IMG/VR virus record: IMGVR_UViG_3300048502_000133
Coordinates: 1-64,000 of that record
Source of the DNA: a virus
Lineage: Duplodnaviria > Caudoviricetes
Length of the DNA stretch: 64,000 nucleotides
Direction: 5' to 3' (one strand)
Shown: positions 1 to 64,000 of the stretch, one piece after another
Numbering within the stretch: the stretch's first letter is position 1
How the letters are laid out: each line of letters opens with the position of its first letter
Translations under genes and position numbers: made by a program
The notes under the pieces: model-generated
Database searches by the model: none
Seen by the model: the letters and a program-made list of their open reading frames with translations, nothing else
Told to the model about the DNA's origin: nothing

Positions 1-26
1 AAGCAGTGGTATCAACGCAGAGTACT
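1..26 (+). other. library amplification adapter (SMART/ISPCR-type; also used as the PacBio ultra-low-input PCR adapter), not biological
   Basis: Bases 1-26 read AAGCAGTGGTATCAACGCAGAGTACT, the SMART primer sequence plus a T; its last T creates the TAG (26-28) that closes the otherwise open tape-measure frame. Confidence 0.95.
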
Positions 27-28
27 AG

Positions 29-712
29 AAAGCCGCAGGCGGTTCCAAAGCCTCCAGCTTTGGCCAGGTGCAGAGTTCGCTCAACCAGCTCAATCCCAGC
101 CAGCAGCAACAGCTCACGCAGAATCAACCGGGCCTGGCGAAGTCCATCGACATATGGAATCAGTTTGCACAGTCCGGGCAGGACGCGATCAAGGTCCAGG
201 CCCAGCTGTCCGAAGCGCATCGGCAGTTCACCTCCAATGTCAAGCAGCTCTCCAGTGCCTTCAGCATCGCCCAGCAGTCGGTTATGTTCGCCTTCGGGCG
301 CGGGTCACCGGGATCGCTCTTTACCCTGGTGCAGCAGCTAGGCGGCGCGGCGATCACCAAGGGCTGGCTCCCCGGCTCACCCAGTCTGCCGCAGGCTGCC
401 CAGGCGGTACAGACCAGCGCCGCCGCCACGCAGGTAGTGACGCAAGCGGCCCAGAGCGCCGCATCCTCCGGCGTGAAAGCGGCCCTGGCGTCAGGTGCCG
501 GGCGGGCCGCAGGCGCTGCGGCTGCCCAGGGCGCCGGTGCCGGGCTTCCCGCTGTCCCGGTGACCCCAGGGGCGGGCGCCGCTGGCGCAAGCGGGCTGGT
601 AGGGGCGCTGACCAACCCGGTGGGCATCGTGGCCACTGTCGTGGCGGCGCTGGCCGGTATCGGCCTTGCCGTCAATGAGAAGACCAGCGAACAGTCCCCA
701 GCAGCAGCATGA
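29..712 (+). CDS. tape measure protein, N-terminal part (5'-truncated by adapter; continues into 666-2579 after a probable frameshift)
   Basis: Frame open from 29; Ala/Gly/Gln-rich helical sequence with hydrophobic stretch LTNPVGIVATVVAALAGIGLAV typical of tape measure proteins. Confidence 0.75.
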   Translation, partial: KAAGGSKASSFGQVQSSLNQLNPSQQQQLTQNQPGLAKSIDIWNQFAQSGQDAIKVQAQLSEAHRQFTSNVKQLSSAFSIAQQSVMFAFGRGSPGSLFTLVQQLGGAAITKGWLPGSPSLPQAAQAVQTSAAATQVVTQAAQSAASSGVKAALASGAGRAAGAAAAQGAGAGLPAVPVTPGAGAAGASGLVGALTNPVGIVATVVAALAGIGLAVNEKTSEQSPAAA

Positions 713-2579
713 GCTTACCGCGAATACCGGGCTGGGCGGCGGGACTGCCTACGGGCAGACCCTGGGCACTGCGGGCGGGTATATTCTTGATACCGGGCAG
801 ACCCGCGCGCTCTACAATCAGTTGGGACGGGCGGGCGTCAGTAGCGGGCAGGTACGCGGCGTGGCGAATGACTCCGCCGCGTTTTCGCGCATCTCCGGCA
901 TGGACCCCCAGACAGTGGCCCAGCTGGCGGAAACCCAATCCGTCCAGGGCAACATGAGCGACAAGGACATAGCCAAGTTCTTTGACGCGATCGTGGTAGG
1001 CGCCAAAACCGTAGGCGTCAGCATGAACCGGCTCTATGACACGTTCTCCGCCTTCGGCGTGGCCACCGGCAACCTGGCACTGACATTGCATGGCCAGCTC
1101 TCACTGATGGGCGCCCAGCAGGCGTACGGGAAGTCCATCAATGCGGGCAGCGTGGGCGCGGGCCTGGAGACCGCGCAGGGCACAGACGTGATGAAGTTCG
1201 CCTCTATCCTGGGCATCTCGCAAGACCAGTTCATGCAGTACCAGGCGAACGATCCAGCAAAGCTGCAGGGGCTGACGCTGCAGTTCCTCAACAAGCAGAC
1301 CCAGGGGCTCAAGGGCGCCCAGCGTCTCTCCACCATGGAAGCGATAGATCAGGGCATCGGGGATCCCCTGGGGCTCTCCGGGTTGAACGCCAAGCAGGCC
1401 CAGACGCTGCTGAACACCGACCCAAACAAGCTCATCAATGCCGCCGCGAACATCGGGAAAAAGGTGCAACCCAGCGGCACCGATCTGACCAAGACCGGGC
1501 AGGCATACGGTGGATCGGATACCGGCGTGGTCGCGAAAGCCTTCAAGCAGATGGAGACCACCAGCGACGGCTGGCTGCAGAAAATAGCGACCAACACCAG
1601 CGACCTGATCAGCGCGGTAGAGAACGTACCAAAGGATCTGGTGAATCTCCTGACCAACGTGGTCACCAACCCCAGCCAGGGTATCCCGGACGCGCTCCAG
1701 CAGCTGCTGCCCGGCAGCGGGATACTCAATGCCCTGGTCGATCCGATGATGGCGCCCCTTGACGCCGGGATCGGGCTGCTGCACAGCTTCGGCGTGGGCG
1801 GCGGTGGCGGCGGCGGGAGCGCAGACATGCCGTTCGGCGGCGCCGGGTCACTCTACGGCAACGCCAACCCCACCACCCAGTACGGGTGGGGCTGGAACGG
1901 CAAGACCGCAGCGCCCGGTAACCAGTCCGGCGGCGGCGCTCCTTCTTCCGGCGGGAACCCGTCCAGAGGCGGCGTCCGGAACGGGCGTACCTACAAGGTC
2001 TCCAATACGCGCGGCGGTATCGATACGGTGAGCGGCGCGCTCTCCGATGCGTATCAGTTCGCGGCGCAACAGTACGGGCTGAACATCAATGACCTTCTCG
2101 CTATCGGCGCGCGTGAGTCCGACTTCAACGTCAACGCCCACGCGCCGGACGGTGGGCAGGGTATTATGCAGCTGCAGCCGGACACCGTAACGCAGCTCCT
2201 CTCCGGGAAAGGATTGAAAAACGATCCGTTTGCCGGGCGCCAGCTGACGAACAAGACGCAGTACGACCACGACAAGTACTTCAACCCCTACGACATGGGC
2301 GATAACGTCAGCGCCGGTGCCTACTGGTACGCCCAGAAACTGGCCGCAGCAGGCGGCAATGAGCAGCTAGGGCTCACCGGGTACAACGGCTATGCCAACG
2401 GCCCCGGCGTGGTTACTTCCTATGGTCAGCAAGTCTCCGCCGCCGCCCAGACGGTGATCATGATTCAAGACGCAACCTCCGGCGGTGTCGCGGTAACGGC
2501 GCGCGTCAACGGCAAGCCGGTGCCGATACAAAAGCGTGGCCCCAGAGGCGGGCGCGGCTACGGCGCTCAGGCGCAATAA
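666..2579 (+). CDS. tape measure protein, C-terminal part with lytic transglycosylase (SLT) domain
   Basis: SLT motifs AIGARESDFNVNA, GQGIMQL, DNVSAGAYW, GYNG near the C-terminus; lies directly upstream of baseplate genes. Confidence 0.85.
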   Translation: MPSMRRPANSPQQQHELTANTGLGGGTAYGQTLGTAGGYILDTGQTRALYNQLGRAGVSSGQVRGVANDSAAFSRISGMDPQTVAQLAETQSVQGNMSDKDIAKFFDAIVVGAKTVGVSMNRLYDTFSAFGVATGNLALTLHGQLSLMGAQQAYGKSINAGSVGAGLETAQGTDVMKFASILGISQDQFMQYQANDPAKLQGLTLQFLNKQTQGLKGAQRLSTMEAIDQGIGDPLGLSGLNAKQAQTLLNTDPNKLINAAANIGKKVQPSGTDLTKTGQAYGGSDTGVVAKAFKQMETTSDGWLQKIATNTSDLISAVENVPKDLVNLLTNVVTNPSQGIPDALQQLLPGSGILNALVDPMMAPLDAGIGLLHSFGVGGGGGGGSADMPFGGAGSLYGNANPTTQYGWGWNGKTAAPGNQSGGGAPSSGGNPSRGGVRNGRTYKVSNTRGGIDTVSGALSDAYQFAAQQYGLNINDLLAIGARESDFNVNAHAPDGGQGIMQLQPDTVTQLLSGKGLKNDPFAGRQLTNKTQYDHDKYFNPYDMGDNVSAGAYWYAQKLAAAGGNEQLGLTGYNGYANGPGVVTSYGQQVSAAAQTVIMIQDATSGGVAVTARVNGKPVPIQKRGPRGGRGYGAQAQ

Positions 2580-2588
2580 GGAGCACCC

Positions 2589-3113
2589 ATGCCGCACCAG
2601 TACACCACTGCCGATCTGGTAGACGCCATCAACAATCTGCAGGGACAGACGCTGACGATCGGCCCCTACCAGTTCACTGTGACGCCGTTTTCCTTTGTGA
2701 TGCGGGAATCACAGATTTACGTGTCCTACCCGGCCTACCGGAACATCATCCGCTTCGATTACGGCCAGCATGAGCGGGAGTTCGATATTACCGGCTTTTT
2801 TGAGAACGGCGGCGTGACGGAGCTGAAGAAGTCCGAAAAGATCCGGCCCCTCCTGGGCACCGGACCCGCGAACATCTACCCGCTCGTCTTCCCCTTCTTC
2901 GGCATTACGGAATCGTCCCCGGTCAGCGTCTACATCGATTCCTTTGAGGCCAGCGCCGATCAGTCCATGCCCAACTACATCCAGTACCAGATCGTCGCGC
3001 ACGAGTACCCCACCCCTGTCCCCCAGGCGGTACAGGTAGTCACTGCCCAGGCAGGCATCATGCAGGCCACCAGCGCCTTTGTGCAGGCGGCGCAAGCCGT
3101 TACCGGCTGGTAA
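2589..3113 (+). CDS. putative tail tube initiator / baseplate-associated protein
   Basis: 174-aa ORF with AAGGAG RBS right after tape measure; position matches contractile-tail gene order. Confidence 0.5.
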   Translation: MPHQYTTADLVDAINNLQGQTLTIGPYQFTVTPFSFVMRESQIYVSYPAYRNIIRFDYGQHEREFDITGFFENGGVTELKKSEKIRPLLGTGPANIYPLVFPFFGITESSPVSVYIDSFEASADQSMPNYIQYQIVAHEYPTPVPQAVQVVTAQAGIMQATSAFVQAAQAVTGW

Positions 3114-3123
3114 GGAGGCGCCC

Positions 3124-3360
3124 ATGGCTTCTACGAAGCGGTACACCTGGCAACCGTTAGACTCCGATCTTCGGGTGGCGTCCCGGTTCCAGCCAGAGAG
3201 CGGCTGGGCCGATGTGCCCACCTTCCTGGGCTACATCATCAACGCCAATCTGGTAGACCAGCCGCACCGGGTCACCGATCCTGCCTGGCAGTGGCAGGGC
3301 ATTTACGACTGGAACAACGTCACGCCGGGGCGCGTCATCCTCCTGCCCTACAAGAAATGA
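3124..3360 (+). CDS. small baseplate protein (gpX/LysM-like)
   Basis: AAGGAGG RBS then ATG at 3124; 78 aa ending in PGRVILLP, like gpX/LysM tail proteins; synteny. Confidence 0.5.
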   Translation: MASTKRYTWQPLDSDLRVASRFQPESGWADVPTFLGYIINANLVDQPHRVTDPAWQWQGIYDWNNVTPGRVILLPYKK

Positions 3361-3367
3361 GGGCGAC

Positions 3368-5728
3368 GTGCTGATTTACCAACCCACGTACACCCTCACT
3401 ATCATCAAGGCAGGCGTGTTCGGCTCCCCGACCGTACGCGGGATCTACCGCGTGACGGGCCTGATCAGCGGGGATCTCTCGCTCTATGTCTCCGGCGCCG
3501 TAGGGCAGGCAAATCTGGTGCTGGCAGACCCGAACGAAGAGATCAGCCAGATCGTAGACCCGCAGCCGATGGACGTGATCCAGGTCGCGCTCAATTCTCC
3601 CTACAAGCAAGAGAACGTGGTGGCCTGGACCGGCTTTGTCGATATGGTCACTGAGACCTACGATCCGGTAAACGGGCGTACGATCACCCTTGCCGGAAGT
3701 TCTCCCTGGAAACTCTGGGAGATTGTCTCCTATGACGTTTCCGCCCCGAACGCCAAGACCCAGATCAACGATGCGGCGTCGTTTGCCCTGGGGTTCATCC
3801 AGGGCATCGGCGCGCGGGATCTTATCTCGCTGACGGCAAACAGAGTCGGGTTCCCTGGCGCGCTGGCGGCGTGCGTCGATCCGGAGAACCCCAGCGTCGG
3901 CGTTCCTGCGGGCTTGCACATGTATACGGGCCTGGAGATCGTGGGACAGCGCTCCTTCTCGATTCCGGACAACGTATTCACCCAGCCCGACCAGCAGACC
4001 TACTCCAGCGTGCTGTCAGGCATCATTACCGATACCGGCATGGAGCTGTACTTCGATGAGTTCGGGAGCCTGATCTGGCGCCCGCTGGGCTATCTCAACA
4101 CTACCACCCCCATGCCGCTGGTCCTGGACAGCGAGATCATTAACGCCCAGTTCATGCTCTCCGATCAAAACGTCGCCACCCAGATCCGGGTGCGCTGGGC
4201 ATATGACTACACCCAGGCCATGGACGGCTGGGCACAGGCGCCGGTAGAGATGGAGAATCAGCTAGGGCGCCGGGTCTCCACCATCCCGACGCCCTGGATC
4301 TTCGCGAAGCCTTCGGCAGACTTCCTGGCGCAAAGCTTGCTGTACCAGTTCGCCGCGAACGTCGCTACCGGCGCGCTCAGTTGCCCCGCGAACCCTGGGC
4401 ACCGCATCGGGACCGTTATTCAAGTTCCGGCGCTGCATCGTGCCGGGCAGCACCAAGGGCAGACCCAGTACTACATCACCGGCAAGACGTACTCGTTGAC
4501 AGTGGGCGGCGCCTGGTTTGAGACGCTGATGCTGGGCTACGGACGCGCGCCGGGCCAGCAGTTCCCCTACCTGCCCGGCATCCCCAGCATGACGATCACC
4601 GATGCCGCAGCCGCCGCGCAGATCAAGGCTGGAAACTACGCCGATGGGAAGTCGCAACTCTCCATTGCCCCGACCGGCCAGCTCACCGCGCCCTATCCCA
4701 TCAGCACGTCGTTGCAGATTGCCGCCGGATACATTACCGGCCCATGGCCGGTAGGGACGATCGTACGCCTGGCGGATGCGAACGGACGCCCGCTGAACAC
4801 CACCAGCCAGAACGGAGAGTACATCGTAACGGCTCAGACGACCAGCCAGAGCGGCGCGGTGGTCATCGGCGGGCTCAGTGTCGGCGCGTTGCCGACAGAC
4901 GCGGTGGTGACGATTGTAAAATACGGCGACACGACCGGCACAGTGACGGGCTCCGGCGCGCAGGGTATTGTCACCGGTGGCGGTTCCAACGGTACCGGCG
5001 GGAGCCAGGCACAGGGGGGCTATGGCGGCGCGGGCGGATCGTCCAGTCCAAGTACGATCCCGCAGCTCATCAAGCCTACCGCAGGAACGCCCTACAACCC
5101 GTCCAGCTTTTACAACCCCGGCAACACCGGCTATACGGGCGCGTTCGGCGCCAAAATTGCTCCGACCAGCCAGCAATTCACCTTCTGGCCGAACGCGGGC
5201 GGTATCAGCGTGGGGATCTCCCAGTACTACGGTCCTACAACCGTCCTGAGTGAGCCTCCCGCATCGCCTCCAGGAGGCCAGTCCTACGCACACTTCCACT
5301 TCGGTATCGACCTAAAAGTGCCGTACCAGAGCCCGCTGTACGCCCCGTCCAGCGGCGTGGTGATCGGCGTGCAAAACGATCCGGTGCCCTGGGCCGATGG
5401 CGGGCGCGGGATCATCACCACCCACTACGACACGACCGGCTTCGGCCCGACAATGGTGATCCGCACCGGCAACCTGCTGGTGCTCCTGGCGCATTGCTCC
5501 AGCCAATGGACGCGCGGCGGGAACAACGCCGCCGGTGGCTCAGGTCCGTTTCAGGTGAACGTAGGGGATTACGTCACCGCCGGGCAGCTGGTGGCGATCA
5601 GCGGCGGTCTTCCTGGGGTGGACGGCAACACGACCGGCCCACACCTGCATCTCAGCGTCTACGACATAACGACCAGCTTCGGCTTCGTCAACCCGCTGGA
5701 CTACTTTGTCACCGCGAAGGTGCTCTAG
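3368..5728 (+). CDS. baseplate hub (gpD/Mu gp44-like) fused to C-terminal M23 metallopeptidase
   Basis: Hub-like N-half (ELYFDEFGSLIWRP); M23 motifs HFGIDL, LLAHCS, VNVGDYVTAGQLVA, GNTTGPHLHL. Confidence 0.85.
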   Translation: MLIYQPTYTLTIIKAGVFGSPTVRGIYRVTGLISGDLSLYVSGAVGQANLVLADPNEEISQIVDPQPMDVIQVALNSPYKQENVVAWTGFVDMVTETYDPVNGRTITLAGSSPWKLWEIVSYDVSAPNAKTQINDAASFALGFIQGIGARDLISLTANRVGFPGALAACVDPENPSVGVPAGLHMYTGLEIVGQRSFSIPDNVFTQPDQQTYSSVLSGIITDTGMELYFDEFGSLIWRPLGYLNTTTPMPLVLDSEIINAQFMLSDQNVATQIRVRWAYDYTQAMDGWAQAPVEMENQLGRRVSTIPTPWIFAKPSADFLAQSLLYQFAANVATGALSCPANPGHRIGTVIQVPALHRAGQHQGQTQYYITGKTYSLTVGGAWFETLMLGYGRAPGQQFPYLPGIPSMTITDAAAAAQIKAGNYADGKSQLSIAPTGQLTAPYPISTSLQIAAGYITGPWPVGTIVRLADANGRPLNTTSQNGEYIVTAQTTSQSGAVVIGGLSVGALPTDAVVTIVKYGDTTGTVTGSGAQGIVTGGGSNGTGGSQAQGGYGGAGGSSSPSTIPQLIKPTAGTPYNPSSFYNPGNTGYTGAFGAKIAPTSQQFTFWPNAGGISVGISQYYGPTTVLSEPPASPPGGQSYAHFHFGIDLKVPYQSPLYAPSSGVVIGVQNDPVPWADGGRGIITTHYDTTGFGPTMVIRTGNLLVLLAHCSSQWTRGGNNAAGGSGPFQVNVGDYVTAGQLVAISGGLPGVDGNTTGPHLHLSVYDITTSFGFVNPLDYFVTAKVL

Positions 5729-6934
5729 ATGAGTAAGCTCACCGACAGCGTGAAAGTTGTCCCGAACCGGCGGGCGCGGGTACAGCTCAGTCTCTCACTC
5801 ATGAAGTTACAAATGGCCGACAGCCTGGGAGGCACCGCGAACATCCCCCGCCCGATCGTGGGCGGGAACACGACTGGCCTGCACTACCAGCCCCAGCCCT
5901 ACGATGAAGTGATCGCCCTGGCGGAAGTCAACGGCTGGCATAGTACCGCAGTCTCCGCAGTCACGACCAACACCACGCTCCCGAACTACCTCCCGCTCCT
6001 GGGCATGAACCCCGGAGAGACCGCGATCTTCGGCGCCGATGGGCGTCAGGTCGCGTACGTGCGCTCCGATGGCTCAACGTATCTCTACAGCAAATCCACC
6101 GGCGCGCAGATCATCGTCACCAGCACCCAGAATCTACAGCTGTCTACGCCCACCGGCGGCACCATCTCCGTATCGGCGGGCGCCACCGGCACGATCTTGA
6201 TCACTGGGCTCAGTACGTTTCAGCAACTCGCGACCTATCAAGGAGGACTCACCGCGACCGGCGCGGTGAACATCAATACGACCGGCCCACACCTGCATCT
6301 CAGCGTCTACGACATAACGACCAGCTTCGGCTTCGTCAACCCGCTGGACTACTTTGTCACCGCGAAGGTGCTCTAGATGAGTAAGCTCACCGACAGCGTG
6401 AAAGTTGTCCCGAACCGGCGGGCGCGGGTACAGCTCAGTCTCTCACTCATGAAGTTACAAATGGCCGACAGCCTGGGAGGCACCGCGAACATCCCCCGCC
6501 CGATCGTGGGCGGGAACACGACTGGCCTGCACTACCAGCCCCAGCCCTACGATGAAGTGATCGCCCTGGCGGAAGTCAACGGCTGGCATAGTACCGCAGT
6601 CTCCGCAGTCACGACCAACACCACGCTCCCGAACTACCTCCCGCTCCTGGGCATGAACCCCGGAGAGACCGCGATCTTCGGCGCCGATGGGCGTCAGGTC
6701 GCGTACGTGCGCTCCGATGGCTCAACGTATCTCTACAGCAAATCCACCGGCGCGCAGATCATCGTCACCAGCACCCAGAATCTACAGCTGTCTACGCCCA
6801 CCGGCGGCACCATCTCCGTATCGGCGGGCGCCACCGGCACGATCTTGATCACTGGGCTCAGTACGTTTCAGCAACTCGCGACCTATCAAGGAGGACTCAC
6901 CGCGACCGGCGCGGTGAACATCAATACGACCGGC
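5630..6934 (+). repeat. exact 648-bp tandem duplication bounded by 9-bp microhomology ACGACCGGC
   Basis: ACGACCGGC at 5630, 6278 and 6926; 5630-6277 repeats as 6278-6925; ORFs 5729 and 6377 have identical first 186 aa. Confidence 0.95.
5729..6376 (+). CDS. chimeric duplicate: spike N-terminal 186 aa + last 29 aa of hub/M23
   Basis: Junction NINTTG|PHLHLSVYDITTSFGFVNPLDYFVTAKVL created by the in-frame duplication; may be an artefact. Confidence 0.5.
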   Translation: MSKLTDSVKVVPNRRARVQLSLSLMKLQMADSLGGTANIPRPIVGGNTTGLHYQPQPYDEVIALAEVNGWHSTAVSAVTTNTTLPNYLPLLGMNPGETAIFGADGRQVAYVRSDGSTYLYSKSTGAQIIVTSTQNLQLSTPTGGTISVSAGATGTILITGLSTFQQLATYQGGLTATGAVNINTTGPHLHLSVYDITTSFGFVNPLDYFVTAKVL

Positions 6935-7693
6935 ACCGGGCAGACCACCGCGATCGGGGACGCGACTAACCCGACCAGCGTGGGCGGCGTCCTGGGGGTC
7001 ACCGGCCTGACCACCGGCACCGGCGGCTTCTCCGTCAACGGGACGAACAAAATTTCCAGCATCCTTGTCTTCACCGCGACGGTGAGTAGCGCGGTGTTTA
7101 CGGCAACCGCCATGACCCAGGCAACATACAACGCCCCCAGCTTCACGAACCCAACCTACGGCGCTCCCGGCTTCAGCCCTGCCACCTACAGCGGTGCCTC
7201 TGCCTCCTCGACAGGCAGTGTGAACGTGTACCCGCAGAGTTCGTTCAGCATAGGGGGCTGGCTCTCTACCAGCAGCGGCGGCTTCGTCGCCAACGCCAGC
7301 ATCTCCAGCACGCCCCCGACAGGTGCGAGTACTACAGCGGTGTCTACGGGTGTGAGCTGGAACGCGGGGACGTTCTACGGCGGCGCGATCACCAGCGGCC
7401 CGCCCCTCTCCCTTGGCGGCTCCGTAGGCGCGGTCAACAGTGTCAATACCCCCGCAACGGTGACCATTGGCACCGGCACGATCAGTCCCTCCTGGTCTCC
7501 TGCGGTGTCCAACGTCGCGGTAGGAGACTACTGTATCGCCAGTATTCCGGCGCTAGCCTCCCACCCAGAAATCACCTGGGCCGCGCAGATCACCTCCGCG
7601 AATACCATCGTCATCACCTTTACCAACGTCAGCACCACTACGGTAACGATCACCAACATGGCGATAAACCTGCTGGTGCTCAAGGCTTCATAG
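6377..7693 (+). CDS. baseplate central spike (gpV/Mu gp45-like) with long C-terminal extension
   Basis: Position after hub; YQPQPYDEVI...MNPGETAIFGADG...RSDG pattern of gp45-like spikes followed by beta-rich Thr/Gly/Ser tail. Confidence 0.7.
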   Translation: MSKLTDSVKVVPNRRARVQLSLSLMKLQMADSLGGTANIPRPIVGGNTTGLHYQPQPYDEVIALAEVNGWHSTAVSAVTTNTTLPNYLPLLGMNPGETAIFGADGRQVAYVRSDGSTYLYSKSTGAQIIVTSTQNLQLSTPTGGTISVSAGATGTILITGLSTFQQLATYQGGLTATGAVNINTTGTGQTTAIGDATNPTSVGGVLGVTGLTTGTGGFSVNGTNKISSILVFTATVSSAVFTATAMTQATYNAPSFTNPTYGAPGFSPATYSGASASSTGSVNVYPQSSFSIGGWLSTSSGGFVANASISSTPPTGASTTAVSTGVSWNAGTFYGGAITSGPPLSLGGSVGAVNSVNTPATVTIGTGTISPSWSPAVSNVAVGDYCIASIPALASHPEITWAAQITSANTIVITFTNVSTTTVTITNMAINLLVLKAS

Positions 7694-7791
7694 CAAACAG
7701 AGAGGAGGGCGTCAGGGGGGACGAACACTGCGTGCAGCAAGGCCGTCATTCCCCTCCGGGTTAAAACCCGGAGTCCCCTGACAGAACGTGT

Positions 7792-8289
7792 ATGGCCCAG
7801 CCTGCCCTGGCAACCCCCACTGGAGAGGTGGCAGTGAGCTACCTCCCGACTTCCTCCAGCGCGTCGGTACTGACCAACCCCTTGACAGTGGATTACCCGC
7901 TGGCCAGTGACGGGGATCTGGCTGTCGTTGTCGGCCCTTCCCGCTTGCAGCAGTATCTGGTGCGCTTCCTGTACCAGACCCCCGGCGCGGATCCGTTTGA
8001 CCCCACCTACGGCAACAAGGTGCTGCTCCGGCAGGGCACCCCGATACTTTCCGACAACACCCAATACGCCCAGGATGTGCTGGACTCCCTGGCGCTGTTC
8101 AAGGCCCGCATGACGCAGAACCTGGCGGCGGGCACCATCTCTCCGGATGAGATGCCCGCCAGCTTTACCGTCACCGCGCAGATTAACCCGACCACCGCCA
8201 CGCTTTCCGTCTTCGTGACGGCGTACTCCGTCAGCGGTGTACAGGTGCAGGCTGCTGCTTCTCTCCCCTTGAACAGTACCCCCTCATAG
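7792..8289 (+). CDS. baseplate wedge protein (gp25/gpW-like)
   Basis: LQQYLVRFLYQTPGADPFDPTYGN resembles the gp25/gpW motif; synteny before baseplate J. Confidence 0.75.
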   Translation: MAQPALATPTGEVAVSYLPTSSSASVLTNPLTVDYPLASDGDLAVVVGPSRLQQYLVRFLYQTPGADPFDPTYGNKVLLRQGTPILSDNTQYAQDVLDSLALFKARMTQNLAAGTISPDEMPASFTVTAQINPTTATLSVFVTAYSVSGVQVQAAASLPLNSTPS

Positions 8290-8298
8290 GAGGCGCCG

Positions 8299-10158
8299 AT
8301 GGCCTACGCGGATACCCTGGCAACCAACCAGACGCGCCTTGCCGCGCTTGCCCCCTGGCTCTCCCAGGCACCGGGCAGCGTGATCATGAACCTGCTGCAG
8401 GTGTTTCTCTCCGCAGACGCCGATACCAACGTGGCACTGCTGGGCGCGGCGCCGGGCATCACCTACACGACCGCGACAGGTACGGCCCTGGCAAACAAAG
8501 CGACAGACTACAACGTCGCCCCGTCTACCGGCCAGAGCGCGGGCGACGCGGTAGTGTTTTACTCGCAGTCCCCCGCAGCGTCCACCATCACGCTCCCGGC
8601 GGGCTCCACTGTCGGCACGACCGGCGATGGCGTCGTCACGCCACAGGTCAATTTTACGACCTTGACCGCCGCGACCATCGCCGCCGGGCAGTACGTCTCC
8701 GGCGCGGTGATCTCCGGCGCCACGAACATTATCAACACGACCGTAGGCACCGCGATCGCGGCAGGTTCCCTGGCGAACTCCGCCAACCCGGCGAACCTGG
8801 GGCTATCGGTCTTCGCCAACTGGACGATCACCGCGACCGGCACCGGCGCCTACAGCATCTACAAGAACGGCGTACTGGTGGGCGCCAGCGGCGCCTATGC
8901 GACCGGCACGCTCTACGACTCCCCCAGTATTATTCCCGGCGTGGCGCTGGAGCTGGTAGGGTCGTTAACCTCCGGCGATAGCGCGTTCTTCCAGACCCAG
9001 GCAGGGGCACAGATCGGCGTGCCGGTGCCGGGCTCCGCATCTACCTTGACCGTCACCGCAGCGCTGGCCGCAGGCGCGCTCCGGCTCTCCACGAACACCG
9101 CGAACGTGGGCTTTGTTGCCGCAACCTGGCTGATTACCGCGACCGGCACCGGCACCTTCACCCTCTCCAAAAACGGGACGGTCATCCAGACGGGCCTGGT
9201 CACTGGCCAGCTCTACGATGGAGTGACCTATATTCCCGGCGTGGCGTTCCAGCTCACCGGCTCACTCACCAACACCCAGACCGCGACCTTCAACACCACG
9301 CTGGTCAGCACCGCAGTGGTCTGCACCTCTCCAGGCGTGATCGGCAACGTCCTGGCAGGGGCGATCAATCAGGTCAACGCCAACCTGGCGCCGGGTATCT
9401 CCGTCAGCAACGCCCAGACCGTCTCCGGTGCCGCGAATCCGAACGGAGGCATACACACCGCCGCCTTCGTGACGTTGGGGGTGGATCCGGACACTGACAG
9501 CGCCATACGCCAGAAAATCGCGGTACGCGCGACTCCGGTGAACTCCCTGTCCAACGCGATCGCGGCGATTGCCGCAGTGAGCGGTGTCTACGCCGCGAAC
9601 GTGCTGGACCCCCAGCTTGCCTCCGGCTACGTGTACTACTACGCCTGCGACAGTAACGGAGGCTACGCAGGTATCGCGTCGGGCACCGGCGGCGTGGCAG
9701 GAGACACCGGCTATTACTACATCCAGAACCCCGTCCTGACCGCTGCAAGTCTCGCGGCGAACGTGGACGCGGCGCTGCGGCTGGCGCTTCCGGCAGGCAT
9801 CGTGCCGCGCATCGGAAGCTATTCCGGCGGCGGGCTCATCCCGTTCCAGATTGTGACAATCACCGCGATCAGTGTCACCTTCAGCGCCGCAACCGCCTAC
9901 ACGACAACGGTACTGGCGCCGCTGATTCAAGCCGCAGTGCAGCAGTATATCCAGGGCGTGGCGGGCAACGCGACCTATCCGGGCCTGCAGTTCAATCAGG
10001 TGCCCACTGTCTTCGGGATGATGGCAGCAGCGCAAGCAGCCTGCGGCAATATCTTGACCAACTTCACCCTGACCAGCACGACCCCGGCGATCGGTTCCGC
10101 CAGCCCGCTGATCCTGTACCGCTGCCCGTCGCCTACCGTCACTGTCACGCGGGTATAG
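8299..10158 (+). CDS. baseplate J-like protein with inserted beta modules
   Basis: ITLPAGSTV, VCTSPGVIGNV, GVDPDTDSAIRQKI, AVSGVYAANV are typical baseplate J segments. Confidence 0.85.
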   Translation: MAYADTLATNQTRLAALAPWLSQAPGSVIMNLLQVFLSADADTNVALLGAAPGITYTTATGTALANKATDYNVAPSTGQSAGDAVVFYSQSPAASTITLPAGSTVGTTGDGVVTPQVNFTTLTAATIAAGQYVSGAVISGATNIINTTVGTAIAAGSLANSANPANLGLSVFANWTITATGTGAYSIYKNGVLVGASGAYATGTLYDSPSIIPGVALELVGSLTSGDSAFFQTQAGAQIGVPVPGSASTLTVTAALAAGALRLSTNTANVGFVAATWLITATGTGTFTLSKNGTVIQTGLVTGQLYDGVTYIPGVAFQLTGSLTNTQTATFNTTLVSTAVVCTSPGVIGNVLAGAINQVNANLAPGISVSNAQTVSGAANPNGGIHTAAFVTLGVDPDTDSAIRQKIAVRATPVNSLSNAIAAIAAVSGVYAANVLDPQLASGYVYYYACDSNGGYAGIASGTGGVAGDTGYYYIQNPVLTAASLAANVDAALRLALPAGIVPRIGSYSGGGLIPFQIVTITAISVTFSAATAYTTTVLAPLIQAAVQQYIQGVAGNATYPGLQFNQVPTVFGMMAAAQAACGNILTNFTLTSTTPAIGSASPLILYRCPSPTVTVTRV

Positions 10159-10162
10159 ACCC

Positions 10163-12037
10163 ATGCAGACACAGCGCTACAGGTTCGTCTCCGATTACGC
10201 CGCCGGGGCGTTCACCAACACCACGATGGACACGACCGTCAACGTGGACACGACCAAGAACCACCCGGCGCTGACCCCGCTCCTTTCCGTAGGTGCCGCC
10301 ACGACCTCTACGGGCTCCCAGATCCAGGCCGGGACCAGCACCCCGGTAGCCACGCTCTCCGGCGGCAACGCCTTCAGCCTGGTGGATCTGGTCCTGGTCA
10401 CCGCGCAGACGGGCGACTACTTCACCTTCACCACCACCGCGCCCCAGGTTTCGTTTTTACTTGCCGGTATCCTGGCAGCGGGCCTGGTGCGCTCCGGCGG
10501 CGCGAACGTGGTCGCCAACGCCATCAGAAACGGTGGCATCGTGCAGATCTTGACCAGCACCAATGGTGGATCGACCTACACCCTGGTGCGCACCGTTGAC
10601 CTTGCTGGGATCACCGCCCTGGTCACCTTGAACCTGACCGGCGTGAGTACCGTTGTCAAGGTCTTGTTCACCGGGACGTATAACTCCAGCATCGTGCCCA
10701 TCGGCGCGCTGACGGCAGGCGTCGGCACCAGTATGTCCTCCAGCACGACGATCCCGGCCAGCACCACGCAGACCAGCTTCAAGAGCTACCAGTACCTGAT
10801 CACCTGTACCACCGGCGGCGGTATCGGGACCGGGCGCTTCTCCCTGGGGCGCCGCGCCCTGGGCTCTACGGGCGCGTATACGACTTTCCAGACCAATCTC
10901 GTTACCGGGACGGCGTATGACGGGACGGCGTATATTCCGGGCGTCAAGCTGACGGTCAGCCCTACAACCGCAGTGCTGAACGACACTGCGGCCTTCACCA
11001 CTGACTACGTGATGATGGCAGTGGCGAACATGAACGTCTACGCCGGGACAGGCGGCACCTCCGGCATGTACACCAGCCCGGTGATCGACACCGGCGCGCT
11101 TGATATGCACATGATCCTGGCGGAAATGGCCAGCAGTGACCTGTTCACCGGCGCCACGAACCCGCCCGTCTTCACCTACTCCACCGGCAACACCCCCACC
11201 CCGGACAGCACCTGGCTCACCACGACCGGCCTGATGCTGGATGTGAAGCGATCGGACGGATCGCGCGTGGGCAGAACCTCCGTCAGCCTGCTAGGCGCTA
11301 CGTCCCCCAGCTCCTCCGTCAGCCCGCGCGCCCGCTATGGGCAATGGTCCTTGACGTTCCCGACCGGATTGACGGCGCTTCCCTGGGTACGCGACGTGAC
11401 GCTGTACTCCTGGGTACCGGAGCGCGATCCCTCTTTCCATGACAAGATAGCGGTAGGCGTCCCCTGGTCCCCTGGGCCGACCATGGAGGCGATCCATGGG
11501 CTTCTGGCGGCGATCCTGCAGGATACGCGCAACAACGTGCTGGACTACATCGGCTCCATGAGCATCACCCACGCGGTAGACCAGTACCTGCTGAACATCG
11601 CCAATGATCTGCAGCTGCCCTGGTACAACGGGGAAAATCCCAGCGCGTATCGACTCCGCGCACAGGGTGTCCTGGGAGGGGACAACACCAACGCCTCCAG
11701 CACCCAGATAGCATCGGTCCTGCACACCCTGGTCTCCGGCTACGCCCCGACCACGACCACCTCCACCGTCACCAGCGGGCTGCAAACCGTCCAGGCCAGC
11801 AATACGATCAACGGTGGATCGTATAGCACAACTGTCCAGCAGACCGCGCCCTATCAGGTCACGATCACCATACCGCCGCCCACCAGTGGCGGTACGTTTC
11901 CCGGCTACCCAGGGCTCCCCGGCATCCCGGTAGGCACCGACACCAGCGGGAATCCGCTCCTGGGCAGGCAGATCATCGCCGGACTGATTGCCGCGATCTC
12001 CCACGCTGGGCTCAAGACCACGATCGTCTACCAGTAA
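10163..12037 (+). CDS. baseplate/tail protein with C-terminal gpI-like domain
   Basis: DQYLLNIANDLQLPWYNGENPSAYRLRA resembles gpI/DUF2313-type wedge domain; follows baseplate J. Confidence 0.6.
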   Translation: MQTQRYRFVSDYAAGAFTNTTMDTTVNVDTTKNHPALTPLLSVGAATTSTGSQIQAGTSTPVATLSGGNAFSLVDLVLVTAQTGDYFTFTTTAPQVSFLLAGILAAGLVRSGGANVVANAIRNGGIVQILTSTNGGSTYTLVRTVDLAGITALVTLNLTGVSTVVKVLFTGTYNSSIVPIGALTAGVGTSMSSSTTIPASTTQTSFKSYQYLITCTTGGGIGTGRFSLGRRALGSTGAYTTFQTNLVTGTAYDGTAYIPGVKLTVSPTTAVLNDTAAFTTDYVMMAVANMNVYAGTGGTSGMYTSPVIDTGALDMHMILAEMASSDLFTGATNPPVFTYSTGNTPTPDSTWLTTTGLMLDVKRSDGSRVGRTSVSLLGATSPSSSVSPRARYGQWSLTFPTGLTALPWVRDVTLYSWVPERDPSFHDKIAVGVPWSPGPTMEAIHGLLAAILQDTRNNVLDYIGSMSITHAVDQYLLNIANDLQLPWYNGENPSAYRLRAQGVLGGDNTNASSTQIASVLHTLVSGYAPTTTTSTVTSGLQTVQASNTINGGSYSTTVQQTAPYQVTITIPPPTSGGTFPGYPGLPGIPVGTDTSGNPLLGRQIIAGLIAAISHAGLKTTIVYQ

Positions 12038-12046
12038 GGAGGAAGC

Positions 12047-13234
12047 GTGGCAGAATTTACCGATCTGGTTACCAGCCTGGCGCAAGTGAACCTCAACACG
12101 CTTGCCCAGGCCCAGTCCTATGTTGTCTCCGGCGGGCTCCCGTCGCTCTCCGGGACACTTACCCTCAGTCAACCCGCGACCACAGCCGTTGTCCTGGTCT
12201 CCGGGTCTGCAGTGGTGGTCACCACCGGTGTGACGCCGCTGGTGTTCACCGCCTCCAGCACCCAGTACGTCGATCTCTCCACCACCGGCACCTACACGAT
12301 CACCACCTCCAGCACCGTCACCGCGAACAGCACCCGTCTCTACAAGACGATCTCCAACGGTACCCAGGTCACGTCTATTACCCAGCTGAACGATCTCTTC
12401 AGTACGGGCTCCCTGGTGGCGAACTCCGCCACGCCCAGCCAGCCGCTAGGCTCCTGGTTGATCGCGGCGGCGAATGAAGCGACCAACCTCAACCCGGCGG
12501 TCTCCCCTACCGACACGCTTCAGCAGACCATCTGGAGAATACTCTACAAACTCAACAATGGCGGCGCTGGCGGCGTACTCCAGTCAGCAGTAGGCTACGA
12601 TTCGACCGAAGCCTTTACCGCATCAGGCTCCAGCTCCCTGCTGGACAACATGAACCACCTCCGCAAAGCCGCCGCCTCCCTCTTCGGCAGCACCTGGGCG
12701 AATACACTCGCCAACGCGAAAGCCGCGATCTTGTCGGACGGGACGAACGCCGGTTCCGCTGTGGGTATGGGCAGCAGCGCGGTGTCCGTCGCCTCTCTGG
12801 CCGCAAGCACGACCGTCACCGCGACGGGGCTGGTGACCGGCAGTGGTATCGTCCTGGGCGGGTCCGGTATTCAGACGGGCGGCAGCACGCCGTCAATCAC
12901 CAACCTCCCCACCAACACCTCTCTGAACTCTATCTCCGGCAACAACAGCGCCGGGAAGGTCGTCATTAACCTGAACACCGGCTTCAGCCTTTCATCGAAC
13001 AACGCGATACGCATCTGTACGGTGAATTTCAACCCCGGCACGACCTACGGCACCAGCGTGCCCCTTGTCCAGCTCACCATGTATGCCCTGGGGTATCAGA
13101 CGGTGGTCCTGAGTTTTTTCAACTCCAACACCAGCGGATCCGCGAACAGCTTTGACGTGTACATGATCAACGTGGCCGGGTTTGCCTGCGCCGGGCCTAC
13201 CACGCTTCAATTCTCCTACTTCACCGCCATTTAA
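12047..13234 (+). CDS. tail fibre / receptor-binding protein
   Basis: Position after J and I; Ser/Thr/Gly-rich with a C-terminal beta domain. Confidence 0.65.
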   Translation: MAEFTDLVTSLAQVNLNTLAQAQSYVVSGGLPSLSGTLTLSQPATTAVVLVSGSAVVVTTGVTPLVFTASSTQYVDLSTTGTYTITTSSTVTANSTRLYKTISNGTQVTSITQLNDLFSTGSLVANSATPSQPLGSWLIAAANEATNLNPAVSPTDTLQQTIWRILYKLNNGGAGGVLQSAVGYDSTEAFTASGSSSLLDNMNHLRKAAASLFGSTWANTLANAKAAILSDGTNAGSAVGMGSSAVSVASLAASTTVTATGLVTGSGIVLGGSGIQTGGSTPSITNLPTNTSLNSISGNNSAGKVVINLNTGFSLSSNNAIRICTVNFNPGTTYGTSVPLVQLTMYALGYQTVVLSFFNSNTSGSANSFDVYMINVAGFACAGPTTLQFSYFTAI

Positions 13235-13243
13235 GGAGCAACC

Positions 13244-13774
13244 ATGCCTATCGAACGCCGCCGGGTGCTCTACGTGTCGCCCGCAGACAACGTGCATGAT
13301 GCCCTCCTTGCCGTTGCGCAGGCCGCGACCGTCAGCCTGTATATGTCCATCTACGGCTTCACCCTGGATGACCTGGCGGAAGTATTCATCGCCAAGCACC
13401 AGGCAGGCTTGCAGGTGGGCATTGTCGCGGATCGCAGTCAAGCCGCAGGGCCAGCGGAGCGCGCCATCCTGCAGAAGCTGGTCAACGCCGGAGTGCCTGT
13501 AACCATCGCCACCGCTCCAACCGGCGCGATCAACCACGAAAAAGTCTTGCTGGTCGACCTGGAACTGGGCGCGGATCACAACCAGAGCTTCGCCGTCTAC
13601 GGTTCGTTCAACTTCAGCTTCGGTGCCGCCAAGCAGGAGAACCACCTGCAGACCGACAACGACCCTTCGGTCTGTGCGTACCTCTGGAAGCAGTACCAGG
13701 AGACGGAGGCGCATGGGAAGCTGCACCCAGAATGGCAGCTGGTGCCGCAGGTGCCGCCCGTCCCAGCGGTCTAG
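13244..13774 (+). CDS. phospholipase D superfamily protein (single HKD, Nuc-like)
   Basis: HEKVLLVD (HxKxxxxD) followed by GSFNFS; IYGFT and IVADRSQ match PLDc_2-type proteins. Confidence 0.85.
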   Translation: MPIERRRVLYVSPADNVHDALLAVAQAATVSLYMSIYGFTLDDLAEVFIAKHQAGLQVGIVADRSQAAGPAERAILQKLVNAGVPVTIATAPTGAINHEKVLLVDLELGADHNQSFAVYGSFNFSFGAAKQENHLQTDNDPSVCAYLWKQYQETEAHGKLHPEWQLVPQVPPVPAV

Positions 13775-13777
13775 CCC

Positions 13778-14524
13778 ATGGCCACCACGCTGTATCTAGG
13801 AGCGTTCTCCGTCGCGGGCCTGCCCGCACCTACAACCGCACAGCTCACCTGGGGCACCGCTAACGCCTTCACCCCGCAATCGCTCACGCTTACCCAGCAG
13901 TCCGGTACAGAGATCACCGCGTTTCTCTCGCGAAACACCGGCACGAACTTGGAGATTGTCTGCATTTCCCCCCGCCTCAACGCCGGGGCTATCAGCGGGT
14001 CTCTCAGCAGCTTCGGCGCGGCAGTGACGGGCTTCGCCACCACGACCGTCAACGCGGCGCTGGGTTTATATATCTGGAAATACGACAACAGCGGCGTGCG
14101 CGGTGTCCTGCTGCCCACTACCAGCGTGACTGCCGCGTCGAACACCACCAGCAGCGAACAGACGCTCTGGTCAAACACCGGCTGGTCGTTGACTTCGCAG
14201 ACCGCCCAACTGGGCGACACGCTGGTGCTGGAAATAGGGGATAACTGGTCATCCGCCCCCACCAGCGGCGGCGGCTTCTACTATCGAGGGCAGACCGCAA
14301 TCACCGCGAACGGCGTAGCGACCAGTGATCCGCTTTCGTTTATCACGCTCTCTCAGACGCTTTCCTTCTACGCGGATCCGTACCCCTCCGGCTACCACGC
14401 CGCCGGGTTCCCCAACCCGGTGTACCGCATGGGCGACGATCAGCCGCGCCCATCGCGCCGCCGCCCGTCCGGTATCCACATTCCCAGGGCTCCTCTAGGC
14501 CCGCATCCTGTGCGTTACAGGTAA
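13778..14524 (+). CDS. putative virion structural protein
   Basis: Thr/Ser/Gly-rich beta-type composition, co-oriented in tail operon. Confidence 0.45.
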   Translation: MATTLYLGAFSVAGLPAPTTAQLTWGTANAFTPQSLTLTQQSGTEITAFLSRNTGTNLEIVCISPRLNAGAISGSLSSFGAAVTGFATTTVNAALGLYIWKYDNSGVRGVLLPTTSVTAASNTTSSEQTLWSNTGWSLTSQTAQLGDTLVLEIGDNWSSAPTSGGGFYYRGQTAITANGVATSDPLSFITLSQTLSFYADPYPSGYHAAGFPNPVYRMGDDQPRPSRRRPSGIHIPRAPLGPHPVRYR

Positions 14525-14534
14525 GGAGGCTTTC

Positions 14535-15023
14535 ATGGCACAACCTGGCGGGCCTTGTATCACCGCAAGCGGCGTATTTACCCCAAGCGCAAACGGGCTC
14601 TGCTTTCTCTCAGTACCCGGTGTCGCGAACAAGACGATCGAAGTAGTCCGGCTGGAGATGGGCTTCAATACCGCAACCTCCGCAGTGGTGGGTATCCAGC
14701 TGGGCATTGCGACCGCGAATACCGGCAACACCATGGGCGGCACCGTCACCATTGCCAGTGCCTCCGGTACCGGCGCGTCCAGCGCCTTCGCCCCTACGCT
14801 CTGGAGCGCCGGTACCGCCGCAGCCAGCGCCGCGACCGGCTGGAGCCAGCGCCTGAACTGGTACGTCAACGTCCTGTCGGGGCTGGTGTATCTTCCTGTC
14901 CCGGAAGAGCGTATCCAGCTCAACCCCGGCGCCTCTGAGTACCTGCTGGCGGGCTTCCTCGCGGCAGCGGTACCTCCTGCGGTCTCCACGTCTGTCAATC
15001 TGGTGTACCGGGAGATCTGGTAG
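14535..15023 (+). CDS. putative virion structural protein
   Basis: AAGGAGG RBS; 162 aa beta-rich; tail operon. Confidence 0.45.
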   Translation: MAQPGGPCITASGVFTPSANGLCFLSVPGVANKTIEVVRLEMGFNTATSAVVGIQLGIATANTGNTMGGTVTIASASGTGASSAFAPTLWSAGTAAASAATGWSQRLNWYVNVLSGLVYLPVPEERIQLNPGASEYLLAGFLAAAVPPAVSTSVNLVYREIW

Positions 15024-15090
15024 ACACCGAACGCGATCCCCCTCCCGCACCAAAAAGACAGGAAACCTACAAGTCAATGGAGGCTTTAAC

Positions 15091-15594
15091 GTGAGCTTAA
15101 CAGGTCAGGCGTTCGGTGATTACTTTGAAGGCTACCTCCTGAGCTTCTTGAAGGGCACCACAGGCGCCGGTACTCCCTTCAACGGCTCTACCCCTCCGGC
15201 AAACCTCTACGTCGCCCTGATGACCGCAAATCCTGCGGATACAGGCACGCTGGGCTCCCCGTCGAACGGTACCGAAGTCACCACGACCAACGGCACCACC
15301 GGCTGGTCTGCCTATGCTCGTATTGCCATCGCGTCTTCGGGCTGGAGCGCGATTGCCGCAGCGACGGGCGACAGTACCGGCCAGCAGATCTCCAACTCCG
15401 CAGCGATTGGCGGCGCGGGTACTGCCTGGCAGAATGGCGGCGGCTCCTCCGTCACGATCACAGGTATCTCTATCTGGGATGCGTCCACGTCCGGCAACCT
15501 GTGGTTCTGGACCTCGCTCACCAGCAACCAGCCCGTCGCAAACGGATCCGCCTTCAGCATCGGTGTCGCGGGCATCGTGATCCAGGTCGATTAA
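15091..15594 (+). CDS. minor tail / fibre-associated protein
   Basis: LYVALMTANP...YARIAI...TITGISIWDASTSGNLWF pattern recurs in phage minor tail proteins. Confidence 0.6.
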   Translation: MSLTGQAFGDYFEGYLLSFLKGTTGAGTPFNGSTPPANLYVALMTANPADTGTLGSPSNGTEVTTTNGTTGWSAYARIAIASSGWSAIAAATGDSTGQQISNSAAIGGAGTAWQNGGGSSVTITGISIWDASTSGNLWFWTSLTSNQPVANGSAFSIGVAGIVIQVD

Positions 15595-15661
15595 CAGGGA
15601 GGCTCCGCAGCTAGCGATCCCTCACACTGGCGGCACTGTGGCCCGGAGGAGGTAGGGCGCG

Positions 15662-18616
15662 ATGGCCTACACATACCGCCCGCCCGATCCGATTCGGGCC
15701 ATATTGCCCGGCGCGGCGCTCCTGGGCGGCGTGCCCATTGTCCTGGCGTCTCTCAACCCGATGGCCGCAGGGGCGGCAATCCCCGGCGGTATCAGCCAGC
15801 AACCCTCTGTCATTGCCGCAGGCGCGGCGACCACCTCCACCTCTACCGTTGACGTAGCAGGGGCGCTCCAGGCGTTTGCCGCAGGGGCGTCCGGCACACT
15901 GATAATCAGTGTCGATGCGACCGGCGATATAACGGTCTTTACCGCAGGGGCAGCCAGCCCGATCGCCCCGTCTCTTGACGCGACGGAGAACACCGGTGCC
16001 TTCGCCGGTGGATCGGCGCTCCCCAGCATCACCCCGGTTCTCAGCAACGCGCCAGCGCTGGGCGCCGGTGCGGCGATCCCCGGCACGATCAACCAGCAGC
16101 CGAACCCGGCAGGCGCCGGGTCCAGTATTCCGGTTATTCCCTCGATCATCACCCCTGGCGCGGTAAAGCCAGGCTCCGGCATGGCGATCACGATCGTGCC
16201 GGTGATTGTTCCCGGTACCGTCACGCCCGGTGCCGGTGCGGCGATCCCTCCGCCGGTACCGGCACTCTCGCAAAGCGTGGCCCCAGGCGCCGGTGCGGCG
16301 ATCCCTATCGGGACACCGACCATTACCCCTGGCGCCGTCACGCCCGGTGCCGGTGCAGCCGTTGTCCCGGCGCCGGTAGTCACCCCTGGCGCCGTCACCG
16401 CAGGAGCGGGCGCGGCGCTGGTCCCGGCTCCTGTCGTGGTTCCCGGTGTCGGCCCCGTTGCTGCGGGCGCCGCGATTCCCGGCACGATCAACCAGCAGCC
16501 GAACCCGGCAGGCGTCGGTGCGGCGATCCCCGGCACGATCAGCCAGCAACCCAACCCCGCAGCTGCGGGCGCGGCCATCCCGGCTATCACGCCGATCATT
16601 GCCTCTCCAGTGACTGCTGGCGCGGGCGCTGCGGCGCCTATCGGGGCGCCGGGCATCACGCCAGCCAGTGTCCAGGCCCAGGCAGGCGCCCAGGTTCTCG
16701 CAACCCCGCTCACAGGTCTTGGGGCGCTTGGGGCGGGCTCCCAGCTCCTGGTTACCCCGGTAATTACCCCTGGCGCCGTTGCTCCCGGCGCCGGTGCGGC
16801 GGGTGTCATCGCGCCGGTTATCTCCTCTTCGGCAACCGCCGGTGCAGGTGCCGCGCTGGTTCCGGCCCCCGGTGTCTCCAGCCCGGCCACCGCCGGTGCA
16901 GGCGCCGCGTTAGTCCCCGCTCCTGTGCTGTCCAGCCCGGCAACCGCAGGAGCTGGCGCCAGTATTCCTGGACAAATCAACCAGCAGCCCGCACCTATGG
17001 GCGCCGGTGCAGCCGTTGTCCCGGCTCCTGCTCTCGCGCAACCCGCGACCATGGCCGCAGGGGCAGCGGTCCTTGTCAGTGGTGTACAGCCACCCAACCC
17101 CGCTGGCGCCGGGGCGTCGATCACTGTCTCCAGTATCGTCATTACGGCACCGTCCACGTTCCAGGCAGGCGCCGGTATTCCTGGGCAGATTAACCAGCAA
17201 CCCAGCCCCGCCGGTGCGGGCGCCGCCCTGACACCGGGATCGTCGGTCGCCCAGAATGTCACCATGGCCGCAGGGGCGGCCATCCCGCAGGTGACCGCCG
17301 CGCCGCCCTTTATGGACGCAGGGGCGGCGATTCCACCCATTACACCCATAGTCACGCCTGCCAGCCTGCCCGCCCCAGCAGGCGCATATATGCCTACGGT
17401 GACCCCGATCATCGTGGGCAACGTCATAGCGATTCTTGGCCCAACCGAAGCAGGGGCGGCGATCCCGGCCCCGCAGCCGCTGATCACCGGATCAGCACTG
17501 CCCATGGCTGCCCCAGCCTCCAGCCCAGCTGTCCCGGCGGGTGTCGGCGTCGTTCCGGTACTGGGCGCTGGTTGTACTATCACCCTGTCAAGGGGAGTAC
17601 TCACACCGGGAATACTCACGCACCTTGCAGGCGCCGCACTGACGCCCTCCGGTATCGGTATCACGCTCGTTACCCCGGTAGACACATCTACCGGATCCAG
17701 CATTCCGCCGCCCGGCTCCCAGATCTCGCCTGCTGCTCCTGCGACCTTCGCCGCCGCAGCGGCTCTCCCCGCGCCAGTGGGTGTCGTCTCTGTAGTGCCG
17801 TTCGGGCTGACTGCCGCAGGGGGCGCCGGGATCCCGGCCCCAGTAGGAAGCATCACCCCCGGTACCGGGCTGCAGGTGTTCTCCGCAGGGGCGTCCGGGC
17901 TCCTGGTCCCGGTGATCACCGGAAGCACCGCCCCTGCAGCGTCCGGGTCCAGTGTGTTCCAGGGATCGCAGATTTCCGGCGCGCTAGGGGTTGCCGGGGC
18001 AGGGGCTGCAGGTACGACCGTCCCGGTGCTTGCCGGTACGCGCGTTTTTTCCGCAGGGGCGTCCGGGCTCCTGGTCCCGCAGATCTCCCAGCCAGGCATC
18101 TTTCCCGCAGGCTCCAGCGTCCTCGCGCCGGTGCCGGGCGTCACGTTTTCACCCGTTTTTGCCACAGGCGCGGCGATCCAGCCCCACCCGTCACTCACTG
18201 CGATCCTGGCCGCAGGGGGCGGCGCTGTGGGTAAGATTTCCGGCCTACAGCTCACGTACACCGGCGCCCTGGCCCAGGCAGCGGCGGCGATCAACGCAAC
18301 GCAGGTACAGACACACCTCTTGCTTCCGGCGGGAGGCCAGTTGGTTGTTGTCCCTACCGTCACGCCTGTTGTCCCGGCGCTTTCCGCAAGCGCGGCCCTG
18401 CCCACCCAGCCGTATGTGCTGGCCCCCGGCGGCGCAATTCGGCTGTATGCGTCGTGGTCCCTCACTACCCTTGCGGGGCAGTGGGGCGCCCCGGTGTACT
18501 ACGGTGTTTGGTCACTCACCACGCTCTTCGGCCAGTGGGGCGCCCCGGTGTACTACGGTGTTTGGTCACTCACGACGATCCAGGCACAGTGGGTCACCGG
18601 CACGCTGACGCCCTAG
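15662..18616 (+). CDS. 984-aa Ala/Gly/Pro-rich repetitive fibre-like virion protein
   Basis: Dozens of AGAAIP/AGAGA-centred repeats (e.g. AGAAIPGTINQQPNPAG); GGAGG RBS upstream. Confidence 0.6.
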   Translation: MAYTYRPPDPIRAILPGAALLGGVPIVLASLNPMAAGAAIPGGISQQPSVIAAGAATTSTSTVDVAGALQAFAAGASGTLIISVDATGDITVFTAGAASPIAPSLDATENTGAFAGGSALPSITPVLSNAPALGAGAAIPGTINQQPNPAGAGSSIPVIPSIITPGAVKPGSGMAITIVPVIVPGTVTPGAGAAIPPPVPALSQSVAPGAGAAIPIGTPTITPGAVTPGAGAAVVPAPVVTPGAVTAGAGAALVPAPVVVPGVGPVAAGAAIPGTINQQPNPAGVGAAIPGTISQQPNPAAAGAAIPAITPIIASPVTAGAGAAAPIGAPGITPASVQAQAGAQVLATPLTGLGALGAGSQLLVTPVITPGAVAPGAGAAGVIAPVISSSATAGAGAALVPAPGVSSPATAGAGAALVPAPVLSSPATAGAGASIPGQINQQPAPMGAGAAVVPAPALAQPATMAAGAAVLVSGVQPPNPAGAGASITVSSIVITAPSTFQAGAGIPGQINQQPSPAGAGAALTPGSSVAQNVTMAAGAAIPQVTAAPPFMDAGAAIPPITPIVTPASLPAPAGAYMPTVTPIIVGNVIAILGPTEAGAAIPAPQPLITGSALPMAAPASSPAVPAGVGVVPVLGAGCTITLSRGVLTPGILTHLAGAALTPSGIGITLVTPVDTSTGSSIPPPGSQISPAAPATFAAAAALPAPVGVVSVVPFGLTAAGGAGIPAPVGSITPGTGLQVFSAGASGLLVPVITGSTAPAASGSSVFQGSQISGALGVAGAGAAGTTVPVLAGTRVFSAGASGLLVPQISQPGIFPAGSSVLAPVPGVTFSPVFATGAAIQPHPSLTAILAAGGGAVGKISGLQLTYTGALAQAAAAINATQVQTHLLLPAGGQLVVVPTVTPVVPALSASAALPTQPYVLAPGGAIRLYASWSLTTLAGQWGAPVYYGVWSLTTLFGQWGAPVYYGVWSLTTIQAQWVTGTLTP
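18455..18592 (+). repeat. 54-bp (18-aa) coding tandem repeat, about 2.5 copies
   Basis: WSLTT at 18455, 18509, 18563; CAGTGGGGCGCCCCGGTGTACTACGGTGTTTGGTCACTCAC at 18479 and 18533. Confidence 0.9.
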
Positions 18617-18627
18617 CAGGAGGATTC

Positions 18628-19068
18628 ATGCCGGTACTCACGCCGATCACCAATGTGCCGCAAAGCCAGGACATGATCCTGCTGCGCGGCACGACGCTGG
18701 CCCCGTCGCTCATCATCTACCAGTACACCCCAGCCGCGACCTTCGGCGGCACTGCCACCAGTGCCGCCTACCCTATCCCCAACAACGCCCGGATCCTGTT
18801 CATCGTGCAGCCGAACATCCTCGTGCCCGCAAGCACTGCCCCGTTGCTCCAGAAGGACAACCAGAGCCTGACCGGCGTAACGGTCACCAACGCGGCAACC
18901 GGCCTGATTACGGTGAGCTTCAACGCGACAGATCTGCTGGATCCGGTGGCGTTCCCTGAAGACGCGAACCAGTACTACGCAGTGAAACTGTTCGTGGGTA
19001 CGAATCCTGAGCAAATCGTGATACAGGGGGCGTTTGTCGTCACCAGTAGCATCGTGAGCGCAACGTAG
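18628..19068 (+). CDS. putative Ig-like tail adaptor (BppU-N-like)
   Basis: AGGAGG RBS, ATG 18628; TVTNAATGLITVSFNATD pattern; follows the fibre-like gene. Confidence 0.45.
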   Translation: MPVLTPITNVPQSQDMILLRGTTLAPSLIIYQYTPAATFGGTATSAAYPIPNNARILFIVQPNILVPASTAPLLQKDNQSLTGVTVTNAATGLITVSFNATDLLDPVAFPEDANQYYAVKLFVGTNPEQIVIQGAFVVTSSIVSAT

Positions 19069-19078
19069 GTGATTTCTC

Positions 19079-19822
19079 ATGGCAGAGGAAGAAGCAGCCG
19101 CCCAGTCCTTCCCCAGTCCACCTCCCTCCCACGATCCGTACCAGCTCCTGGCAACGGTAGGCGACGTACGGGAGACCATAGGCGAACTCCGCGCCCGTAC
19201 GACCGTCCTGGAGCACGCACACGCGCGCACTGAGGAGCGTCTGGGCACCATCGAACATCATCTTGTGGATCAAGACTCCACCATGCGCGCCAATCATGGC
19301 GAAGTACTGGCGTACGTCAAGCGCCTGGAGCGCCGGATCACCATTCACAATGATCTGGTGCGTGCGGACCTGGCAGGAAACCGGCTGACCACCTCCGCCC
19401 TCCACCACGCGCTCCAGCAGATAGAGCCCTGGGTAGTGGCCATGCACACCAAGGAGGAAGCCCGCGCCAAGGCGCGTAAAACCCTCCAGGCCCAGGCCCG
19501 AACGATCCTGGCCGCGATGGCGGTCACCACCTTCAGCGGGGTTCTCTCCGTCATTTTAGGCATCACCAGGCCCGAGGGCGGGCAGGATCACACGCTGGCA
19601 CTCGTGGGCGTGTTTCTCCTGCTCCTGGGGGCGCTTTGCGCCGTCGCGCTCTGGTACGCGCGCACCAACGATCCTGTTACTCCCTTCCGCTCCGCCCTTC
19701 CGGCAGTGCTTTTTGAGGACGACTCAGAGAACCCCAACCGGAAGCAGACGCCGGAGCCCCAGTCCATCCAGTCGCTCAAGGAGGAGGAAAAAGAGCTAGA
19801 AGACGAGACGCCACCCAGTTAA
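19079..19822 (+). CDS. coiled-coil membrane protein, holin/antiholin-like
   Basis: N-terminal coiled coil plus two C-terminal hydrophobic helices; at start of lysis cassette. Confidence 0.5.
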   Translation: MAEEEAAAQSFPSPPPSHDPYQLLATVGDVRETIGELRARTTVLEHAHARTEERLGTIEHHLVDQDSTMRANHGEVLAYVKRLERRITIHNDLVRADLAGNRLTTSALHHALQQIEPWVVAMHTKEEARAKARKTLQAQARTILAAMAVTTFSGVLSVILGITRPEGGQDHTLALVGVFLLLLGALCAVALWYARTNDPVTPFRSALPAVLFEDDSENPNRKQTPEPQSIQSLKEEEKELEDETPPS

Positions 19823-19866
19823 CGGCGATCCTCTGCGTTCACCCCCTATCAAGGAGTCCCCGACCT

Positions 19867-20382
19867 GTGAATATCCCCGCAGCGCTGCTTATCGCGATCT
19901 TCATCTCCCTGATCAAGCCCGCGCTCGAAAAAGTCATCACGCCGGACAACACCCTGCACGACTCGCTGATCCAGCTCCTGGCGTTCGCGCTGGGCATCGG
20001 CGGCGCCCTGGTGCATGAGATCACCCTGAGTGCGGTGATTACCGGTCCGGTGTTCTGGTCCACCACCGCAACCGGCCTGTCCTACGGCTTTACCGCCATA
20101 GCTACCTACCACCTGGTGCCGAAGGGCGCGTTGCAGCAACTGAGCCAGGGTTTCGCGACACTGTACCAGGCGCCTTCCACGACCAGCGCCCCCTACACCG
20201 CCGGGCTCTCTACGCCGGTTTCCGGGAATGACGTACATATCGTCCCCAACCCTGTACCGCAGCGCTCCAGCGGCGTGACGCTCTCAGTGGCCCATGCAGT
20301 CGTTCCCGGCGACGGCACCGTCCACTCCGGGATTATTCTCCCGCATACCCAGGAAGCCGCCGCTGCGGCAGAGGGGCGCTAA
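19867..20382 (+). CDS. putative holin
   Basis: Two to three N-terminal transmembrane helices; immediately upstream of the lysin. Confidence 0.6.
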   Translation: MNIPAALLIAIFISLIKPALEKVITPDNTLHDSLIQLLAFALGIGGALVHEITLSAVITGPVFWSTTATGLSYGFTAIATYHLVPKGALQQLSQGFATLYQAPSTTSAPYTAGLSTPVSGNDVHIVPNPVPQRSSGVTLSVAHAVVPGDGTVHSGIILPHTQEAAAAAEGR

Positions 20383-21315
20383 ATGTCTCAAAACCTCTGG
20401 GGCTACGACACTGCGAGTGACGCCCGGCTCACGTTACCGGGCGTGAGCATAGACGATTTTGTCACCCAGAACCGCGCCCCGGCGGGCTTCGTTGGGCGGT
20501 ACCTGTGTGATATTCCCGGTTTATCCAACGGGCTCAGTACCACCGAACTTACCTACCTCTGGTTCAAAGGGCGCGCAGTCGGCCCGGTCTACAACAAGAC
20601 CAGCGCCGAACTCCTGGCAGGGGACGAAGCCACCGGGCGGGCGATGGCCCAGGACGCCATCAATCTAGCCTACGCCCTCAACATCCCGCCCGGTGTGGCG
20701 GTATGGCTGGACATAGAGGCAGGAATGGACCCAACCGGAGACTGTCTCTTCGGCTGGATGGATACCCTGGACAAGGCGCTGCTCATTGGTGGGGTGTATA
20801 TGAACACCAACCAGGACAGCCACGTCAACGCGTACCTGAATGCACGCGCACGCGGCGGTAGATCACTGATCTGGTCCAGTGAGCCCGAGCCGACCGATCT
20901 TTACGATGTGGTCTACACCACCTTCAGCCCGTCTACCGTCAAGCTGGGCAAGCTGGGCGCCGACGTGGTGATCTGGCAATACAGCGAAAACTCCTGGCGG
21001 CAGTTCAATGGTGGGCTGGTAGACTTCGATCTGGTCAACCCGCGCGGGCAAGCCTACCTCTGGCGGTCGATCTCCCGTAACCCGCTGGAAGCCAAAGCCC
21101 TGGGGGCACTCAAGCAGGAGCCGAACCACGCCTGTCGCCCGGCGATCGGCCCAAAGTTTGAGCCGGTCTCCCTCAAGCCCGGCGATCGCGTCATCCCTAT
21201 TGGCCCTGTGCGCGGCGTGGTGACGAACGGCGAACCCTGGCTGGAAGTCCGGCTCCCGGCGCCGTCGCCCGTCCATGGCTGGTTCCTGGCACACGCGCTT
21301 CAGGCAGCACTCTGA
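20383..21315 (+). CDS. endolysin, DUF1906/GH25-like barrel with C-terminal SH3-like domain
   Basis: WGYDT, FVGRYL, AVWLDIE, GGVYMN, IWQYSE, VDFD; C-terminal WLEVRL...HGWF. Confidence 0.8.
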   Translation: MSQNLWGYDTASDARLTLPGVSIDDFVTQNRAPAGFVGRYLCDIPGLSNGLSTTELTYLWFKGRAVGPVYNKTSAELLAGDEATGRAMAQDAINLAYALNIPPGVAVWLDIEAGMDPTGDCLFGWMDTLDKALLIGGVYMNTNQDSHVNAYLNARARGGRSLIWSSEPEPTDLYDVVYTTFSPSTVKLGKLGADVVIWQYSENSWRQFNGGLVDFDLVNPRGQAYLWRSISRNPLEAKALGALKQEPNHACRPAIGPKFEPVSLKPGDRVIPIGPVRGVVTNGEPWLEVRLPAPSPVHGWFLAHALQAAL

Positions 21316-22196
21316 TGGCAGCGATCAGGGGCGTAGGCAGCCCGGCCATAGATAGTGCCACTGGGGCGCCAGTCGGGGATCTCTGGTGCGGGCAGCTGGC
21401 GGCGGAGGGGTTCTGGCACGTCCGGTCCCCTGTAGTCGCGGGAGCACAGAACGCCCTGGCGTATGAACCCTATAGAAACGGGTTTTCCGCGTTTCGGGCC
21501 AACGGGATCGCCGCGACCGCCACGCTCGATCTCGCGCTCCATCGCCCCTGGATCCTACCAGGCCCTCGTATCTACCCCAATGACCCGTTGTACTTCAAGC
21601 GCAACCCCCGGCAGAATCCGTATATTCGCGAATATGGCGCCCGCGTCTACCGGACAGCCCAGGCACTGGTGCCCTTCGGCGTGAAATCTTTCGCGCTCTG
21701 GGCCGATGCCAATATCCTGGGCCTGTTGCCCGTCGAAGCCAACGCCCCGCCGATGGCAGGCCCCCGCGAACGGGGCGTGTCCCCGGAAGTCTGGGGATCG
21801 CTGATCTGCGAAGGAGCATCGTACGCGCGTGCGGGAGGCGCCCAGGAAGTCCACGCCGGAGCGCTGCTCTGGCGCCCGGACACCGGAGCGTATCTCAGTA
21901 ACGCGCTGCGGTATCTACGCTCCAGCGGGATCCGGCGCTTGCCGGTGGAGGGCGTCACCCTGGCGGTCACCGGCTCCTGGGGCGTCGAAGACGCCCGGCA
22001 AGCGTTCGCGATGCTGCGGGACACCATCGCCCAGGTCTACCCACGCGCGGAGTACCAGATCAGCGTCCAGGCGATGGGCATCCTGGCGGAAAACACCTAC
22101 GAAGTCCTGGCGCCGCTGTGTGATGCGTTCTACTACCCGGCGCTTTCCGGCGCCGCGCTTGACGGAATCCTGGTCCCGGTCGCCCCTACAGCCTAG
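21315..22196 (+). CDS. clan GH-A-like TIM barrel lacking both catalytic glutamates (pseudo-glycosidase)
   Basis: SFALWADAN and SVQAMG sit where the GH at 39146 has YVEIWNEPN and ITEAGW; VSPEVWGSLICEG...GAL...GAYLSNAL parallels LHPLVYGTLLEG...GGL...GAYLTEAI. Confidence 0.5.
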   Translation: MAAIRGVGSPAIDSATGAPVGDLWCGQLAAEGFWHVRSPVVAGAQNALAYEPYRNGFSAFRANGIAATATLDLALHRPWILPGPRIYPNDPLYFKRNPRQNPYIREYGARVYRTAQALVPFGVKSFALWADANILGLLPVEANAPPMAGPRERGVSPEVWGSLICEGASYARAGGAQEVHAGALLWRPDTGAYLSNALRYLRSSGIRRLPVEGVTLAVTGSWGVEDARQAFAMLRDTIAQVYPRAEYQISVQAMGILAENTYEVLAPLCDAFYYPALSGAALDGILVPVAPTA

Positions 22197-22210
22197 AGAA
22201 CGGAGAAGTC

Positions 22211-23047
22211 ATGTATTCCGCAGCATCACCTTCACTTACTACCCCCGGCGGGAGAGGGCTAGGGTACCGGCGGAGGCTGGATCACCCGGCGGTGCTTCCG
22301 CGTATCGGCCACCTCCCGCTCACCGACGCACTGCCCCCGCTGGTCGATCTCCGGCCCCAATTTATGGGCGTCGTGGATCAAGCCCAGTACGGCACCTGCA
22401 CTGCCAACGGCATGGCCGCGCAGATAGAGCACGCCATGATCCGACAGGGTATCAAGGTCTACCAGCATCGCTCTCGCAGTTTCCTGTACTACTGGAGCGG
22501 CAAGCTGGAGGGACAGGTCACCGTCCTGGACAATGGCCGCGATCCCCGCGACGTGCTGGACGCCGCCAACAAATACGGCACGCCGCCCGAAAGCGAGTGG
22601 GGCTACTACCCGATCGTCAGCGTGGAAGAAGTCCCCTCCGCGAAAGCGGATCAGGACGCGACACGCCGCCTGGTCACCAAGGGAATGATGGTCGATCCGA
22701 CACTCAGCGCGGTGAAAACGGCGCTGACGCATGGGTACGGCGTCGGTATAGCTACCAGTGTCTGGTCCTCTTTTGAAGGCTCCCAGGCGCTGGGTACGGG
22801 CGTCTGCCCCCTGCCTGTGCGCGGTGAATCCCTGCTGGGCTACCACTGGATGGTGATCGTCGGGTATGCCGACATCGCCGGTCTTCCTGGGGTACCGCCG
22901 GGCTATTTCGTGGTGCGTAACTCCTGGGGTACCGGCGTCGGGCTCAAGGGGCACTGGCTGCTGCCTGAAGCGTGGCTCACTGCCATTGACCCGAACGGGA
23001 ATCCGCTCACCCAGGAACTGATCGCGGTAGAAACGGTCACCCCGTAG
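22211..23047 (+). CDS. papain-like cysteine protease (C1A, xylellain-like)
   Basis: LPPLVDLR, DQAQYGTCTAN (oxyanion Q, catalytic C), YHWMVIVGY (H), VRNSWG (N). Confidence 0.9.
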   Translation: MYSAASPSLTTPGGRGLGYRRRLDHPAVLPRIGHLPLTDALPPLVDLRPQFMGVVDQAQYGTCTANGMAAQIEHAMIRQGIKVYQHRSRSFLYYWSGKLEGQVTVLDNGRDPRDVLDAANKYGTPPESEWGYYPIVSVEEVPSAKADQDATRRLVTKGMMVDPTLSAVKTALTHGYGVGIATSVWSSFEGSQALGTGVCPLPVRGESLLGYHWMVIVGYADIAGLPGVPPGYFVVRNSWGTGVGLKGHWLLPEAWLTAIDPNGNPLTQELIAVETVTP

Positions 23048-23070
23048 CCGAACACTGCATAGACACGCAC

Positions 23071-23113
23071 ACGCCCCCTCCGTCCTCAAAAAGGGACGGA
23101 GGGGGCGTTTTTT
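23071..23113 (+). terminator. intrinsic terminator between the convergent late and early arms
   Basis: 15-bp stem ACGCCCCCTCCGTCC / GGACGGAGGGGGCGT followed by a T run. Confidence 0.9.
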
Positions 23114-23119
23114 GCGTTC

Positions 23120-24127
23120 TCACGATGCTACAAGCTGATCCGCCAGCGAGAGTGCATCTACCGGCCAATACACGCGCGGGCGCGGCTGCAAAATACCGCG
23201 TAGACGCCCTCCGCCCCCAGGCTTACAATACAGCACTACCCGGCGCCACTGGCCGGGCAAGGCATCCAGGCCATACAGTGCCCCGACCAGCGCGCCGCAG
23301 ATAGCGCCGTTCGTGTCCGTATCGCCGCCGCTGCCTACGGTGCGCACCATCGCCTCTTCGCAGGTAGGCGCATGGAGCGCCTGGTAAAACGCGTTCTGCA
23401 GCGCCACCAGCACCCGCCCGCTGCTGGTGACGAACGCCGGAGGCTCCGACCGCGCCGCTTCCAGGGCATGGGTCACTTCGCGGCTCCGCCCGTTTTTCTG
23501 GTCCCAGGCCCGCGCGACCGCGTAGGCACCCTCTGGGTCCAGCCCTTCGCGAATCACCGCCGCCAGCGCCACCAGATACGCCTTTGAGGCATCCTTGCAG
23601 ACCTGATTCGGGTGGGTCATCGTGGTGTCCAGATCAACCCACAGCGCCAGCTGCCAGTCCGGGAGCCGGTGCCCCCAGATCGCCAGCGGGCTCTGCCGCA
23701 TCAGCGCTCCGTTTGCCTGGCTGTCCGGATTCGCGACCGCCCGCCCGGTACTCGCCAGCGGCGCGCCTCTGCGGCGTGCCTCCGCCATACCGCGCGTGGC
23801 GCGCCCGACCGTTCCGCCCACGTCGAAGGGCGCGCTTTCCAACCAGTCGGTATAGGCGCCCGCCACGTCCTCTTCATCGTACGCCCCACAGCGCACCAGC
23901 GACCGGGCCAGCGCCAGCGCCAGCTCAGAGTCATCGGTGGGCTGCCCCGCGATGGTCTGCCAGATCGGGCTGGGTCCGATGGTCCGAACGCCGCCGGGGA
24001 AGGCGTCCTCGATAGCCTCCGGCGGCATGAACTCCACCTGGCTTCCCAGGGCATCGCCGGTCAACTGCCCCAGCAGGCACCCTGCGGCCCTGCTGCGCAG
24101 CGGCTCCGGTATGGTTCTCTTCTGCAT
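23120..24127 (-). CDS. ADP-ribosylglycohydrolase (DraG/ARH family)
   Basis: GDALG, TDDSEL, ANGALMR, THP, GGDTDTNGAICGAL. Confidence 0.95.
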   Translation of the reverse strand: MQKRTIPEPLRSRAAGCLLGQLTGDALGSQVEFMPPEAIEDAFPGGVRTIGPSPIWQTIAGQPTDDSELALALARSLVRCGAYDEEDVAGAYTDWLESAPFDVGGTVGRATRGMAEARRRGAPLASTGRAVANPDSQANGALMRQSPLAIWGHRLPDWQLALWVDLDTTMTHPNQVCKDASKAYLVALAAVIREGLDPEGAYAVARAWDQKNGRSREVTHALEAARSEPPAFVTSSGRVLVALQNAFYQALHAPTCEEAMVRTVGSGGDTDTNGAICGALVGALYGLDALPGQWRRVVLYCKPGGGGRLRGILQPRPRVYWPVDALSLADQLVAS

Positions 24128-24130
24128 GGT

Positions 24131-24793
24131 CTACTCCAGTCTTCGATAGATATACAGTGCATCACGCATCCCCATATAGCGCGGGAGCCGGTGGATCTCC
24201 TCCGGCCCCCGCCGCCCTTCCTCCAGGTGCGCAAAAAACGCCTTCGTTCCGGTGCATCCTCCCTCACCTTCTCCTATGTAAATCAGCGTGTCGCCCTCAT
24301 ACGCCGCCAGCGCGTCGGCTGCCATTTCGGTATCGAACGGTGGCCAGCACAAAAACAGCGTGTGATCCTGGTGTCTCGACAGCACCTCATGGGAGCCCGT
24401 CAGTACCTCTGTCCAGTAGCGATAGGGGTTCCCGATTTTCAGTAATTCATTCCAGCTACCGTCATCGTAGGCGACCACCTCCACGCCCCGCGCCTCCAGC
24501 AGGGCTGCCCAGTACCCCAGGCCCGCGCCTATCTCGACAATCGGCCCATGCTTCGCGATAAGCGAGAGCGCCCGTTCATCGGGGATTGCCCAGGAAAACG
24601 CCCGTACCAGCTGCTGGCGCGTGGCCCAGTCCACGTCATAGGTGCCCTCTCCGTAGTACGCCTGCAGGAAAGGAAAACGCGATCCGATGCCGGTGTAGGC
24701 TGCCTGCATGTGGCGTAGGTAGGGGTTAGCCTGTACGGCCCCCTTCAACCGGGCCAGCGTCTCCGCGATCGCCTCGATCTGGTCCTGCATCAC
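24131..24793 (-). CDS. class I SAM-dependent methyltransferase-like protein
   Basis: FSWAIP, IVEIGAGLGYWA (SAM-binding motif I), VVAYD, LFLCWPP, IYIGE. Confidence 0.75.
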   Translation of the reverse strand: MMQDQIEAIAETLARLKGAVQANPYLRHMQAAYTGIGSRFPFLQAYYGEGTYDVDWATRQQLVRAFSWAIPDERALSLIAKHGPIVEIGAGLGYWAALLEARGVEVVAYDDGSWNELLKIGNPYRYWTEVLTGSHEVLSRHQDHTLFLCWPPFDTEMAADALAAYEGDTLIYIGEGEGGCTGTKAFFAHLEEGRRGPEEIHRLPRYMGMRDALYIYRRLE

Positions 24794-25110
24794 GACTTCT
24801 CCTCCCTCAACGCTGCCTGGGCCAGATCAAGATACACATCGGCCCCTTCGCGCAGCCGATGCGCTTCAGCAGCGAGAGTACCGGCGCGATCGCGTAACGA
24901 GCTTTCTAGCGCGGTTAATTCCATTGCCAGCGCCGCCCACCGCGCGCGCTCCTCCATCGTGTCTTCCAGCGTGAACGGCACCTGAGCGGCGCCGCGCAGC
25001 GCTTCTGCCAGCTCCAGAGCGCGGAGCCGGAGCTTCTCCACCCGTAGCGCTCCTTTGTACGCCCGCGCGACCTTCTCCACCTCCGCAGCCGCGTCCTCTA
25101 GCGTGGGCAT
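24790..25110 (-). CDS. hypothetical coiled-coil protein
   Basis: 106-aa helical ORF with overlapping stop/start coupling. Confidence 0.55.
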   Translation of the reverse strand: MPTLEDAAAEVEKVARAYKGALRVEKLRLRALELAEALRGAAQVPFTLEDTMEERARWAALAMELTALESSLRDRAGTLAAEAHRLREGADVYLDLAQAALREEKS

Positions 25111-25403
25111 GGCATCGTCCCTTCAAAGTGCTCCCCGAAGATAGTGATCCCGCCGGGGCAGAACGACAGCACTGCAACGGCGCGCACCAGCTCATTGAAC
25201 ATGGTCGCGGTGTCTGTCCCGGCTTTCCGGGCGCTGGGGCTAGTGATGCGGTACAGCAAGGCCTCTCCAGACGGGCCTAGCTTTTCCTCTGCCCAGCGTC
25301 GTGCCCAGGTCAGATCCTGCTCCTGTGCCCCGCCGCGTGCCTGCAGCTCCTGGATACGCAGCGGCACTGCCAGCGCCAACATGGCCCCCAGTAACGGGTT
25401 CAT
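25098..25403 (-). CDS. hypothetical protein
   Basis: AAGGAGG RBS; 101 aa in operon. Confidence 0.6.
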   Translation of the reverse strand: MNPLLGAMLALAVPLRIQELQARGGAQEQDLTWARRWAEEKLGPSGEALLYRITSPSARKAGTDTATMFNELVRAVAVLSFCPGGITIFGEHFEGTMPCPR

Positions 25404-25565
25404 GGGTACGCCTCCTTACGTCTTTCTGGACACCTACAGCGTGATATGCAGGCGTGTAATAGGGTGCTGGTGGGGTATCAAAAAAGTGTGCCAGGCTCCC
25501 CAGGAGCACAAAGATCAACGCTGTTGCCGCGATCATGACCAGCGCTGTTGCCCACTGTTCCCGGC

Positions 25566-25940
25566 TCACAGGTGTTCCTCCTCTTCCACGCGGGCACCTG
25601 CCGCCGGGATGCTCTCCAGCTGGCCCAGCTGGCGGGCTGCCTCCAGTACGCGGTAGATCGCAATATCGACGTTGTTCTTTGCGCGCGCCACGACACCTTC
25701 TACCAGCGGATCCAGACGATCCAGCGCCTCCTGGATAACCACGAACTCCTGATCCACCAGCGCGGCGCGATCGGCGGTCTCCGGCGGCCACGATCCTTTC
25801 AGCTCCTGTAGCGATTCACGCAGTCGCCCTGCTGCCTCCTGGACGTTCCCTGCGGCGCTTCGTTCGTTATACGCGTCATCTACCTGCGTGAGCCGTACCG
25901 CAAGATTGCGCACGCCCTGCTGCCGTAACCCTGTAGTCAC
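25566..25940 (-). CDS. hypothetical helical protein
   Basis: GTG start at 25940 after AGGAAAG; frame of the 143-aa ORF. Confidence 0.55.
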   Translation of the reverse strand: MTTGLRQQGVRNLAVRLTQVDDAYNERSAAGNVQEAAGRLRESLQELKGSWPPETADRAALVDQEFVVIQEALDRLDPLVEGVVARAKNNVDIAIYRVLEAARQLGQLESIPAAGARVEEEEHL

Positions 25941-26118
25941 TGTCTTTCCTCCTGCACCGGCAGAACGCACCGGGCGAGGGCCAGGGTGTTCCCGCACCCC
26001 GTCGCACCACGTCTCGTAGCGGCTACTAGGCGCCTTCGCGGGAACGTCAGCGCCGTTTGTCTCTCACACCGTTCACGTAGCACGTAAACCTTGCCCGGTC
26101 TGTTCTGCCGGTACCCCT

Positions 26119-26757
26119 TCAATTCCAGGCTGCCTGGTGCTCCAGCTTGCCGCGCGTGATGACCGTCTCCGCCACCCCGTTGTACATGCGGCAGTCCTTG
26201 ACCGTCCCTGCCAGCAGCAGCACGTCCCCGACCTGGGCGCTGGCCCGCGTGGCGAACCACACCAGGATCCGGCCCTGCTCATCCTTCATCTTCAGCATCG
26301 TGCTGACCCCGTACGAACCGTAAATCTCCTTCGCGATCAGGATTTCCACCTGGGTGATGATTTTCGATCCCACCGGCGCAACGTGCGTATTGGCGCTTGC
26401 CGGGAGCGCGGCGATCTGGGCCTGCTTGGCTGCCTGGCGTGCCAGGTACCGATCGTACGCGTTGACTGCGTTCGCCACGAAGGGCGCCTCATACGCCTTG
26501 CAGGTATCGCCCGCCACTGCCTGCACCATGCGCAGCGTGAACTCATCCCCGCTGGTGTACTGGGTACGCATCCAGCCGATCGCCGCCTGTGCCTTCGCTT
26601 CGTCTTCCTCTTCCGTCAGCGCCACGATGGCCATATCCACCGTTGACGTGATGCCCTGCTCCATCGCGGTCTTCTTGCTGACCCACCCGTACTGGCGAAT
26701 CGCGGCGGCTACGCTGGTGGCGAACCCGATAACGTTGATAGTGGCCTTGCTGCTCAT
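26119..26757 (-). CDS. hypothetical protein with C-terminal OB-fold-like domain
   Basis: VGSKI...YGSYG...DEQGRILVWF...GTVKDCRMYNGVAETVITR resembles a common phage OB-like family; first gene after box promoter 1. Confidence 0.55.
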   Translation of the reverse strand: MSSKATINVIGFATSVAAAIRQYGWVSKKTAMEQGITSTVDMAIVALTEEEDEAKAQAAIGWMRTQYTSGDEFTLRMVQAVAGDTCKAYEAPFVANAVNAYDRYLARQAAKQAQIAALPASANTHVAPVGSKIITQVEILIAKEIYGSYGVSTMLKMKDEQGRILVWFATRASAQVGDVLLLAGTVKDCRMYNGVAETVITRGKLEHQAAWN

Positions 26758-26798
26758 GGTCCCGACTCCTTCAGTGCTGCTCTCTTACCGACAAGAGT

Positions 26799-26827
26799 AG
26801 CATACCATACGTTGCAACGCGTGTCAA
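26799..26827 (-). promoter_or_regulatory. box promoter 1: TTGACA-17-TATGCT with CGTTGCAACG in spacer
   Basis: Minus strand TTGACACGCGTTGCAACGTATGGTATGCT; palindrome at 26810-26819. Confidence 0.9.
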
Positions 26828-27033
26828 CCCCCATCTATCAAACTCCGCGCGTTTATCTCCTCCTGGAGCCGGTCTTTGAGTGTCTTCAGCGACTGCTGGG
26901 TACGGCGTACCGAACGGCGTAGATCCGCCGGGAGTTCGGAGACGCCTACGTTTTCGACCAGCTGCTGCGCGCGAGAGACAATCGAGAGCACGCGCCGGGT
27001 CTCCTTGAGCAATTGATCATCCTTGAGCGGCAT
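26824..27033 (-). CDS. hypothetical helical protein
   Basis: 69 aa; its TGA stop lies inside the -35 of box promoter 1. Confidence 0.55.
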   Translation of the reverse strand: MPLKDDQLLKETRRVLSIVSRAQQLVENVGVSELPADLRRSVRRTQQSLKTLKDRLQEEINARSLIDGG

Positions 27034-28129
27034 GTGGTCTTCCTAGCGCGTAATCTTTAGTGATCACACCGGCACTGGCGGCGCCGCGCAACGTAGGCGG
27101 CATGTAGAATCTGCCGGTGATCTTGCCGAACAGCTTGCCGCGCCCGTTCGTGCCGTACTCGCGAAAATGCCCGCGCGCGGTGTGCAATCGTACCGTCCTG
27201 GTGGGTCCGCCCGCTTCTCCACGTACTGCCCGCACCTTGGGCGTTTTTAAGGGATCCAGCGTCAAGACTTTATACTCCGTCAGCGGGAGTTTTCCCATGA
27301 TGCGCCGGGTCTTCTGCGCGCCTTCCGGCGCCGCGCGATCCTCCAGCAGGATGTTGTTGCAGTGCAGGAGCGAGAACGCCCAGAGCGACACGCACGCACA
27401 GTACGCACTCCCCAGCTGGTCCTTGCGGTACAGCTCTTCCGCCCTCGCGCTTCCCCTTTTGGCAAGGCGATCCGCCTCCAGCAAGGCCATGATTTCCGGA
27501 GTTTCCACGAACGCACCCAGGCAGAGGTGCCCGTCTTCATCCAGCCAGAAGGACTGGCCTGCGGTGAGCCGGACAACATCATCACGTTTGTACTTGATAA
27601 ACCCGCTGAGAGACATAAGCCACCGAAGACGCGGTTCCTGGTGGTGGCGGAAGAACCACCGGGACGCCGCCGCCGCGCGATCTTCTTTTATGGTAGGCTC
27701 CATGATCTGAGAAAAGCGCTCCGGCGTCATGCTGGCGATGCTGCGTATATCCTGGCACTCAATGAGCGCCGCTGCCCCCTCAATGGCTGGGTTTACCACC
27801 CCGTTCGCGGTGTAGACTCTATCCCACTCCACCCACGTCAGCGGGTATGGAGGCACGAGTGAGCCGTAGCGCTCCGTAAAGAGGGTGGAGAACATCGTTT
27901 CATCGTTCAGATCTCCGGACACCCACTCCAGGGAGAGCCCGGTACTGAGGGTGTCGCTGGCGTAGTTGACCCGGAGCGCTGTTGCCCCGCGTATCACCTC
28001 CAGCACCATCTCTGCCTCTTTGTACGTGTGGAGCGCGTACGGGTTCTTCTTGAGCGCTTCGCGTGGGATGCGCTGATGCAAGAGCGTTTTCTTCCGGGCC
28101 ATCTCCAGGTACTCATCTCGCAGGCTCAT
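27017..28129 (-). CDS. hypothetical protein with C-terminal HxxRGHxR motif
   Basis: ATG 28129 overlaps upstream stop (ATGA); C-terminal RLHTARGHFREY resembles a widespread uncharacterised phage motif. Confidence 0.65.
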   Translation of the reverse strand: MSLRDEYLEMARKKTLLHQRIPREALKKNPYALHTYKEAEMVLEVIRGATALRVNYASDTLSTGLSLEWVSGDLNDETMFSTLFTERYGSLVPPYPLTWVEWDRVYTANGVVNPAIEGAAALIECQDIRSIASMTPERFSQIMEPTIKEDRAAAASRWFFRHHQEPRLRWLMSLSGFIKYKRDDVVRLTAGQSFWLDEDGHLCLGAFVETPEIMALLEADRLAKRGSARAEELYRKDQLGSAYCACVSLWAFSLLHCNNILLEDRAAPEGAQKTRRIMGKLPLTEYKVLTLDPLKTPKVRAVRGEAGGPTRTVRLHTARGHFREYGTNGRGKLFGKITGRFYMPPTLRGAASAGVITKDYALGRPHAAQG

Positions 28130-28428
28130 CCTCGCGATCCCCAGGGGAGACCGTCCGGCGCCCGCTGGGCGTCCCCGGCTGCCTCCATGCAATAGGTACA
28201 GACGAAGCCCGCCGGTACCCAGCCCTGCCCGTCTACCCAGGTCTCATCCTGCAGTTGAGGCAGCGGTAGGATCCGATCGCCGCAGCCCTTGCAGACCACG
28301 GCCTCTACCAGCAACCGGGCCTGGCAGACGGGACAGGCGATCGATCCCTCGATCGCCACGTCCACTACGGTCGCTGCCTGGCAGAAGTCGCACGAAGTAA
28401 CGTAGGTACGAATCATCTGTTGTATCAC
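28126..28428 (-). CDS. Cys-rich zinc-finger protein
   Basis: CDFC, CPVC, CKGC, CTYC; GTGA coupling to SWIM gene. Confidence 0.6.
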   Translation of the reverse strand: MIQQMIRTYVTSCDFCQAATVVDVAIEGSIACPVCQARLLVEAVVCKGCGDRILPLPQLQDETWVDGQGWVPAGFVCTYCMEAAGDAQRAPDGLPWGSRG

Positions 28429-28691
28429 GCCTGTACCCCCTTCTTCTCTGTCCCCGGCACTGCATGAATCCCCCACTGGATCGCCTTCACAACCGCCGCA
28501 GCGTGCTTGCAGACGTTGCCATGCTGGCCCGCCTGGCAATCGCAGGAGAGGTTCGTCCAGGAGCGCCCCGTTACCACGATGGTGTAGTCCTTGACCCGGT
28601 ACTGCCCAGGACGCTCCTTGTAGACAATCAGCCTCTCCGCGACCGCGCGTTGCCAGGCTGCCTGCCACGTATTGACGATCTTCTCACTCAC
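28425..28691 (-). CDS. SWIM zinc-finger protein
   Basis: SCDCQAGQHGNVCKH = CxC-x-CxH; first gene after box promoter 2. Confidence 0.85.
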   Translation of the reverse strand: MSEKIVNTWQAAWQRAVAERLIVYKERPGQYRVKDYTIVVTGRSWTNLSCDCQAGQHGNVCKHAAAVVKAIQWGIHAVPGTEKKGVQA

Positions 28692-28727
28692 TGCCGTTCT
28701 CCTTAGTGGTCCCTGTCTCTACTAAGA

Positions 28728-28756
28728 AGAATACCATACGTTGCAACGCGTGTCAA
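28728..28756 (-). promoter_or_regulatory. box promoter 2: TTGACA-17-TATTCT
   Basis: Minus strand TTGACACGCGTTGCAACGTATGGTATTCT. Confidence 0.9.
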
Positions 28757-28762
28757 GGGGTA

Positions 28763-28963
28763 TCAGACAGATTCCGCAGGGACGCGCGGCGGCGGGCCTG
28801 GTTCGTTGCACTTGGCCCGGAGTCTGTCTATCTCGACAAGCAGGCGCCGGACGCTGCTGATAGAGACGCGGGCCAGATCTTCTTCTTCAGGCGTGGCGTA
28901 CTGCGCGATCGCCCGCATCATGTACTCCCAGTCAGCGTTCAGGCGACCGGGTATTACGTCCAT
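28763..28963 (-). CDS. hypothetical protein
   Basis: 66 aa, overlaps end of the nucleotidyltransferase gene. Confidence 0.45.
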   Translation of the reverse strand: MDVIPGRLNADWEYMMRAIAQYATPEEEDLARVSISSVRRLLVEIDRLRAKCNEPGPPPRVPAESV

Positions 28964-29526
28964 GGGTTGCCGCCCCTGGCGATGATCTCGTGTGCGTTCG
29001 GTACCGGGTAGCCCGGCTGCCCGCCCAGCTCAATTCTGGGGTAGGCGCTATACGGGCGTGCGTGCTCTTCGGTAACGATCTGGAAGTCTCCCCGCGCGCC
29101 TATCGTGCGGGTCAACAGCCCCGCCCAGAGGTGTGTAAGGATCGCCCAGGGCGTGTGGGGTTGATTGATCATGCCTGGGTTCCCCAGGTAGCGCTGGAAG
29201 TCTTCGGTAGTGAGTATCAAGCGCACGTCTATATCACGCGGGTCGCGGCGCTTCAGTGCAGAACCCACCAGGAACGGGCGCGTGCCGTAGGCCATATGCA
29301 CCCAGGCGCCGAACTCGTTGAGCGCCAGCCACTGGGGCATCCCCACCCCGATCGGCTGCGGGTGCTGTCCCGTCGCGGTCTTCTCCCCTTGCTGAATATC
29401 CGCAAGGAAGAACGCCCCGCAGCTGGCGCATACGTAGGTAGACGGCGTAGGGAAAGACGGTTCGCCCCATGCCTCCAGGCGAAGGTGCGCACAGGTGGCC
29501 AGTTTTGAGGCTTCAGGGTCTGCCAT
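28954..29526 (-). CDS. Pol-beta-superfamily nucleotidyltransferase with N-terminal Zn-ribbon-like segment
   Basis: FLVGSAL...RDIDVR (GS + DxD) and a third acid in GDFQI; CAH...CASC at N-terminus; AGAGGAG RBS before ATG 29526. Confidence 0.7.
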   Translation of the reverse strand: MADPEASKLATCAHLRLEAWGEPSFPTPSTYVCASCGAFFLADIQQGEKTATGQHPQPIGVGMPQWLALNEFGAWVHMAYGTRPFLVGSALKRRDPRDIDVRLILTTEDFQRYLGNPGMINQPHTPWAILTHLWAGLLTRTIGARGDFQIVTEEHARPYSAYPRIELGGQPGYPVPNAHEIIARGGNPWT

Positions 29527-29536
29527 GGGTGCTCCT

Positions 29537-30055
29537 CTAGCTTTCTCGCGGCATGGGCACTTGCGCACCGCGCAGGGCCACGACGCGTGGATTAGTCGTT
29601 AACAGACGCAGCACACGCACGCGCGTCAGTGGGTGCAAAATGATCCGGGTGTGGTTTTTCTCGTACCACGCCGCTACTTCCCAGGCGCCGGTGATCGCCC
29701 GCCCAGCGCCCATCCAGTCAGCGACCATCTCTCGTACATAGCGCTCCGGCATCTTGAGCACAGCCGTTTCGCCGTTATCGTTCCGCAGGATCCAATGCTG
29801 CCAGTGGTGCTTATTGGCGTGCTGGTGATGGAGCCATGCCGCGTCGAAGTCCCGGCGCCGCTGCTCCAGGCGGGCGGCGTTCGTGGTCTTCTTGCCATAG
29901 AAGAAGGTCACGTACGGCCCCCACTCCGCAGGGGTGAGCTTTGACCAGTCGTGTAGCACCAGCCGCCACCAGGGGGCGCCCGTCGCCAGCCCTGCCAGGA
30001 AGACATAGTACTTGTGCCGCAGGATATACCGGGCATATTTCAGGTGCGCAATCAT
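29537..30055 (-). CDS. HD-superfamily phosphohydrolase (DUF5662-like)
   Basis: RHKYYV, LHDWSK, WLHHQHANKHHW, EMVADW. Confidence 0.85.
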   Translation of the reverse strand: MIAHLKYARYILRHKYYVFLAGLATGAPWWRLVLHDWSKLTPAEWGPYVTFFYGKKTTNAARLEQRRRDFDAAWLHHQHANKHHWQHWILRNDNGETAVLKMPERYVREMVADWMGAGRAITGAWEVAAWYEKNHTRIILHPLTRVRVLRLLTTNPRVVALRGAQVPMPRES

Positions 30056-30077
30056 GGGTGCTCCTTCCTTTCGGGTA

Positions 30078-30578
30078 TTACAGCGTGTCGCCTTCGGGTG
30101 TCTGCTGTGCGAACTCCTCCCGCTTCTTCGTGGCGGCGCTGAGTAGCCAGGCTTTCCAGGTATCCAGGCTCACCTCTGTCCACCCTTTGGGGTTGCTCAG
30201 GTTGTGGTACCAGAGGCAATGCACGTCCTCATCATAGACCACGATCAGCACCGGGCATCCTAGCAACCGCCCCGCGCGCCGGGCAATCTCTGCCTGCACG
30301 CCGCCATGGTAGCGCTCCAGAATGGCGGCAAAATACGCCGGAGAAGGCGTAGCGCCCCAGTCTTTACCGTCCTTGTAGCGATCCCGAAGCGTCAGTTCCA
30401 GGGCAACTATCGGGTGCCACTCCCCACCCGCAAATGCCCACTCCACAGAGTCAATATCCAGCGGGTACGGCGCCCCGGCGCCGAACTTCCGCCGCGCCTC
30501 TACATAGGGAATCGTCCGATCCAGCCCGTCTTCCCGTTGCCGCGCTTTATGGCCACCAGGGAGAGTATCTTTACTCAC
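30078..30578 (-). CDS. hypothetical protein, possible PD-(D/E)xK-like nuclease fold
   Basis: LDIDSVEW...PIVALELT resembles D...ExK with the lysine replaced. Confidence 0.35.
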   Translation of the reverse strand: MSKDTLPGGHKARQREDGLDRTIPYVEARRKFGAGAPYPLDIDSVEWAFAGGEWHPIVALELTLRDRYKDGKDWGATPSPAYFAAILERYHGGVQAEIARRAGRLLGCPVLIVVYDEDVHCLWYHNLSNPKGWTEVSLDTWKAWLLSAATKKREEFAQQTPEGDTL

Positions 30579-31045
30579 GACAGGTATCCCTTCACATACG
30601 TCTGATAATCTTCTGCCACGCGGTCATTCAAGGCGTGCCGGAGCACCGGAGCGAACGCCCCTGGTTCTTCTTCATCCAGGCTCTCCAGGTCGTATTCATG
30701 GACAACCTCCAGCCACCGGGCGTGCTGCTCTCGCCGCTCTTCGTTTCCATCGGCAATCATGACGTATGCCGGACACGCACAGGGGCTATTCAGGAGGGTG
30801 CCGTAGGCGTCGTACCAGAGATCTCGCTGGCCGCGCGTGTACTCCAGCAGCTCCTCCAGCTCCGCCGCCTGCTCCACTACCCGTACGCTGGTCTCCATGT
30901 GAGCAACGTAGCTCTGGGCCAGCTCATACCAGGGCGCCTTCGGCGTGAGGCGCGCCAGGTGCTCTTGCAGCTCCTGGCGTTGCTCCTTGAGCTGCCTGAG
31001 CAAGCCACGCAGATTTTCGCTGCGCTGCAGTGGAGTTGGGTTCAT
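30575..31045 (-). CDS. hypothetical coiled-coil protein
   Basis: 156 aa with RBS; heptad pattern. Confidence 0.55.
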   Translation of the reverse strand: MNPTPLQRSENLRGLLRQLKEQRQELQEHLARLTPKAPWYELAQSYVAHMETSVRVVEQAAELEELLEYTRGQRDLWYDAYGTLLNSPCACPAYVMIADGNEERREQHARWLEVVHEYDLESLDEEEPGAFAPVLRHALNDRVAEDYQTYVKGYLS

Positions 31046-31448
31046 GGTTCCTCCCCTTGAATCTGTGTGGCTGCTTTGCCCTGTCCAATTGCGTATCTAC
31101 GTGCCACGCCTCACCCGTCCAGTCCATATGTGGAAGATCCGGGCGTCCCCCGATCGCGCCCCAGCGCTCCAGGTAACGGACCGCATGTACAGCCCCTTGC
31201 CCGTACTTTCCTCCGTAGAGGGCACGAAACCGCCGCACAAGGTAGCGTACAAACGTGACAGAGACAAAGTGCTGGTTCGCCTTCCGACAGAGCCCACAGC
31301 GCCCCTTTTTGAGGTGGAGCGCGTAGCCATACAGGGTGTAGAAGCGCCCGGCGTAGGGGCAGACCACGCAGATGCGCAGGAGCCCTGTCTCCGTATCTGC
31401 CCAGGTCGCGGGGAGCGCGCGCTTCTCCGCCACCACCCACTCCGTCAC
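30924..31448 (-). CDS. hypothetical Cys/His-containing protein
   Basis: GTG 31448 overlaps upstream stop (GTGA); CVVC...H...CGLC; 3' end overlaps next gene by 122 nt. Confidence 0.45.
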   Translation of the reverse strand: MTEWVVAEKRALPATWADTETGLLRICVVCPYAGRFYTLYGYALHLKKGRCGLCRKANQHFVSVTFVRYLVRRFRALYGGKYGQGAVHAVRYLERWGAIGGRPDLPHMDWTGEAWHVDTQLDRAKQPHRFKGRNHEPNSTAAQRKSAWLAQAAQGATPGAARAPGAPHAEGALV

Positions 31449-31810
31449 AACCGGCGCGCCTCCTCTCCGGCCAGTTCGCTGATAGCCTCCTGCAGGAGAT
31501 CGCCTGCCGCCTGCTGCAGGGTCTGCACCCGGTCGCTGATCTGCTCTACCATCACCTGCGTGGCCTTGATCACCGCGATTAGCTCCGGCACCGCGCGGGC
31601 AAGAAAGATCACGTCCTTGAGCGCTGCCAGCGCCCCTTCTCCTCTGGTCCCGCAGATCAAAAGTACTCTGGTGTTTCCGCCCGCGTCGGCCCCCAGGGCC
31701 ACCGGCGCCTGACCGCCTAGAAAATCCTCCGCAAAGTACAGCATCGCATTGGAAAGCTGCGGGTGTGCCGCAACCAGCGCGGAGAGGGAGTCGAGATCGT
31801 CTCGTTTCAT
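31445..31810 (-). CDS. hypothetical protein
   Basis: 121 aa, ATGA coupling. Confidence 0.55.
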   Translation of the reverse strand: MKRDDLDSLSALVAAHPQLSNAMLYFAEDFLGGQAPVALGADAGGNTRVLLICGTRGEGALAALKDVIFLARAVPELIAVIKATQVMVEQISDRVQTLQQAAGDLLQEAISELAGEEARRL

Positions 31811-32160
31811 GCGCCGTTCGCCTCCTGCCAGTAACGCGCGTAGGTACGCAGCTGCTCAAGCTCTGCGCGTTCAATAACCTGATACGTCTCCCCCAGAGCC
31901 AGGGTCATGTCGGCGCGCAGTCTTTCCAGGCTCTCCGCGATCGCCGCGCCCACAGCCGCCAGTGCAACCGTCCGGCCCTGGAGGTACAGATCCAGAAGAA
32001 TCTCCCCCCAGTCGTTGCCGGTGTGCGTGTCGTCATGCCCCGGCCCACCCCAGCGGGCGTCCTGACGCGTGCGCTCCCCAATGATCGTCGCCCGCGCCCG
32101 ACACCGATCACAGGTCAATACATTATCCCCGTCACAGGCGGGGCAGGGTGTCATGAACAT
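31807..32160 (-). CDS. hypothetical Zn-finger protein
   Basis: CPAC...CDRC at N-terminus. Confidence 0.55.
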   Translation of the reverse strand: MFMTPCPACDGDNVLTCDRCRARATIIGERTRQDARWGGPGHDDTHTGNDWGEILLDLYLQGRTVALAAVGAAIAESLERLRADMTLALGETYQVIERAELEQLRTYARYWQEANGA

Positions 32161-32462
32161 TAATTCTGATCCGCCTTTCTGTTGCGCAAAAGCTCCCCCA
32201 GATCCGGCGGCTGCAGCCCTCGCAGGTGTTCGTCTTCCTGGTCGTTAACCTCCTTGATTTCGTCTGGACGCGGGAGCCGGACAGAGTGTACGTCTTTGAC
32301 CCCGCACACCGGGCACTTGCACCGGACTACGCGCTCTCCTACACGATGCGCAACCATAATGTCTTTCTCGCCGCAATTGCCGCAGGTGCCCATCATGAAA
32401 TAGACCCCCTGCTCCACACGATCGCAGTTCTGGCAATGGCACCGCGCGTCTAGTCTATACAC
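32160..32462 (-). CDS. hypothetical Zn-ribbon protein
   Basis: CHCQNC, CGNC, CKCPVC. Confidence 0.55.
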   Translation of the reverse strand: MYRLDARCHCQNCDRVEQGVYFMMGTCGNCGEKDIMVAHRVGERVVRCKCPVCGVKDVHSVRLPRPDEIKEVNDQEDEHLRGLQPPDLGELLRNRKADQN

Positions 32463-32964
32463 CTGCTGCCTCCTTTCGGCGGGTGACTTCCTCCCACCCT
32501 CTTCCGTTCCAGCGCTCTACCGGCCCCAGGTGATTACAGGGAGGTACACCGTCTTTCCTGCTGGCGCCCTTCGGCTTCGGGCGCGTCCAGAACAGCTGCT
32601 CCTTGAGATCTTCAACACTCCTGCCGCTGTCCGGTACGTAGAGCGCGCGGCAGTTCTTGCAGCGCATGAACCACGTCGCGCCCATCAGCGTCTGCTGGTT
32701 CTTTCGCAAGACGGCGACCGTCTCCAGCAACTCCGGGATCGCCTGTCTGGACAGCGCCATGAACTCCGCGTCCGGGATGAGCACCTGTACATCCTCCCCG
32801 GACAGCACCAGATCCCCGTCCGGCCCGTCGATGCTGACAAAATAAGCGCCGCCGACTGCGTAGCCCATATCATCGTGTTCTTGGCCGGTCTCTGCCGTCC
32901 ATGGCCCTGGAGAGGCTTTTTCAAGCGCCTCCCGTATCTCCTGTTCGCGGGCTTCGCTTATCAC
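32455..32964 (-). CDS. Ead/Ea22-like protein with C-terminal Zn-ribbon
   Basis: LEKASPGPW...DAEFMALSRQAIPELL is the Ead/Ea22-like signature; CKNC...CNH. Confidence 0.7.
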   Translation of the reverse strand: MISEAREQEIREALEKASPGPWTAETGQEHDDMGYAVGGAYFVSIDGPDGDLVLSGEDVQVLIPDAEFMALSRQAIPELLETVAVLRKNQQTLMGATWFMRCKNCRALYVPDSGRSVEDLKEQLFWTRPKPKGASRKDGVPPCNHLGPVERWNGRGWEEVTRRKEAAGV

Positions 32965-33274
32965 GCGTGTCCTCCTTTACCGCGTTGTACACGTCTACTG
33001 ACGCCGTCAGCTCCTCCACCCGTTGCAGGTACTCGCTTATGGGACAGCTCCCCGGTACCGCAAACCACGCCGCCGCCGCCACCACTCGCTGCATCGCCGC
33101 ATACTCCCGGCCACCCAGCACGACAGTGCCGGGGACGTGTGCCGGGCAGCGGGTGACACGCAGCGTGACGATGCTGTGCGGTATTCGGTACACCTCCGCA
33201 GGTTCCCCGCAGAGCGCGAACGGGATCTCCTCCTCCGGCACGTCAACTACTGCCCCACATGTTTCCCCAGTCAT
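32921..33274 (-). CDS. hypothetical protein
   Basis: 117 aa, ATGA coupling; C-x-C...C-x2-H. Confidence 0.5.
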   Translation of the reverse strand: MTGETCGAVVDVPEEEIPFALCGEPAEVYRIPHSIVTLRVTRCPAHVPGTVVLGGREYAAMQRVVAAAAWFAVPGSCPISEYLQRVEELTASVDVYNAVKEDTRDKRSPRTGDTGGA

Positions 33275-33711
33275 GACGGGGAGTACTTGCGCGTAGAGTC
33301 CCCTTTATAGCCCCGGATCACCGCCCGGAGCCGGTCTATTTCGCTGTGCAGCGCCCGGATCACTTCGGCGGCGCCATCCATGCGATTGTTACGGGCCACC
33401 CTATCCGGCCTCTCGTGGTGCCCGTAGGCCATCTCCACCCAGGTGTACGGGCTGGATCCGTCTTCGTAGTCTTGAGCCTTGAGCCAGCGCACGAACTGAT
33501 CCCGGTGGTCATCGCCTATGCTTGACTCGCTCCAGTTTTCGTAGGATCCGTCCGACCCCACCATGAACGTGAAGACGGTATTTACAGGCGCCACCAGCGT
33601 GCTGGACACCATGCCGCCGGCAAAGATACTTCGTGCCTTATCGCGTGCTTTCTCTGCCAGCTCCAGAGAGAACGCCGAAACCACGATCGCGTGGTGCTCT
33701 GTGTTGCTCAT
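33271..33711 (-). CDS. hypothetical phage protein
   Basis: AAAGGAGGAG RBS before ATG 33711; first gene after box promoter 3. Confidence 0.65.
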   Translation of the reverse strand: MSNTEHHAIVVSAFSLELAEKARDKARSIFAGGMVSSTLVAPVNTVFTFMVGSDGSYENWSESSIGDDHRDQFVRWLKAQDYEDGSSPYTWVEMAYGHHERPDRVARNNRMDGAAEVIRALHSEIDRLRAVIRGYKGDSTRKYSPS

Positions 33712-33731
33712 CACTCCTCCTTTCATCGGAC

Positions 33732-33760
33732 ACCATAGCACACGTTGCTACGCGTATCAA
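33732..33760 (-). promoter_or_regulatory. box promoter 3: TTGATA-17-TATGGT with variant box CGTAGCAACG
   Basis: Minus strand TTGATACGCGTAGCAACGTGTGCTATGGT. Confidence 0.8.
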
Positions 33761-33918
33761 GTAGATTGTGCGATCTTTTCCAGCTCTTTCCTGCGGCGCT
33801 TGACACACTCCTTGCAATCTCCCCGCTGCCCGCCAGGCCCGGTATCCGTCACTTTCGCGGTGTACATCCAGCGCCTGCACAGGCTCATGCCGTCGATAAT
33901 CCGCTTGGTGGTGTCCAT
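33757..33918 (-). CDS. small hypothetical protein (53 aa, below ORF-track cut-off)
   Basis: GAGGTAGAGGGA then ATG; MDTTKRIIDGMSLCRRW...CKECVKRRRKELEKIAQST; stop in -35 of box promoter 3. Confidence 0.45.
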   Translation of the reverse strand: MDTTKRIIDGMSLCRRWMYTAKVTDTGPGGQRGDCKECVKRRRKELEKIAQST

Positions 33919-34011
33919 TCCCTCTACCTCTATCGTGTACGCCAGCGCGGCTTCTACGGTGCTCAGGATTCCCAGGTTGGCAGGGGCAGGTACCAGCCCC
34001 CAGTGCTCCGG

Positions 34012-34647
34012 TTACGTCTGATCCGCGTTACCGGCGCCCTCCGGTGCGGGCCGGTTCAGTCGAGTCTCCGGTATCAGCTGTAAATCAATCGCCACGCGGA
34101 ACGCCATTGCCGCGATGTGCTGCAGCTCTTCATACATCGCCGCAGGATCATGCTCTTTCTTCCAGACTTCGGCCTTGAGTTCATCCAGCTCCTCCAGGAT
34201 CACCGCGTACCCTTCGTGCGCGCTGGCAATAGGTCCATGCTTCCGGACAGCTTTCCAGAGACCCGCCTGGACCATGGCCTGCATCTGCTCATGGCCTTTG
34301 GTCACCTGCAGGGCGTACGACTCACCTGCAAACGGGCTCATCATTTCGGGAGATCGTCCGGTCTTTTGGCGCATATCGACGGGCTTCTCCTTCGATGTTT
34401 CCGGCGCGTCTAGTGCATCCAGCTCCTCGTGCGTAATCTCTTTGGCCATATAGCGCGGTCGTATAGTTTTGGAGAAAAACGCGCCTTTCGACTCTGCCGC
34501 ACGAAACTGACTATAGACACCAGCCGCCACGCCCGTATAGACATACACCCTTGTAGGCTCACCCTTGAACTCCACTACCAGCGTCTTTTTATCCGCGATG
34601 TAGCCAATAGCGTGGATATTTGAGGATTCTACGGTCTCCAGCTTCAT
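34012..34647 (-). CDS. KTSC domain fused to MazG-like nucleotide pyrophosphohydrolase domain
   Basis: N: VESSNIHAIGY...LVVEF...YVYTGV...SKGAFF...IRPRY (KTSC); C: SAHEGYAVILEELDEL...EELQHIAAMA (MazG-like). Confidence 0.8.
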   Translation of the reverse strand: MKLETVESSNIHAIGYIADKKTLVVEFKGEPTRVYVYTGVAAGVYSQFRAAESKGAFFSKTIRPRYMAKEITHEELDALDAPETSKEKPVDMRQKTGRSPEMMSPFAGESYALQVTKGHEQMQAMVQAGLWKAVRKHGPIASAHEGYAVILEELDELKAEVWKKEHDPAAMYEELQHIAAMAFRVAIDLQLIPETRLNRPAPEGAGNADQT

Positions 34648-34856
34648 TCTTTCTCCTTTTCGTATAGAAGCACACCGGACTGCCATATCTTCAGCGGAAA
34701 CATGGGGACTATCGACAGGAAAATGACTCTCCGTACCAGCTCTTCGTTTCCATTTTCCTCTGTGATTCTATTCCCCCATCTCCCGATAAATGCCCCAACC
34801 CAGAGATCTTGCGGCACGAATTTCAAGCGAACTCGCCACTGCCATCGTATCTCCAT
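34644..34856 (-). CDS. small hypothetical protein
   Basis: MEIRWQW...FVPQDLWVGAFI; ATGA coupling to KTSC gene. Confidence 0.5.
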   Translation of the reverse strand: MEIRWQWRVRLKFVPQDLWVGAFIGRWGNRITEENGNEELVRRVIFLSIVPMFPLKIWQSGVLLYEKEKE

Positions 34857-35049
34857 CACCTCTCCAGCTTCTCCATCCACCCCTTGTAGATCTGCGGAAA
34901 CACAGGTTGTTTTGCGTGGGTGTTGCAGAGGTACCAGTCGTACCCGTCTGCATGTTTGTTTCAATCCTCACCCGGCCTTGCGACCGGATGCGACAGCATC
35001 AGCGCCAGCGCTTCCAGCTGGATTAGATAGAACGGCGTGAGCGACCAGA

Positions 35050-35502
35050 CTAGATCTCGCGCGCGCTTTGATCGACTTGACACCGCTGGTCCTCCTCACT
35101 GGGCGGATCTTTGAGCTGCCAGATCCAGACGATCACGCGCGCCGCTACGTGTCCCGCAAGGAGAATGCCTTCCTCGTCCTTGTCCCCGGTTATCCAGGTA
35201 CTGCCGGGTAGCTCCGCCTGTACCCGCAGGCCCAGCGGCGCCATGTCCGTTTCCTCCTCCCCGCTCCTCCCCCAGGCCAGTGCCACCCGCTGGGTGCCGT
35301 CCAGGATAAAGTTGTAGGCCCAGGCCCAGGGTTTCCGGTCGATACCCATGAGGAGCGTACGCGGGTCTTCCACCAGATGCGTCATATGATGGTGAAGTTG
35401 CCGCAGCGCATCATGCAACTGCGGTGAGCACTCAGGGGGCACCTTTCTCTCCGATAAGTACCTCCGCCTCCCTTGATACGCCACCAGCCACTGCTTGGAC
35501 AT
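35050..35502 (-). CDS. hypothetical protein
   Basis: 150 aa from ATG 35502. Confidence 0.5.
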   Translation of the reverse strand: MSKQWLVAYQGRRRYLSERKVPPECSPQLHDALRQLHHHMTHLVEDPRTLLMGIDRKPWAWAYNFILDGTQRVALAWGRSGEEETDMAPLGLRVQAELPGSTWITGDKDEEGILLAGHVAARVIVWIWQLKDPPSEEDQRCQVDQSAREI

Positions 35503-35719
35503 ACCAGTACTCCTCATCCGGCATGACGCACCGCAACACCCCAGGAAGCGATCGCGCCGCGTGATCCTTCGGCAACCCTTCTAGCGCCTCCCGCAGCGCT
35601 TTCGCCAGCGGCTCCCAGCCCTCCCTCCGGGAAAAAAGATCCGCAGGAAGGTTCTCCAGCCGGGTTGCCGTCTCGACAAGCGCGTTGATCCGCTCTGTCA
35701 GCTCCTGCCGTTCATTCAT
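35432..35719 (-). CDS. hypothetical protein
   Basis: 95 aa, ATGA coupling. Confidence 0.5.
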   Translation of the reverse strand: MNERQELTERINALVETATRLENLPADLFSRREGWEPLAKALREALEGLPKDHAARSLPGVLRCVMPDEEYWYVQAVAGGVSREAEVLIGEKGAP

Positions 35720-36180
35720 GTCCTGAACTTCTCCAGCTTCCCTTTGCCGCTCCCCGCGTAAATGCCCACCACTACCGGCGTCCCTTCGTCCAGCCCGCCG
35801 CCCAGCTCCAGCAGCCCGGCCTGCAGCGGCGGCGTGGTGCCGCGCACCACCAGCCGGAACTCCGCGCGCTGGGTCTGGAGATCTAGCTGTGTCGATGCGT
35901 TATCGATGTACCCAGGGAAATAGCGCTCTACCTCGTGCCCACCCGCAGTCAGGGGCAGGACCGCCGCCGCCCCCTGCTCTGACTCCAGCCGGATAAAATC
36001 CCCACCGGGCCAGCGGATCGTGATCCCCCAGTCGGTGTCCTCCTCCGGAATGATCTCTCCCTTCGACGTGCGCGTAGAGAACTCCGGTACCAGCTCCACT
36101 GACGCACCAGTATCTGCGTTCGCCCAGTCCAGGTGGCGCAAGATGGAGGCTATCTCCCAGGCCCGCGCCTCGCTAAACAC
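35716..36180 (-). CDS. hypothetical protein, paralogue of 36173-36940
   Basis: Shares AW..A..L...W..A.GA.V...P...GE.IP.ED..W...WPGGD..R.ES..GAA.V.P with its neighbour. Confidence 0.65.
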   Translation of the reverse strand: MFSEARAWEIASILRHLDWANADTGASVELVPEFSTRTSKGEIIPEEDTDWGITIRWPGGDFIRLESEQGAAAVLPLTAGGHEVERYFPGYIDNASTQLDLQTQRAEFRLVVRGTTPPLQAGLLELGGGLDEGTPVVVGIYAGSGKGKLEKFRT

Positions 36181-36940
36181 CCTTCTTTCCTTTTCCCTTG
36201 AGGGCGCCCACGACGATCTCCGCTACCTGCGTGCCCCAACGCGCCTGGGCCTCCTCGCGCTCCTTGCGTGCTGCCTCCTCCCCCGCCCGGAGCCCTGCCA
36301 TGAACGCTTCGCTGCCGACCGGCCCATCCTTCGCCTGCTGCACTGTCGCCTCGTTCGCGGTCCAGACCGGCACTGCAGCCTCCCACCGCTGGAGCTGTAC
36401 CGGGTCTTCCACCTTCGGGAAGTCCGTTTGCACCTCCGTAGGCGTGACTACCTGCTTCCACTGCTTGCCTTTCCTGGGCGGCTCCGCAGCGGCAATACCG
36501 ATCAAGACCCTGGCACCGGGCTGTACATGATCGAAGAAGTCAGATCCCGCAGGCGTGGCGCGCGGGCGGCGCCCGCTGATCGTCATGGTGAAGAGCTTGT
36601 CGGTATTCGGCGCGCTCGTCATGTCGATGTTGACCACGTTACAGGTCTGTACATAGCCCGGCACCGCCGCCGCCGGGCCACCGGCGCTCTCCTGTGTCGC
36701 GGCTTTGGGGGGCATGACCATCGCCGCCCCTGGCGGGCTTTCAATACGCATGGAGTCCCCGCCCGGCCAGTTCACCAGCACGTACCAGTAGCTATCCTCC
36801 GCCGGAATCTTTTCCCCGGTCAGGTCCAGCAGGTAGTCATCCGGGAGTACCTGCACCTGTGCCCCTCCAGCCACCACCCAGGGCGCGATTTTCAGCGCCT
36901 GGGCAGCGGTCCACGCCTGCTCATTGGTTAGACTGCTCAC
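36173..36940 (-). CDS. hypothetical protein, paralogue of 35716-36180
   Basis: Same N-terminal domain plus C-terminal helical extension. Confidence 0.65.
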   Translation of the reverse strand: MSSLTNEQAWTAAQALKIAPWVVAGGAQVQVLPDDYLLDLTGEKIPAEDSYWYVLVNWPGGDSMRIESPPGAAMVMPPKAATQESAGGPAAAVPGYVQTCNVVNIDMTSAPNTDKLFTMTISGRRPRATPAGSDFFDHVQPGARVLIGIAAAEPPRKGKQWKQVVTPTEVQTDFPKVEDPVQLQRWEAAVPVWTANEATVQQAKDGPVGSEAFMAGLRAGEEAARKEREEAQARWGTQVAEIVVGALKGKGKKGV

Positions 36941-37316
36941 CGCGTAGCTCCTCCACTTCCTGCACCACCAGCACCGCGCGCCGATCGGCGCGTGCTACTT
37001 TCACCTGCTCTACCCGGAGATCGATATGGCGGATGCTGTCGTCTACGATCACCCTCCCCTTGAGGGCGTCTACCAGCGGCTTGACGGCGCCGTAGGCGTT
37101 GTCCTTATCCATGAACCGCGTCGTTGGGTATTCCAGGGTCACCACGACTGATGCCAGGGGAAAGGGCGCCGGTGGGTGCTGCAGGTTAATCTGCAGGCCC
37201 AGGTGCCGTAAAATAGGCGCCAGGACCGATCGACGCTTGCCCCAGTTCATACGGCTGTTGGGGTTCGGCAGTACGCCCAGTGCTTCATAGCGATATATCC
37301 GTCCTACACTTCCCAT
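36921..37316 (-). CDS. rusA: RusA-like Holliday junction resolvase
   Basis: PNPNSR...DKDNAYGAVKPLVDAL...IVDDS catalytic Asp/Lys pattern. Confidence 0.85.
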   Translation of the reverse strand: MGSVGRIYRYEALGVLPNPNSRMNWGKRRSVLAPILRHLGLQINLQHPPAPFPLASVVVTLEYPTTRFMDKDNAYGAVKPLVDALKGRVIVDDSIRHIDLRVEQVKVARADRRAVLVVQEVEELRGEQSNQ

Positions 37317-37603
37317 CCCGAAGGGCTCCATCCGTCGCTGGCCTGCTCCACCTGCAGCCGGGGCTGTACCCACTCGCCGCCGGTTTCCTTGTCTTCCGCG
37401 CACCGGCGGGCGTGATCGCGGTCATGCTTCGCCAGAGTGAGTTCGTGCGTCAGCACATGCAGCTCCTCCAGCAGACTCTCTACCTCCTCCAGGCTAAACA
37501 CGTCGCCCGGCGTCGGTGCTCTCCCCAGATCGGCACGCAGGCGGGCGTTGTCTGCTTTCAAGCGCATGTTCACTAGCTGCTGCGTGGGGCGCCGCTTCCT
37601 CAC
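37304..37603 (-). CDS. hypothetical coiled-coil protein
   Basis: 99 aa in operon. Confidence 0.5.
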   Translation of the reverse strand: MRKRRPTQQLVNMRLKADNARLRADLGRAPTPGDVFSLEEVESLLEELHVLTHELTLAKHDRDHARRCAEDKETGGEWVQPRLQVEQASDGWSPSGWEV

Positions 37604-38061
37604 GCTTTCTTCCTCCCTTTCTTCTTTTCCGGCGCCTTCGTTACGCCGAAGACCAGCGCATCCCGCGCGGCTTTCTGGCGTGCGAAGGCATCTACTGCCG
37701 CCTGCCGACGATCGCCGCCTGTGCCCGTAATTTTGATGCGCTGGTACAGGTTTTCCCGGTACCAGTTCTTATCGCGCGGCGCGTTGTCGTAGGGCGTGTC
37801 CATGGTGTCGGATCCGGTGATCTGCTGAAAACAAGACCGGCAGTAGATGTTCCAGTTCTTCGCCGGTGGGCCGTAGTACGCCCGGCGCTCCGGCGGCGCG
37901 TAGCGGGAGTCCTGCAGACCCAGAAAGCACGTAGAACAGTGACACGCGGCAACACGACGCGGATCACTGGTTTCCTCCAGCTCTCGCTCTTCTCGATCGA
38001 AGTCGTCCTCCCGAACGGGCTTCCAGAAGGGGGTCCAGCGGCGCGAAGGAGGGGCGCTCAC
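37600..38061 (-). CDS. hypothetical Zn-binding protein
   Basis: GTG 38061 coupled to upstream stop; CHCSTC...CRSC. Confidence 0.55.
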   Translation of the reverse strand: MSAPPSRRWTPFWKPVREDDFDREERELEETSDPRRVAACHCSTCFLGLQDSRYAPPERRAYYGPPAKNWNIYCRSCFQQITGSDTMDTPYDNAPRDKNWYRENLYQRIKITGTGGDRRQAAVDAFARQKAARDALVFGVTKAPEKKKGRKKA

Positions 38062-38303
38062 CGGGCTAACCCAGGCCCGTAGACCACAACCACCAGACCC
38101 GCGATCGTTGCCACGAAGATCGCGGCCAACGCCGCAGAGCCCGGCCCGCCTCCTGCCATGATAAATGCCGCCCCTGCGGCGGTCAGCAGCGCAGCCGCAG
38201 CAAGGAACGCCACTGCCACAAACCCCAGCCATACCGCCGCGCAGAAAAATACCGCCATCCGGATCGCCTGGGCCATGCTGGGTGGGCGTCGTTTCTGGGC
38301 CAC
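38058..38303 (-). CDS. small two-helix membrane protein
   Basis: Two long hydrophobic segments. Confidence 0.55.
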   Translation of the reverse strand: MAQKRRPPSMAQAIRMAVFFCAAVWLGFVAVAFLAAAALLTAAGAAFIMAGGGPGSAALAAIFVATIAGLVVVVYGPGLAR

Positions 38304-38316
38304 GCTGAACTCCCCA

Positions 38317-38610
38317 CTAGACTACGCAGAACAACTTATGCAACCCAGGGCGCGGCTCCAGATAGTATTCCGATCGCCGCACCGGGCCAGCGGAGAAGGC
38401 GTACCCTGCAGGGCCGGTGATGTGGACTGCCACCAGATCGATGGTGATGCAGAACCCACCATCCAGCACCATATACGCTCCTTGAGACGTACTCTTCGCC
38501 TCCTCCACTGTCCCCTCAAACGTAGGCCCGCCGGTGATGTGCAGCTCCACCCGATTGCCGGGCGCCAGCCTACCGGCCAGCACGCCTCCTTCCTGATTTC
38601 GCCCCATCAC
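38317..38610 (-). CDS. hypothetical protein
   Basis: AAAGGAGG RBS; first gene after box promoter 4. Confidence 0.55.
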   Translation of the reverse strand: MMGRNQEGGVLAGRLAPGNRVELHITGGPTFEGTVEEAKSTSQGAYMVLDGGFCITIDLVAVHITGPAGYAFSAGPVRRSEYYLEPRPGLHKLFCVV

Positions 38611-38634
38611 CGCCTCCTTTCGTTTGCTGGTCCT

Positions 38635-38664
38635 ACTCTATCACACGTAGCAACGGGTGTACAA
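38635..38664 (-). promoter_or_regulatory. box promoter 4 (degenerate): TTGTAC-18-TAGAGT with variant box
   Basis: Plus strand CGTAGCAACG at 38646-38655 between the two hexamers. Confidence 0.65.
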
Positions 38665-38669
38665 GTGGG

Positions 38670-39023
38670 TTATGGGCGCCACTTGCGGAGAAGTTCATGC
38701 CCGCGCGGGTCAATCGTGATACCTATCTCACTGGCCTTGAACCCTGGAAAACGGGTCTCATACTGCTGGTCCAGCAGGATAGCCTCCTCACAGAGGGTAT
38801 GCGCCCACTCTTCGCGCGTACAGATGTTTTTCTCGATCAACAGGCGAATAATCGCGCTCTGCTCTGCCCGCAGGATCATGCTTAACTCGCGGTGATCCCG
38901 GACAGCATCGCACTCCGGATCGCCAACGGGGCGCGTCCCCAGTTGCCAGCCCGCGAAGACGGTGCGCCATTTCCGAAGCACCAGCAGCGCCGTACGTAAC
39001 TCATCTATCGTGCGCATTGACAT
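38670..39023 (-). CDS. hypothetical phage protein
   Basis: KWRTVFAGWQLGTR...DPE..AVRDHRE pattern seen in actinophage-type proteins. Confidence 0.6.
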   Translation of the reverse strand: MSMRTIDELRTALLVLRKWRTVFAGWQLGTRPVGDPECDAVRDHRELSMILRAEQSAIIRLLIEKNICTREEWAHTLCEEAILLDQQYETRFPGFKASEIGITIDPRGHELLRKWRP

Positions 39024-39145
39024 CAGGTTCTCTCTCTTTTCGCTCCCGGTACTCCCGGCGGCGTGGGCTCCTGGTACTTCGCCGCAGAAAGCGAGAGCTT
39101 CTGCACCAGGCTCAATAGGATCCGCTCCTTGTCGGTCATCTCCAT

Positions 39146-40009
39146 CTAGGCGCTCCTGAAGGCTTCAAACGCGGGCTTGTACATGATCCCGAAGTGCAGC
39201 GGCGGTGCGGCGTTCGCGGCGTCCAGGAGGGTAAACACCAGGCACCCCTCTACCTTTCCGCTGGCGCGCGCCAGCTTGAACAGTAGCTCCAGGTTCGACG
39301 CCTGCAGCTCCAGACTGACCTTTGACGTGTCCCAGCCTGCTTCGGTGATAAACACCGGCAGTTTGAACCGGGTCTCCAAATCCGCCAGCATCGCCGTAAA
39401 ATGCTCCGCCTGCAGCCCGCCCGCCTGATCCAGGTACGGGTGCCAGCCGATGCACTGGACGCGCTTCGTGAACCCGGCAACGTGCGAGATAGCCTCTGTG
39501 AGGTAGGCGCCCCCGGAGGTAACATGCGCGAACAGCCCACCGGTGATCACGCGCGATTGCGGGCTCACCCGCGCCAGGACGTTAAGCGCCCCTTCCAGCA
39601 GCGTGCCGTAAACCAATGGATGCAGCCCGGTTTCCCCTGGGTTAGAGTTAGGTTCGTTCCAGATCTCGACGTAATCAATCACGTCTCCGCCGCCGATGCG
39701 CGCCAGCGCGTTTTCAAACGCGGTGAGCCAGGTCTGAATATGCGCCGCCGGGACGGTCGCGGTCGTCCACTGCGCGGGGCTGATCTGGGGCGTCAGGGCC
39801 ATGCCGCACAGCAGCACCATCTTCATCGGTTCGTTTTTACGCATGTACGTGATATAGCCATCGTTCAGGCCGGGTGTCGCTTCGATACGCAATGCAGTGC
39901 AGCCGCGCGCCTGCATTGCGCGGTATTGATCCGTCCCCAGGTAGGTGTTGGTCTCCTGGGAGAGCGCCACCCCCTTGACAAACGGATCGGCGCCCGTCTC
40001 TTCTTCCAC
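39146..40009 (-). CDS. clan GH-A glycoside hydrolase (GH5/GH39-like)
   Basis: YVEIWNEPN (acid/base Glu), IGWHPY, PVFITEAGW (nucleophile Glu). Confidence 0.85.
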   Translation of the reverse strand: MEEETGADPFVKGVALSQETNTYLGTDQYRAMQARGCTALRIEATPGLNDGYITYMRKNEPMKMVLLCGMALTPQISPAQWTTATVPAAHIQTWLTAFENALARIGGGDVIDYVEIWNEPNSNPGETGLHPLVYGTLLEGALNVLARVSPQSRVITGGLFAHVTSGGAYLTEAISHVAGFTKRVQCIGWHPYLDQAGGLQAEHFTAMLADLETRFKLPVFITEAGWDTSKVSLELQASNLELLFKLARASGKVEGCLVFTLLDAANAAPPLHFGIMYKPAFEAFRSA

Positions 40010-40017
40010 AGTTCCTC

Positions 40018-40539
40018 CTAGTAGTTCTTCACGAGATGCACATGGCCCGACGCGCTCAGGTATGGGTAGAGCCCGCCCGGATCCGGGCCTGCGTAGACCA
40101 ACACAGAGCCGCGCGTGTTGCTGGAAGCCGGTATCCCCTCGCCGGGCTCAAATTGAATCCGCCCGTACCAGAAGACCAGCGCGTCGGGCCAGATCCAGAG
40201 ATCCTTGAACCACCGGGTATCGGTGCTTGACGGTACCAGCAGGATCCCACGCTGGAAACTCCCGCGCTCATACTCCTGCCGGAAGCGGTCTACCCATTTC
40301 GAGAGGTGCGGCTGCGTGTAGGGCGGATTGGCGAAAACTGTTCGTGCAGGGGTACCCGGTGCAACGTGCCAGGGGGTCGTGAGCCCGTCTTCTACCGGCG
40401 TGTAGTGCCGCTGGGCCGGGATGCGCCGCCCCATATCCGCGCAGGGGTCCAGCTCAATGCCCCCCAGCGCACGAGAGATGACCTCTACCACGTCCAGCGG
40501 CGTGTACCATTGTGTGCGGTCTAGCTTATCGGACATCAA
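40018..40539 (-). CDS. phage DNA N6-adenine methyltransferase (Dam-like, NPPY)
   Basis: QWYTP, ELDPCA, FANPPY, LLVPSSTDTRWF. Confidence 0.9.
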   Translation of the reverse strand: MMSDKLDRTQWYTPLDVVEVISRALGGIELDPCADMGRRIPAQRHYTPVEDGLTTPWHVAPGTPARTVFANPPYTQPHLSKWVDRFRQEYERGSFQRGILLVPSSTDTRWFKDLWIWPDALVFWYGRIQFEPGEGIPASSNTRGSVLVYAGPDPGGLYPYLSASGHVHLVKNY

Positions 40540-40786
40540 AGGGCGCCCCTACCAGAAAACCACGCAAGATGCGCAGCTGCCGATGCGCCCGATCGACACA
40601 GGCGCGGCGCAAGAATATCTCTATCTGGGTATCGTCTGCGAACGCCGCCGCGCGCAGCAGCCCGTATTCCGCGTCAGTGAGTGAGAGCAAAATACGCGGC
40701 TCCCGGACAGGGAGACCTTTTTCTCGCTCAAGCTGGAGCGCGTCCAGCGCTGCACCGACGCGCGCCACCTTCTCTTCCGGCGTCAC
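40526..40786 (-). CDS. small protein, possible ribbon-helix-helix DNA binder
   Basis: GTG 40786 coupled to upstream stop; RILLSLTDAEYGLLRAAA...IEIFLRRA. Confidence 0.45.
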   Translation of the reverse strand: MTPEEKVARVGAALDALQLEREKGLPVREPRILLSLTDAEYGLLRAAAFADDTQIEIFLRRACVDRAHRQLRILRGFLVGAPFDVR

Positions 40787-41298
40787 GGGTGGAGTTCCCG
40801 CAGCGCTTTTTCGAGCAGGTAGCGCGCCTCTTCGTAGCCCTTGAGATCGCTTTCCTCCGGGCGTGTGTACGGGCGGCTCAGGCAGAGTTCGTGGAGATCC
40901 GTCAGCTGTGAGATCGCCCCGAACATCGCCTGAGTCCAGGCGTTCATGTAAACCGCCAACCGCCAGGTCGTACCGCATCTCCGACATATGCCCACACTCT
41001 CTGTCTCTACGGGAAGTTCATGCAACGGCGCCATGAGATCCAGACACTTCTTGTGGAGCGTGCCCTGCATCAGGGAGTTACACGCCCGCAGTGCCGCCGC
41101 ACGCCGCATCAGCATATGGAGCGCGTCCGGCCCATCCTGGGCGGGAAGCGTTGCCTCCACTGCGGCGTCAAGAAAAATTGTTTCCTGGGCCAGCATCCCG
41201 AACCGGGTATAGCAGGCAAACAAGATCGCGCTGATCTCCGGATCTCCACCAGCGAGACGCAGCGCCGCCATGCGCACGCGCGCTACCTCTAACGTCAC
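40783..41298 (-). CDS. hypothetical protein
   Basis: 171 aa; H...CRRC segment. Confidence 0.55.
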   Translation of the reverse strand: MTLEVARVRMAALRLAGGDPEISAILFACYTRFGMLAQETIFLDAAVEATLPAQDGPDALHMLMRRAAALRACNSLMQGTLHKKCLDLMAPLHELPVETESVGICRRCGTTWRLAVYMNAWTQAMFGAISQLTDLHELCLSRPYTRPEESDLKGYEEARYLLEKALRELHP

Positions 41299-41867
41299 CC
41301 CTCTTCACCCTCCGACTCCGATTGCGTCATGCCGTAATACCCCAGGATGCTGGTTGCCGCCTCCCGAAGCAGCCAGGCGGCAGTTGCCTTTTCCTCCGGA
41401 CTTGCATCCTTGTTCGGGAAGGCACGCAGCAGTTGACCCAGGAAGGCTGACTTGAACATGTTGTATCGGCACTCCTTGCAGGGCAGAAAGCCCTCCTGCT
41501 CCAGGCGCTCCTGCACCTGCCGATACAGATCCGCCCGGTACTGTACCCGCCCGGAGCCGGTAAGCTGGCTGGTGATCGCCATGGAGCGCACCGCGCACCC
41601 CTTGAGGCAGTTCCCCAGGGCAGCGTCTGCCAGGCGCTCCAGGTGCTCTACTTCGTCATACATGCGCGCGAACAGCAGGTACCCTGTCACAGAGGGCACG
41701 TCCGATCCATCCTTCTGGGCCGCGATAAATCGATGCACTACGTCCACGCCCGGCATCAGCTTCTCTGCCGCCGCGCAGACCGTCACAAGGTTGCGTGCTT
41801 CCTGGAGGTTTCCTTTGGCCAGAAGCCGTATCGCCTCCACCACCTGATCGCTCTGAAGCGTCAGCAT
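41295..41867 (-). CDS. hypothetical protein
   Basis: 190 aa; CLKGC and CKEC. Confidence 0.55.
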   Translation of the reverse strand: MLTLQSDQVVEAIRLLAKGNLQEARNLVTVCAAAEKLMPGVDVVHRFIAAQKDGSDVPSVTGYLLFARMYDEVEHLERLADAALGNCLKGCAVRSMAITSQLTGSGRVQYRADLYRQVQERLEQEGFLPCKECRYNMFKSAFLGQLLRAFPNKDASPEEKATAAWLLREAATSILGYYGMTQSESEGEEG

Positions 41868-41891
41868 GTCCCCACTCTCCCGTCTGTAGTG

Positions 41892-42674
41892 TTATGCCCA
41901 GCGATACCCAAACCGGGCGGCACGCGCCGCCAGCGATTGCTCCAGTTCGTACTGGTCTTTCCAGGCAGTCAGGATAACCAGCGCCGCCCCGCGTATGCTG
42001 AGCTGTGACGCCAGAAGATAGATCCCGCGCGCCACTGCGGCGCCGTTCAGGAGTACGTCAGTGAAAATCAACGACTTCGCCGCCTGGGCCACGTCTGCGG
42101 CATGGGCGTGCGACAGCCCGCGCGCCGTCAATGCCCGGACTAACGCGGCGGTGAGATCCCCGGCGCCCGGTACGCCCTTGACACCGTGCTCCAGATACGC
42201 CGCCAGGAGGCGCGCGTGGGTAGCGGTGCGCTCCCCTGCTAGCTGGTGCTCCAGGTCTTTTGCCTTGGTCTTGAGCGAGAGGTGCATGAAGCTAATAGAC
42301 GCGTGATCCCGCCGCAGCAGGCGCGCCTGGAGCGCGTTCGGCACGCCCAGCGCCGCCAGCGCCGCGACGAGTTGCTTGCGCGCGTTGACCATCGGCGTCC
42401 CGCGCGTCTCGCTGAGTATTGCTTCTACCGGGATACCTGTCCGGTTCGCGGTCAGGGCGAACACCAGCCGGATCAACATGTCGCGCCGCCGCTGCTGGGC
42501 GGCGATGCGCGGTGTCTGGGTGCTGCTTTGTTCTCGTGCAGTCCGGGTGCCTTCCAGCACCCAGTCAAAATCAGGCAGGGCAGCCAACGTCTCCACCGGC
42601 GCCGCGTAGGGATGCGGGATCGGCGCGCACTTCAGGGAATTACGATCGTAGCGAAAAGCAACGGCTGCACTCAT
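41892..42674 (-). CDS. protein containing a DnaA domain IV-like HTH
   Basis: AILSETRGTPMVNARKQ...LQARLLRRDHASI matches the R...AR.....RDHS/T signature of DnaA C-terminal domains. Confidence 0.65.
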   Translation of the reverse strand: MSAAVAFRYDRNSLKCAPIPHPYAAPVETLAALPDFDWVLEGTRTAREQSSTQTPRIAAQQRRRDMLIRLVFALTANRTGIPVEAILSETRGTPMVNARKQLVAALAALGVPNALQARLLRRDHASISFMHLSLKTKAKDLEHQLAGERTATHARLLAAYLEHGVKGVPGAGDLTAALVRALTARGLSHAHAADVAQAAKSLIFTDVLLNGAAVARGIYLLASQLSIRGAALVILTAWKDQYELEQSLAARAARFGYRWA

Positions 42675-43408
42675 AAAGGCGTTTCTCTCTTGGCGTGGTC
42701 ATTCAGGATGCGGGCGTACTCCGCCAGCAGCTCCACTGCGAGTGTCTGGGAGACCTGTGCAGGGAGCGGCGGTACGTCCAGATCCAGTGTTTCCGCGCGC
42801 TTGGCCATATTCCGGAGGCGCTGCATCGTGTCGGCGGAGGCGGCGACAGCGGGGCCTTGCGGCAGAGCAGGGAGATCCGCGCGGCGCCCGATCTGGGCGG
42901 GCGGGGTCTGGGGAGATCGCGCACCAGCAGGATACTGCGGCGCCTGCTGTTTGGGGGTGGGGCTTCCGGCCTGTTGACCGGGCGCCTGGGGGACAGGCTG
43001 GGTATCGTGAAAAATCTGCATAACCTGAACGGACTCCGTATCGTCTCCCAGCTCATCTGCCGCGACGTAGCCCACGTCCAGGGCGTCTCTGAGCGCGCGT
43101 GCTTTGGCGCGCGTCTCTGCCATCCTGATAATGTGGGGAACAATACTCTTCCCCACGTTGACGACATTCGCGTCTCCGACACCAGAAAAGCTGCGCTCCG
43201 GAAGCGTGTCGGTAGCGGCAAAAACCGCTTCTGCGGTCATGACTGCCGTACCGCCATTCGTTTCATCCGGGAGCTGGACAACCTTCGTGCTGATGCGGAT
43301 AAGCCCCTCCTCATGCGCCAGGTGCAGCAGCCCTGGGTACAGGATTGCAGGCTTGCCCTGCCGCAGCATGATCCACTGTTTGGTCTCCTCTGTCGTTAAC
43401 GGGCGCAT
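42671..43408 (-). CDS. Rad52/Sak-like single-strand annealing protein
   Basis: LYPGLLHLAHEEG, FSGVGDAN, IIRMAETRAKARALRDAL. Confidence 0.7.
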   Translation of the reverse strand: MRPLTTEETKQWIMLRQGKPAILYPGLLHLAHEEGLIRISTKVVQLPDETNGGTAVMTAEAVFAATDTLPERSFSGVGDANVVNVGKSIVPHIIRMAETRAKARALRDALDVGYVAADELGDDTESVQVMQIFHDTQPVPQAPGQQAGSPTPKQQAPQYPAGARSPQTPPAQIGRRADLPALPQGPAVAASADTMQRLRNMAKRAETLDLDVPPLPAQVSQTLAVELLAEYARILNDHAKRETPL

Positions 43409-43500
43409 CGCGTCCCCCTCTACAGCACCGCGCACCGCGCACTGTCCCCGCCGGATACACTTCTGGCACGCTAGCCAGTGCGCAACTTGCTGGCACCGCC

Positions 43501-43529
43501 ACTATACACCTGTTGAAGTAAGAATACAA
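43501..43529 (-). promoter_or_regulatory. leftward promoter TTGTAT-17-TATAGT (no box)
   Basis: Minus strand TTGTATTCTTACTTCAACAGGTGTATAGT, heading the left arm. Confidence 0.75.
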
Positions 43530-43584
43530 TAGAAGATAGACGTGTAAAGTAGAATAAAACAGAATGGAGTATTGTAGTGTGCTA

Positions 43585-43593
43585 TGGTATAGT
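43585..43593 (+). promoter_or_regulatory. rightward extended -10 promoter TGgTATAGT
   Basis: TG-N-TATAGT about 50 nt upstream of the HTH gene at 43644. Confidence 0.6.
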
Positions 43594-43643
43594 GCTTCTA
43601 CGCGCGGGTATCCCGGTGCGTAGAAGGAAAGAGGGGAGAGCAT

Positions 43644-44009
43644 GTGAGCGCGCAGGCAGCACAACTTGCCCGCAAGGATATACCTGCGGGCGACTGGACA
43701 CCAGAGGCGATCGTCACCATCAAAGAGATAGAGGAGGTGCTGGGCATCCCGAACGCCACTGTCTACCGCTGGAAAAGAGCCGGGCTTATCGAGGCGCGCA
43801 TCCCGTTAGGGGTTCGCCGCTACGGGCTCCAGATAAGCGTGCGGAGTTTACACAGAGCGCTCCTGAGCCTTTCGGAGGATCGCGGCGTGGCTGCAGCCCG
43901 CCTTGAGCGCTATGTACATGCCAGAGAGCACGCGATCGCGGTACGGGGAGGGCAGCGGCTTCTCTCGCCGGTCTTCCTCCCGGACTGGTTGGCGGCGAAC
44001 CCCCAATAA
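43644..44009 (+). CDS. MerR/excisionase-like (HTH_17) DNA-binding protein
   Basis: VTIKEIEEVLGIPNATVYRWKRAGLIEA. Confidence 0.8.
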   Translation: MSAQAAQLARKDIPAGDWTPEAIVTIKEIEEVLGIPNATVYRWKRAGLIEARIPLGVRRYGLQISVRSLHRALLSLSEDRGVAAARLERYVHAREHAIAVRGGQRLLSPVFLPDWLAANPQ

Positions 44010-44048
44010 AGATGAGACGCGCGGCGGTGCTGACCGCGCGCCCCAAGA

Positions 44049-45185
44049 ATGATCCATCGCCACACGATGCAACGGGTCCACAGGTGGAGACAGGAACCCG
44101 CTGCACCAGGAGTACTCTTCCAGGATACGTGGCGCCTCATAAGGGCGCAACCCTTTGCCTGGAATTGCCTCTTGCTGCGGGCGTCGTTTGGCCGGAAAGT
44201 ACAACGACTGATGCAACAGGATATAGATATTCATGCACCGGCGCCCTCCCTTACAACGGAGCTTCGTCAGCGTCTGATGCAGGTAGGACTGAGCAAGTCA
44301 CGCGCAAACGCCCTGGTACTCGCGTTTGACCCGGACGTAATAGAACAGCAGCTCAACTGGCTCCCGGAGCGCCCCCACGTCAACAACCCCGGCGCGTACA
44401 TAGAGACCGCGATCAGGGGGAATTTTGATCCCCCAGGAGCGCGCCCAGGAAGACGGGCGCCCGTACGAGACACCGCTATAGACCCGCAGAAATACATCAC
44501 CGGCAAAGTCGCCTTTTGTCCCACCTGCGGCGCGCGGCCCTGCTGCTGTGCCGATCTCGACTCCGTTGACTGGAGCAACCCTACGGCGCTCTTACACGTA
44601 GCAACGGATAGCGTCTCCAGAGAGCAAGAAGTCAACCCGCCTATCCAGGGTGTGCATAACCTGGGGGAAAGCGTACAGAACTCTGGGGATAGTTTTGTCC
44701 CTCCTACGCCACCGGCGCCCGCCCCCCTAGAAGAGAAGAAGCGCGGACAAGGTACGCGACCGCGCACCGATACGGCCCGCCCAGGCCACGCGACTATCCA
44801 GCCCGCCCAGCCCGCCCCGGAACCTGTACCGGCGCTGTCCAGTGCGGAAGAAGAGCCCGGAGAGTCCTCCCGCGCACAGCGCCTTGTCGTTGACGACCCG
44901 ATACTGGCCGGACACTTCACTATTTTTACCGAAGCCCTCATGTACGAACCGGATCTGAGCGCTGCGGCGAAGTACACCTTGCTCTGCCTGCTGCAATATC
45001 ATCGGCGCGGCGGCGGTGTATTTCCCGGAAGAGCAGAGCTGGCCCGCGTGATCCAGGTCACCGAAAAGACCCTGCGAGGGTATCTACAAGAGCTAATAGA
45101 CAAGAAATATCTAAAAATAGAGAAGGGCTTCGGATCGCCCAGCACCTACGTGGTGCTCTACAATACAGCGCCGACCAATCGGTAA
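44049..45185 (+). CDS. putative replication initiator (C-terminal HTH_36-like winged helix); start uncertain, possibly ATG 44210
   Basis: DLSAAAKYTLLCL...FPGRAELARVIQVTEKTLRGYLQELIDKKYL; N-terminal NNPGAYIETAI domain; followed by iteron-like array. Confidence 0.7.
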   Translation: MIHRHTMQRVHRWRQEPAAPGVLFQDTWRLIRAQPFAWNCLLLRASFGRKVQRLMQQDIDIHAPAPSLTTELRQRLMQVGLSKSRANALVLAFDPDVIEQQLNWLPERPHVNNPGAYIETAIRGNFDPPGARPGRRAPVRDTAIDPQKYITGKVAFCPTCGARPCCCADLDSVDWSNPTALLHVATDSVSREQEVNPPIQGVHNLGESVQNSGDSFVPPTPPAPAPLEEKKRGQGTRPRTDTARPGHATIQPAQPAPEPVPALSSAEEEPGESSRAQRLVVDDPILAGHFTIFTEALMYEPDLSAAAKYTLLCLLQYHRRGGGVFPGRAELARVIQVTEKTLRGYLQELIDKKYLKIEKGFGSPSTYVVLYNTAPTNR

Positions 45186-45381
45186 AAATTACCGCTTTAC
45201 ACCATTTCGGTAGATTCTACCGAAATGGCAAAAAAGGGCCATTTTGAGGGCTCTCCATTTCGGTAGATTCTACCGAAATGATCGGTAGTTTTTACCGGAT
45301 CACTATTTATACATATATATACATATAGGTACGATCGATCGATCGCGCGAAGAGACCAACAAGCGGCGGTAGAAACTACCA
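45180..45381. repeat. candidate replication origin: five CGGTA-N5-TACC(G/A) palindromes plus AT-rich tract
   Basis: Copies at 45180, 45208, 45261, 45283, 45367; AT-rich 45302-45327; three overlapping GATC at 45333-45344. Confidence 0.75.
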
Positions 45382-45404
45382 CTCCCGGAGCGTCCCTTTT
45401 TACC

Positions 45405-45435
45405 CGTTGCAACACCCCCCGCGATACCGTATGCT
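45405..45435 (+). promoter_or_regulatory. box promoter 5: TTGCAA-17-TATGCT with the box over the -35
   Basis: CGTTGCAACA at 45405-45414; TATGCT at 45430-45435. Confidence 0.7.
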
Positions 45436-45483
45436 AAGGGCAGGCCCGGCGTGCGCCCGGCACTAGAAGGAAAGAGGAAGCAC

Positions 45484-45972
45484 ATGGAAACTTTTGAGTA
45501 TGGAGATGGTCTCCACGTAGAAGCCCAGGATCTCACCGCCGATCAAGACCCGATGCTGGCGGGTCCGTACGGCGTCCCCTTTGACGAGACCGTCACCATG
45601 GCAGCGGATTGGCTGGGGTACCAGCTCCGCGATCTGCTGGATCTGGTGCATCGGCTGTTCCCGCTCCTCCCGCTCCTCCCGCTCCGCTCCCAGGACGTAA
45701 CCCTGGTTATCCAGCCGGACAAGGGGCGGATCTTCCTTCGCCACGAAACCGGCCTGATGGTCTACGTCTGCATCACAGAGAACACGAGTGAGTCCACCTC
45801 CTGGTCACGTTCCTTCGCCCTATCGGAGCGCGCCCATGACGGCAACAGCAGCCCGGAGTACGTCCGACAGCGGGCGCTGGCACTGGCGGCGGCGATCACC
45901 TCTCAGGAGGTGGAGCGCCAGGGCGATAGCATCCCGGTACCCACGCACGCCCCCCACTACATGGATAACTGA
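45484..45972 (+). CDS. hypothetical protein
   Basis: GAGGAAG RBS, ATG 45484; 162 aa. Confidence 0.6.
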   Translation: METFEYGDGLHVEAQDLTADQDPMLAGPYGVPFDETVTMAADWLGYQLRDLLDLVHRLFPLLPLLPLRSQDVTLVIQPDKGRIFLRHETGLMVYVCITENTSESTSWSRSFALSERAHDGNSSPEYVRQRALALAAAITSQEVERQGDSIPVPTHAPHYMDN

Positions 45973-46001
45973 TTTTCCCCGGTTTTCCCTCTGGCACATG
46001 C

Positions 46002-46030
46002 TTGACACGCGTTGCAACGTATGGTACGAT
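46002..46030 (+). promoter_or_regulatory. box promoter 6: TTGACA-17-TACGAT
   Basis: TTGACACGCGTTGCAACGTATGGTACGAT. Confidence 0.9.
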
Positions 46031-46095
46031 GCTCTTGTCAAGTGAAACACGAGTGAGACGGTGAAGCGCTCACTCCAAGAAGGAGGACGGTAAAC

Positions 46096-47313
46096 GTGAC
46101 CGCAATATCTACCCTTACAGCCGTACCGGCGCCCGCCACCACGCCAGCTCAGGTGATCCGCCAGGTTGAAAACGACCTGAACAGCGTACTGATCGAGCGT
46201 CAGCCCGTTGTCCGTCTTCTGCTGGCCTGTGCGGTCGCCGGGCAGCACCTCTGCCTGCTGGGGCAGCCCGGTACGGCGAAGACGTTTCTGGTAGACCAGT
46301 TCGCCCGCCGGGTGATTGACCCTGCCAACACGCCGAACGTGATTCCGATGTTCGATGTGCTCATGAGCAAGTTCACCACGCCGGAAGAGATCTTCGGGCC
46401 GGTCAATGTCGCGGCGCTCAAGAACGGCGCCTACGAGCGGGTGATCGAAGGCTCCCTCCCGCAGGCCCGCTTCGCCCACCTGGACGAAGGCTGGAAAGCG
46501 AACAGCGCGATCATGAACAGCCTGCTGAAACTGACCAACGAGCGCAAGTACAAGCATGGTACCCAGTGGCTGGACGCGCCGCTGCAAGCGCTGGTCATCA
46601 GTTCCAACGAGATGCCCCAGGAGGACAACCTGACGGCAATCTGGGATCGCATGGCGTGCCGCGTTGAAGTGCCCAAGCTGTCTCCGGCGGGGCGGCGCGA
46701 ACTGAACTTCCGGTTCACGCGTCCCGGTGGCTGGCCGGTACCGGTGCCCCAGGCATACATCACCGTCCAGGAATTGGAGCAGGCCCGCGTTGACGCAAGT
46801 TTCCTGCCCGTCTCCGATCAGATTCTAGACTCTGCCCTGGAGCTGATCGACGCGGTAGAGCAGAAGGGGGTGCGCGTCTCTGAGCGGCGCCAGGGCATCA
46901 TGTGGGGCGTCGTCCGGGCTCACGCGTACATCGAAGGGCGCCAGGAGGTAGAGCCTGAAGATCTCCAGATCCTGGAACACATTCTGTGGAACGACCTGGG
47001 CCAGCGGGTGGAAGTCAGCAAGGCGATCGCGGATTGTATCGGCAAGTTCGTTTCCGAAGGGAAGAACATTTCTGACTCGCTGGCGGAAGATATGCAGGTG
47101 TTCCTGACCAAGCTACCCAAGCTGGACAGCAAGCAGCGCAGTGTCGAGGCAGGGCTTATGAACGACAAGATCAAGATCGCGATGAAGGCGCTCAAGGCGC
47201 TCAAGAACACCGCGATTAACGAGGACCGTTCGTACGCGACACTGGATCGCTACCTGCAGGAAGCGCGCGGCTTCAACGCGCAAGTGGTCGCGGTCTTCAA
47301 CGCTCCGGCGTGA
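46096..47313 (+). CDS. MoxR/RavA-family AAA+ ATPase
   Basis: Walker A GQPGTAKT, Walker B FAHLDE, KANSAIMNSLL, SSNE, AIWDRM. Confidence 0.92.
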   Translation: MTAISTLTAVPAPATTPAQVIRQVENDLNSVLIERQPVVRLLLACAVAGQHLCLLGQPGTAKTFLVDQFARRVIDPANTPNVIPMFDVLMSKFTTPEEIFGPVNVAALKNGAYERVIEGSLPQARFAHLDEGWKANSAIMNSLLKLTNERKYKHGTQWLDAPLQALVISSNEMPQEDNLTAIWDRMACRVEVPKLSPAGRRELNFRFTRPGGWPVPVPQAYITVQELEQARVDASFLPVSDQILDSALELIDAVEQKGVRVSERRQGIMWGVVRAHAYIEGRQEVEPEDLQILEHILWNDLGQRVEVSKAIADCIGKFVSEGKNISDSLAEDMQVFLTKLPKLDSKQRSVEAGLMNDKIKIAMKALKALKNTAINEDRSYATLDRYLQEARGFNAQVVAVFNAPA

Positions 47314-47360
47314 ACGGTGCGAGAGGGGTGGGCTCTTACAAAGCGCGCCCCTCTGCCCTC

Positions 47361-47389
47361 TTGATAAGCGTTGCAACGTGTGTTATTCT
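47361..47389 (+). promoter_or_regulatory. box promoter 7: TTGATA-17-TATTCT
   Basis: TTGATAAGCGTTGCAACGTGTGTTATTCT. Confidence 0.85.
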
Positions 47390-47427
47390 CGCTGTAGGTA
47401 GTGTTTGCGAGTGGTGGAGGAAGAGAC

Positions 47428-49059
47428 GTGACAGAGTTTTTCCGGCAAGTGCGCGACGGAAGCGCGGCAGTCAGTCACTCCGGCTGGGACGTGGCAAGCT
47501 ATCAGGACGGGCTCCGGGAATTGCCGGGGCTGGCGGAGGCAATCGAACGCAGCACGCCGCTGCTGGAGACTGCCCCCGGTCTGTTCCGGGATGCCTACTG
47601 GCTGGCAAACCAGTGGGTAGACGCCCCCAACGCGCAGATCGATCCGGTGGTACCGCTGCAGGGCGGGCATCGTTTGCATCCTGAACTCCTGCGGGAAATG
47701 GCCGGTACGACCGAATACCGCAAGCTGCGCGCCATGGGTACCGCGAATGACCCATTGCTTTCCGCGATCGCTGCCACCGGGCTGGCGGAGGGTATCATCC
47801 TGGCACTCCCTGAAAGCGCGAAGGAGAAGATCAACCAGGCCCAGCAGCTGCAGGAGCAGTTAGGTCAGCTGCAGCAGGCGGCGAATACGCTCTCCAGCCA
47901 GGCTGAAGACCTGGAAGACCTGGCACAGCAGCTGGAGAACCTGGCACAGCAACAGCCCAGCCCGCAGCATCAGGAGCAGGCGGCAGACGCGGCGGCGGAA
48001 GCCTTCGCTGCGGCCCAGCAGGCGGCACAGGCCCAGCAGCAGGTTGGGGACATGCACGTTGCGATCCAGCAGGTTGCCCTTGAACCAGGCGAAGTGGACC
48101 AGACCAGACGCGGCGCCAAACAGGCACTGGCCCAGGCAGCAGGCGCTATCGAGGAGCTGCAGGAGGGGCAGGAGGCGTTCATGCCCTCCTGGGGGCGTAC
48201 TGGCCCGGTAGGGGCGACTACCCGACAACCGGCGGAGGCGATCGCGCTGATGAAGCGCCTCTCCGCTGAACGGCACCTGGCACTGGTTGCGCGTGTTGCC
48301 GGGCGGCTCATCCCGTCTGTTCTCGCGGTCCAGAAGACCAAGATGGACCATAAAGCCGCAAGTATTACCGACATAACGCGCGGTCATGACCTGGAGCGCA
48401 TGATCACCGGAGAGATGGCCCTGCTGACGGATTCCGGGCTGGAAGACCAGTTCTGGGCGAAGTACTCCGATGACGGGCTGCTGCTCTACCAGCAGGAGGA
48501 GAAGGTACCCCAGGAACGCGGCCCCATCATCGTGGCGATCGATGAGTCAGGCAGCATGGCGGCAGGTATCGGGGACGCGACCCGCCACGCCTGGGCGAAG
48601 GCGGCGGCGCTGTCGATTCTCGCGGTCGCCAGCCGCCAGAAGCGCTGGGTGCGCGTCCTGCTGTTTTCCGATAGCGGCGACCTCGACACGATGGACTTTG
48701 ATCCACGCCCGAACGGCGATCCCGCGAAACGCTGCACGACTGAGCGCCTGCTGGCGCTGGCTAGTCACGATTTTGGCGGCGGCACGTACTACGATGGCTG
48801 GATGGCCCGCGCGATTCGTACCGTCACGAACGAGCAGCCGAAAGCCGATGTGATCCTCATCTCCGATGGGCTCTGCGGGGTTAGCGACGAAAACCTGAAG
48901 CGCTGGAGGAAGCAGCGGGCGGAAAAGGAGATGCGGGCATACGCCATTCTCATCGGGTGTACCGATTACATGGGCACCCTGGGCAGGATCTGTGACTCTG
49001 TGATGACCCTTGAATCTATCACCCAGGACCAGGCAGTCCAGACACTCTCCGTAGTCTGA
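47428..49059 (+). CDS. ViaA-like von Willebrand A domain protein
   Basis: MIDAS DESGS, FGGGT, ILISDG; long Gln-rich coiled coil; GGAGG RBS before GTG 47428. Confidence 0.9.
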   Translation: MTEFFRQVRDGSAAVSHSGWDVASYQDGLRELPGLAEAIERSTPLLETAPGLFRDAYWLANQWVDAPNAQIDPVVPLQGGHRLHPELLREMAGTTEYRKLRAMGTANDPLLSAIAATGLAEGIILALPESAKEKINQAQQLQEQLGQLQQAANTLSSQAEDLEDLAQQLENLAQQQPSPQHQEQAADAAAEAFAAAQQAAQAQQQVGDMHVAIQQVALEPGEVDQTRRGAKQALAQAAGAIEELQEGQEAFMPSWGRTGPVGATTRQPAEAIALMKRLSAERHLALVARVAGRLIPSVLAVQKTKMDHKAASITDITRGHDLERMITGEMALLTDSGLEDQFWAKYSDDGLLLYQQEEKVPQERGPIIVAIDESGSMAAGIGDATRHAWAKAAALSILAVASRQKRWVRVLLFSDSGDLDTMDFDPRPNGDPAKRCTTERLLALASHDFGGGTYYDGWMARAIRTVTNEQPKADVILISDGLCGVSDENLKRWRKQRAEKEMRAYAILIGCTDYMGTLGRICDSVMTLESITQDQAVQTLSVV

Positions 49060-49069
49060 TCGTTCACGC

Positions 49070-49108
49070 AGCCCCTGTGGCCCTGAAAAAGGCGCTACAG
49101 GGGCTTTT
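49070..49108 (+). terminator. probable intrinsic terminator after vWA gene
   Basis: AGCCCCTGTGG ... CTACAGGGGCT followed by TTT. Confidence 0.65.
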
Positions 49109-49133
49109 CCCGTATACGCAGGAGAAAGGGACC

Positions 49134-49445
49134 ATGGCCACCTTACAAATGCCCTCAGTGCCTAGAATGGTGCTTTACTACGCGTACGGCACGCCCCATG
49201 GGGAGTTCCCCGAAGGCGCTAGGCGCGCCGCGATTATCACCGAAATAGATGATCCTACCCGCATTGACACTCCCGTAGGGCTCTGTGTCTTGAACCCCAC
49301 CGGCATGGCGTTTTTGCGTCATGTGCCCTACGCCCGCTATCCCGGCGATCCCGGCCACTGGGACTGGCCCCCGTTTGTCGCCGGACTCTCCCTGCCCGAT
49401 CCCGATCCGGTGGCCCCTGTGCATACGGACTGGGGAGAGCTGTGA
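49134..49445 (+). CDS. hypothetical phage protein
   Basis: PSVPRMVLY...RAAIITE...VLNPTG...WDWP pattern of a common phage family. Confidence 0.6.
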   Translation: MATLQMPSVPRMVLYYAYGTPHGEFPEGARRAAIITEIDDPTRIDTPVGLCVLNPTGMAFLRHVPYARYPGDPGHWDWPPFVAGLSLPDPDPVAPVHTDWGEL

Positions 49446-49765
49446 GCACCTACAGGCCCTTGGGTATGCTGATGGTCATGCACTTCTGCGCGCAGTGCGA
49501 GACAGGCAGCGCTACCTCCGCCCTGGAGATAGCGCGGGCCGATGGGGCTGTGCAGTGCCTGCGGTGTAAAACCTGGAAGTCTGCTGATCCGTCCACGCTG
49601 AGAGAAATACAGAAATATCTCACTGAAGCGCGTCGGCAAGGGTTGACACACGTTGCAACGTATGATACCATTCCTGTAACGGAACCGCAGACACCGGAGG
49701 CAGTCCGGGACGGTCCGGGAGCACAGGAGGCAGCAGATGTTCAAGCCCACGATTACCCCAATTAG
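49442..49765 (+). CDS. hypothetical Zn-ribbon protein
   Basis: CAQC...CLRC; 3' part reads through box promoter 8. Confidence 0.5.
   Translation: MSTYRPLGMLMVMHFCAQCETGSATSALEIARADGAVQCLRCKTWKSADPSTLREIQKYLTEARRQGLTHVATYDTIPVTEPQTPEAVRDGPGAQEAADVQAHDYPN
49643..49671 (+). promoter_or_regulatory. box promoter 8: TTGACA-17-TACCAT
   Basis: TTGACACACGTTGCAACGTATGATACCAT. Confidence 0.88.
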
Positions 49766-50825
49766 TACGGTCAAGGCACTGGCGGCGGGTCTGTCCGTTC
49801 TGCCGGATCCAGATGAGGAGGACGTGGTTTCTCCCGTTGCGGTGCCGGTCACTCCAGGCCCGGTCACCATGGCGACACTGGCCCACGCGACGGACGGGAT
49901 TCCGCTCCTGGGGTACACCGTCTGGTGGTATGTGCCCAGCAACGCCTGTGTCAAGCAGGACGCCTGGAACCAGGCGTGGAACGGGCGCGGGCTCCCCAAG
50001 ATTCCGGCGAATCCCTGCACACCGCGCGCGGCGCTGCGGGCCGGTATCGAAGACTGGCTGGAAGATCGGGCGAAGGCGATGGGCTCTATCTACGGGCGGT
50101 ACTCCACGAGTACCGAAGCCAGCCAGGTAAGCCTGATCCGGGTGATCAACTCCGCTGCCAGTCCGGAGACCGTCTTCGTCATCGTGATCGAACAGCGCGA
50201 TCTGGCGAAGTACGGCCTGCAGCACGCGACCGGGCTGCGGGTCTTCCTGAACAAGGAAGCAGGGACGATGTGGTGTACGGTCCAGGGGTCCGGCGGTGTT
50301 GAAGACGTGGTGCCGGAGCCCGCGATCGCGGCGGAGATTGCCCAGTATTGGGGTAAATACACGAACGCCCTGGTAGCGCGGGACGTGACCAACGCGCTGA
50401 ATGAGGCACTGTCGCGCGTCGGCATGGTACGCGTCAAGCGCGAAGGTGGGGTCTATTTTCTTCCCGCCAACTCCCGCCCGATAGCCGATGAACTCAACGA
50501 GTTTCTGGCTGCGGCGGTGCCTGGGGCGTACATCTCGCTGCTGGGTGTCCCGGATGCAGGCGCGTCGAAAGTGGCTCTGATGCGCGGTGCTACAGACGGG
50601 CTTCTGGCAGAGATAAACGAAGAGGCGCGCGTGGTGGCCCGCTACGAGAGCGAGAAGGAGACGGTGCGCGTCAAGACCCTGGCGGGCGCGATGGGCCGGA
50701 TCACGCAGCTGCGGGCGAAGGTCTCCGCTACAGCGTCTCTCCTGGAAATGTCGAAAGACTCCCTGGAAGAGTCGCTAGGGACGCTGACGCGGCGCGTAGA
50801 AGACCTGATGCTGGATGAAGATTAA
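49737..50825 (+). CDS. DUF6744/DUF3150-like protein
   Basis: LLGYTVWW, GLPKIP...PRAALR, VRVKREGGVYFLP; AGGAGG RBS; neighbour of AAA+ and vWA genes. Confidence 0.6.
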   Translation: MFKPTITPISTVKALAAGLSVLPDPDEEDVVSPVAVPVTPGPVTMATLAHATDGIPLLGYTVWWYVPSNACVKQDAWNQAWNGRGLPKIPANPCTPRAALRAGIEDWLEDRAKAMGSIYGRYSTSTEASQVSLIRVINSAASPETVFVIVIEQRDLAKYGLQHATGLRVFLNKEAGTMWCTVQGSGGVEDVVPEPAIAAEIAQYWGKYTNALVARDVTNALNEALSRVGMVRVKREGGVYFLPANSRPIADELNEFLAAAVPGAYISLLGVPDAGASKVALMRGATDGLLAEINEEARVVARYESEKETVRVKTLAGAMGRITQLRAKVSATASLLEMSKDSLEESLGTLTRRVEDLMLDED

Positions 50826-50845
50826 CCCCCATGCGGCAACGCCAG

Positions 50846-50876
50846 AGACCCGGCCAGTACTTCTGGCCGGGTCTTT
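50846..50876 (+). terminator. intrinsic terminator
   Basis: 12-bp stem AGACCCGGCCAG / CTGGCCGGGTCT then TT. Confidence 0.75.
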
Positions 50877-50883
50877 CGCTATG

Positions 50884-50902
50884 CGTTGCAACGGAGTATG
50901 CT
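50884..50902 (+). promoter_or_regulatory. box promoter 9 (weak -35): CGTTGCAACG then TATGCT
   Basis: Box at 50884-50893, -10 at 50897-50902; no consensus -35. Confidence 0.7.
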
Positions 50903-50936
50903 AGAGGGAAGACACACACAGAGAGAGGGAAGGACC

Positions 50937-51248
50937 ATGATAGACACACCCGCACCACCGGCGAATGAATTACTGACCCTGGCACAGGTAGAAGAGCTGA
51001 CCGGCATTTTGCCTGCAAGTCTGCGCGGGCTGATTCTGCGCGGGCGGCTCAAGGCTACCCGGCAAGTCGAATTAGGGCACGATCTCCAGGATCGGCGGCG
51101 CCAGTCCGGCGGCGGCGGCGTCTGGTTAGTCAGTCGCGGCGATCTGCATAGCTACCTCCAGTCTCGTACCCCGACCGGACGGTACCGGGCAGTAAGCCCG
51201 CAGTACGAAAACCCAGAAGGAATGGATCCACTGGCGCGAACCAGTTAA
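50937..51248 (+). CDS. HTH_17-type DNA-binding protein, candidate box-binding regulator
   Basis: LLTLAQVEELTGILPASLRGLILRGRLKA...WLVSRGDL. Confidence 0.75.
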   Translation: MIDTPAPPANELLTLAQVEELTGILPASLRGLILRGRLKATRQVELGHDLQDRRRQSGGGGVWLVSRGDLHSYLQSRTPTGRYRAVSPQYENPEGMDPLARTS

Positions 51249-51307
51249 TATCCCCCTTATCGGCGCGTGTGGGCATGGTATTCTTTCCCGCGAGGAGGAG
51301 AGTTACC

Positions 51308-51805
51308 ATGCCTACACGTCACACCAGAAGGGCAGCCGTCGCCGCGTCTACGCCGCGATCTAGCCGCTGGGCGCTCCATGAAACATCCGTCGCTATCGAA
51401 CGTCCGGACGGCTCCCAGAGCAAGGTTGCCGCCAGCAGGGACGGCGCGGGCACCTACCACCTGCACCCTAGTTTTGTCACCACCCTTGACCGAAAGCAGT
51501 ACCGCCCGCGCTTTGCCGCCTACCTGGACGGGGACGTGCGCGACGATCGCGCCCTGGCGCCGCTCCTCCCTCTCTCGATTGAAGAGGCGCGTACCCTCCT
51601 CCATCGGCGCCATCCACCCCTTGCCGCAGTGCTGGAGCATTGCGTGTTTGGCGAAGAAAAGACCCAGGAGCACGCGGAAAAGTGCTGCAAGCCTCCGGTG
51701 GCCCGCCAAACCATCAATGAGCGCCGCGATCGGGCCGTTCGCCTCCTTGCAGGCTGGACAGATAACGCGCGAGAGCTGCGAACTTGCGAACTTGCTCCAC
51801 ATTAA
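51308..51805 (+). CDS. putative late-gene transcription regulator (sigma region 4 / Q / RinA-like position)
   Basis: GAGGAGG RBS; C-terminal HTH-like KTQEHAE...RQTINERRDRAVRLL; last gene before packaging promoter. Confidence 0.45.
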   Translation: MPTRHTRRAAVAASTPRSSRWALHETSVAIERPDGSQSKVAASRDGAGTYHLHPSFVTTLDRKQYRPRFAAYLDGDVRDDRALAPLLPLSIEEARTLLHRRHPPLAAVLEHCVFGEEKTQEHAEKCCKPPVARQTINERRDRAVRLLAGWTDNARELRTCELAPH

Positions 51806-51809
51806 GTGA

Positions 51810-51838
51810 TTTACGTGCCTGCGAAAATGCGCTATGGT
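51810..51838 (+). promoter_or_regulatory. putative late promoter TTTACG-17-TATGGT (no box)
   Basis: Hexamers at 51810-51815 and 51833-51838, upstream of the packaging operon. Confidence 0.6.
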
Positions 51839-51844
51839 GTCCAT

Positions 51845-51964
51845 GACTCGTGGTGTTTCTACTCTGCAACCGGGCGTCTCACCTGCTTTCAGGGCCTCAA
51901 CAACGGACGTGCTCCAACAACCGATGTGCTTCACTGCTGGACAGCCCACCACGAGTCTTTTTCT
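51845..51964 (+). ncRNA. candidate end-paired leader / small RNA of the late operon
   Basis: GACTCGTGGTG (51845-51855) is the exact complement of CACCACGAGTC (51947-51957), followed by TTTTTCT and then the AAGGAGG RBS. Confidence 0.5.
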
Positions 51965-51977
51965 GCAAGGAGGCGCT

Positions 51978-52202
51978 GTGCCAAAGTACAGCTGGCCAGC
52001 GGATGAACCGCTGGCTAAAACACTCGCATCCCTCAACGTGCTTCCGGCGATCAAGAGCGATCCCAAAGTGCTCCCGCACAACGGGCACAACTGGCGGCGT
52101 ACGGCGTTCGGTACCTATCGCTGCAGCAGGTGCGCACTGCAGTCCCGCACCCCAACAGACGTAGAACTGCGCTGCACGCGCATCCTGCGTGAGGAAGACT
52201 AA
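51978..52202 (+). CDS. small Zn-finger-like protein
   Basis: AAGGAGG RBS, GTG 51978; HNW...CSRC...C. Confidence 0.6.
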   Translation: MPKYSWPADEPLAKTLASLNVLPAIKSDPKVLPHNGHNWRRTAFGTYRCSRCALQSRTPTDVELRCTRILREED

Positions 52203-52205
52203 CTA

Positions 52206-52724
52206 ATGGCGCTGCAGTACACCGATGAAGACCCCGACCAGCTTCTCGCAAACCCCAGTAATTTTCGGGTACACCCTACCCGTCAGCAGCGGGCTGTTGA
52301 GGCGATCCTGCACGAGATAGGCTACGTTGCGCATGTCCTGGTCAACCAGCGCACCGGGCATATCATCGACGGGCACCTGCGTACGACATTGGCGCTGCGG
52401 GCCGAAGAGATCAGCATCCCGGTCGCGGTCGTGGATCTCTCGCTTGAAGATGAACAGCTGCTCCTGGCGACATTCGACAGCTACGGGCTCTCTACCGTCT
52501 TCGATCAGGAAGTCCTGAAGGAACTCCTGCGGCAGGTACAGACCGAAGACGCGACGATCACCGGGCTCCTTGCCCAGCTGGCGGAGCGGGCCGACCTGTA
52601 CCCCCAGGAGGAGGTCTCCAAACGTGGCGGGAAAACAGACCCCACGAGTGGCGAGGAGAAGGCGCCGCCGGAGCCCGTCTCCTGCACCTGCCCTAACTGC
52701 GGGCACACGTACATGGAGTTATAA
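52206..52724 (+). CDS. ParB/Srx-like N-terminal domain protein 1
   Basis: NPSNFRVHP, IGYVAHVLVNQRTGHIIDGHLR; ends CTCPNCGH. Confidence 0.85.
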   Translation: MALQYTDEDPDQLLANPSNFRVHPTRQQRAVEAILHEIGYVAHVLVNQRTGHIIDGHLRTTLALRAEEISIPVAVVDLSLEDEQLLLATFDSYGLSTVFDQEVLKELLRQVQTEDATITGLLAQLAERADLYPQEEVSKRGGKTDPTSGEEKAPPEPVSCTCPNCGHTYMEL

Positions 52725-52729
52725 ATCCC

Positions 52730-53236
52730 ATGAGTGATCTCCACTACACCTATCAACCCCCCATGCGTCTCGTGCGCCCGGTATCTAGCAGCCCGTATTC
52801 CGCGTCAGTGGTACCGGAGCGCGTCGTCCCCTGGGAGCATGGGCCGCTGCAAGAAGAAATGGACCGGATTCTGACCAGAGAAGCGATCGCCGCGCACCTG
52901 GAGGCTGACGCGCCGGTCCTTACGTGGGCAATGCCGCTGTGGCGCTGGATCCGGCTCTACGTGTTCGCGTGCCATCCCCGCTGGGGCTTCAGCCTGGGAG
53001 CAATGGGCAGCGGCGCTACGTCCCCGTACGTGGAAGGGCCGCTCCCGGAGACGCTGGGCCTGCTGATCCAGCAAGATCCGCTGGCCTTCATGGGTCTCGC
53101 GCCCGATCCCGACGCGCCGCCGCTCTCGACCATCGCGCACTTCTGTCTTGTTCCGCAGTGGCTGATCACGCTCTGGGAAGACCTGGACAACTACAGCGCG
53201 GCTGATGCTGCCGCCCGTATCCGGGATGCGGCATGA
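52730..53236 (+). CDS. hypothetical protein
   Basis: 168 aa between ParB-like and TerS. Confidence 0.55.
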   Translation: MSDLHYTYQPPMRLVRPVSSSPYSASVVPERVVPWEHGPLQEEMDRILTREAIAAHLEADAPVLTWAMPLWRWIRLYVFACHPRWGFSLGAMGSGATSPYVEGPLPETLGLLIQQDPLAFMGLAPDPDAPPLSTIAHFCLVPQWLITLWEDLDNYSAADAAARIRDAA

Positions 53237-53949
53237 CGCGATCGATCTCCATTCCGCCGCCGCCGGACACGTCCCGGCTCCATGGAAAGGCGCTGGCAGC
53301 CTGGGTATGCTACCGCGACCTGGGCGCGTCGCGTACCCTGGAGGAGACCGCGACCACGCTGGGCTACGCCAGCCGCGACTCCATCAAGCGCTGGTACCGG
53401 GAATATAATTTTCCGGCAATGGCCCGCCAGTGGGACGCGCACCGGCAAGCGACACTGGACGCCGACGCGCTCAAGCACCAGCAGGAGCTTATCCGGGCAC
53501 GCCGCGAAGAACGCCTCCAGATAGCGACCAGTTACCGGATGATGAGCCTGGCAACGCTCAAGCAGCACTACAGTGACGGTACACTGCCGCCCAATGTGGC
53601 CCTGGCAATGGCCCAGTTTGCCTCAAAAGAAGAACGGGCAGATCTGGGCGAACTGGAGACGCGCATCGGTCTGCAGGTGGAGGAGGAAACCGAAGTCCTG
53701 CACCAGCCCGCCGGTTCGCCTCTCGCGGCGCTGCGATCCCTGAGCCCGGAGAAGCGCCAGCTGCTCCTGGAACTCTTGCAGGAAGCCACCGGGTACCGTA
53801 TGGATGAGGAGGAGGATCTGTTCGATGCAGCGTACCTAGAGGATGAAAGCGAACATGGAGACGAGCGTAGCGCCGTTCCTGGGCTGGGCCACTCCGGAGC
53901 TGCAAGCCGCATATCGGGCGGAACAGAGCCTCTATCGCTTCGTGCGTGA
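53233..53949 (+). CDS. terS: terminase small subunit
   Basis: AWVCYRDLGASRTLEETATTLG...IKRWYREYNF HTH pattern; directly upstream of TerL. Confidence 0.7.
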   Translation: MTRSISIPPPPDTSRLHGKALAAWVCYRDLGASRTLEETATTLGYASRDSIKRWYREYNFPAMARQWDAHRQATLDADALKHQQELIRARREERLQIATSYRMMSLATLKQHYSDGTLPPNVALAMAQFASKEERADLGELETRIGLQVEEETEVLHQPAGSPLAALRSLSPEKRQLLLELLQEATGYRMDEEEDLFDAAYLEDESEHGDERSAVPGLGHSGAASRISGGTEPLSLRA

Positions 53950-55528
53950 AGCCTGGCATGTGCTGGAGCCCTCCACCCCCTTCGTGGACGGCTGGCATAT
54001 CAAAGTCATCTGTGAGCACCTGGAAGCCGTTACGCATGGGAAGATCCACCGGCTGGTGATCAACATCCCGCCCCGGCACGCCAAGTCTCTGATCGTCGCG
54101 GTATTCTGGCCCTGCTGGGTGTGGACCCAGCAGCCCGGCACCCGCTGGTTGTTTGCCAGCTACGCGCAGACGCTCTCCATCCGCGACTCCCTCAAGTGCC
54201 GGAGACTGGTGCTCTCTCCCTGGTACCAGCGCTACTGGGGCGATCGGGTGAAACTCAGTAGCGACCAGAACGCAAAAGGGCGCTTTGAGAACACCGCGAC
54301 CGGGTATAGACTCGCTACCAGCGTGGACGGCGTAGGGACGGGCGAAGGCGCGGATATTGTGGTCGCGGATGACCCGAACAACGCGACCGAAGCCGAATCC
54401 GACCTGATCCGATCGACGGTGAACCGCTGGTGGGATGAGGCTATGTCCTCCCGCCTGAATGACCCGGAGACCGGCTCCTTCGTGATCATCCAGCAGCGGG
54501 TACACCAGGAGGATTTATCCGGCCATGTGCTGGCAAAAGGCGACTATGAGCACCTGTGCCTGCCCGCAAGTTACGAGCCCGATCGGCCTGCAAAGACCAT
54601 TCTAGGTGCCTACGATCGACGCACCGTTGCGGATCAGCCTCTCTGGCCGCAGCGTTTCACCCGCCGGTCTATCAACCGGCTGGCGCGCGCCATGGGACCG
54701 TACGCCGCCGCAGGGCAGCTCCAGCAGCGCCCGGCCCCGCGCGAAGGCGGTATTTTCCAGTACGACTGGTGGGGCACGTACACCCCCGCCAATCTCCAGA
54801 TGGGGCGCTGCTCCCTGGTGCTGCAGGCGTGGGACACCGCCTTCAAAGAGGGCGCGGAGAATGATTATTCCGTCTGTGCGACCTGGGGCGTATTCCCGAA
54901 CGGGTACTACCTCCTGGACCTGTTCCGGGAGAAAGTCAGTTTCCCGAAGTTAAAACGAGAGGCGATCGCCCAGCACGCCCGGTGGCGCCCGTCAGTGGTG
55001 CTGATCGAAGACAAAGCCTCCGGGCAGAGTTTACTCCAGGAACTCCGGGCCGATACGGTTATCCCGATTATTCCGGTCAAAGTAGGGCCGCACGAAGACA
55101 AGATCTCCCGCGCTACCAGCGTGTCCCCCATTGTCGAATCCGGGAAATGCTACCTCCCCGAAGGAGCGCCATTTCTGGAGGCTTTCTTGAGCGAACATGG
55201 GAACTTCCCCAACGGCGCCCATAAAGACATTGTGGACACCACCGTCATGGCCCTTCGCCGCCTGTCCTCCGGCGAAGTCGGCGTGGCGCTGGAAGAAGAC
55301 GATGCCCTGCCTATGGAGGACGTGGCTGTGGACCCCTGGGGCAACCCGATAGAGGTGGATTCCGGAGTCCGGCGCCCCCTGATCAAGATGAGCCAGGAAG
55401 ACCTGGAGGATCACGATCTTGGAAAGCTACTCACCAGAGACCCGCACACCCACCGCACCGCGCCCACGCCCGTCAGTGTTCCTCCCTTTGGTCTTGACCT
55501 GTCTGGGGCGTTTTTTGATGACCTGTAA
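53855..55528 (+). CDS. terL: terminase large subunit
   Basis: INIPPRHAKS, VVADDPNN, QAWDTAFK, NDYSV, IEDKASGQSL, DKISRA, FPNGAHKDIVD. Confidence 0.95.
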   Translation: METSVAPFLGWATPELQAAYRAEQSLYRFVREAWHVLEPSTPFVDGWHIKVICEHLEAVTHGKIHRLVINIPPRHAKSLIVAVFWPCWVWTQQPGTRWLFASYAQTLSIRDSLKCRRLVLSPWYQRYWGDRVKLSSDQNAKGRFENTATGYRLATSVDGVGTGEGADIVVADDPNNATEAESDLIRSTVNRWWDEAMSSRLNDPETGSFVIIQQRVHQEDLSGHVLAKGDYEHLCLPASYEPDRPAKTILGAYDRRTVADQPLWPQRFTRRSINRLARAMGPYAAAGQLQQRPAPREGGIFQYDWWGTYTPANLQMGRCSLVLQAWDTAFKEGAENDYSVCATWGVFPNGYYLLDLFREKVSFPKLKREAIAQHARWRPSVVLIEDKASGQSLLQELRADTVIPIIPVKVGPHEDKISRATSVSPIVESGKCYLPEGAPFLEAFLSEHGNFPNGAHKDIVDTTVMALRRLSSGEVGVALEEDDALPMEDVAVDPWGNPIEVDSGVRRPLIKMSQEDLEDHDLGKLLTRDPHTHRTAPTPVSVPPFGLDLSGAFFDDL

Positions 55529-55539
55529 CTGGAGGCGGT

Positions 55540-57138
55540 ATGCCCAACAACCATCCGCGCGAAACGGCCCCGCGCCAGGAATCGCTGGCAGAGTTCGCGC
55601 ATACCGTCTCTGACAGCTCCGATCGCCTGGCGGTTCTGCTCAACGAAGCGCGTGCCCGCGTCTCCCAACGCCCCGATCCCGGTGACCCGCCCGACCGGCC
55701 CACTTCCCCGGATCGCGCCTCTGCGGTCACCCGCACCACGTACCCGACCGGCGATCAGGGCGGCGATCCCCTGATGAAGTCCAGCTACCTCACGACTGAC
55801 GTAAGCAACCGCGCCCGGAAGATCTCCCTGTATCAGGCGTTCCTGGGCGAATCCCCGGTGTCAGGGGCAATTGAAGCTATTGCCGCCCGGCTGGTCTCCG
55901 GCGGCTGGGTGCTAAAGCCCGTCGATGCGAAGCACCCCAACGAAGAGACCAGAGAACCCCTACAAGAACTCCTTGACTGGTGCAACCCGGACGAAGAGTT
56001 CGGGCAGATGCTCCACGACACCGCGACCGATCTCCTGTGGGCAGGCGAAGCCTACTGGGAAATCACCAGCAAGTCCAGCGTCTACTGGGGGCGGAAAGTC
56101 CCGTACGAGCTATTTACGGTAGACCCGATCTCCATGGATTACGTGCTGGCCCCCAACCGCAAGCAAATAGCGGGCTACGTCCAGCAGGGCGAAGACGGGA
56201 AGCCCATCCCGCTCAAGCCCTCGCAGATCATCCGCTGGTGGTTTCCGGACCCGCGCAACCGCTTCAAGGCGCTGTCTCCGCTGGAAAAGCTGCTCAACCC
56301 CGTGGTCACTGACACGTATTTACAGTTATCTGATCAGAAATACTTTCAGCAGGGGAACCGCTCCGGTACGGCAATTTTGTTGAAAAACGGCAATCAAGCC
56401 CTGGCGTCCCGCCTGCTGCGCTGGATCACTGAGCAATACCTGGGCGTCAAGAACGCGCACAAGCCGCTGATCCTGTTTGGTGAGCAATCGGACATGGACA
56501 TACGCGACGTGCCCGACCACAGCTCCATAGACGTGGTGGAGCGCCGCAAGTACTCCCGCGATGAAATCCTCTCCGGCTACAAAGTCCCGCCGCACCTGAT
56601 GAGCGCCCTCGAAGGTACCGGGCAGGGTGGGCAGGCAGTGGGCGACACCATGGAGAAGCAGTTCGTGCATACGGCTGTGGACCCCATCCGCCAGCGCATC
56701 ATGAGCAAGGCGACGTTCCGTATCTGTGTGCAGGGCTTTGGTATTGACGACTGGGTGATCGACACCACGTACGCCGATCTCCGCGACTCCGATAGAGTTC
56801 TGGAGAACATGAAGACCCGCATCTTTACCGGGCTCTCCACCATCAACCGGGAACTCGCGGAGCAAAAGCAGCCGTCCATCGAAGGCGGCGATATTCCCAT
56901 TCTGGTGCTGGGCTCTACGATTGTCCGGGTAGATTCACTGCCCAACCTGCCCATGACGCCACCGGCGCCCGGCGGTGCCGCAGGGGCAGGTGGCGACGAA
57001 GACCCGACCGGCAGTGGGTTTACGGGAGACCCGAAAGACGATCCCAGGGACAAGCAGGCCGCCGCCCAGAAGCCGAAAACGCCCGCAGACGCCAAGGGAA
57101 CAACGGGTCACCCAACCGGCCCGGACCTCTCCGATTGA
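55540..57138 (+). CDS. portal protein
   Basis: SPVSGAIEAIA, DLLWAGEAYWEI, DPISM, ALSPLE, YFQQGN, ILSGYKVPPHLM; follows TerL. Confidence 0.9.
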   Translation: MPNNHPRETAPRQESLAEFAHTVSDSSDRLAVLLNEARARVSQRPDPGDPPDRPTSPDRASAVTRTTYPTGDQGGDPLMKSSYLTTDVSNRARKISLYQAFLGESPVSGAIEAIAARLVSGGWVLKPVDAKHPNEETREPLQELLDWCNPDEEFGQMLHDTATDLLWAGEAYWEITSKSSVYWGRKVPYELFTVDPISMDYVLAPNRKQIAGYVQQGEDGKPIPLKPSQIIRWWFPDPRNRFKALSPLEKLLNPVVTDTYLQLSDQKYFQQGNRSGTAILLKNGNQALASRLLRWITEQYLGVKNAHKPLILFGEQSDMDIRDVPDHSSIDVVERRKYSRDEILSGYKVPPHLMSALEGTGQGGQAVGDTMEKQFVHTAVDPIRQRIMSKATFRICVQGFGIDDWVIDTTYADLRDSDRVLENMKTRIFTGLSTINRELAEQKQPSIEGGDIPILVLGSTIVRVDSLPNLPMTPPAPGGAAGAGGDEDPTGSGFTGDPKDDPRDKQAAAQKPKTPADAKGTTGHPTGPDLSD

Positions 57139-57174
57139 CCCCGTTTTGACCCCGTTTTGACCCACCTGTGACCC
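57135..57174 (+). repeat. four TGACCC direct repeats at 11-bp spacing
   Basis: TGACCC at 57136, 57147, 57158, 57169; the first TGA is the portal stop. Confidence 0.85.
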
Positions 57175-57204
57175 GGCTCTATACGCATATCTGGAGGGCA
57201 CGCC

Positions 57205-57411
57205 ATGGAAGAGATTCCCGAAACACCCGAAGAGACCTCCGCAGACCCCGCAGCTGGAAAACTTCTAGAGCTGGTATCCGGCGCGGTCTACGTCCCCGTA
57301 CCGGAGCCCGTCTCCCGCCGCGATCGCCGGGCACATGCCGCGCGCTGGAAACGGTCTATCCGGCCTAACGGGCGTGCCCGCAAGCTGTCGAACTACGGTG
57401 CCCGCGTATGA
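57205..57411 (+). CDS. small hypothetical protein
   Basis: GGAGG RBS; 68 aa; basic C-terminus. Confidence 0.5.
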   Translation: MEEIPETPEETSADPAAGKLLELVSGAVYVPVPEPVSRRDRRAHAARWKRSIRPNGRARKLSNYGARV

Positions 57412-57902
57412 TCCGGTCGCGCATCGTCCGGCACGAGCTGCAGAACCCGCTGCAGCTGATCCCGCACCCCTTGCACTTCACGCCCAGGCTCCCCGGTGAC
57501 CCGGCCCGCGTGGCGCTTACTGAAGTCATCAAGCGCATCGGGTTTCAATCGCCGGTGATCGTCAACAGCGATACCGGCTACCTGCTGGACGGGCACACGC
57601 GCCGCCTGATTGCCCTGGAGCTGGGTATTGTCCAGATCCCGGTCTGCGTGGTGACGGTCACCCCTGAAGAGGAAAAGATCCTGCTGGCAGTCTTCGATCA
57701 CACCCGCGACATGGCGATAACCGACAAGGACATGCTGCACGATCTCTGTACCAGCCTGATTCCGCTCAACCTGGATCAGGCGATCATGAACCTGCTGGAC
57801 GATCTTCTCGCGCGGGCAAGGAAGCTCCCGTTCCTCCCTACGGCACTCCCGGAAGAGCCCCGGACAACGCACGCCTGCCCCAATTGCGGGCACAAGTGGT
57901 AA
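57408..57902 (+). CDS. ParB/Srx-like N-terminal domain protein 2
   Basis: IGFQSPVIVNSDTGYLLDGHTRR; ends CPNCGHKW. Confidence 0.85.
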   Translation: MIRSRIVRHELQNPLQLIPHPLHFTPRLPGDPARVALTEVIKRIGFQSPVIVNSDTGYLLDGHTRRLIALELGIVQIPVCVVTVTPEEEKILLAVFDHTRDMAITDKDMLHDLCTSLIPLNLDQAIMNLLDDLLARARKLPFLPTALPEEPRTTHACPNCGHKW

Positions 57903-58337
57903 GGAGCCCGCAATTGGACCCAGAGAACGACGCGCTGGAGACTCCGGCCCCACCGTCCTGGTTTCCATTGGTACGCGTGGTTCTGGATGCCAGTTCCGAA
58001 ATGCACGATCTGCGGGCACCTGAAACGGTACCGCCGCTCTCGATGAGCCCGCTGGAGACTCCGGCCCTACTCACCGAAAAGAAGCTGAACGCGTTCCTTG
58101 ACGCGCTCTGGAGGAACGGCTAATGCCTACCCCGATCCCGCCCAACCAGGCAGGCCAGCCCCAACCGGGCGGCAACCCCAGCAATCCGGTCACCCCGACC
58201 TACCCACTGCCGCCCCCTCCCGCTCCGCAGACCCTTACGCTGGCTCAGGTGGCGTGCCTGACCCCGAAACAGGTTGGCTGATCTCCTGACGCGATCCCAC
58301 CCCTCGCTCCCTGGACAGTCCAAAGGACGTGCCCTGC

Positions 58338-60431
58338 ATGGCAGCTTCTCAATCGCTTGCACAGATTCTTTTTGATCCGGTCGCCACCACGAGCCCGAAC
58401 AACCGGCCCTATGTAGACATTGGGAACCTTTCCAACGCCCCGATCCCGGTCGCGGTTATGTCAGGCGGTACCGCCGCCACGCAGTACACCAGCGCCGCTA
58501 CGGTCTCCGGCAACCCTACTGGTATGGCAATTGTGTTCAACAACGCCGGTACCTGGGCCACCGCTGGCTCCGTTACCCCGCTCCCGATCTCCGGCACCAT
58601 CACCCCCGGATCGTCTGCCGCCATCAATGACGGCGTGGTGACCACCCAGAAGGCAACGGTCGCGCAGTTCCACAACGCCGACAACCAGAACCCCGGCGGT
58701 ACGGCCTACGGGCTACTCACCGGCGGCGTGGCCCAGCTGCTCAACATTGACGGCAACATCGATCGTCAGCGTGAGACAGGCACCGATAACGTCCCGGCCC
58801 AGGGCATCTCGACCGGATCCATGCAGATGGCCATGAGTTTCAACGGCCTGATGAGTGTGGACGCGACGGGCGCCGGTGTCCGCACCTTTACCCCGACCAG
58901 CCCCTCTACCTCCAACAGCGGCACCATCGCCGGTGTCCCCTGGTGGATCAAGCCTGGCACCGTTCTTTCCATCGACACCGGCGTCAATCAAGAATGGATC
59001 GTGGTCACCGCGACCAACGGTACCGTCCTGTCCAACGGGCAAGTCGTGACGGCTGGCACCACCTTCCAGGCAACCACGCTGCGCGCGCGCTCCGGTACCA
59101 CGAATATCCCGTTTACCGGATTTACCTATAACCAAGAACGGGACGCCGCCGGTGAGCTGGACGGCGCGACGGGCTCCGGTACCGCGCTGGCTGTCGATTA
59201 TCTCTACAATGGCGGCGCCGGTGCAACGAGCGGCAACTACGATCGGGAACGATCGCTCTCCGGCCTGGGCCTGTTCGCGGGTGCCCTGAGCACCGCCACC
59301 CAGGGCACGTCAAGCCTGGTCTTCTCCGGCACGCCGACCGGCCTGCAGCCCGGCACGCCGATCTTCCTCTACACCAGCTCCGCCGCCGGTACGGTCCCGT
59401 CCGAAGTGGTCTACGTCTCCACGCTCTACGTGTCCGGTACCACCGTACCGATCACCAGCACCATCCAGACCGCCGGTATCACCTACGCCCGCTTCAGCGC
59501 CAACAGCGTGATCGGTCCCGGCATCGCGGGCTTCCTGCCTACGGGCGAGGGCGCCGAAATCGCCGGTATCTTCTCCAACGCCCAGCAGCTGTACTACCTG
59601 ATCCGGTCTGCCGAAGTAGACGCCATGCCGCTGGCAAGCGTGCCGATGGAAAACGCCGGGCTGTACAACGGCACCACCTTTGATCGCCAGCGTTCGGTGC
59701 TCAGTGACGCCCAGGCAGCCATTGGTATCGAAGCCGCGACGGACATGCTCTACAACGGTTCGACGTTCGATCGTGCCCGCAGCGCCACTGCGGACGCGAT
59801 GGCTATCACCGGCGTCGAAGCCGCGTCGGACATGCTCTGGAACGGCTCCAGCTTCGATAGAGCCCGTTCTGCGGTCTCCGATGCCCTGGCCACCACCGGC
59901 ATCGAAGCGGCAAGCGAAATGCTCTGGAACGGCTCCAGCTTTGACCGCGCCCGCAGCGCAACGATAGGCGATAACGTGGCGCCTACCGGCATCGGCGCCG
60001 ATAGTTTCTACGTCGTGACCGCTGCCGCCGGTGGCGTGGCGTCTCTCTCACCGCTGCGCACCCCATCGGTCTTCAAGACCATTACCGCGACGGCGTCAGG
60101 CTCCACCGCGCTGTGGACGCCCGCCGGTGGGAAAAAGTTCCGCGCGATGCGGTATATCATCGAAGTCACCGGCAACGCCGCGATTGCGTCCGGCGGCGTC
60201 CTGACCATCGATCTCCTGGACAGCGCCGCGTCGTTCAACAACACCCATTCTGTGTGGGTACCGGCGTCGGCCCAGGCCACCACCCCAGGCGGCGGCTTCT
60301 CGACCGGCTGGATCGATCTGGGCAACGGCTACCTGTCCACAACCGCGAACAACATCCTGAACGTCTCGCTGTCAGCCGCGCTCACCGCTGGCCTGGTACG
60401 CGTGACCATAGCAGGCACCGAAGAGTCGTAA
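58338..60431 (+). CDS. putative head fibre / decoration protein
   Basis: About 700 aa, Thr/Gly/Ala-rich; NG(T/S)(T/S)FDRxR repeats; C-terminal beta-sandwich-like domain; follows portal region. Confidence 0.55.
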   Translation: MAASQSLAQILFDPVATTSPNNRPYVDIGNLSNAPIPVAVMSGGTAATQYTSAATVSGNPTGMAIVFNNAGTWATAGSVTPLPISGTITPGSSAAINDGVVTTQKATVAQFHNADNQNPGGTAYGLLTGGVAQLLNIDGNIDRQRETGTDNVPAQGISTGSMQMAMSFNGLMSVDATGAGVRTFTPTSPSTSNSGTIAGVPWWIKPGTVLSIDTGVNQEWIVVTATNGTVLSNGQVVTAGTTFQATTLRARSGTTNIPFTGFTYNQERDAAGELDGATGSGTALAVDYLYNGGAGATSGNYDRERSLSGLGLFAGALSTATQGTSSLVFSGTPTGLQPGTPIFLYTSSAAGTVPSEVVYVSTLYVSGTTVPITSTIQTAGITYARFSANSVIGPGIAGFLPTGEGAEIAGIFSNAQQLYYLIRSAEVDAMPLASVPMENAGLYNGTTFDRQRSVLSDAQAAIGIEAATDMLYNGSTFDRARSATADAMAITGVEAASDMLWNGSSFDRARSAVSDALATTGIEAASEMLWNGSSFDRARSATIGDNVAPTGIGADSFYVVTAAAGGVASLSPLRTPSVFKTITATASGSTALWTPAGGKKFRAMRYIIEVTGNAAIASGGVLTIDLLDSAASFNNTHSVWVPASAQATTPGGGFSTGWIDLGNGYLSTTANNILNVSLSAALTAGLVRVTIAGTEES
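59661..60008 (+). repeat. four 87-bp (29-aa) coding repeats
   Basis: L(Y/W)NG(T/S)(T/S)FDR(Q/A)RS units start at 59661, 59748, 59835, 59922. Confidence 0.9.
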
Positions 60432-60608
60432 TCTGCCAGTGCCGGAGCGTTTGACCGGGCGCCCCGCAGCACATTTTCCCAGGCTTCCTGGGCTGGTTTT
60501 CCTTTCGCCAGCCTGGTAGCCTTCAGGCGGCGGTATGGCGCACCCTGGCCGCATGACCACACACATGCGTCCTTGCATACCGCCGCCCCCTTTTGCTAGA
60601 ATGTCCAG

Positions 60609-60727
60609 CAGGAGAAACGCCCTGGCGGTATCAGCCCCAGGGCGCTATCCTTGAGTCGGGCTCCGCGCATTGCGCACAACGCCCTTGAGCCCCCAGGTAG
60701 TGTTACCTGGGGGCTCCGTCTTTTCTT
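60609..60727 (+). ncRNA. candidate small RNA between an extended -10 promoter and a terminator
   Basis: TTGCAT (60573) and TGcTAGAAT (60594-60602) upstream; hairpin 60618-60644; terminator 60687-60727; no ATG/GTG ORF after the transcription start. Confidence 0.45.
60687..60727 (+). terminator. intrinsic terminator
   Basis: 13-bp stem GAGCCCCCAGGTA / TACCTGGGGGCTC, loop GTGT, then CGTCTTTTCTT. Confidence 0.75.
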
Positions 60728-60738
60728 CCAGCAGCTGA

Positions 60739-61044
60739 TTACCGGAGTCTGTCCAGCGCCGCCTCTGCCTGTTCGAGCGCCAATCGTGCCGCCTCTACTT
60801 TGCCCGCCCGGTACCGCAGCAGCCCGCCCTGCTGGGCCAGCGCAAAGCCAATCCGCGCTATGAGCGCCATATCGTCCAGCGTCGCCTCCCGGAGCCGTTG
60901 TGTCTCTATCAGGGCAACAGCGATAGTATTTTGTAGTCTGTCTTCCTCACAGGCTACCGCGTTCGCTGCCTGCTCCCTGGCATCCAGCAGCCGCGCGTAG
61001 CGATCGTTCTGTGCCCGATCGCGGTACGCAGTACCTAGCATCAT
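60739..61044 (-). CDS. hypothetical coiled-coil protein
   Basis: GGGAGGG RBS, ATG 61044. Confidence 0.55.
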   Translation of the reverse strand: MMLGTAYRDRAQNDRYARLLDAREQAANAVACEEDRLQNTIAVALIETQRLREATLDDMALIARIGFALAQQGGLLRYRAGKVEAARLALEQAEAALDRLR

Positions 61045-61155
61045 CCCTCCCCCAGGCTGCACTGATACACATTCTCAATAAATACCCGCCGATCATCCCA
61101 AATTCGCGGCCCCGGAGCCGCCCCGCCCCGAAAAGGCTCTGATACTCATTCTCAC

Positions 61156-61362
61156 CTACTCAGGCCCCTCCCGCGCCTTGATCGTCGCCCCCAGGCACTG
61201 CTGCGTGGTAAAGAGATAGGTCTTCCGGTGGGGCTTCGTTTTCGGCGCGACCGCTACGCTGTAGTGTTGTGGCCCTCGCCAGAAGGCATACGGGCTCACC
61301 TCCGCCTGGACGGTCTCCGTGGTCAAGGCATCGGCCCAGACCTTCGCCTCGTGCTCATTCAT
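61156..61362 (-). CDS. small hypothetical protein
   Basis: 68 aa. Confidence 0.5.
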   Translation of the reverse strand: MNEHEAKVWADALTTETVQAEVSPYAFWRGPQHYSVAVAPKTKPHRKTYLFTTQQCLGATIKAREGPE

Positions 61363-61601
61363 CCGCGCAACTCCCGCGCTAAGTCCTCAGACCAGCACGC
61401 TTGCCAGTCTGTCCAGCGCCCATAGCGCCGCTTGAGCCGGGTCATTTCCGGTAGATTCCCCGCGCTAATATCGGGCCATATATCATGCCAGCAGGCGTCA
61501 TAGTGCCGAAGCTGCGAGGGACATGCCATGGGGCTTCAGCCCCTGTGGTTCATGACCTCGTACGTACAAGGGCTCCGACACCCGGAGCCCACCACCACTG
61601 C

Positions 61602-61859
61602 CTACCGCGCGTACACCGTTGTCGGATCCACCGCGAAGGTCTCCTGCCGCACGATTGCCGCCGCCTTCAGCGCCGCGACCAGCACCTCCAACTCCGCAAT
61701 CTCCCGGACCCGCCCCGCTGCCTGTGCATTGCTGACCGTCTCACGCAGCACCTCGCGGCTATGGCGGATGGCGTCTACCTTCTGTGTGACCGCGTGCATC
61801 GCCTGGTTGATAGCTACTTCCTGCTCGACTGCCGTTGCCTGTGCGGTCGTGGTGTGCAT
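61602..61859 (-). CDS. hypothetical helical protein (in frame with upstream ORF from 62162)
   Basis: AAGGAG RBS before ATG 61859, just downstream of box promoter 10. Confidence 0.6.
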   Translation of the reverse strand: MHTTTAQATAVEQEVAINQAMHAVTQKVDAIRHSREVLRETVSNAQAAGRVREIAELEVLVAALKAAAIVRQETFAVDPTTVYAR

Positions 61860-61899
61860 CGTCTGCTCCTTCGTCTTCGTGTCTTCCTCATCTGCAAGC

Positions 61900-61928
61900 A
61901 GCATACCATACGTTGCAACGCGTGTCAA
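61900..61928 (-). promoter_or_regulatory. box promoter 10: TTGACA-17-TATGCT
   Basis: Minus strand TTGACACGCGTTGCAACGTATGGTATGCT, identical to promoter 1. Confidence 0.9.
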
Positions 61929-62174
61929 CCCCTCCGCCGGTATTTGCTCTCCTGCTTCCCCAGGATCTCCCGTGCGTTCTACACTGCGTACCTGCTCTAC
62001 GCGTAGTACGCTGCCGCGCTCCCAGTGCCGGAAGTTCTGCCCGGCAGTCGGTCCATCCCAGATGACCAGTACCAGCGTCCCGCCGCCCAGCAGGGCGCGC
62101 ACGACGCCCTGCACCTTGTAATTGTTCGCGCGCGTCACGCGATCGCCTGCCTTGAGTACCATCGGGCTTCCCTC

Positions 62175-62465
62175 CTACGCGCTCACCGCCACGCGGTCAC
62201 GACGCACCGCGCGCCGCTCATACCAGTGCAGGGTGCCTACCAGCTTGCCGTTCTCCATCCGCTGGACCCCGTACGGCCCCTGCGCAAAGCGATCCTTGTG
62301 CCCGCGCGACTCGCATGTCTCCGCGTGCCAGCGCTTCTCCCAGACCAACCCGCAGCCCTCGCAGCGCCACAGAGCGCTCTTTACGGTACGCTCCACATAG
62401 GTGCCGGTGATCGTGGGCTCCATGACCGCAGTTTCGCTGGCTTCTACAAACGTACTTTTGCTCAT
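62175..62465 (-). CDS. small Zn-finger-like protein
   Basis: WRCEGCGLVWEKRWHAETC. Confidence 0.55.
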   Translation of the reverse strand: MSKSTFVEASETAVMEPTITGTYVERTVKSALWRCEGCGLVWEKRWHAETCESRGHKDRFAQGPYGVQRMENGKLVGTLHWYERRAVRRDRVAVSA

Positions 62466-62479
62466 TGCCCCGCCCCTCG

Positions 62480-62701
62480 CTACAGGCTTATCGTGCTGCC
62501 CACTACCCACGCTTCAATACGCTGTACCTGCCGGTTCGCCCGGATCGCCCGCCCCTGGGCCGCGCTATATGCTTCTACCCCGTAGGTGCCGCGCTTCCGG
62601 TTACGCGCATCCTGCTCATCACAATTCGCCACATATGCCTTGCGCCGCGCCCGCGCCAATGCTTCTGCCTTATACTCTTCGGTAATGACGATGGTGTTCA
62701 T
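62480..62701 (-). CDS. small hypothetical protein
   Basis: GGGAGAG RBS; first gene after box promoter 11. Confidence 0.55.
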   Translation of the reverse strand: MNTIVITEEYKAEALARARRKAYVANCDEQDARNRKRGTYGVEAYSAAQGRAIRANRQVQRIEAWVVGSTISL

Positions 62702-62741
62702 TGCTGCTCTCCCGTTCGTTCCGTCTCTCTCATCTGGCTAA

Positions 62742-62770
62742 AGCATATCACACGTTGCAACGCGTGTCAA
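62742..62770 (-). promoter_or_regulatory. box promoter 11: TTGACA-17-TATGCT
   Basis: Minus strand TTGACACGCGTTGCAACGTGTGATATGCT. Confidence 0.9.
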
Positions 62771-62792
62771 CTAGCAAAATGGAGCAACATCT

Positions 62793-63212
62793 ATGTCTGT
62801 CTTGATCGGCACCACCACGCACAGCACCCCGATGATGGGCGGCACCCATACACGCTGCGGGCTCCTGTACAACCCGGCAAGCGCGACCTACGATACCGCA
62901 GAGTACAACTGCGCGGTCTGTACCGCGCTCAACGAGTGTGCGGCGCTGGATGCTGACGCGTACTTTGAGCTGGATCAGCGCAACCTGGCGATCCTCCGCG
63001 TAACGGGCGAGGCACCGGCGCCGGTCTTTCCGCCGGACTGCATTGTGATCTCCCGTTCGCTCCTGGCACAACTACCCGTAGAGGAGGCACTGGACCGGCT
63101 CCATAGGGTGTTCTTCGCCATGCCCTCCCCCGCCGCCCTGGCTGCCAGCGACACAGCCCCGGCGACCCTCCTTCCCATCATGGATGTGCAGACGGAAGAA
63201 GCCCCGGCGTGA
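62793..63212 (+). CDS. hypothetical Cys/His protein
   Basis: GGAG RBS; H...TRCG...CAVC. Confidence 0.55.
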   Translation: MSVLIGTTTHSTPMMGGTHTRCGLLYNPASATYDTAEYNCAVCTALNECAALDADAYFELDQRNLAILRVTGEAPAPVFPPDCIVISRSLLAQLPVEEALDRLHRVFFAMPSPAALAASDTAPATLLPIMDVQTEEAPA

Positions 63213-63469
63213 AAGTACTCTTTGCCCCACCCCCGCACAGAAAAGAGCCCCACTGGTCTACCGGGCGCCGCGTGCGCTGCTTTCTCTGCGCTGCTGTCCT
63301 GCAGCTGGAAGACGGCGACGCGCGCGACACCTGGGCCGTTCGCGGCCTCACTGGCGACGCAGGGGCGACGATCACCTGCGGGAACTGCACGAGCCCTCTT
63401 GAGATTCGTCGCGCCGATCGCCAGGACACCACCTACACGTATCCTAGCTGGAGCACCCTGAAGGAATAG
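63209..63469 (+). CDS. Zn-ribbon protein (paralogue of 63473-63775)
   Basis: HWSTGRRVRCFLCAAVLQLE...CGNC. Confidence 0.65.
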   Translation: MKVLFAPPPHRKEPHWSTGRRVRCFLCAAVLQLEDGDARDTWAVRGLTGDAGATITCGNCTSPLEIRRADRQDTTYTYPSWSTLKE

Positions 63470-63472
63470 CGG

Positions 63473-63775
63473 ATGAAACTCATACAACTCCCCCAGACCG
63501 CGAAACCGTTCCTGCACTGGGCACATGGCTGGACGGTGCGCTGCTTCAAGTGCCAGGCCCTCCTGGAGCTGGAACACACCGATCTGCTGCAGCAGCTGGG
63601 CGTTCGCGCCGACAAGGACACAGACGAAGCCCGCGCGTTCTGTATCCACTGCGGTACCGCGTTCAGCGTGCATCGGAACATGCCTATCAGCGAACCCGGC
63701 ACGCCGATCACCGACCATTCCAACATGACGGTAGACGTGCATCCTACAACCAACCCGGTACCCGCAGGAGGCTAG
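63473..63775 (+). CDS. Zn-ribbon protein (paralogue of 63209-63469)
   Basis: HWAHGWTVRCFKCQALLELE...CIHC. Confidence 0.65.
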   Translation: MKLIQLPQTAKPFLHWAHGWTVRCFKCQALLELEHTDLLQQLGVRADKDTDEARAFCIHCGTAFSVHRNMPISEPGTPITDHSNMTVDVHPTTNPVPAGG

Positions 63776-63776
63776 G

Positions 63777-64000
63777 ATGGGCTACGCACCGACACGCTTG
63801 ATTCCTGTCCCGGAGACGGTGCGGCGATCCGCCCGGCTGGTGAGCCTGCATCCCCGCCTGTCTCCGCATGGCAGGCACGCCGCCCGCCTGCTCACGACGC
63901 GCGCCAGCGTCTCCCGCCAGTTCCTGTCCCGGATAGCCCAGGAAATCGAGGCGGCAGACCCCATTGAATCCGCTGCCTGGGGTGGTGGTGCCGCGCGGGC
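63777..64000 (+). CDS. partial CDS running off the window, possibly the start of the head morphogenesis genes
   Basis: AGGAGG RBS, ATG 63777, frame open to the end; identity inferred only from position. Confidence 0.35.
   Translation, partial: MGYAPTRLIPVPETVRRSARLVSLHPRLSPHGRHAARLLTTRASVSRQFLSRIAQEIEAADPIESAAWGGGAAR

What the first reader, a model, noticed from the sequence alone, without database searches (positions are those of the whole stretch)
26799..62770. Genome-wide phage regulon: 11 near-identical sigma70 promoters carrying the palindrome CGTTGCAACG
Seen: a 29-bp promoter (consensus TTGACA CGCGTTGCAACGTATGG TATGCT, usually a 17-bp spacer) recurs at 26799, 28728, 33732, 38635, 61900, 62742 (minus strand) and 45405, 46002, 47361, 49643, 50884 (plus strand); copies 1 and 10 are identical over 29 bp though 35 kb apart. 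The palindrome usually sits 2 bp after the -35, always upstream of an RBS and the first gene of an accessory unit. I saw no copy in the tail/lysis region (1-23 kb) or in the terminase-portal operon. It does not match the LexA (Gram-positive type), CIRCE, Rex or NrdR boxes I know. Inference: one operator controls a dispersed early host-takeover/counter-defence programme (ARH, methyltransferase, nucleotidyltransferase + HD, KTSC-MazG, SWIM, AAA+/vWA/DUF6744), comparable in logic to mycobacteriophage start-associated sequences or T4 early promoter elements but with its own sequence.
Basis: partly seen in the sequence, partly recalled or inferred. Interest (0 to 1): 0.85.

Follow-up and report, generated by a model that had tools for sequence, protein, structure and literature searches.

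The report
Repeated phage promoter with built-in operator
An uncultured 85-kb phage starts eleven of its non-structural gene units from copies of one strong host-type promoter that carries the same 10-base palindrome, most likely the docking site of one repressor that can switch them all off together; this is a real feature but a familiar kind of phage gene control.

Summary
CGTTGCAACG occurs 8 times exactly (0.04 expected) and 3 more times with one mismatch in promoter context. Nine copies form one 29-bp module: TTGACA, a 17-bp spacer holding the box, TGn, then TATGCT-like. A matrix built from those nine finds only those nine. In the other two promoters the box sits 4 bp nearer the -10 or on the -35, so it behaves as a separate element. 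Every site faces a gene with a ribosome-binding site 12-57 nt downstream, and terminator hairpins bound several units.

Best reading (0.6): a repressor operator inside the phage's early promoters. The regulator is not identified. The only recognisable DNA-binding proteins are two HTH_17 winged-helix proteins. I favour gp43644, which is MerR-like, has a long C-terminal helix and is expressed from a box-less promoter. The "counter-defence programme" label is unsupported, because most of the genes served have no known function. No related phage could be found, so conservation could not be tested.

Dispersed promoter-operator regulons are known (RK2 KorA, P1 C1, phiC31), and this scan has noted many like it on other DNA. 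It is a new member of a known kind.

The parts
26799..26827 (-). Box promoter 1 (TTGACA-17-TATGCT, box 26810-26819); heads 26119-26757 and the unit down to the ARH gene 23120-24127
28728..28756 (-). Box promoter 2 (-10 TATTCT, box 28739-28748); heads SWIM gene 28425-28691
33732..33760 (-). Box promoter 3 (TTGATA / TATGGT, variant box CGTAGCAACG 33743-33752); heads 33271-33711 and the unit that includes DUF5662 29537-30055
38635..38663 (-). Box promoter 4, the weakest canonical copy (TGTACA / TAGAGT, variant box CGTTGCTACG 38646-38655); heads 38317-38610
   Evidence: 32 bits
45407..45435 (+). Variant promoter: the box (45405-45414, CGTTGCAACA) overlaps or supplies the -35 (TTGCAA), 17-bp spacer, -10 TATGCT 45430-45435; heads 45484-45972
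   Evidence: promoter reading is inference from the sequence
46002..46030 (+). Box promoter (TTGACA / TACGAT, box 46010-46019); heads MoxR-type AAA+ gene 46096-47313
47361..47389 (+). Box promoter (TTGATA / TATTCT, box 47369-47378); heads vWA gene 47428-49059
49643..49671 (+). Box promoter (TTGACA / TACCAT, box 49651-49660); heads DUF6744-like gene 49737-50825
50874..50902 (+). Variant promoter: weak -35 TTTCGC, box 50884-50893 shifted 4 bp towards the -10 TATGCT (50897-50902); heads HTH_17 gene 50937-51248 and possibly reads on into the terminase genes
61900..61928 (-). Box promoter identical to promoter 1 (box 61911-61920); lies inside ORF 61602-62162, upstream of internal ATG 61853 that has an RBS
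62742..62770 (-). Box promoter (box 62753-62762); heads 62480-62701; sits back to back with the first head-module gene (62793, + strand)
43644..44009 (+). gp43644, 121 aa, HTH_17/MerR-like winged helix plus a long C-terminal helix; preferred candidate regulator; expressed from the box-less central region
50937..51248 (+). gp50937, 103 aa, minimal Xis-like HTH_17 with a disordered tail; second candidate regulator; would be autoregulated through box 50884
43409..43643 (.). AT-rich divergent region without a box, between the true leftward gene 42671-43435 and the HTH gene; holds promoter-like sites 43548-43521 (-) and 43503-43530 (+)
49070..49105 (+). Terminator hairpin with T-run after the vWA gene
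50844..50876 (+). Terminator hairpin after the DUF6744-like gene; its tail overlaps the -35 of promoter 50874-50902
23071..23108 (.). Strong two-way terminator (16 bp stem) that ends both the tail operon and the leftward arm
60687..60716 (.). Strong two-way terminator between the terminase-portal block and the small leftward cassette 60739-62701

Best explanation
The 29-bp module is a strong promoter for the host's housekeeping RNA polymerase. The 10-bp dyad CGTTGCAACG in its spacer (centre near -24.5) is the operator of one sequence-specific dimeric repressor.

On infection no repressor is present, so all eleven units fire at once. As the repressor accumulates (or if it is kept present in a carrier state) it occupies the core promoters, blocks or distorts the RNA polymerase contact, and shuts the units off together. 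Sites with one changed half-site (33743, 38646, 45405) and sites with a shifted box (45405, 50884) would be repressed to different degrees.

The repressor is most likely phage-encoded. I favour gp43644, a MerR-like winged helix with a long helix that could dimerise, made from a box-less promoter so that it escapes its own repression. gp50937, behind box 50884, is the alternative and would be autoregulated.

What is shown: the sites, their geometry and their restriction to promoters. What is inferred: promoter activity, repression, and the identity of the binder.
For: - Spacer conservation. The spacer positions of the box are as conserved as the -35 and -10 hexamers, while bases just outside the 29 bp are not conserved: information 0.1-0.4 bits outside against 1.7-2.4 inside. 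The copies are therefore not recent duplications of longer DNA, and the spacer is under its own constraint.
- Separable element. The same 10-mer sits in a different register in two promoters, shifted -4 bp at 50884 and +8 bp at 45405.
- Restriction to promoters. All 8 exact copies are in promoters and none lies alone in a gene.
- Symmetric variants. The two one-mismatch variants at 33743 and 38646 change the symmetry-related positions 4 and 7 of the dyad.
- Strong promoters. They are the best sigma70-like sites in the window, and all have an extended -10. Consensus promoters need no activator.
- Precedent for size. A 12-bp symmetric operator is enough for a 101-residue dimeric HTH repressor acting at seven promoters (KorA; PMC2665229).
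- Few candidates. The only recognisable DNA-binding proteins in six-frame searches of the contig are the two HTH_17 proteins plus the Rep-like protein.
- gp43644. Its model has a winged helix plus a helix at residues 80-101. Its nearest structural look-alikes are MerR-type proteins of about 120 aa, a family whose operators lie in promoter spacers.
Against: - No binding, transcription-start or expression data exist.
- The regulator is a guess. Both HTH proteins lack detectable homologues. The models are of low confidence (pLDDT about 61) and the fold matches are not significant (E 0.06 or worse).
- HTH_17 proteins such as Xis and BldC often bind direct repeats rather than dyads.
- A 10-bp dyad is short.
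- No related phage was found, so conservation or co-variation of box and protein could not be tested.
- The host is unknown, so a host factor cannot be excluded.
- The contig is rated 79% complete, so a regulator gene could lie off the contig.
Confidence: 0.6

Rival explanations
1. The box is the operator of a host transcription factor, so the phage couples its early units to a host signal, as some phages do with LexA boxes.
For: No phage regulator is identified. The same TTGACA-NN-CGTTGCAACGT-RTG-N-TAnnnT arrangement occurs in three unrelated low-GC sequences, one of them in front of a leaderless XRE-type HTH gene.
Against: Those outside hits are at the number expected by chance for the pattern: 1 in viral contigs, 2 in genome contigs, and 2 in metagenome contigs that are copies of the viral one. 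The two bacterial genomes concerned hold the 12-mer once or not at all, so there is no sign of a regulon. The box matches no operator consensus I know (own knowledge), and the literature search gave nothing relevant. Placing a host repressor site on every early promoter would be costly for a lytic phage.
Confidence: 0.12
2. There is no separate operator. The whole 29 bp is one promoter family kept alike by descent, by gene conversion, or because the polymerase (perhaps phage-modified) prefers this spacer. The palindrome is incidental.
For: In nine of eleven sites the box is in a fixed register. The outer symmetric bases are explained by the -35 end and the extended -10 TG. Two copies are identical over 29 bp.
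Against: The box occurs in two other registers with otherwise different promoter sequence. The flanks are unrelated while the spacer is near-invariant. A perfect 10-bp dyad in a spacer is not expected from polymerase contacts (own knowledge).
Confidence: 0.12
3. The box binds a phage factor that does something other than simple repression. Possibilities are MerR-style twisting of the spacer to tune or activate, a switch that also serves the adjacent late operon at 62793, or a recombination or module-exchange signal for promoter-led cassettes.
For: The preferred candidate is MerR-like. Box promoter 62742-62770 lies 22 bp from the first head-module gene, which has no recognisable promoter of its own. 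The units are promoter- and terminator-bounded cassettes.
Against: The spacers are the optimal 17 bp, not the 19-20 bp that MerR-type activation needs (own knowledge). There are no relatives to show cassette exchange. No second late motif was found.
Confidence: 0.1

Closest known systems
KorA and its OA operators on IncP plasmid RK2/RP4 (PMC2665229)
   Same: A small dimeric HTH repressor recognises a short (12-bp) perfectly symmetric operator placed in the core region of seven dispersed strong promoters. Operators with one altered half-site bind more weakly, which gives graded control.
   Different: It is a plasmid, not a phage. KorA works with KorB. KorA is not an HTH_17 protein. No sequence relation between the operators or the proteins was found here.
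Streptomyces phage phiC31 early promoters with conserved inverted repeats bound by the c repressor (own knowledge; no open paper found)
   Same: A family of near-identical early promoters is spread over the genome and associated with a repeated dyad bound by one phage repressor.
   Different: The phiC31 early promoters are not housekeeping-sigma-like, the dyads are 17 bp and lie beside rather than inside the spacer, and phiC31 is temperate with an integrase. No integrase was found here.
Cluster O mycobacteriophages (Corndog group), PMC4351075
   Same: They have eight to nine strongly predicted SigA-like promoters that divide long arms into operons, plus a repeated dyad of unknown binder.
   Different: There the 17-bp dyad (over 30 copies) is scattered in and between genes and is not part of the promoters. 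Here the dyad occurs only inside promoters.
Cluster A mycobacteriophage stoperators (PMC9283540, PMC6550527)
   Same: Many copies of one repressor site are dispersed over a phage genome, giving genome-wide silencing.
   Different: Stoperators are asymmetric 13-14-bp sites bound by a monomer. They are oriented with transcription and mostly lie within transcribed regions, where they stop elongation. Here the site is symmetric and sits in the promoter.
MerR-family promoter-operator arrangement (own knowledge; look-alikes)
   Same: A dyad operator lies between -35 and -10, and the candidate binder has a MerR-like winged helix followed by a long helix.
   Different: MerR-type promoters have 19-20-bp spacers and are activated by DNA twisting. 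Here the spacer is 17 bp. Family membership of gp43644 rests on weak scores.

Membership tests
Housekeeping (sigma70-type) bacterial promoter | -35 close to TTGACA and -10 of form TAnnnT, separated by 16-18 bp | tested here: met
   Nine sites have 9-10 of 12 matches and a 17-bp spacer. Two variants have a good -10 and a weak -35.
Housekeeping (sigma70-type) bacterial promoter | Placed upstream of and co-oriented with a gene; short leader with a ribosome-binding site | tested here: met
   11 of 11 sites, with leaders of about 12-57 nt.
Housekeeping (sigma70-type) bacterial promoter | Transcription start mapped 6-8 nt after the -10 | not testable with these tools
   No RNA data; the host is unknown.
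Global repressor regulon with the operator in the core promoter (KorA / P1 C1 / phiC31 type) | One repeated site overlapping the core promoter at many dispersed promoters | tested here: met
   11 sites, all within -37 to -16 of the predicted starts, and none outside promoters.
Global repressor regulon with the operator in the core promoter (KorA / P1 C1 / phiC31 type) | The site is separable from the polymerase-recognition elements | tested here: met
   The box occurs in three registers relative to the -10, and the spacer is conserved while the flanks are not.
Global repressor regulon with the operator in the core promoter (KorA / P1 C1 / phiC31 type) | A cognate DNA-binding repressor is encoded by the element | tested here: inconclusive
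   Two HTH_17 proteins are present, but nothing links either to the box. There are no homologues for a co-occurrence test.
Global repressor regulon with the operator in the core promoter (KorA / P1 C1 / phiC31 type) | Site and arrangement are conserved in related elements | tested here: inconclusive
   No relatives were found. The 80 TerL-related loci share only TerL with this phage, and pattern scans are at chance level.
Cluster A stoperators | Asymmetric 13-14-bp site, oriented with transcription, mostly inside transcribed regions | tested here: not met
   The site is a perfect dyad and is found only in promoter spacers.
Start-associated sequences of Cluster K mycobacteriophages | Conserved word immediately upstream of the start codon, overlapping the ribosome-binding site (own knowledge) | tested here: not met
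   The box lies about 40-90 bp upstream of the start codons, between -35 and -10.
MerR-type activatable promoter | Dyad operator inside the spacer | tested here: met
MerR-type activatable promoter | Over-long 19-20-bp spacer (own knowledge) | tested here: not met
   The spacer is 17 bp in all sites.
MerR-type activatable promoter | A MerR-family regulator is present | tested here: inconclusive
   gp43644 scores 28.1 bits against HTH_17 (cut-off 27) and 19 bits against MerR (cut-off 28.2). Fold matches to BldC, CvkR and SoxR have E 0.06-0.14.

The most novel reading that the evidence does not exclude
A MerR-like protein (gp43644) binds the dyad in an already optimal 17-bp spacer and switches eleven promoters off by twisting them out of register. 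This would be the reverse of classical MerR activation. The promoter-operator-terminator units would also act as portable cassettes that let new accessory genes join the regulon at once.
Probability: 0.12. Interest if true: 0.55.

Novelty: new member of a known kind. Interest (0 to 1): 0.33.

Why it matters
The finding gives a clean map of the transcription units of an otherwise opaque singleton phage, most of whose early genes have no known function. It marks about eleven units as co-regulated, including the MoxR-vWA-DUF6744 trio, each gene of which has its own promoter. The 29-bp module with a short built-in operator could serve as a compact repressible promoter part once its binder is found. 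It does not open a new principle: dispersed promoter-operator regulons are known in plasmids and phages, and this scan has already recorded many of the same design on other DNA.

Tried and rejected
- Near and protein-level searches of GenBank phages: no relatives. TerL is at most 46% identical, there is no match to the DUF6744-like gene, and MoxR gives only distant hits.
- Portal search of IMG/VR: none.
- TerL-profile search of IMG/VR: 80 loci, all sharing only TerL with this phage.
- Pattern scans of viral, genome and metagenome collections for the promoter-box word: 1, 2 and 2 hits, which is chance level. All are in unrelated lower-GC DNA. The two bacterial genomes concerned hold one or no copy of the 12-mer.
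- Homologue searches for both HTH proteins: self only.
- Literature search for the box: only primers.
- Rfam: no match in the window.
- A second repeated intergenic motif that could mark late promoters: none found.
- The ParB-like protein 52206-52724 as the binder: rejected. It is a short ParB-nuclease-type domain without a recognisable HTH and sits in the packaging block.
- One-mismatch boxes at 38106, 40357, 44065, 44597, 59219 and 65976: inside genes, with no promoter context, and at about the number expected by chance.
- An extended 18-20-bp palindrome: rejected, because the outer bases are promoter elements and are not kept in the shifted sites.
Full report
**What the window is.** The window is the first 64 kb of an 85,430-bp viral contig with 63% G+C. 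IMG/VR classes it as linear, and CheckV rates it 79% complete. Both ends carry the template-switch adapter AAGCAGTGGTATCAACGCAGAGTAC.

A gene map based on third-position G+C, corrected at 42.7-43.4 kb, gives this layout:
- A rightward structural and lysis block at 1-23,047.
- A leftward arm from about 43.4 kb down to 23.1 kb.
- A rightward arm from 43.6 to 60.4 kb. It holds an HTH gene, a replication-initiator-like gene, MoxR, vWA, a DUF6744-like gene, a second HTH gene, a ParB-nuclease-like gene, the terminase and the portal.
- A small leftward cassette at 60.7-62.7 kb.
- The head module from 62.8 kb to the contig end.

Strong two-way terminators sit at 23071-23108 and 60687-60716.

**The observation.**
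- CGTTGCAACG occurs 8 times exactly against 0.04 expected. It is the most over-represented 10-mer of the contig, at 82-fold.
- The 29-mer consensus recurs, and 26799-26827 and 61900-61928 are identical.
- Three more boxes with one mismatch lie in promoter context, at 33743, 38646 and 45405.
- A matrix from the nine canonical sites finds only those nine in the whole contig. They score 32-55 bits, nothing else exceeds 8 bits, and the shuffle maximum is 3.3.
- No site lies at 1-23 kb or 64-85 kb.
- All 11 sites face the next gene, which has a Shine-Dalgarno sequence, with predicted leaders of about 12-57 nt.
- Ten sites lie in gaps that together make up about 10.8% of the contig.
- The eleventh (61900-61928) lies in an ORF (61602-62162) that stays open and coding-like across the promoter. 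Its internal ATG at 61853 has its own ribosome-binding site.
- In the generic sigma70 scan, every 10-of-12 hit in the window is a box promoter, and all have TG one base before the -10.

**Anatomy.** The canonical module reads TTGACA, CG, CGTTGCAACG, T(A/G)TG, N, TATGCT-like, with a 17-bp spacer and the dyad centre near -24.5.

Information content is 1.7-2.4 bits across the box, as high as in the hexamers. It is 0.1-0.4 bits just outside the 29 bp. The copies are therefore not recent duplications of longer DNA, and the spacer is constrained in its own right.

The apparent longer palindrome (CAC...GTG) is made of the last bases of the -35 and the TG of the extended -10. It is not kept where the box is shifted, so the independent element is the 10-mer.

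Two promoters carry the box in another register:
- At 50874-50902 the box is 4 bp closer to TATGCT, with a weak -35 (TTTCGC).
- At 45407-45435 the box itself supplies the -35 (TTGCAA), 17 bp before TATGCT.

The variants at 33743 and 38646 change the symmetry-related positions 4 and 7 of the dyad.

Hairpins with T-runs follow the vWA gene (49070-49105) and the DUF6744-like gene (50844-50876). The right-arm genes are therefore separate promoter- and terminator-bounded units.

**What the promoters serve.** Recognisable products are:
- SWIM (28425).
- MoxR AAA+ (46096).
- vWA (47428).
- DUF6744-like (49737).
- HTH_17 (50937).
- Further downstream within units: KTSC (34012), DUF5662 (29537), a methyltransferase-like gene (24131) and ADP-ribosylglycohydrolase (23120).

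Most other genes have no Pfam or PHROG function. The label 'host-takeover/counter-defence' is therefore a guess.

The central AT-rich divergent region (43409-43643) heads the leftward arm and the HTH-Rep unit. It has promoter-like sites but no box.

No strong terminator separates promoter 50874-50902 from the terminase genes, so that operon may be fed by a box promoter.

No second repeated intergenic motif was found. The promoter of the head and tail genes remains unknown.

**Who binds the box.** Six-frame searches of the contig find no HTH_3, RHH_1, sigma70 region 4, tyrosine integrase or resolvase. They find only two HTH_17 domains, at 43644 and 50937. The Rep-like protein also has an HTH_36/DnaD-like C-terminus. 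Neither HTH_17 protein has homologues in the word-based search.

- **gp43644.** Without an alignment, the model (pLDDT 61) shows a winged helix followed by a long helix at residues 80-101. Its best fold matches are BldC, CvkR and SoxR, none of them significant (E 0.06-0.14). Atlas look-alikes by structure are proteins of about 120 residues named 'HTH merR-type'.
- **gp50937.** The model shows a minimal Xis-like winged helix with a disordered tail.

I prefer gp43644 as the binder, for three reasons. A dyad calls for a dimer. MerR-family operators lie in promoter spacers. Its own promoter lacks the box. This preference is inference only (about 0.3). gp50937, behind box 50884, would be an autoregulated alternative.

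**Mechanism proposed.**
1. Host polymerase fires all box promoters at entry.
2. The repressor accumulates and occupies the spacer dyads.
3. The eleven units are shut off together, with weaker or shifted operators responding less.

A protein bound at -24.5 on a consensus 17-bp promoter is expected to repress (own knowledge: the Arc operator in P22 Pant, and synthetic promoters with lacO or tetO in the spacer). If the phage can persist in a carrier or lysogenic state, the same protein would silence these units. No integrase is present in the 85 kb, but the contig may be incomplete.

**Rivals.**
- **Host factor.** The promoter-box word occurs in three unrelated low-GC sequences, once in front of a leaderless XRE-type gene. 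Those counts are at chance level, and the genomes concerned have one or no copy of the 12-mer.
- **A promoter family without a separate operator.** This is weakened by the shifted boxes and the unrelated flanks.
- **A non-repressive role.** Examples are MerR-like tuning, coupling to the adjacent late operon at 62793, or cassette exchange. None of these can be tested here.

**Comparison with the known.**
- **RK2/RP4 KorA** is the closest in logic. A 101-residue dimer binds a 12-bp symmetric operator at seven promoters, with weaker variant operators (PMC2665229).
- **phiC31** repeated early promoters with repressor-bound inverted repeats, and the **P1 C1** regulon, are the closest phage cases (own knowledge).
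- **Cluster O** mycobacteriophages have SigA-like promoters and a repeated dyad, but the two are separate (PMC4351075).
- **Cluster A stoperators** are asymmetric and act on elongation.
- **Start-associated sequences** sit at translation starts and are a poor match.

Earlier notes of this scan describe many phages with a dyad in the spacer of a repeated promoter. The design is therefore common, and this is a new member with its own word.

**Limits.** There are no relatives: 80 TerL-related loci share only TerL with this phage.

Noticed in passing
window 1-25 and the last 25 bases of the 85,430-bp contig: Both contig ends carry the SMART/template-switch adapter AAGCAGTGGTATCAACGCAGAGTAC, in inverted orientation. 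The record therefore has untrimmed library adapter, and its ends are not proven genome termini.
   Followed up: no
window 45203-45345: Two copies of a 26-bp palindrome (CCATTTCGGTAGATTCTACCGAAATGG) are followed by an AT-rich TATACATATATATACATATA stretch and three tandem GATC. All of this lies just after the DnaD/HTH_36 replication-initiator-like gene 44049-45185. It is a candidate origin of replication, and it also contains a terminator-like hairpin at 45270-45288.
   Followed up: partly
window 5617-5916 and 6265-6564: A 300-nt direct repeat at 99% identity, spaced 648 nt apart, which is exactly the length of gene 5729-6376. It is either a tandem duplication in the tail-fibre region or an assembly artefact.
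   Followed up: no
window 42671-43435 (-) versus 42695-43399 (+): Two overlapping ORFs on opposite strands. The minus-strand product looks like a real protein (PHROG 22961, unknown function) and the plus-strand one looks like antisense junk. The leftward arm therefore starts at about 43.4 kb and the divergent control region is 43409-43643.
   Followed up: partly
window 61602-62162 (-): The ORF stays open and coding-like across box promoter 61900-61928. It could give a 186-residue protein plus an 83-residue C-terminal form from the internal promoter and ATG 61853.
   Followed up: partly
window 15662-18616 (+): A 984-residue ORF at 70% G+C, built of many degenerate 51-60-nt repeats rich in Gly, Ala and Pro. 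It has no Pfam match and is probably a repetitive tail or fibre protein.
   Followed up: no
window 53233-53949 (+): A 238-residue ORF with an N-terminal HTH-like segment that overlaps the called start of the large terminase by about 95 nt. It is a likely small terminase subunit, and the TerL start may be later than 53855 (reading of the sequence).
   Followed up: no
L002 1761-2000 (-): In an unrelated bacterial MAG, a consensus promoter with ACGTTGCAACGT in its spacer is followed, apparently without a leader, by a 65-residue XRE-type HTH gene. This is a possible autoregulated pair using the same dyad word. It is the only copy in that genome.
   Followed up: partly
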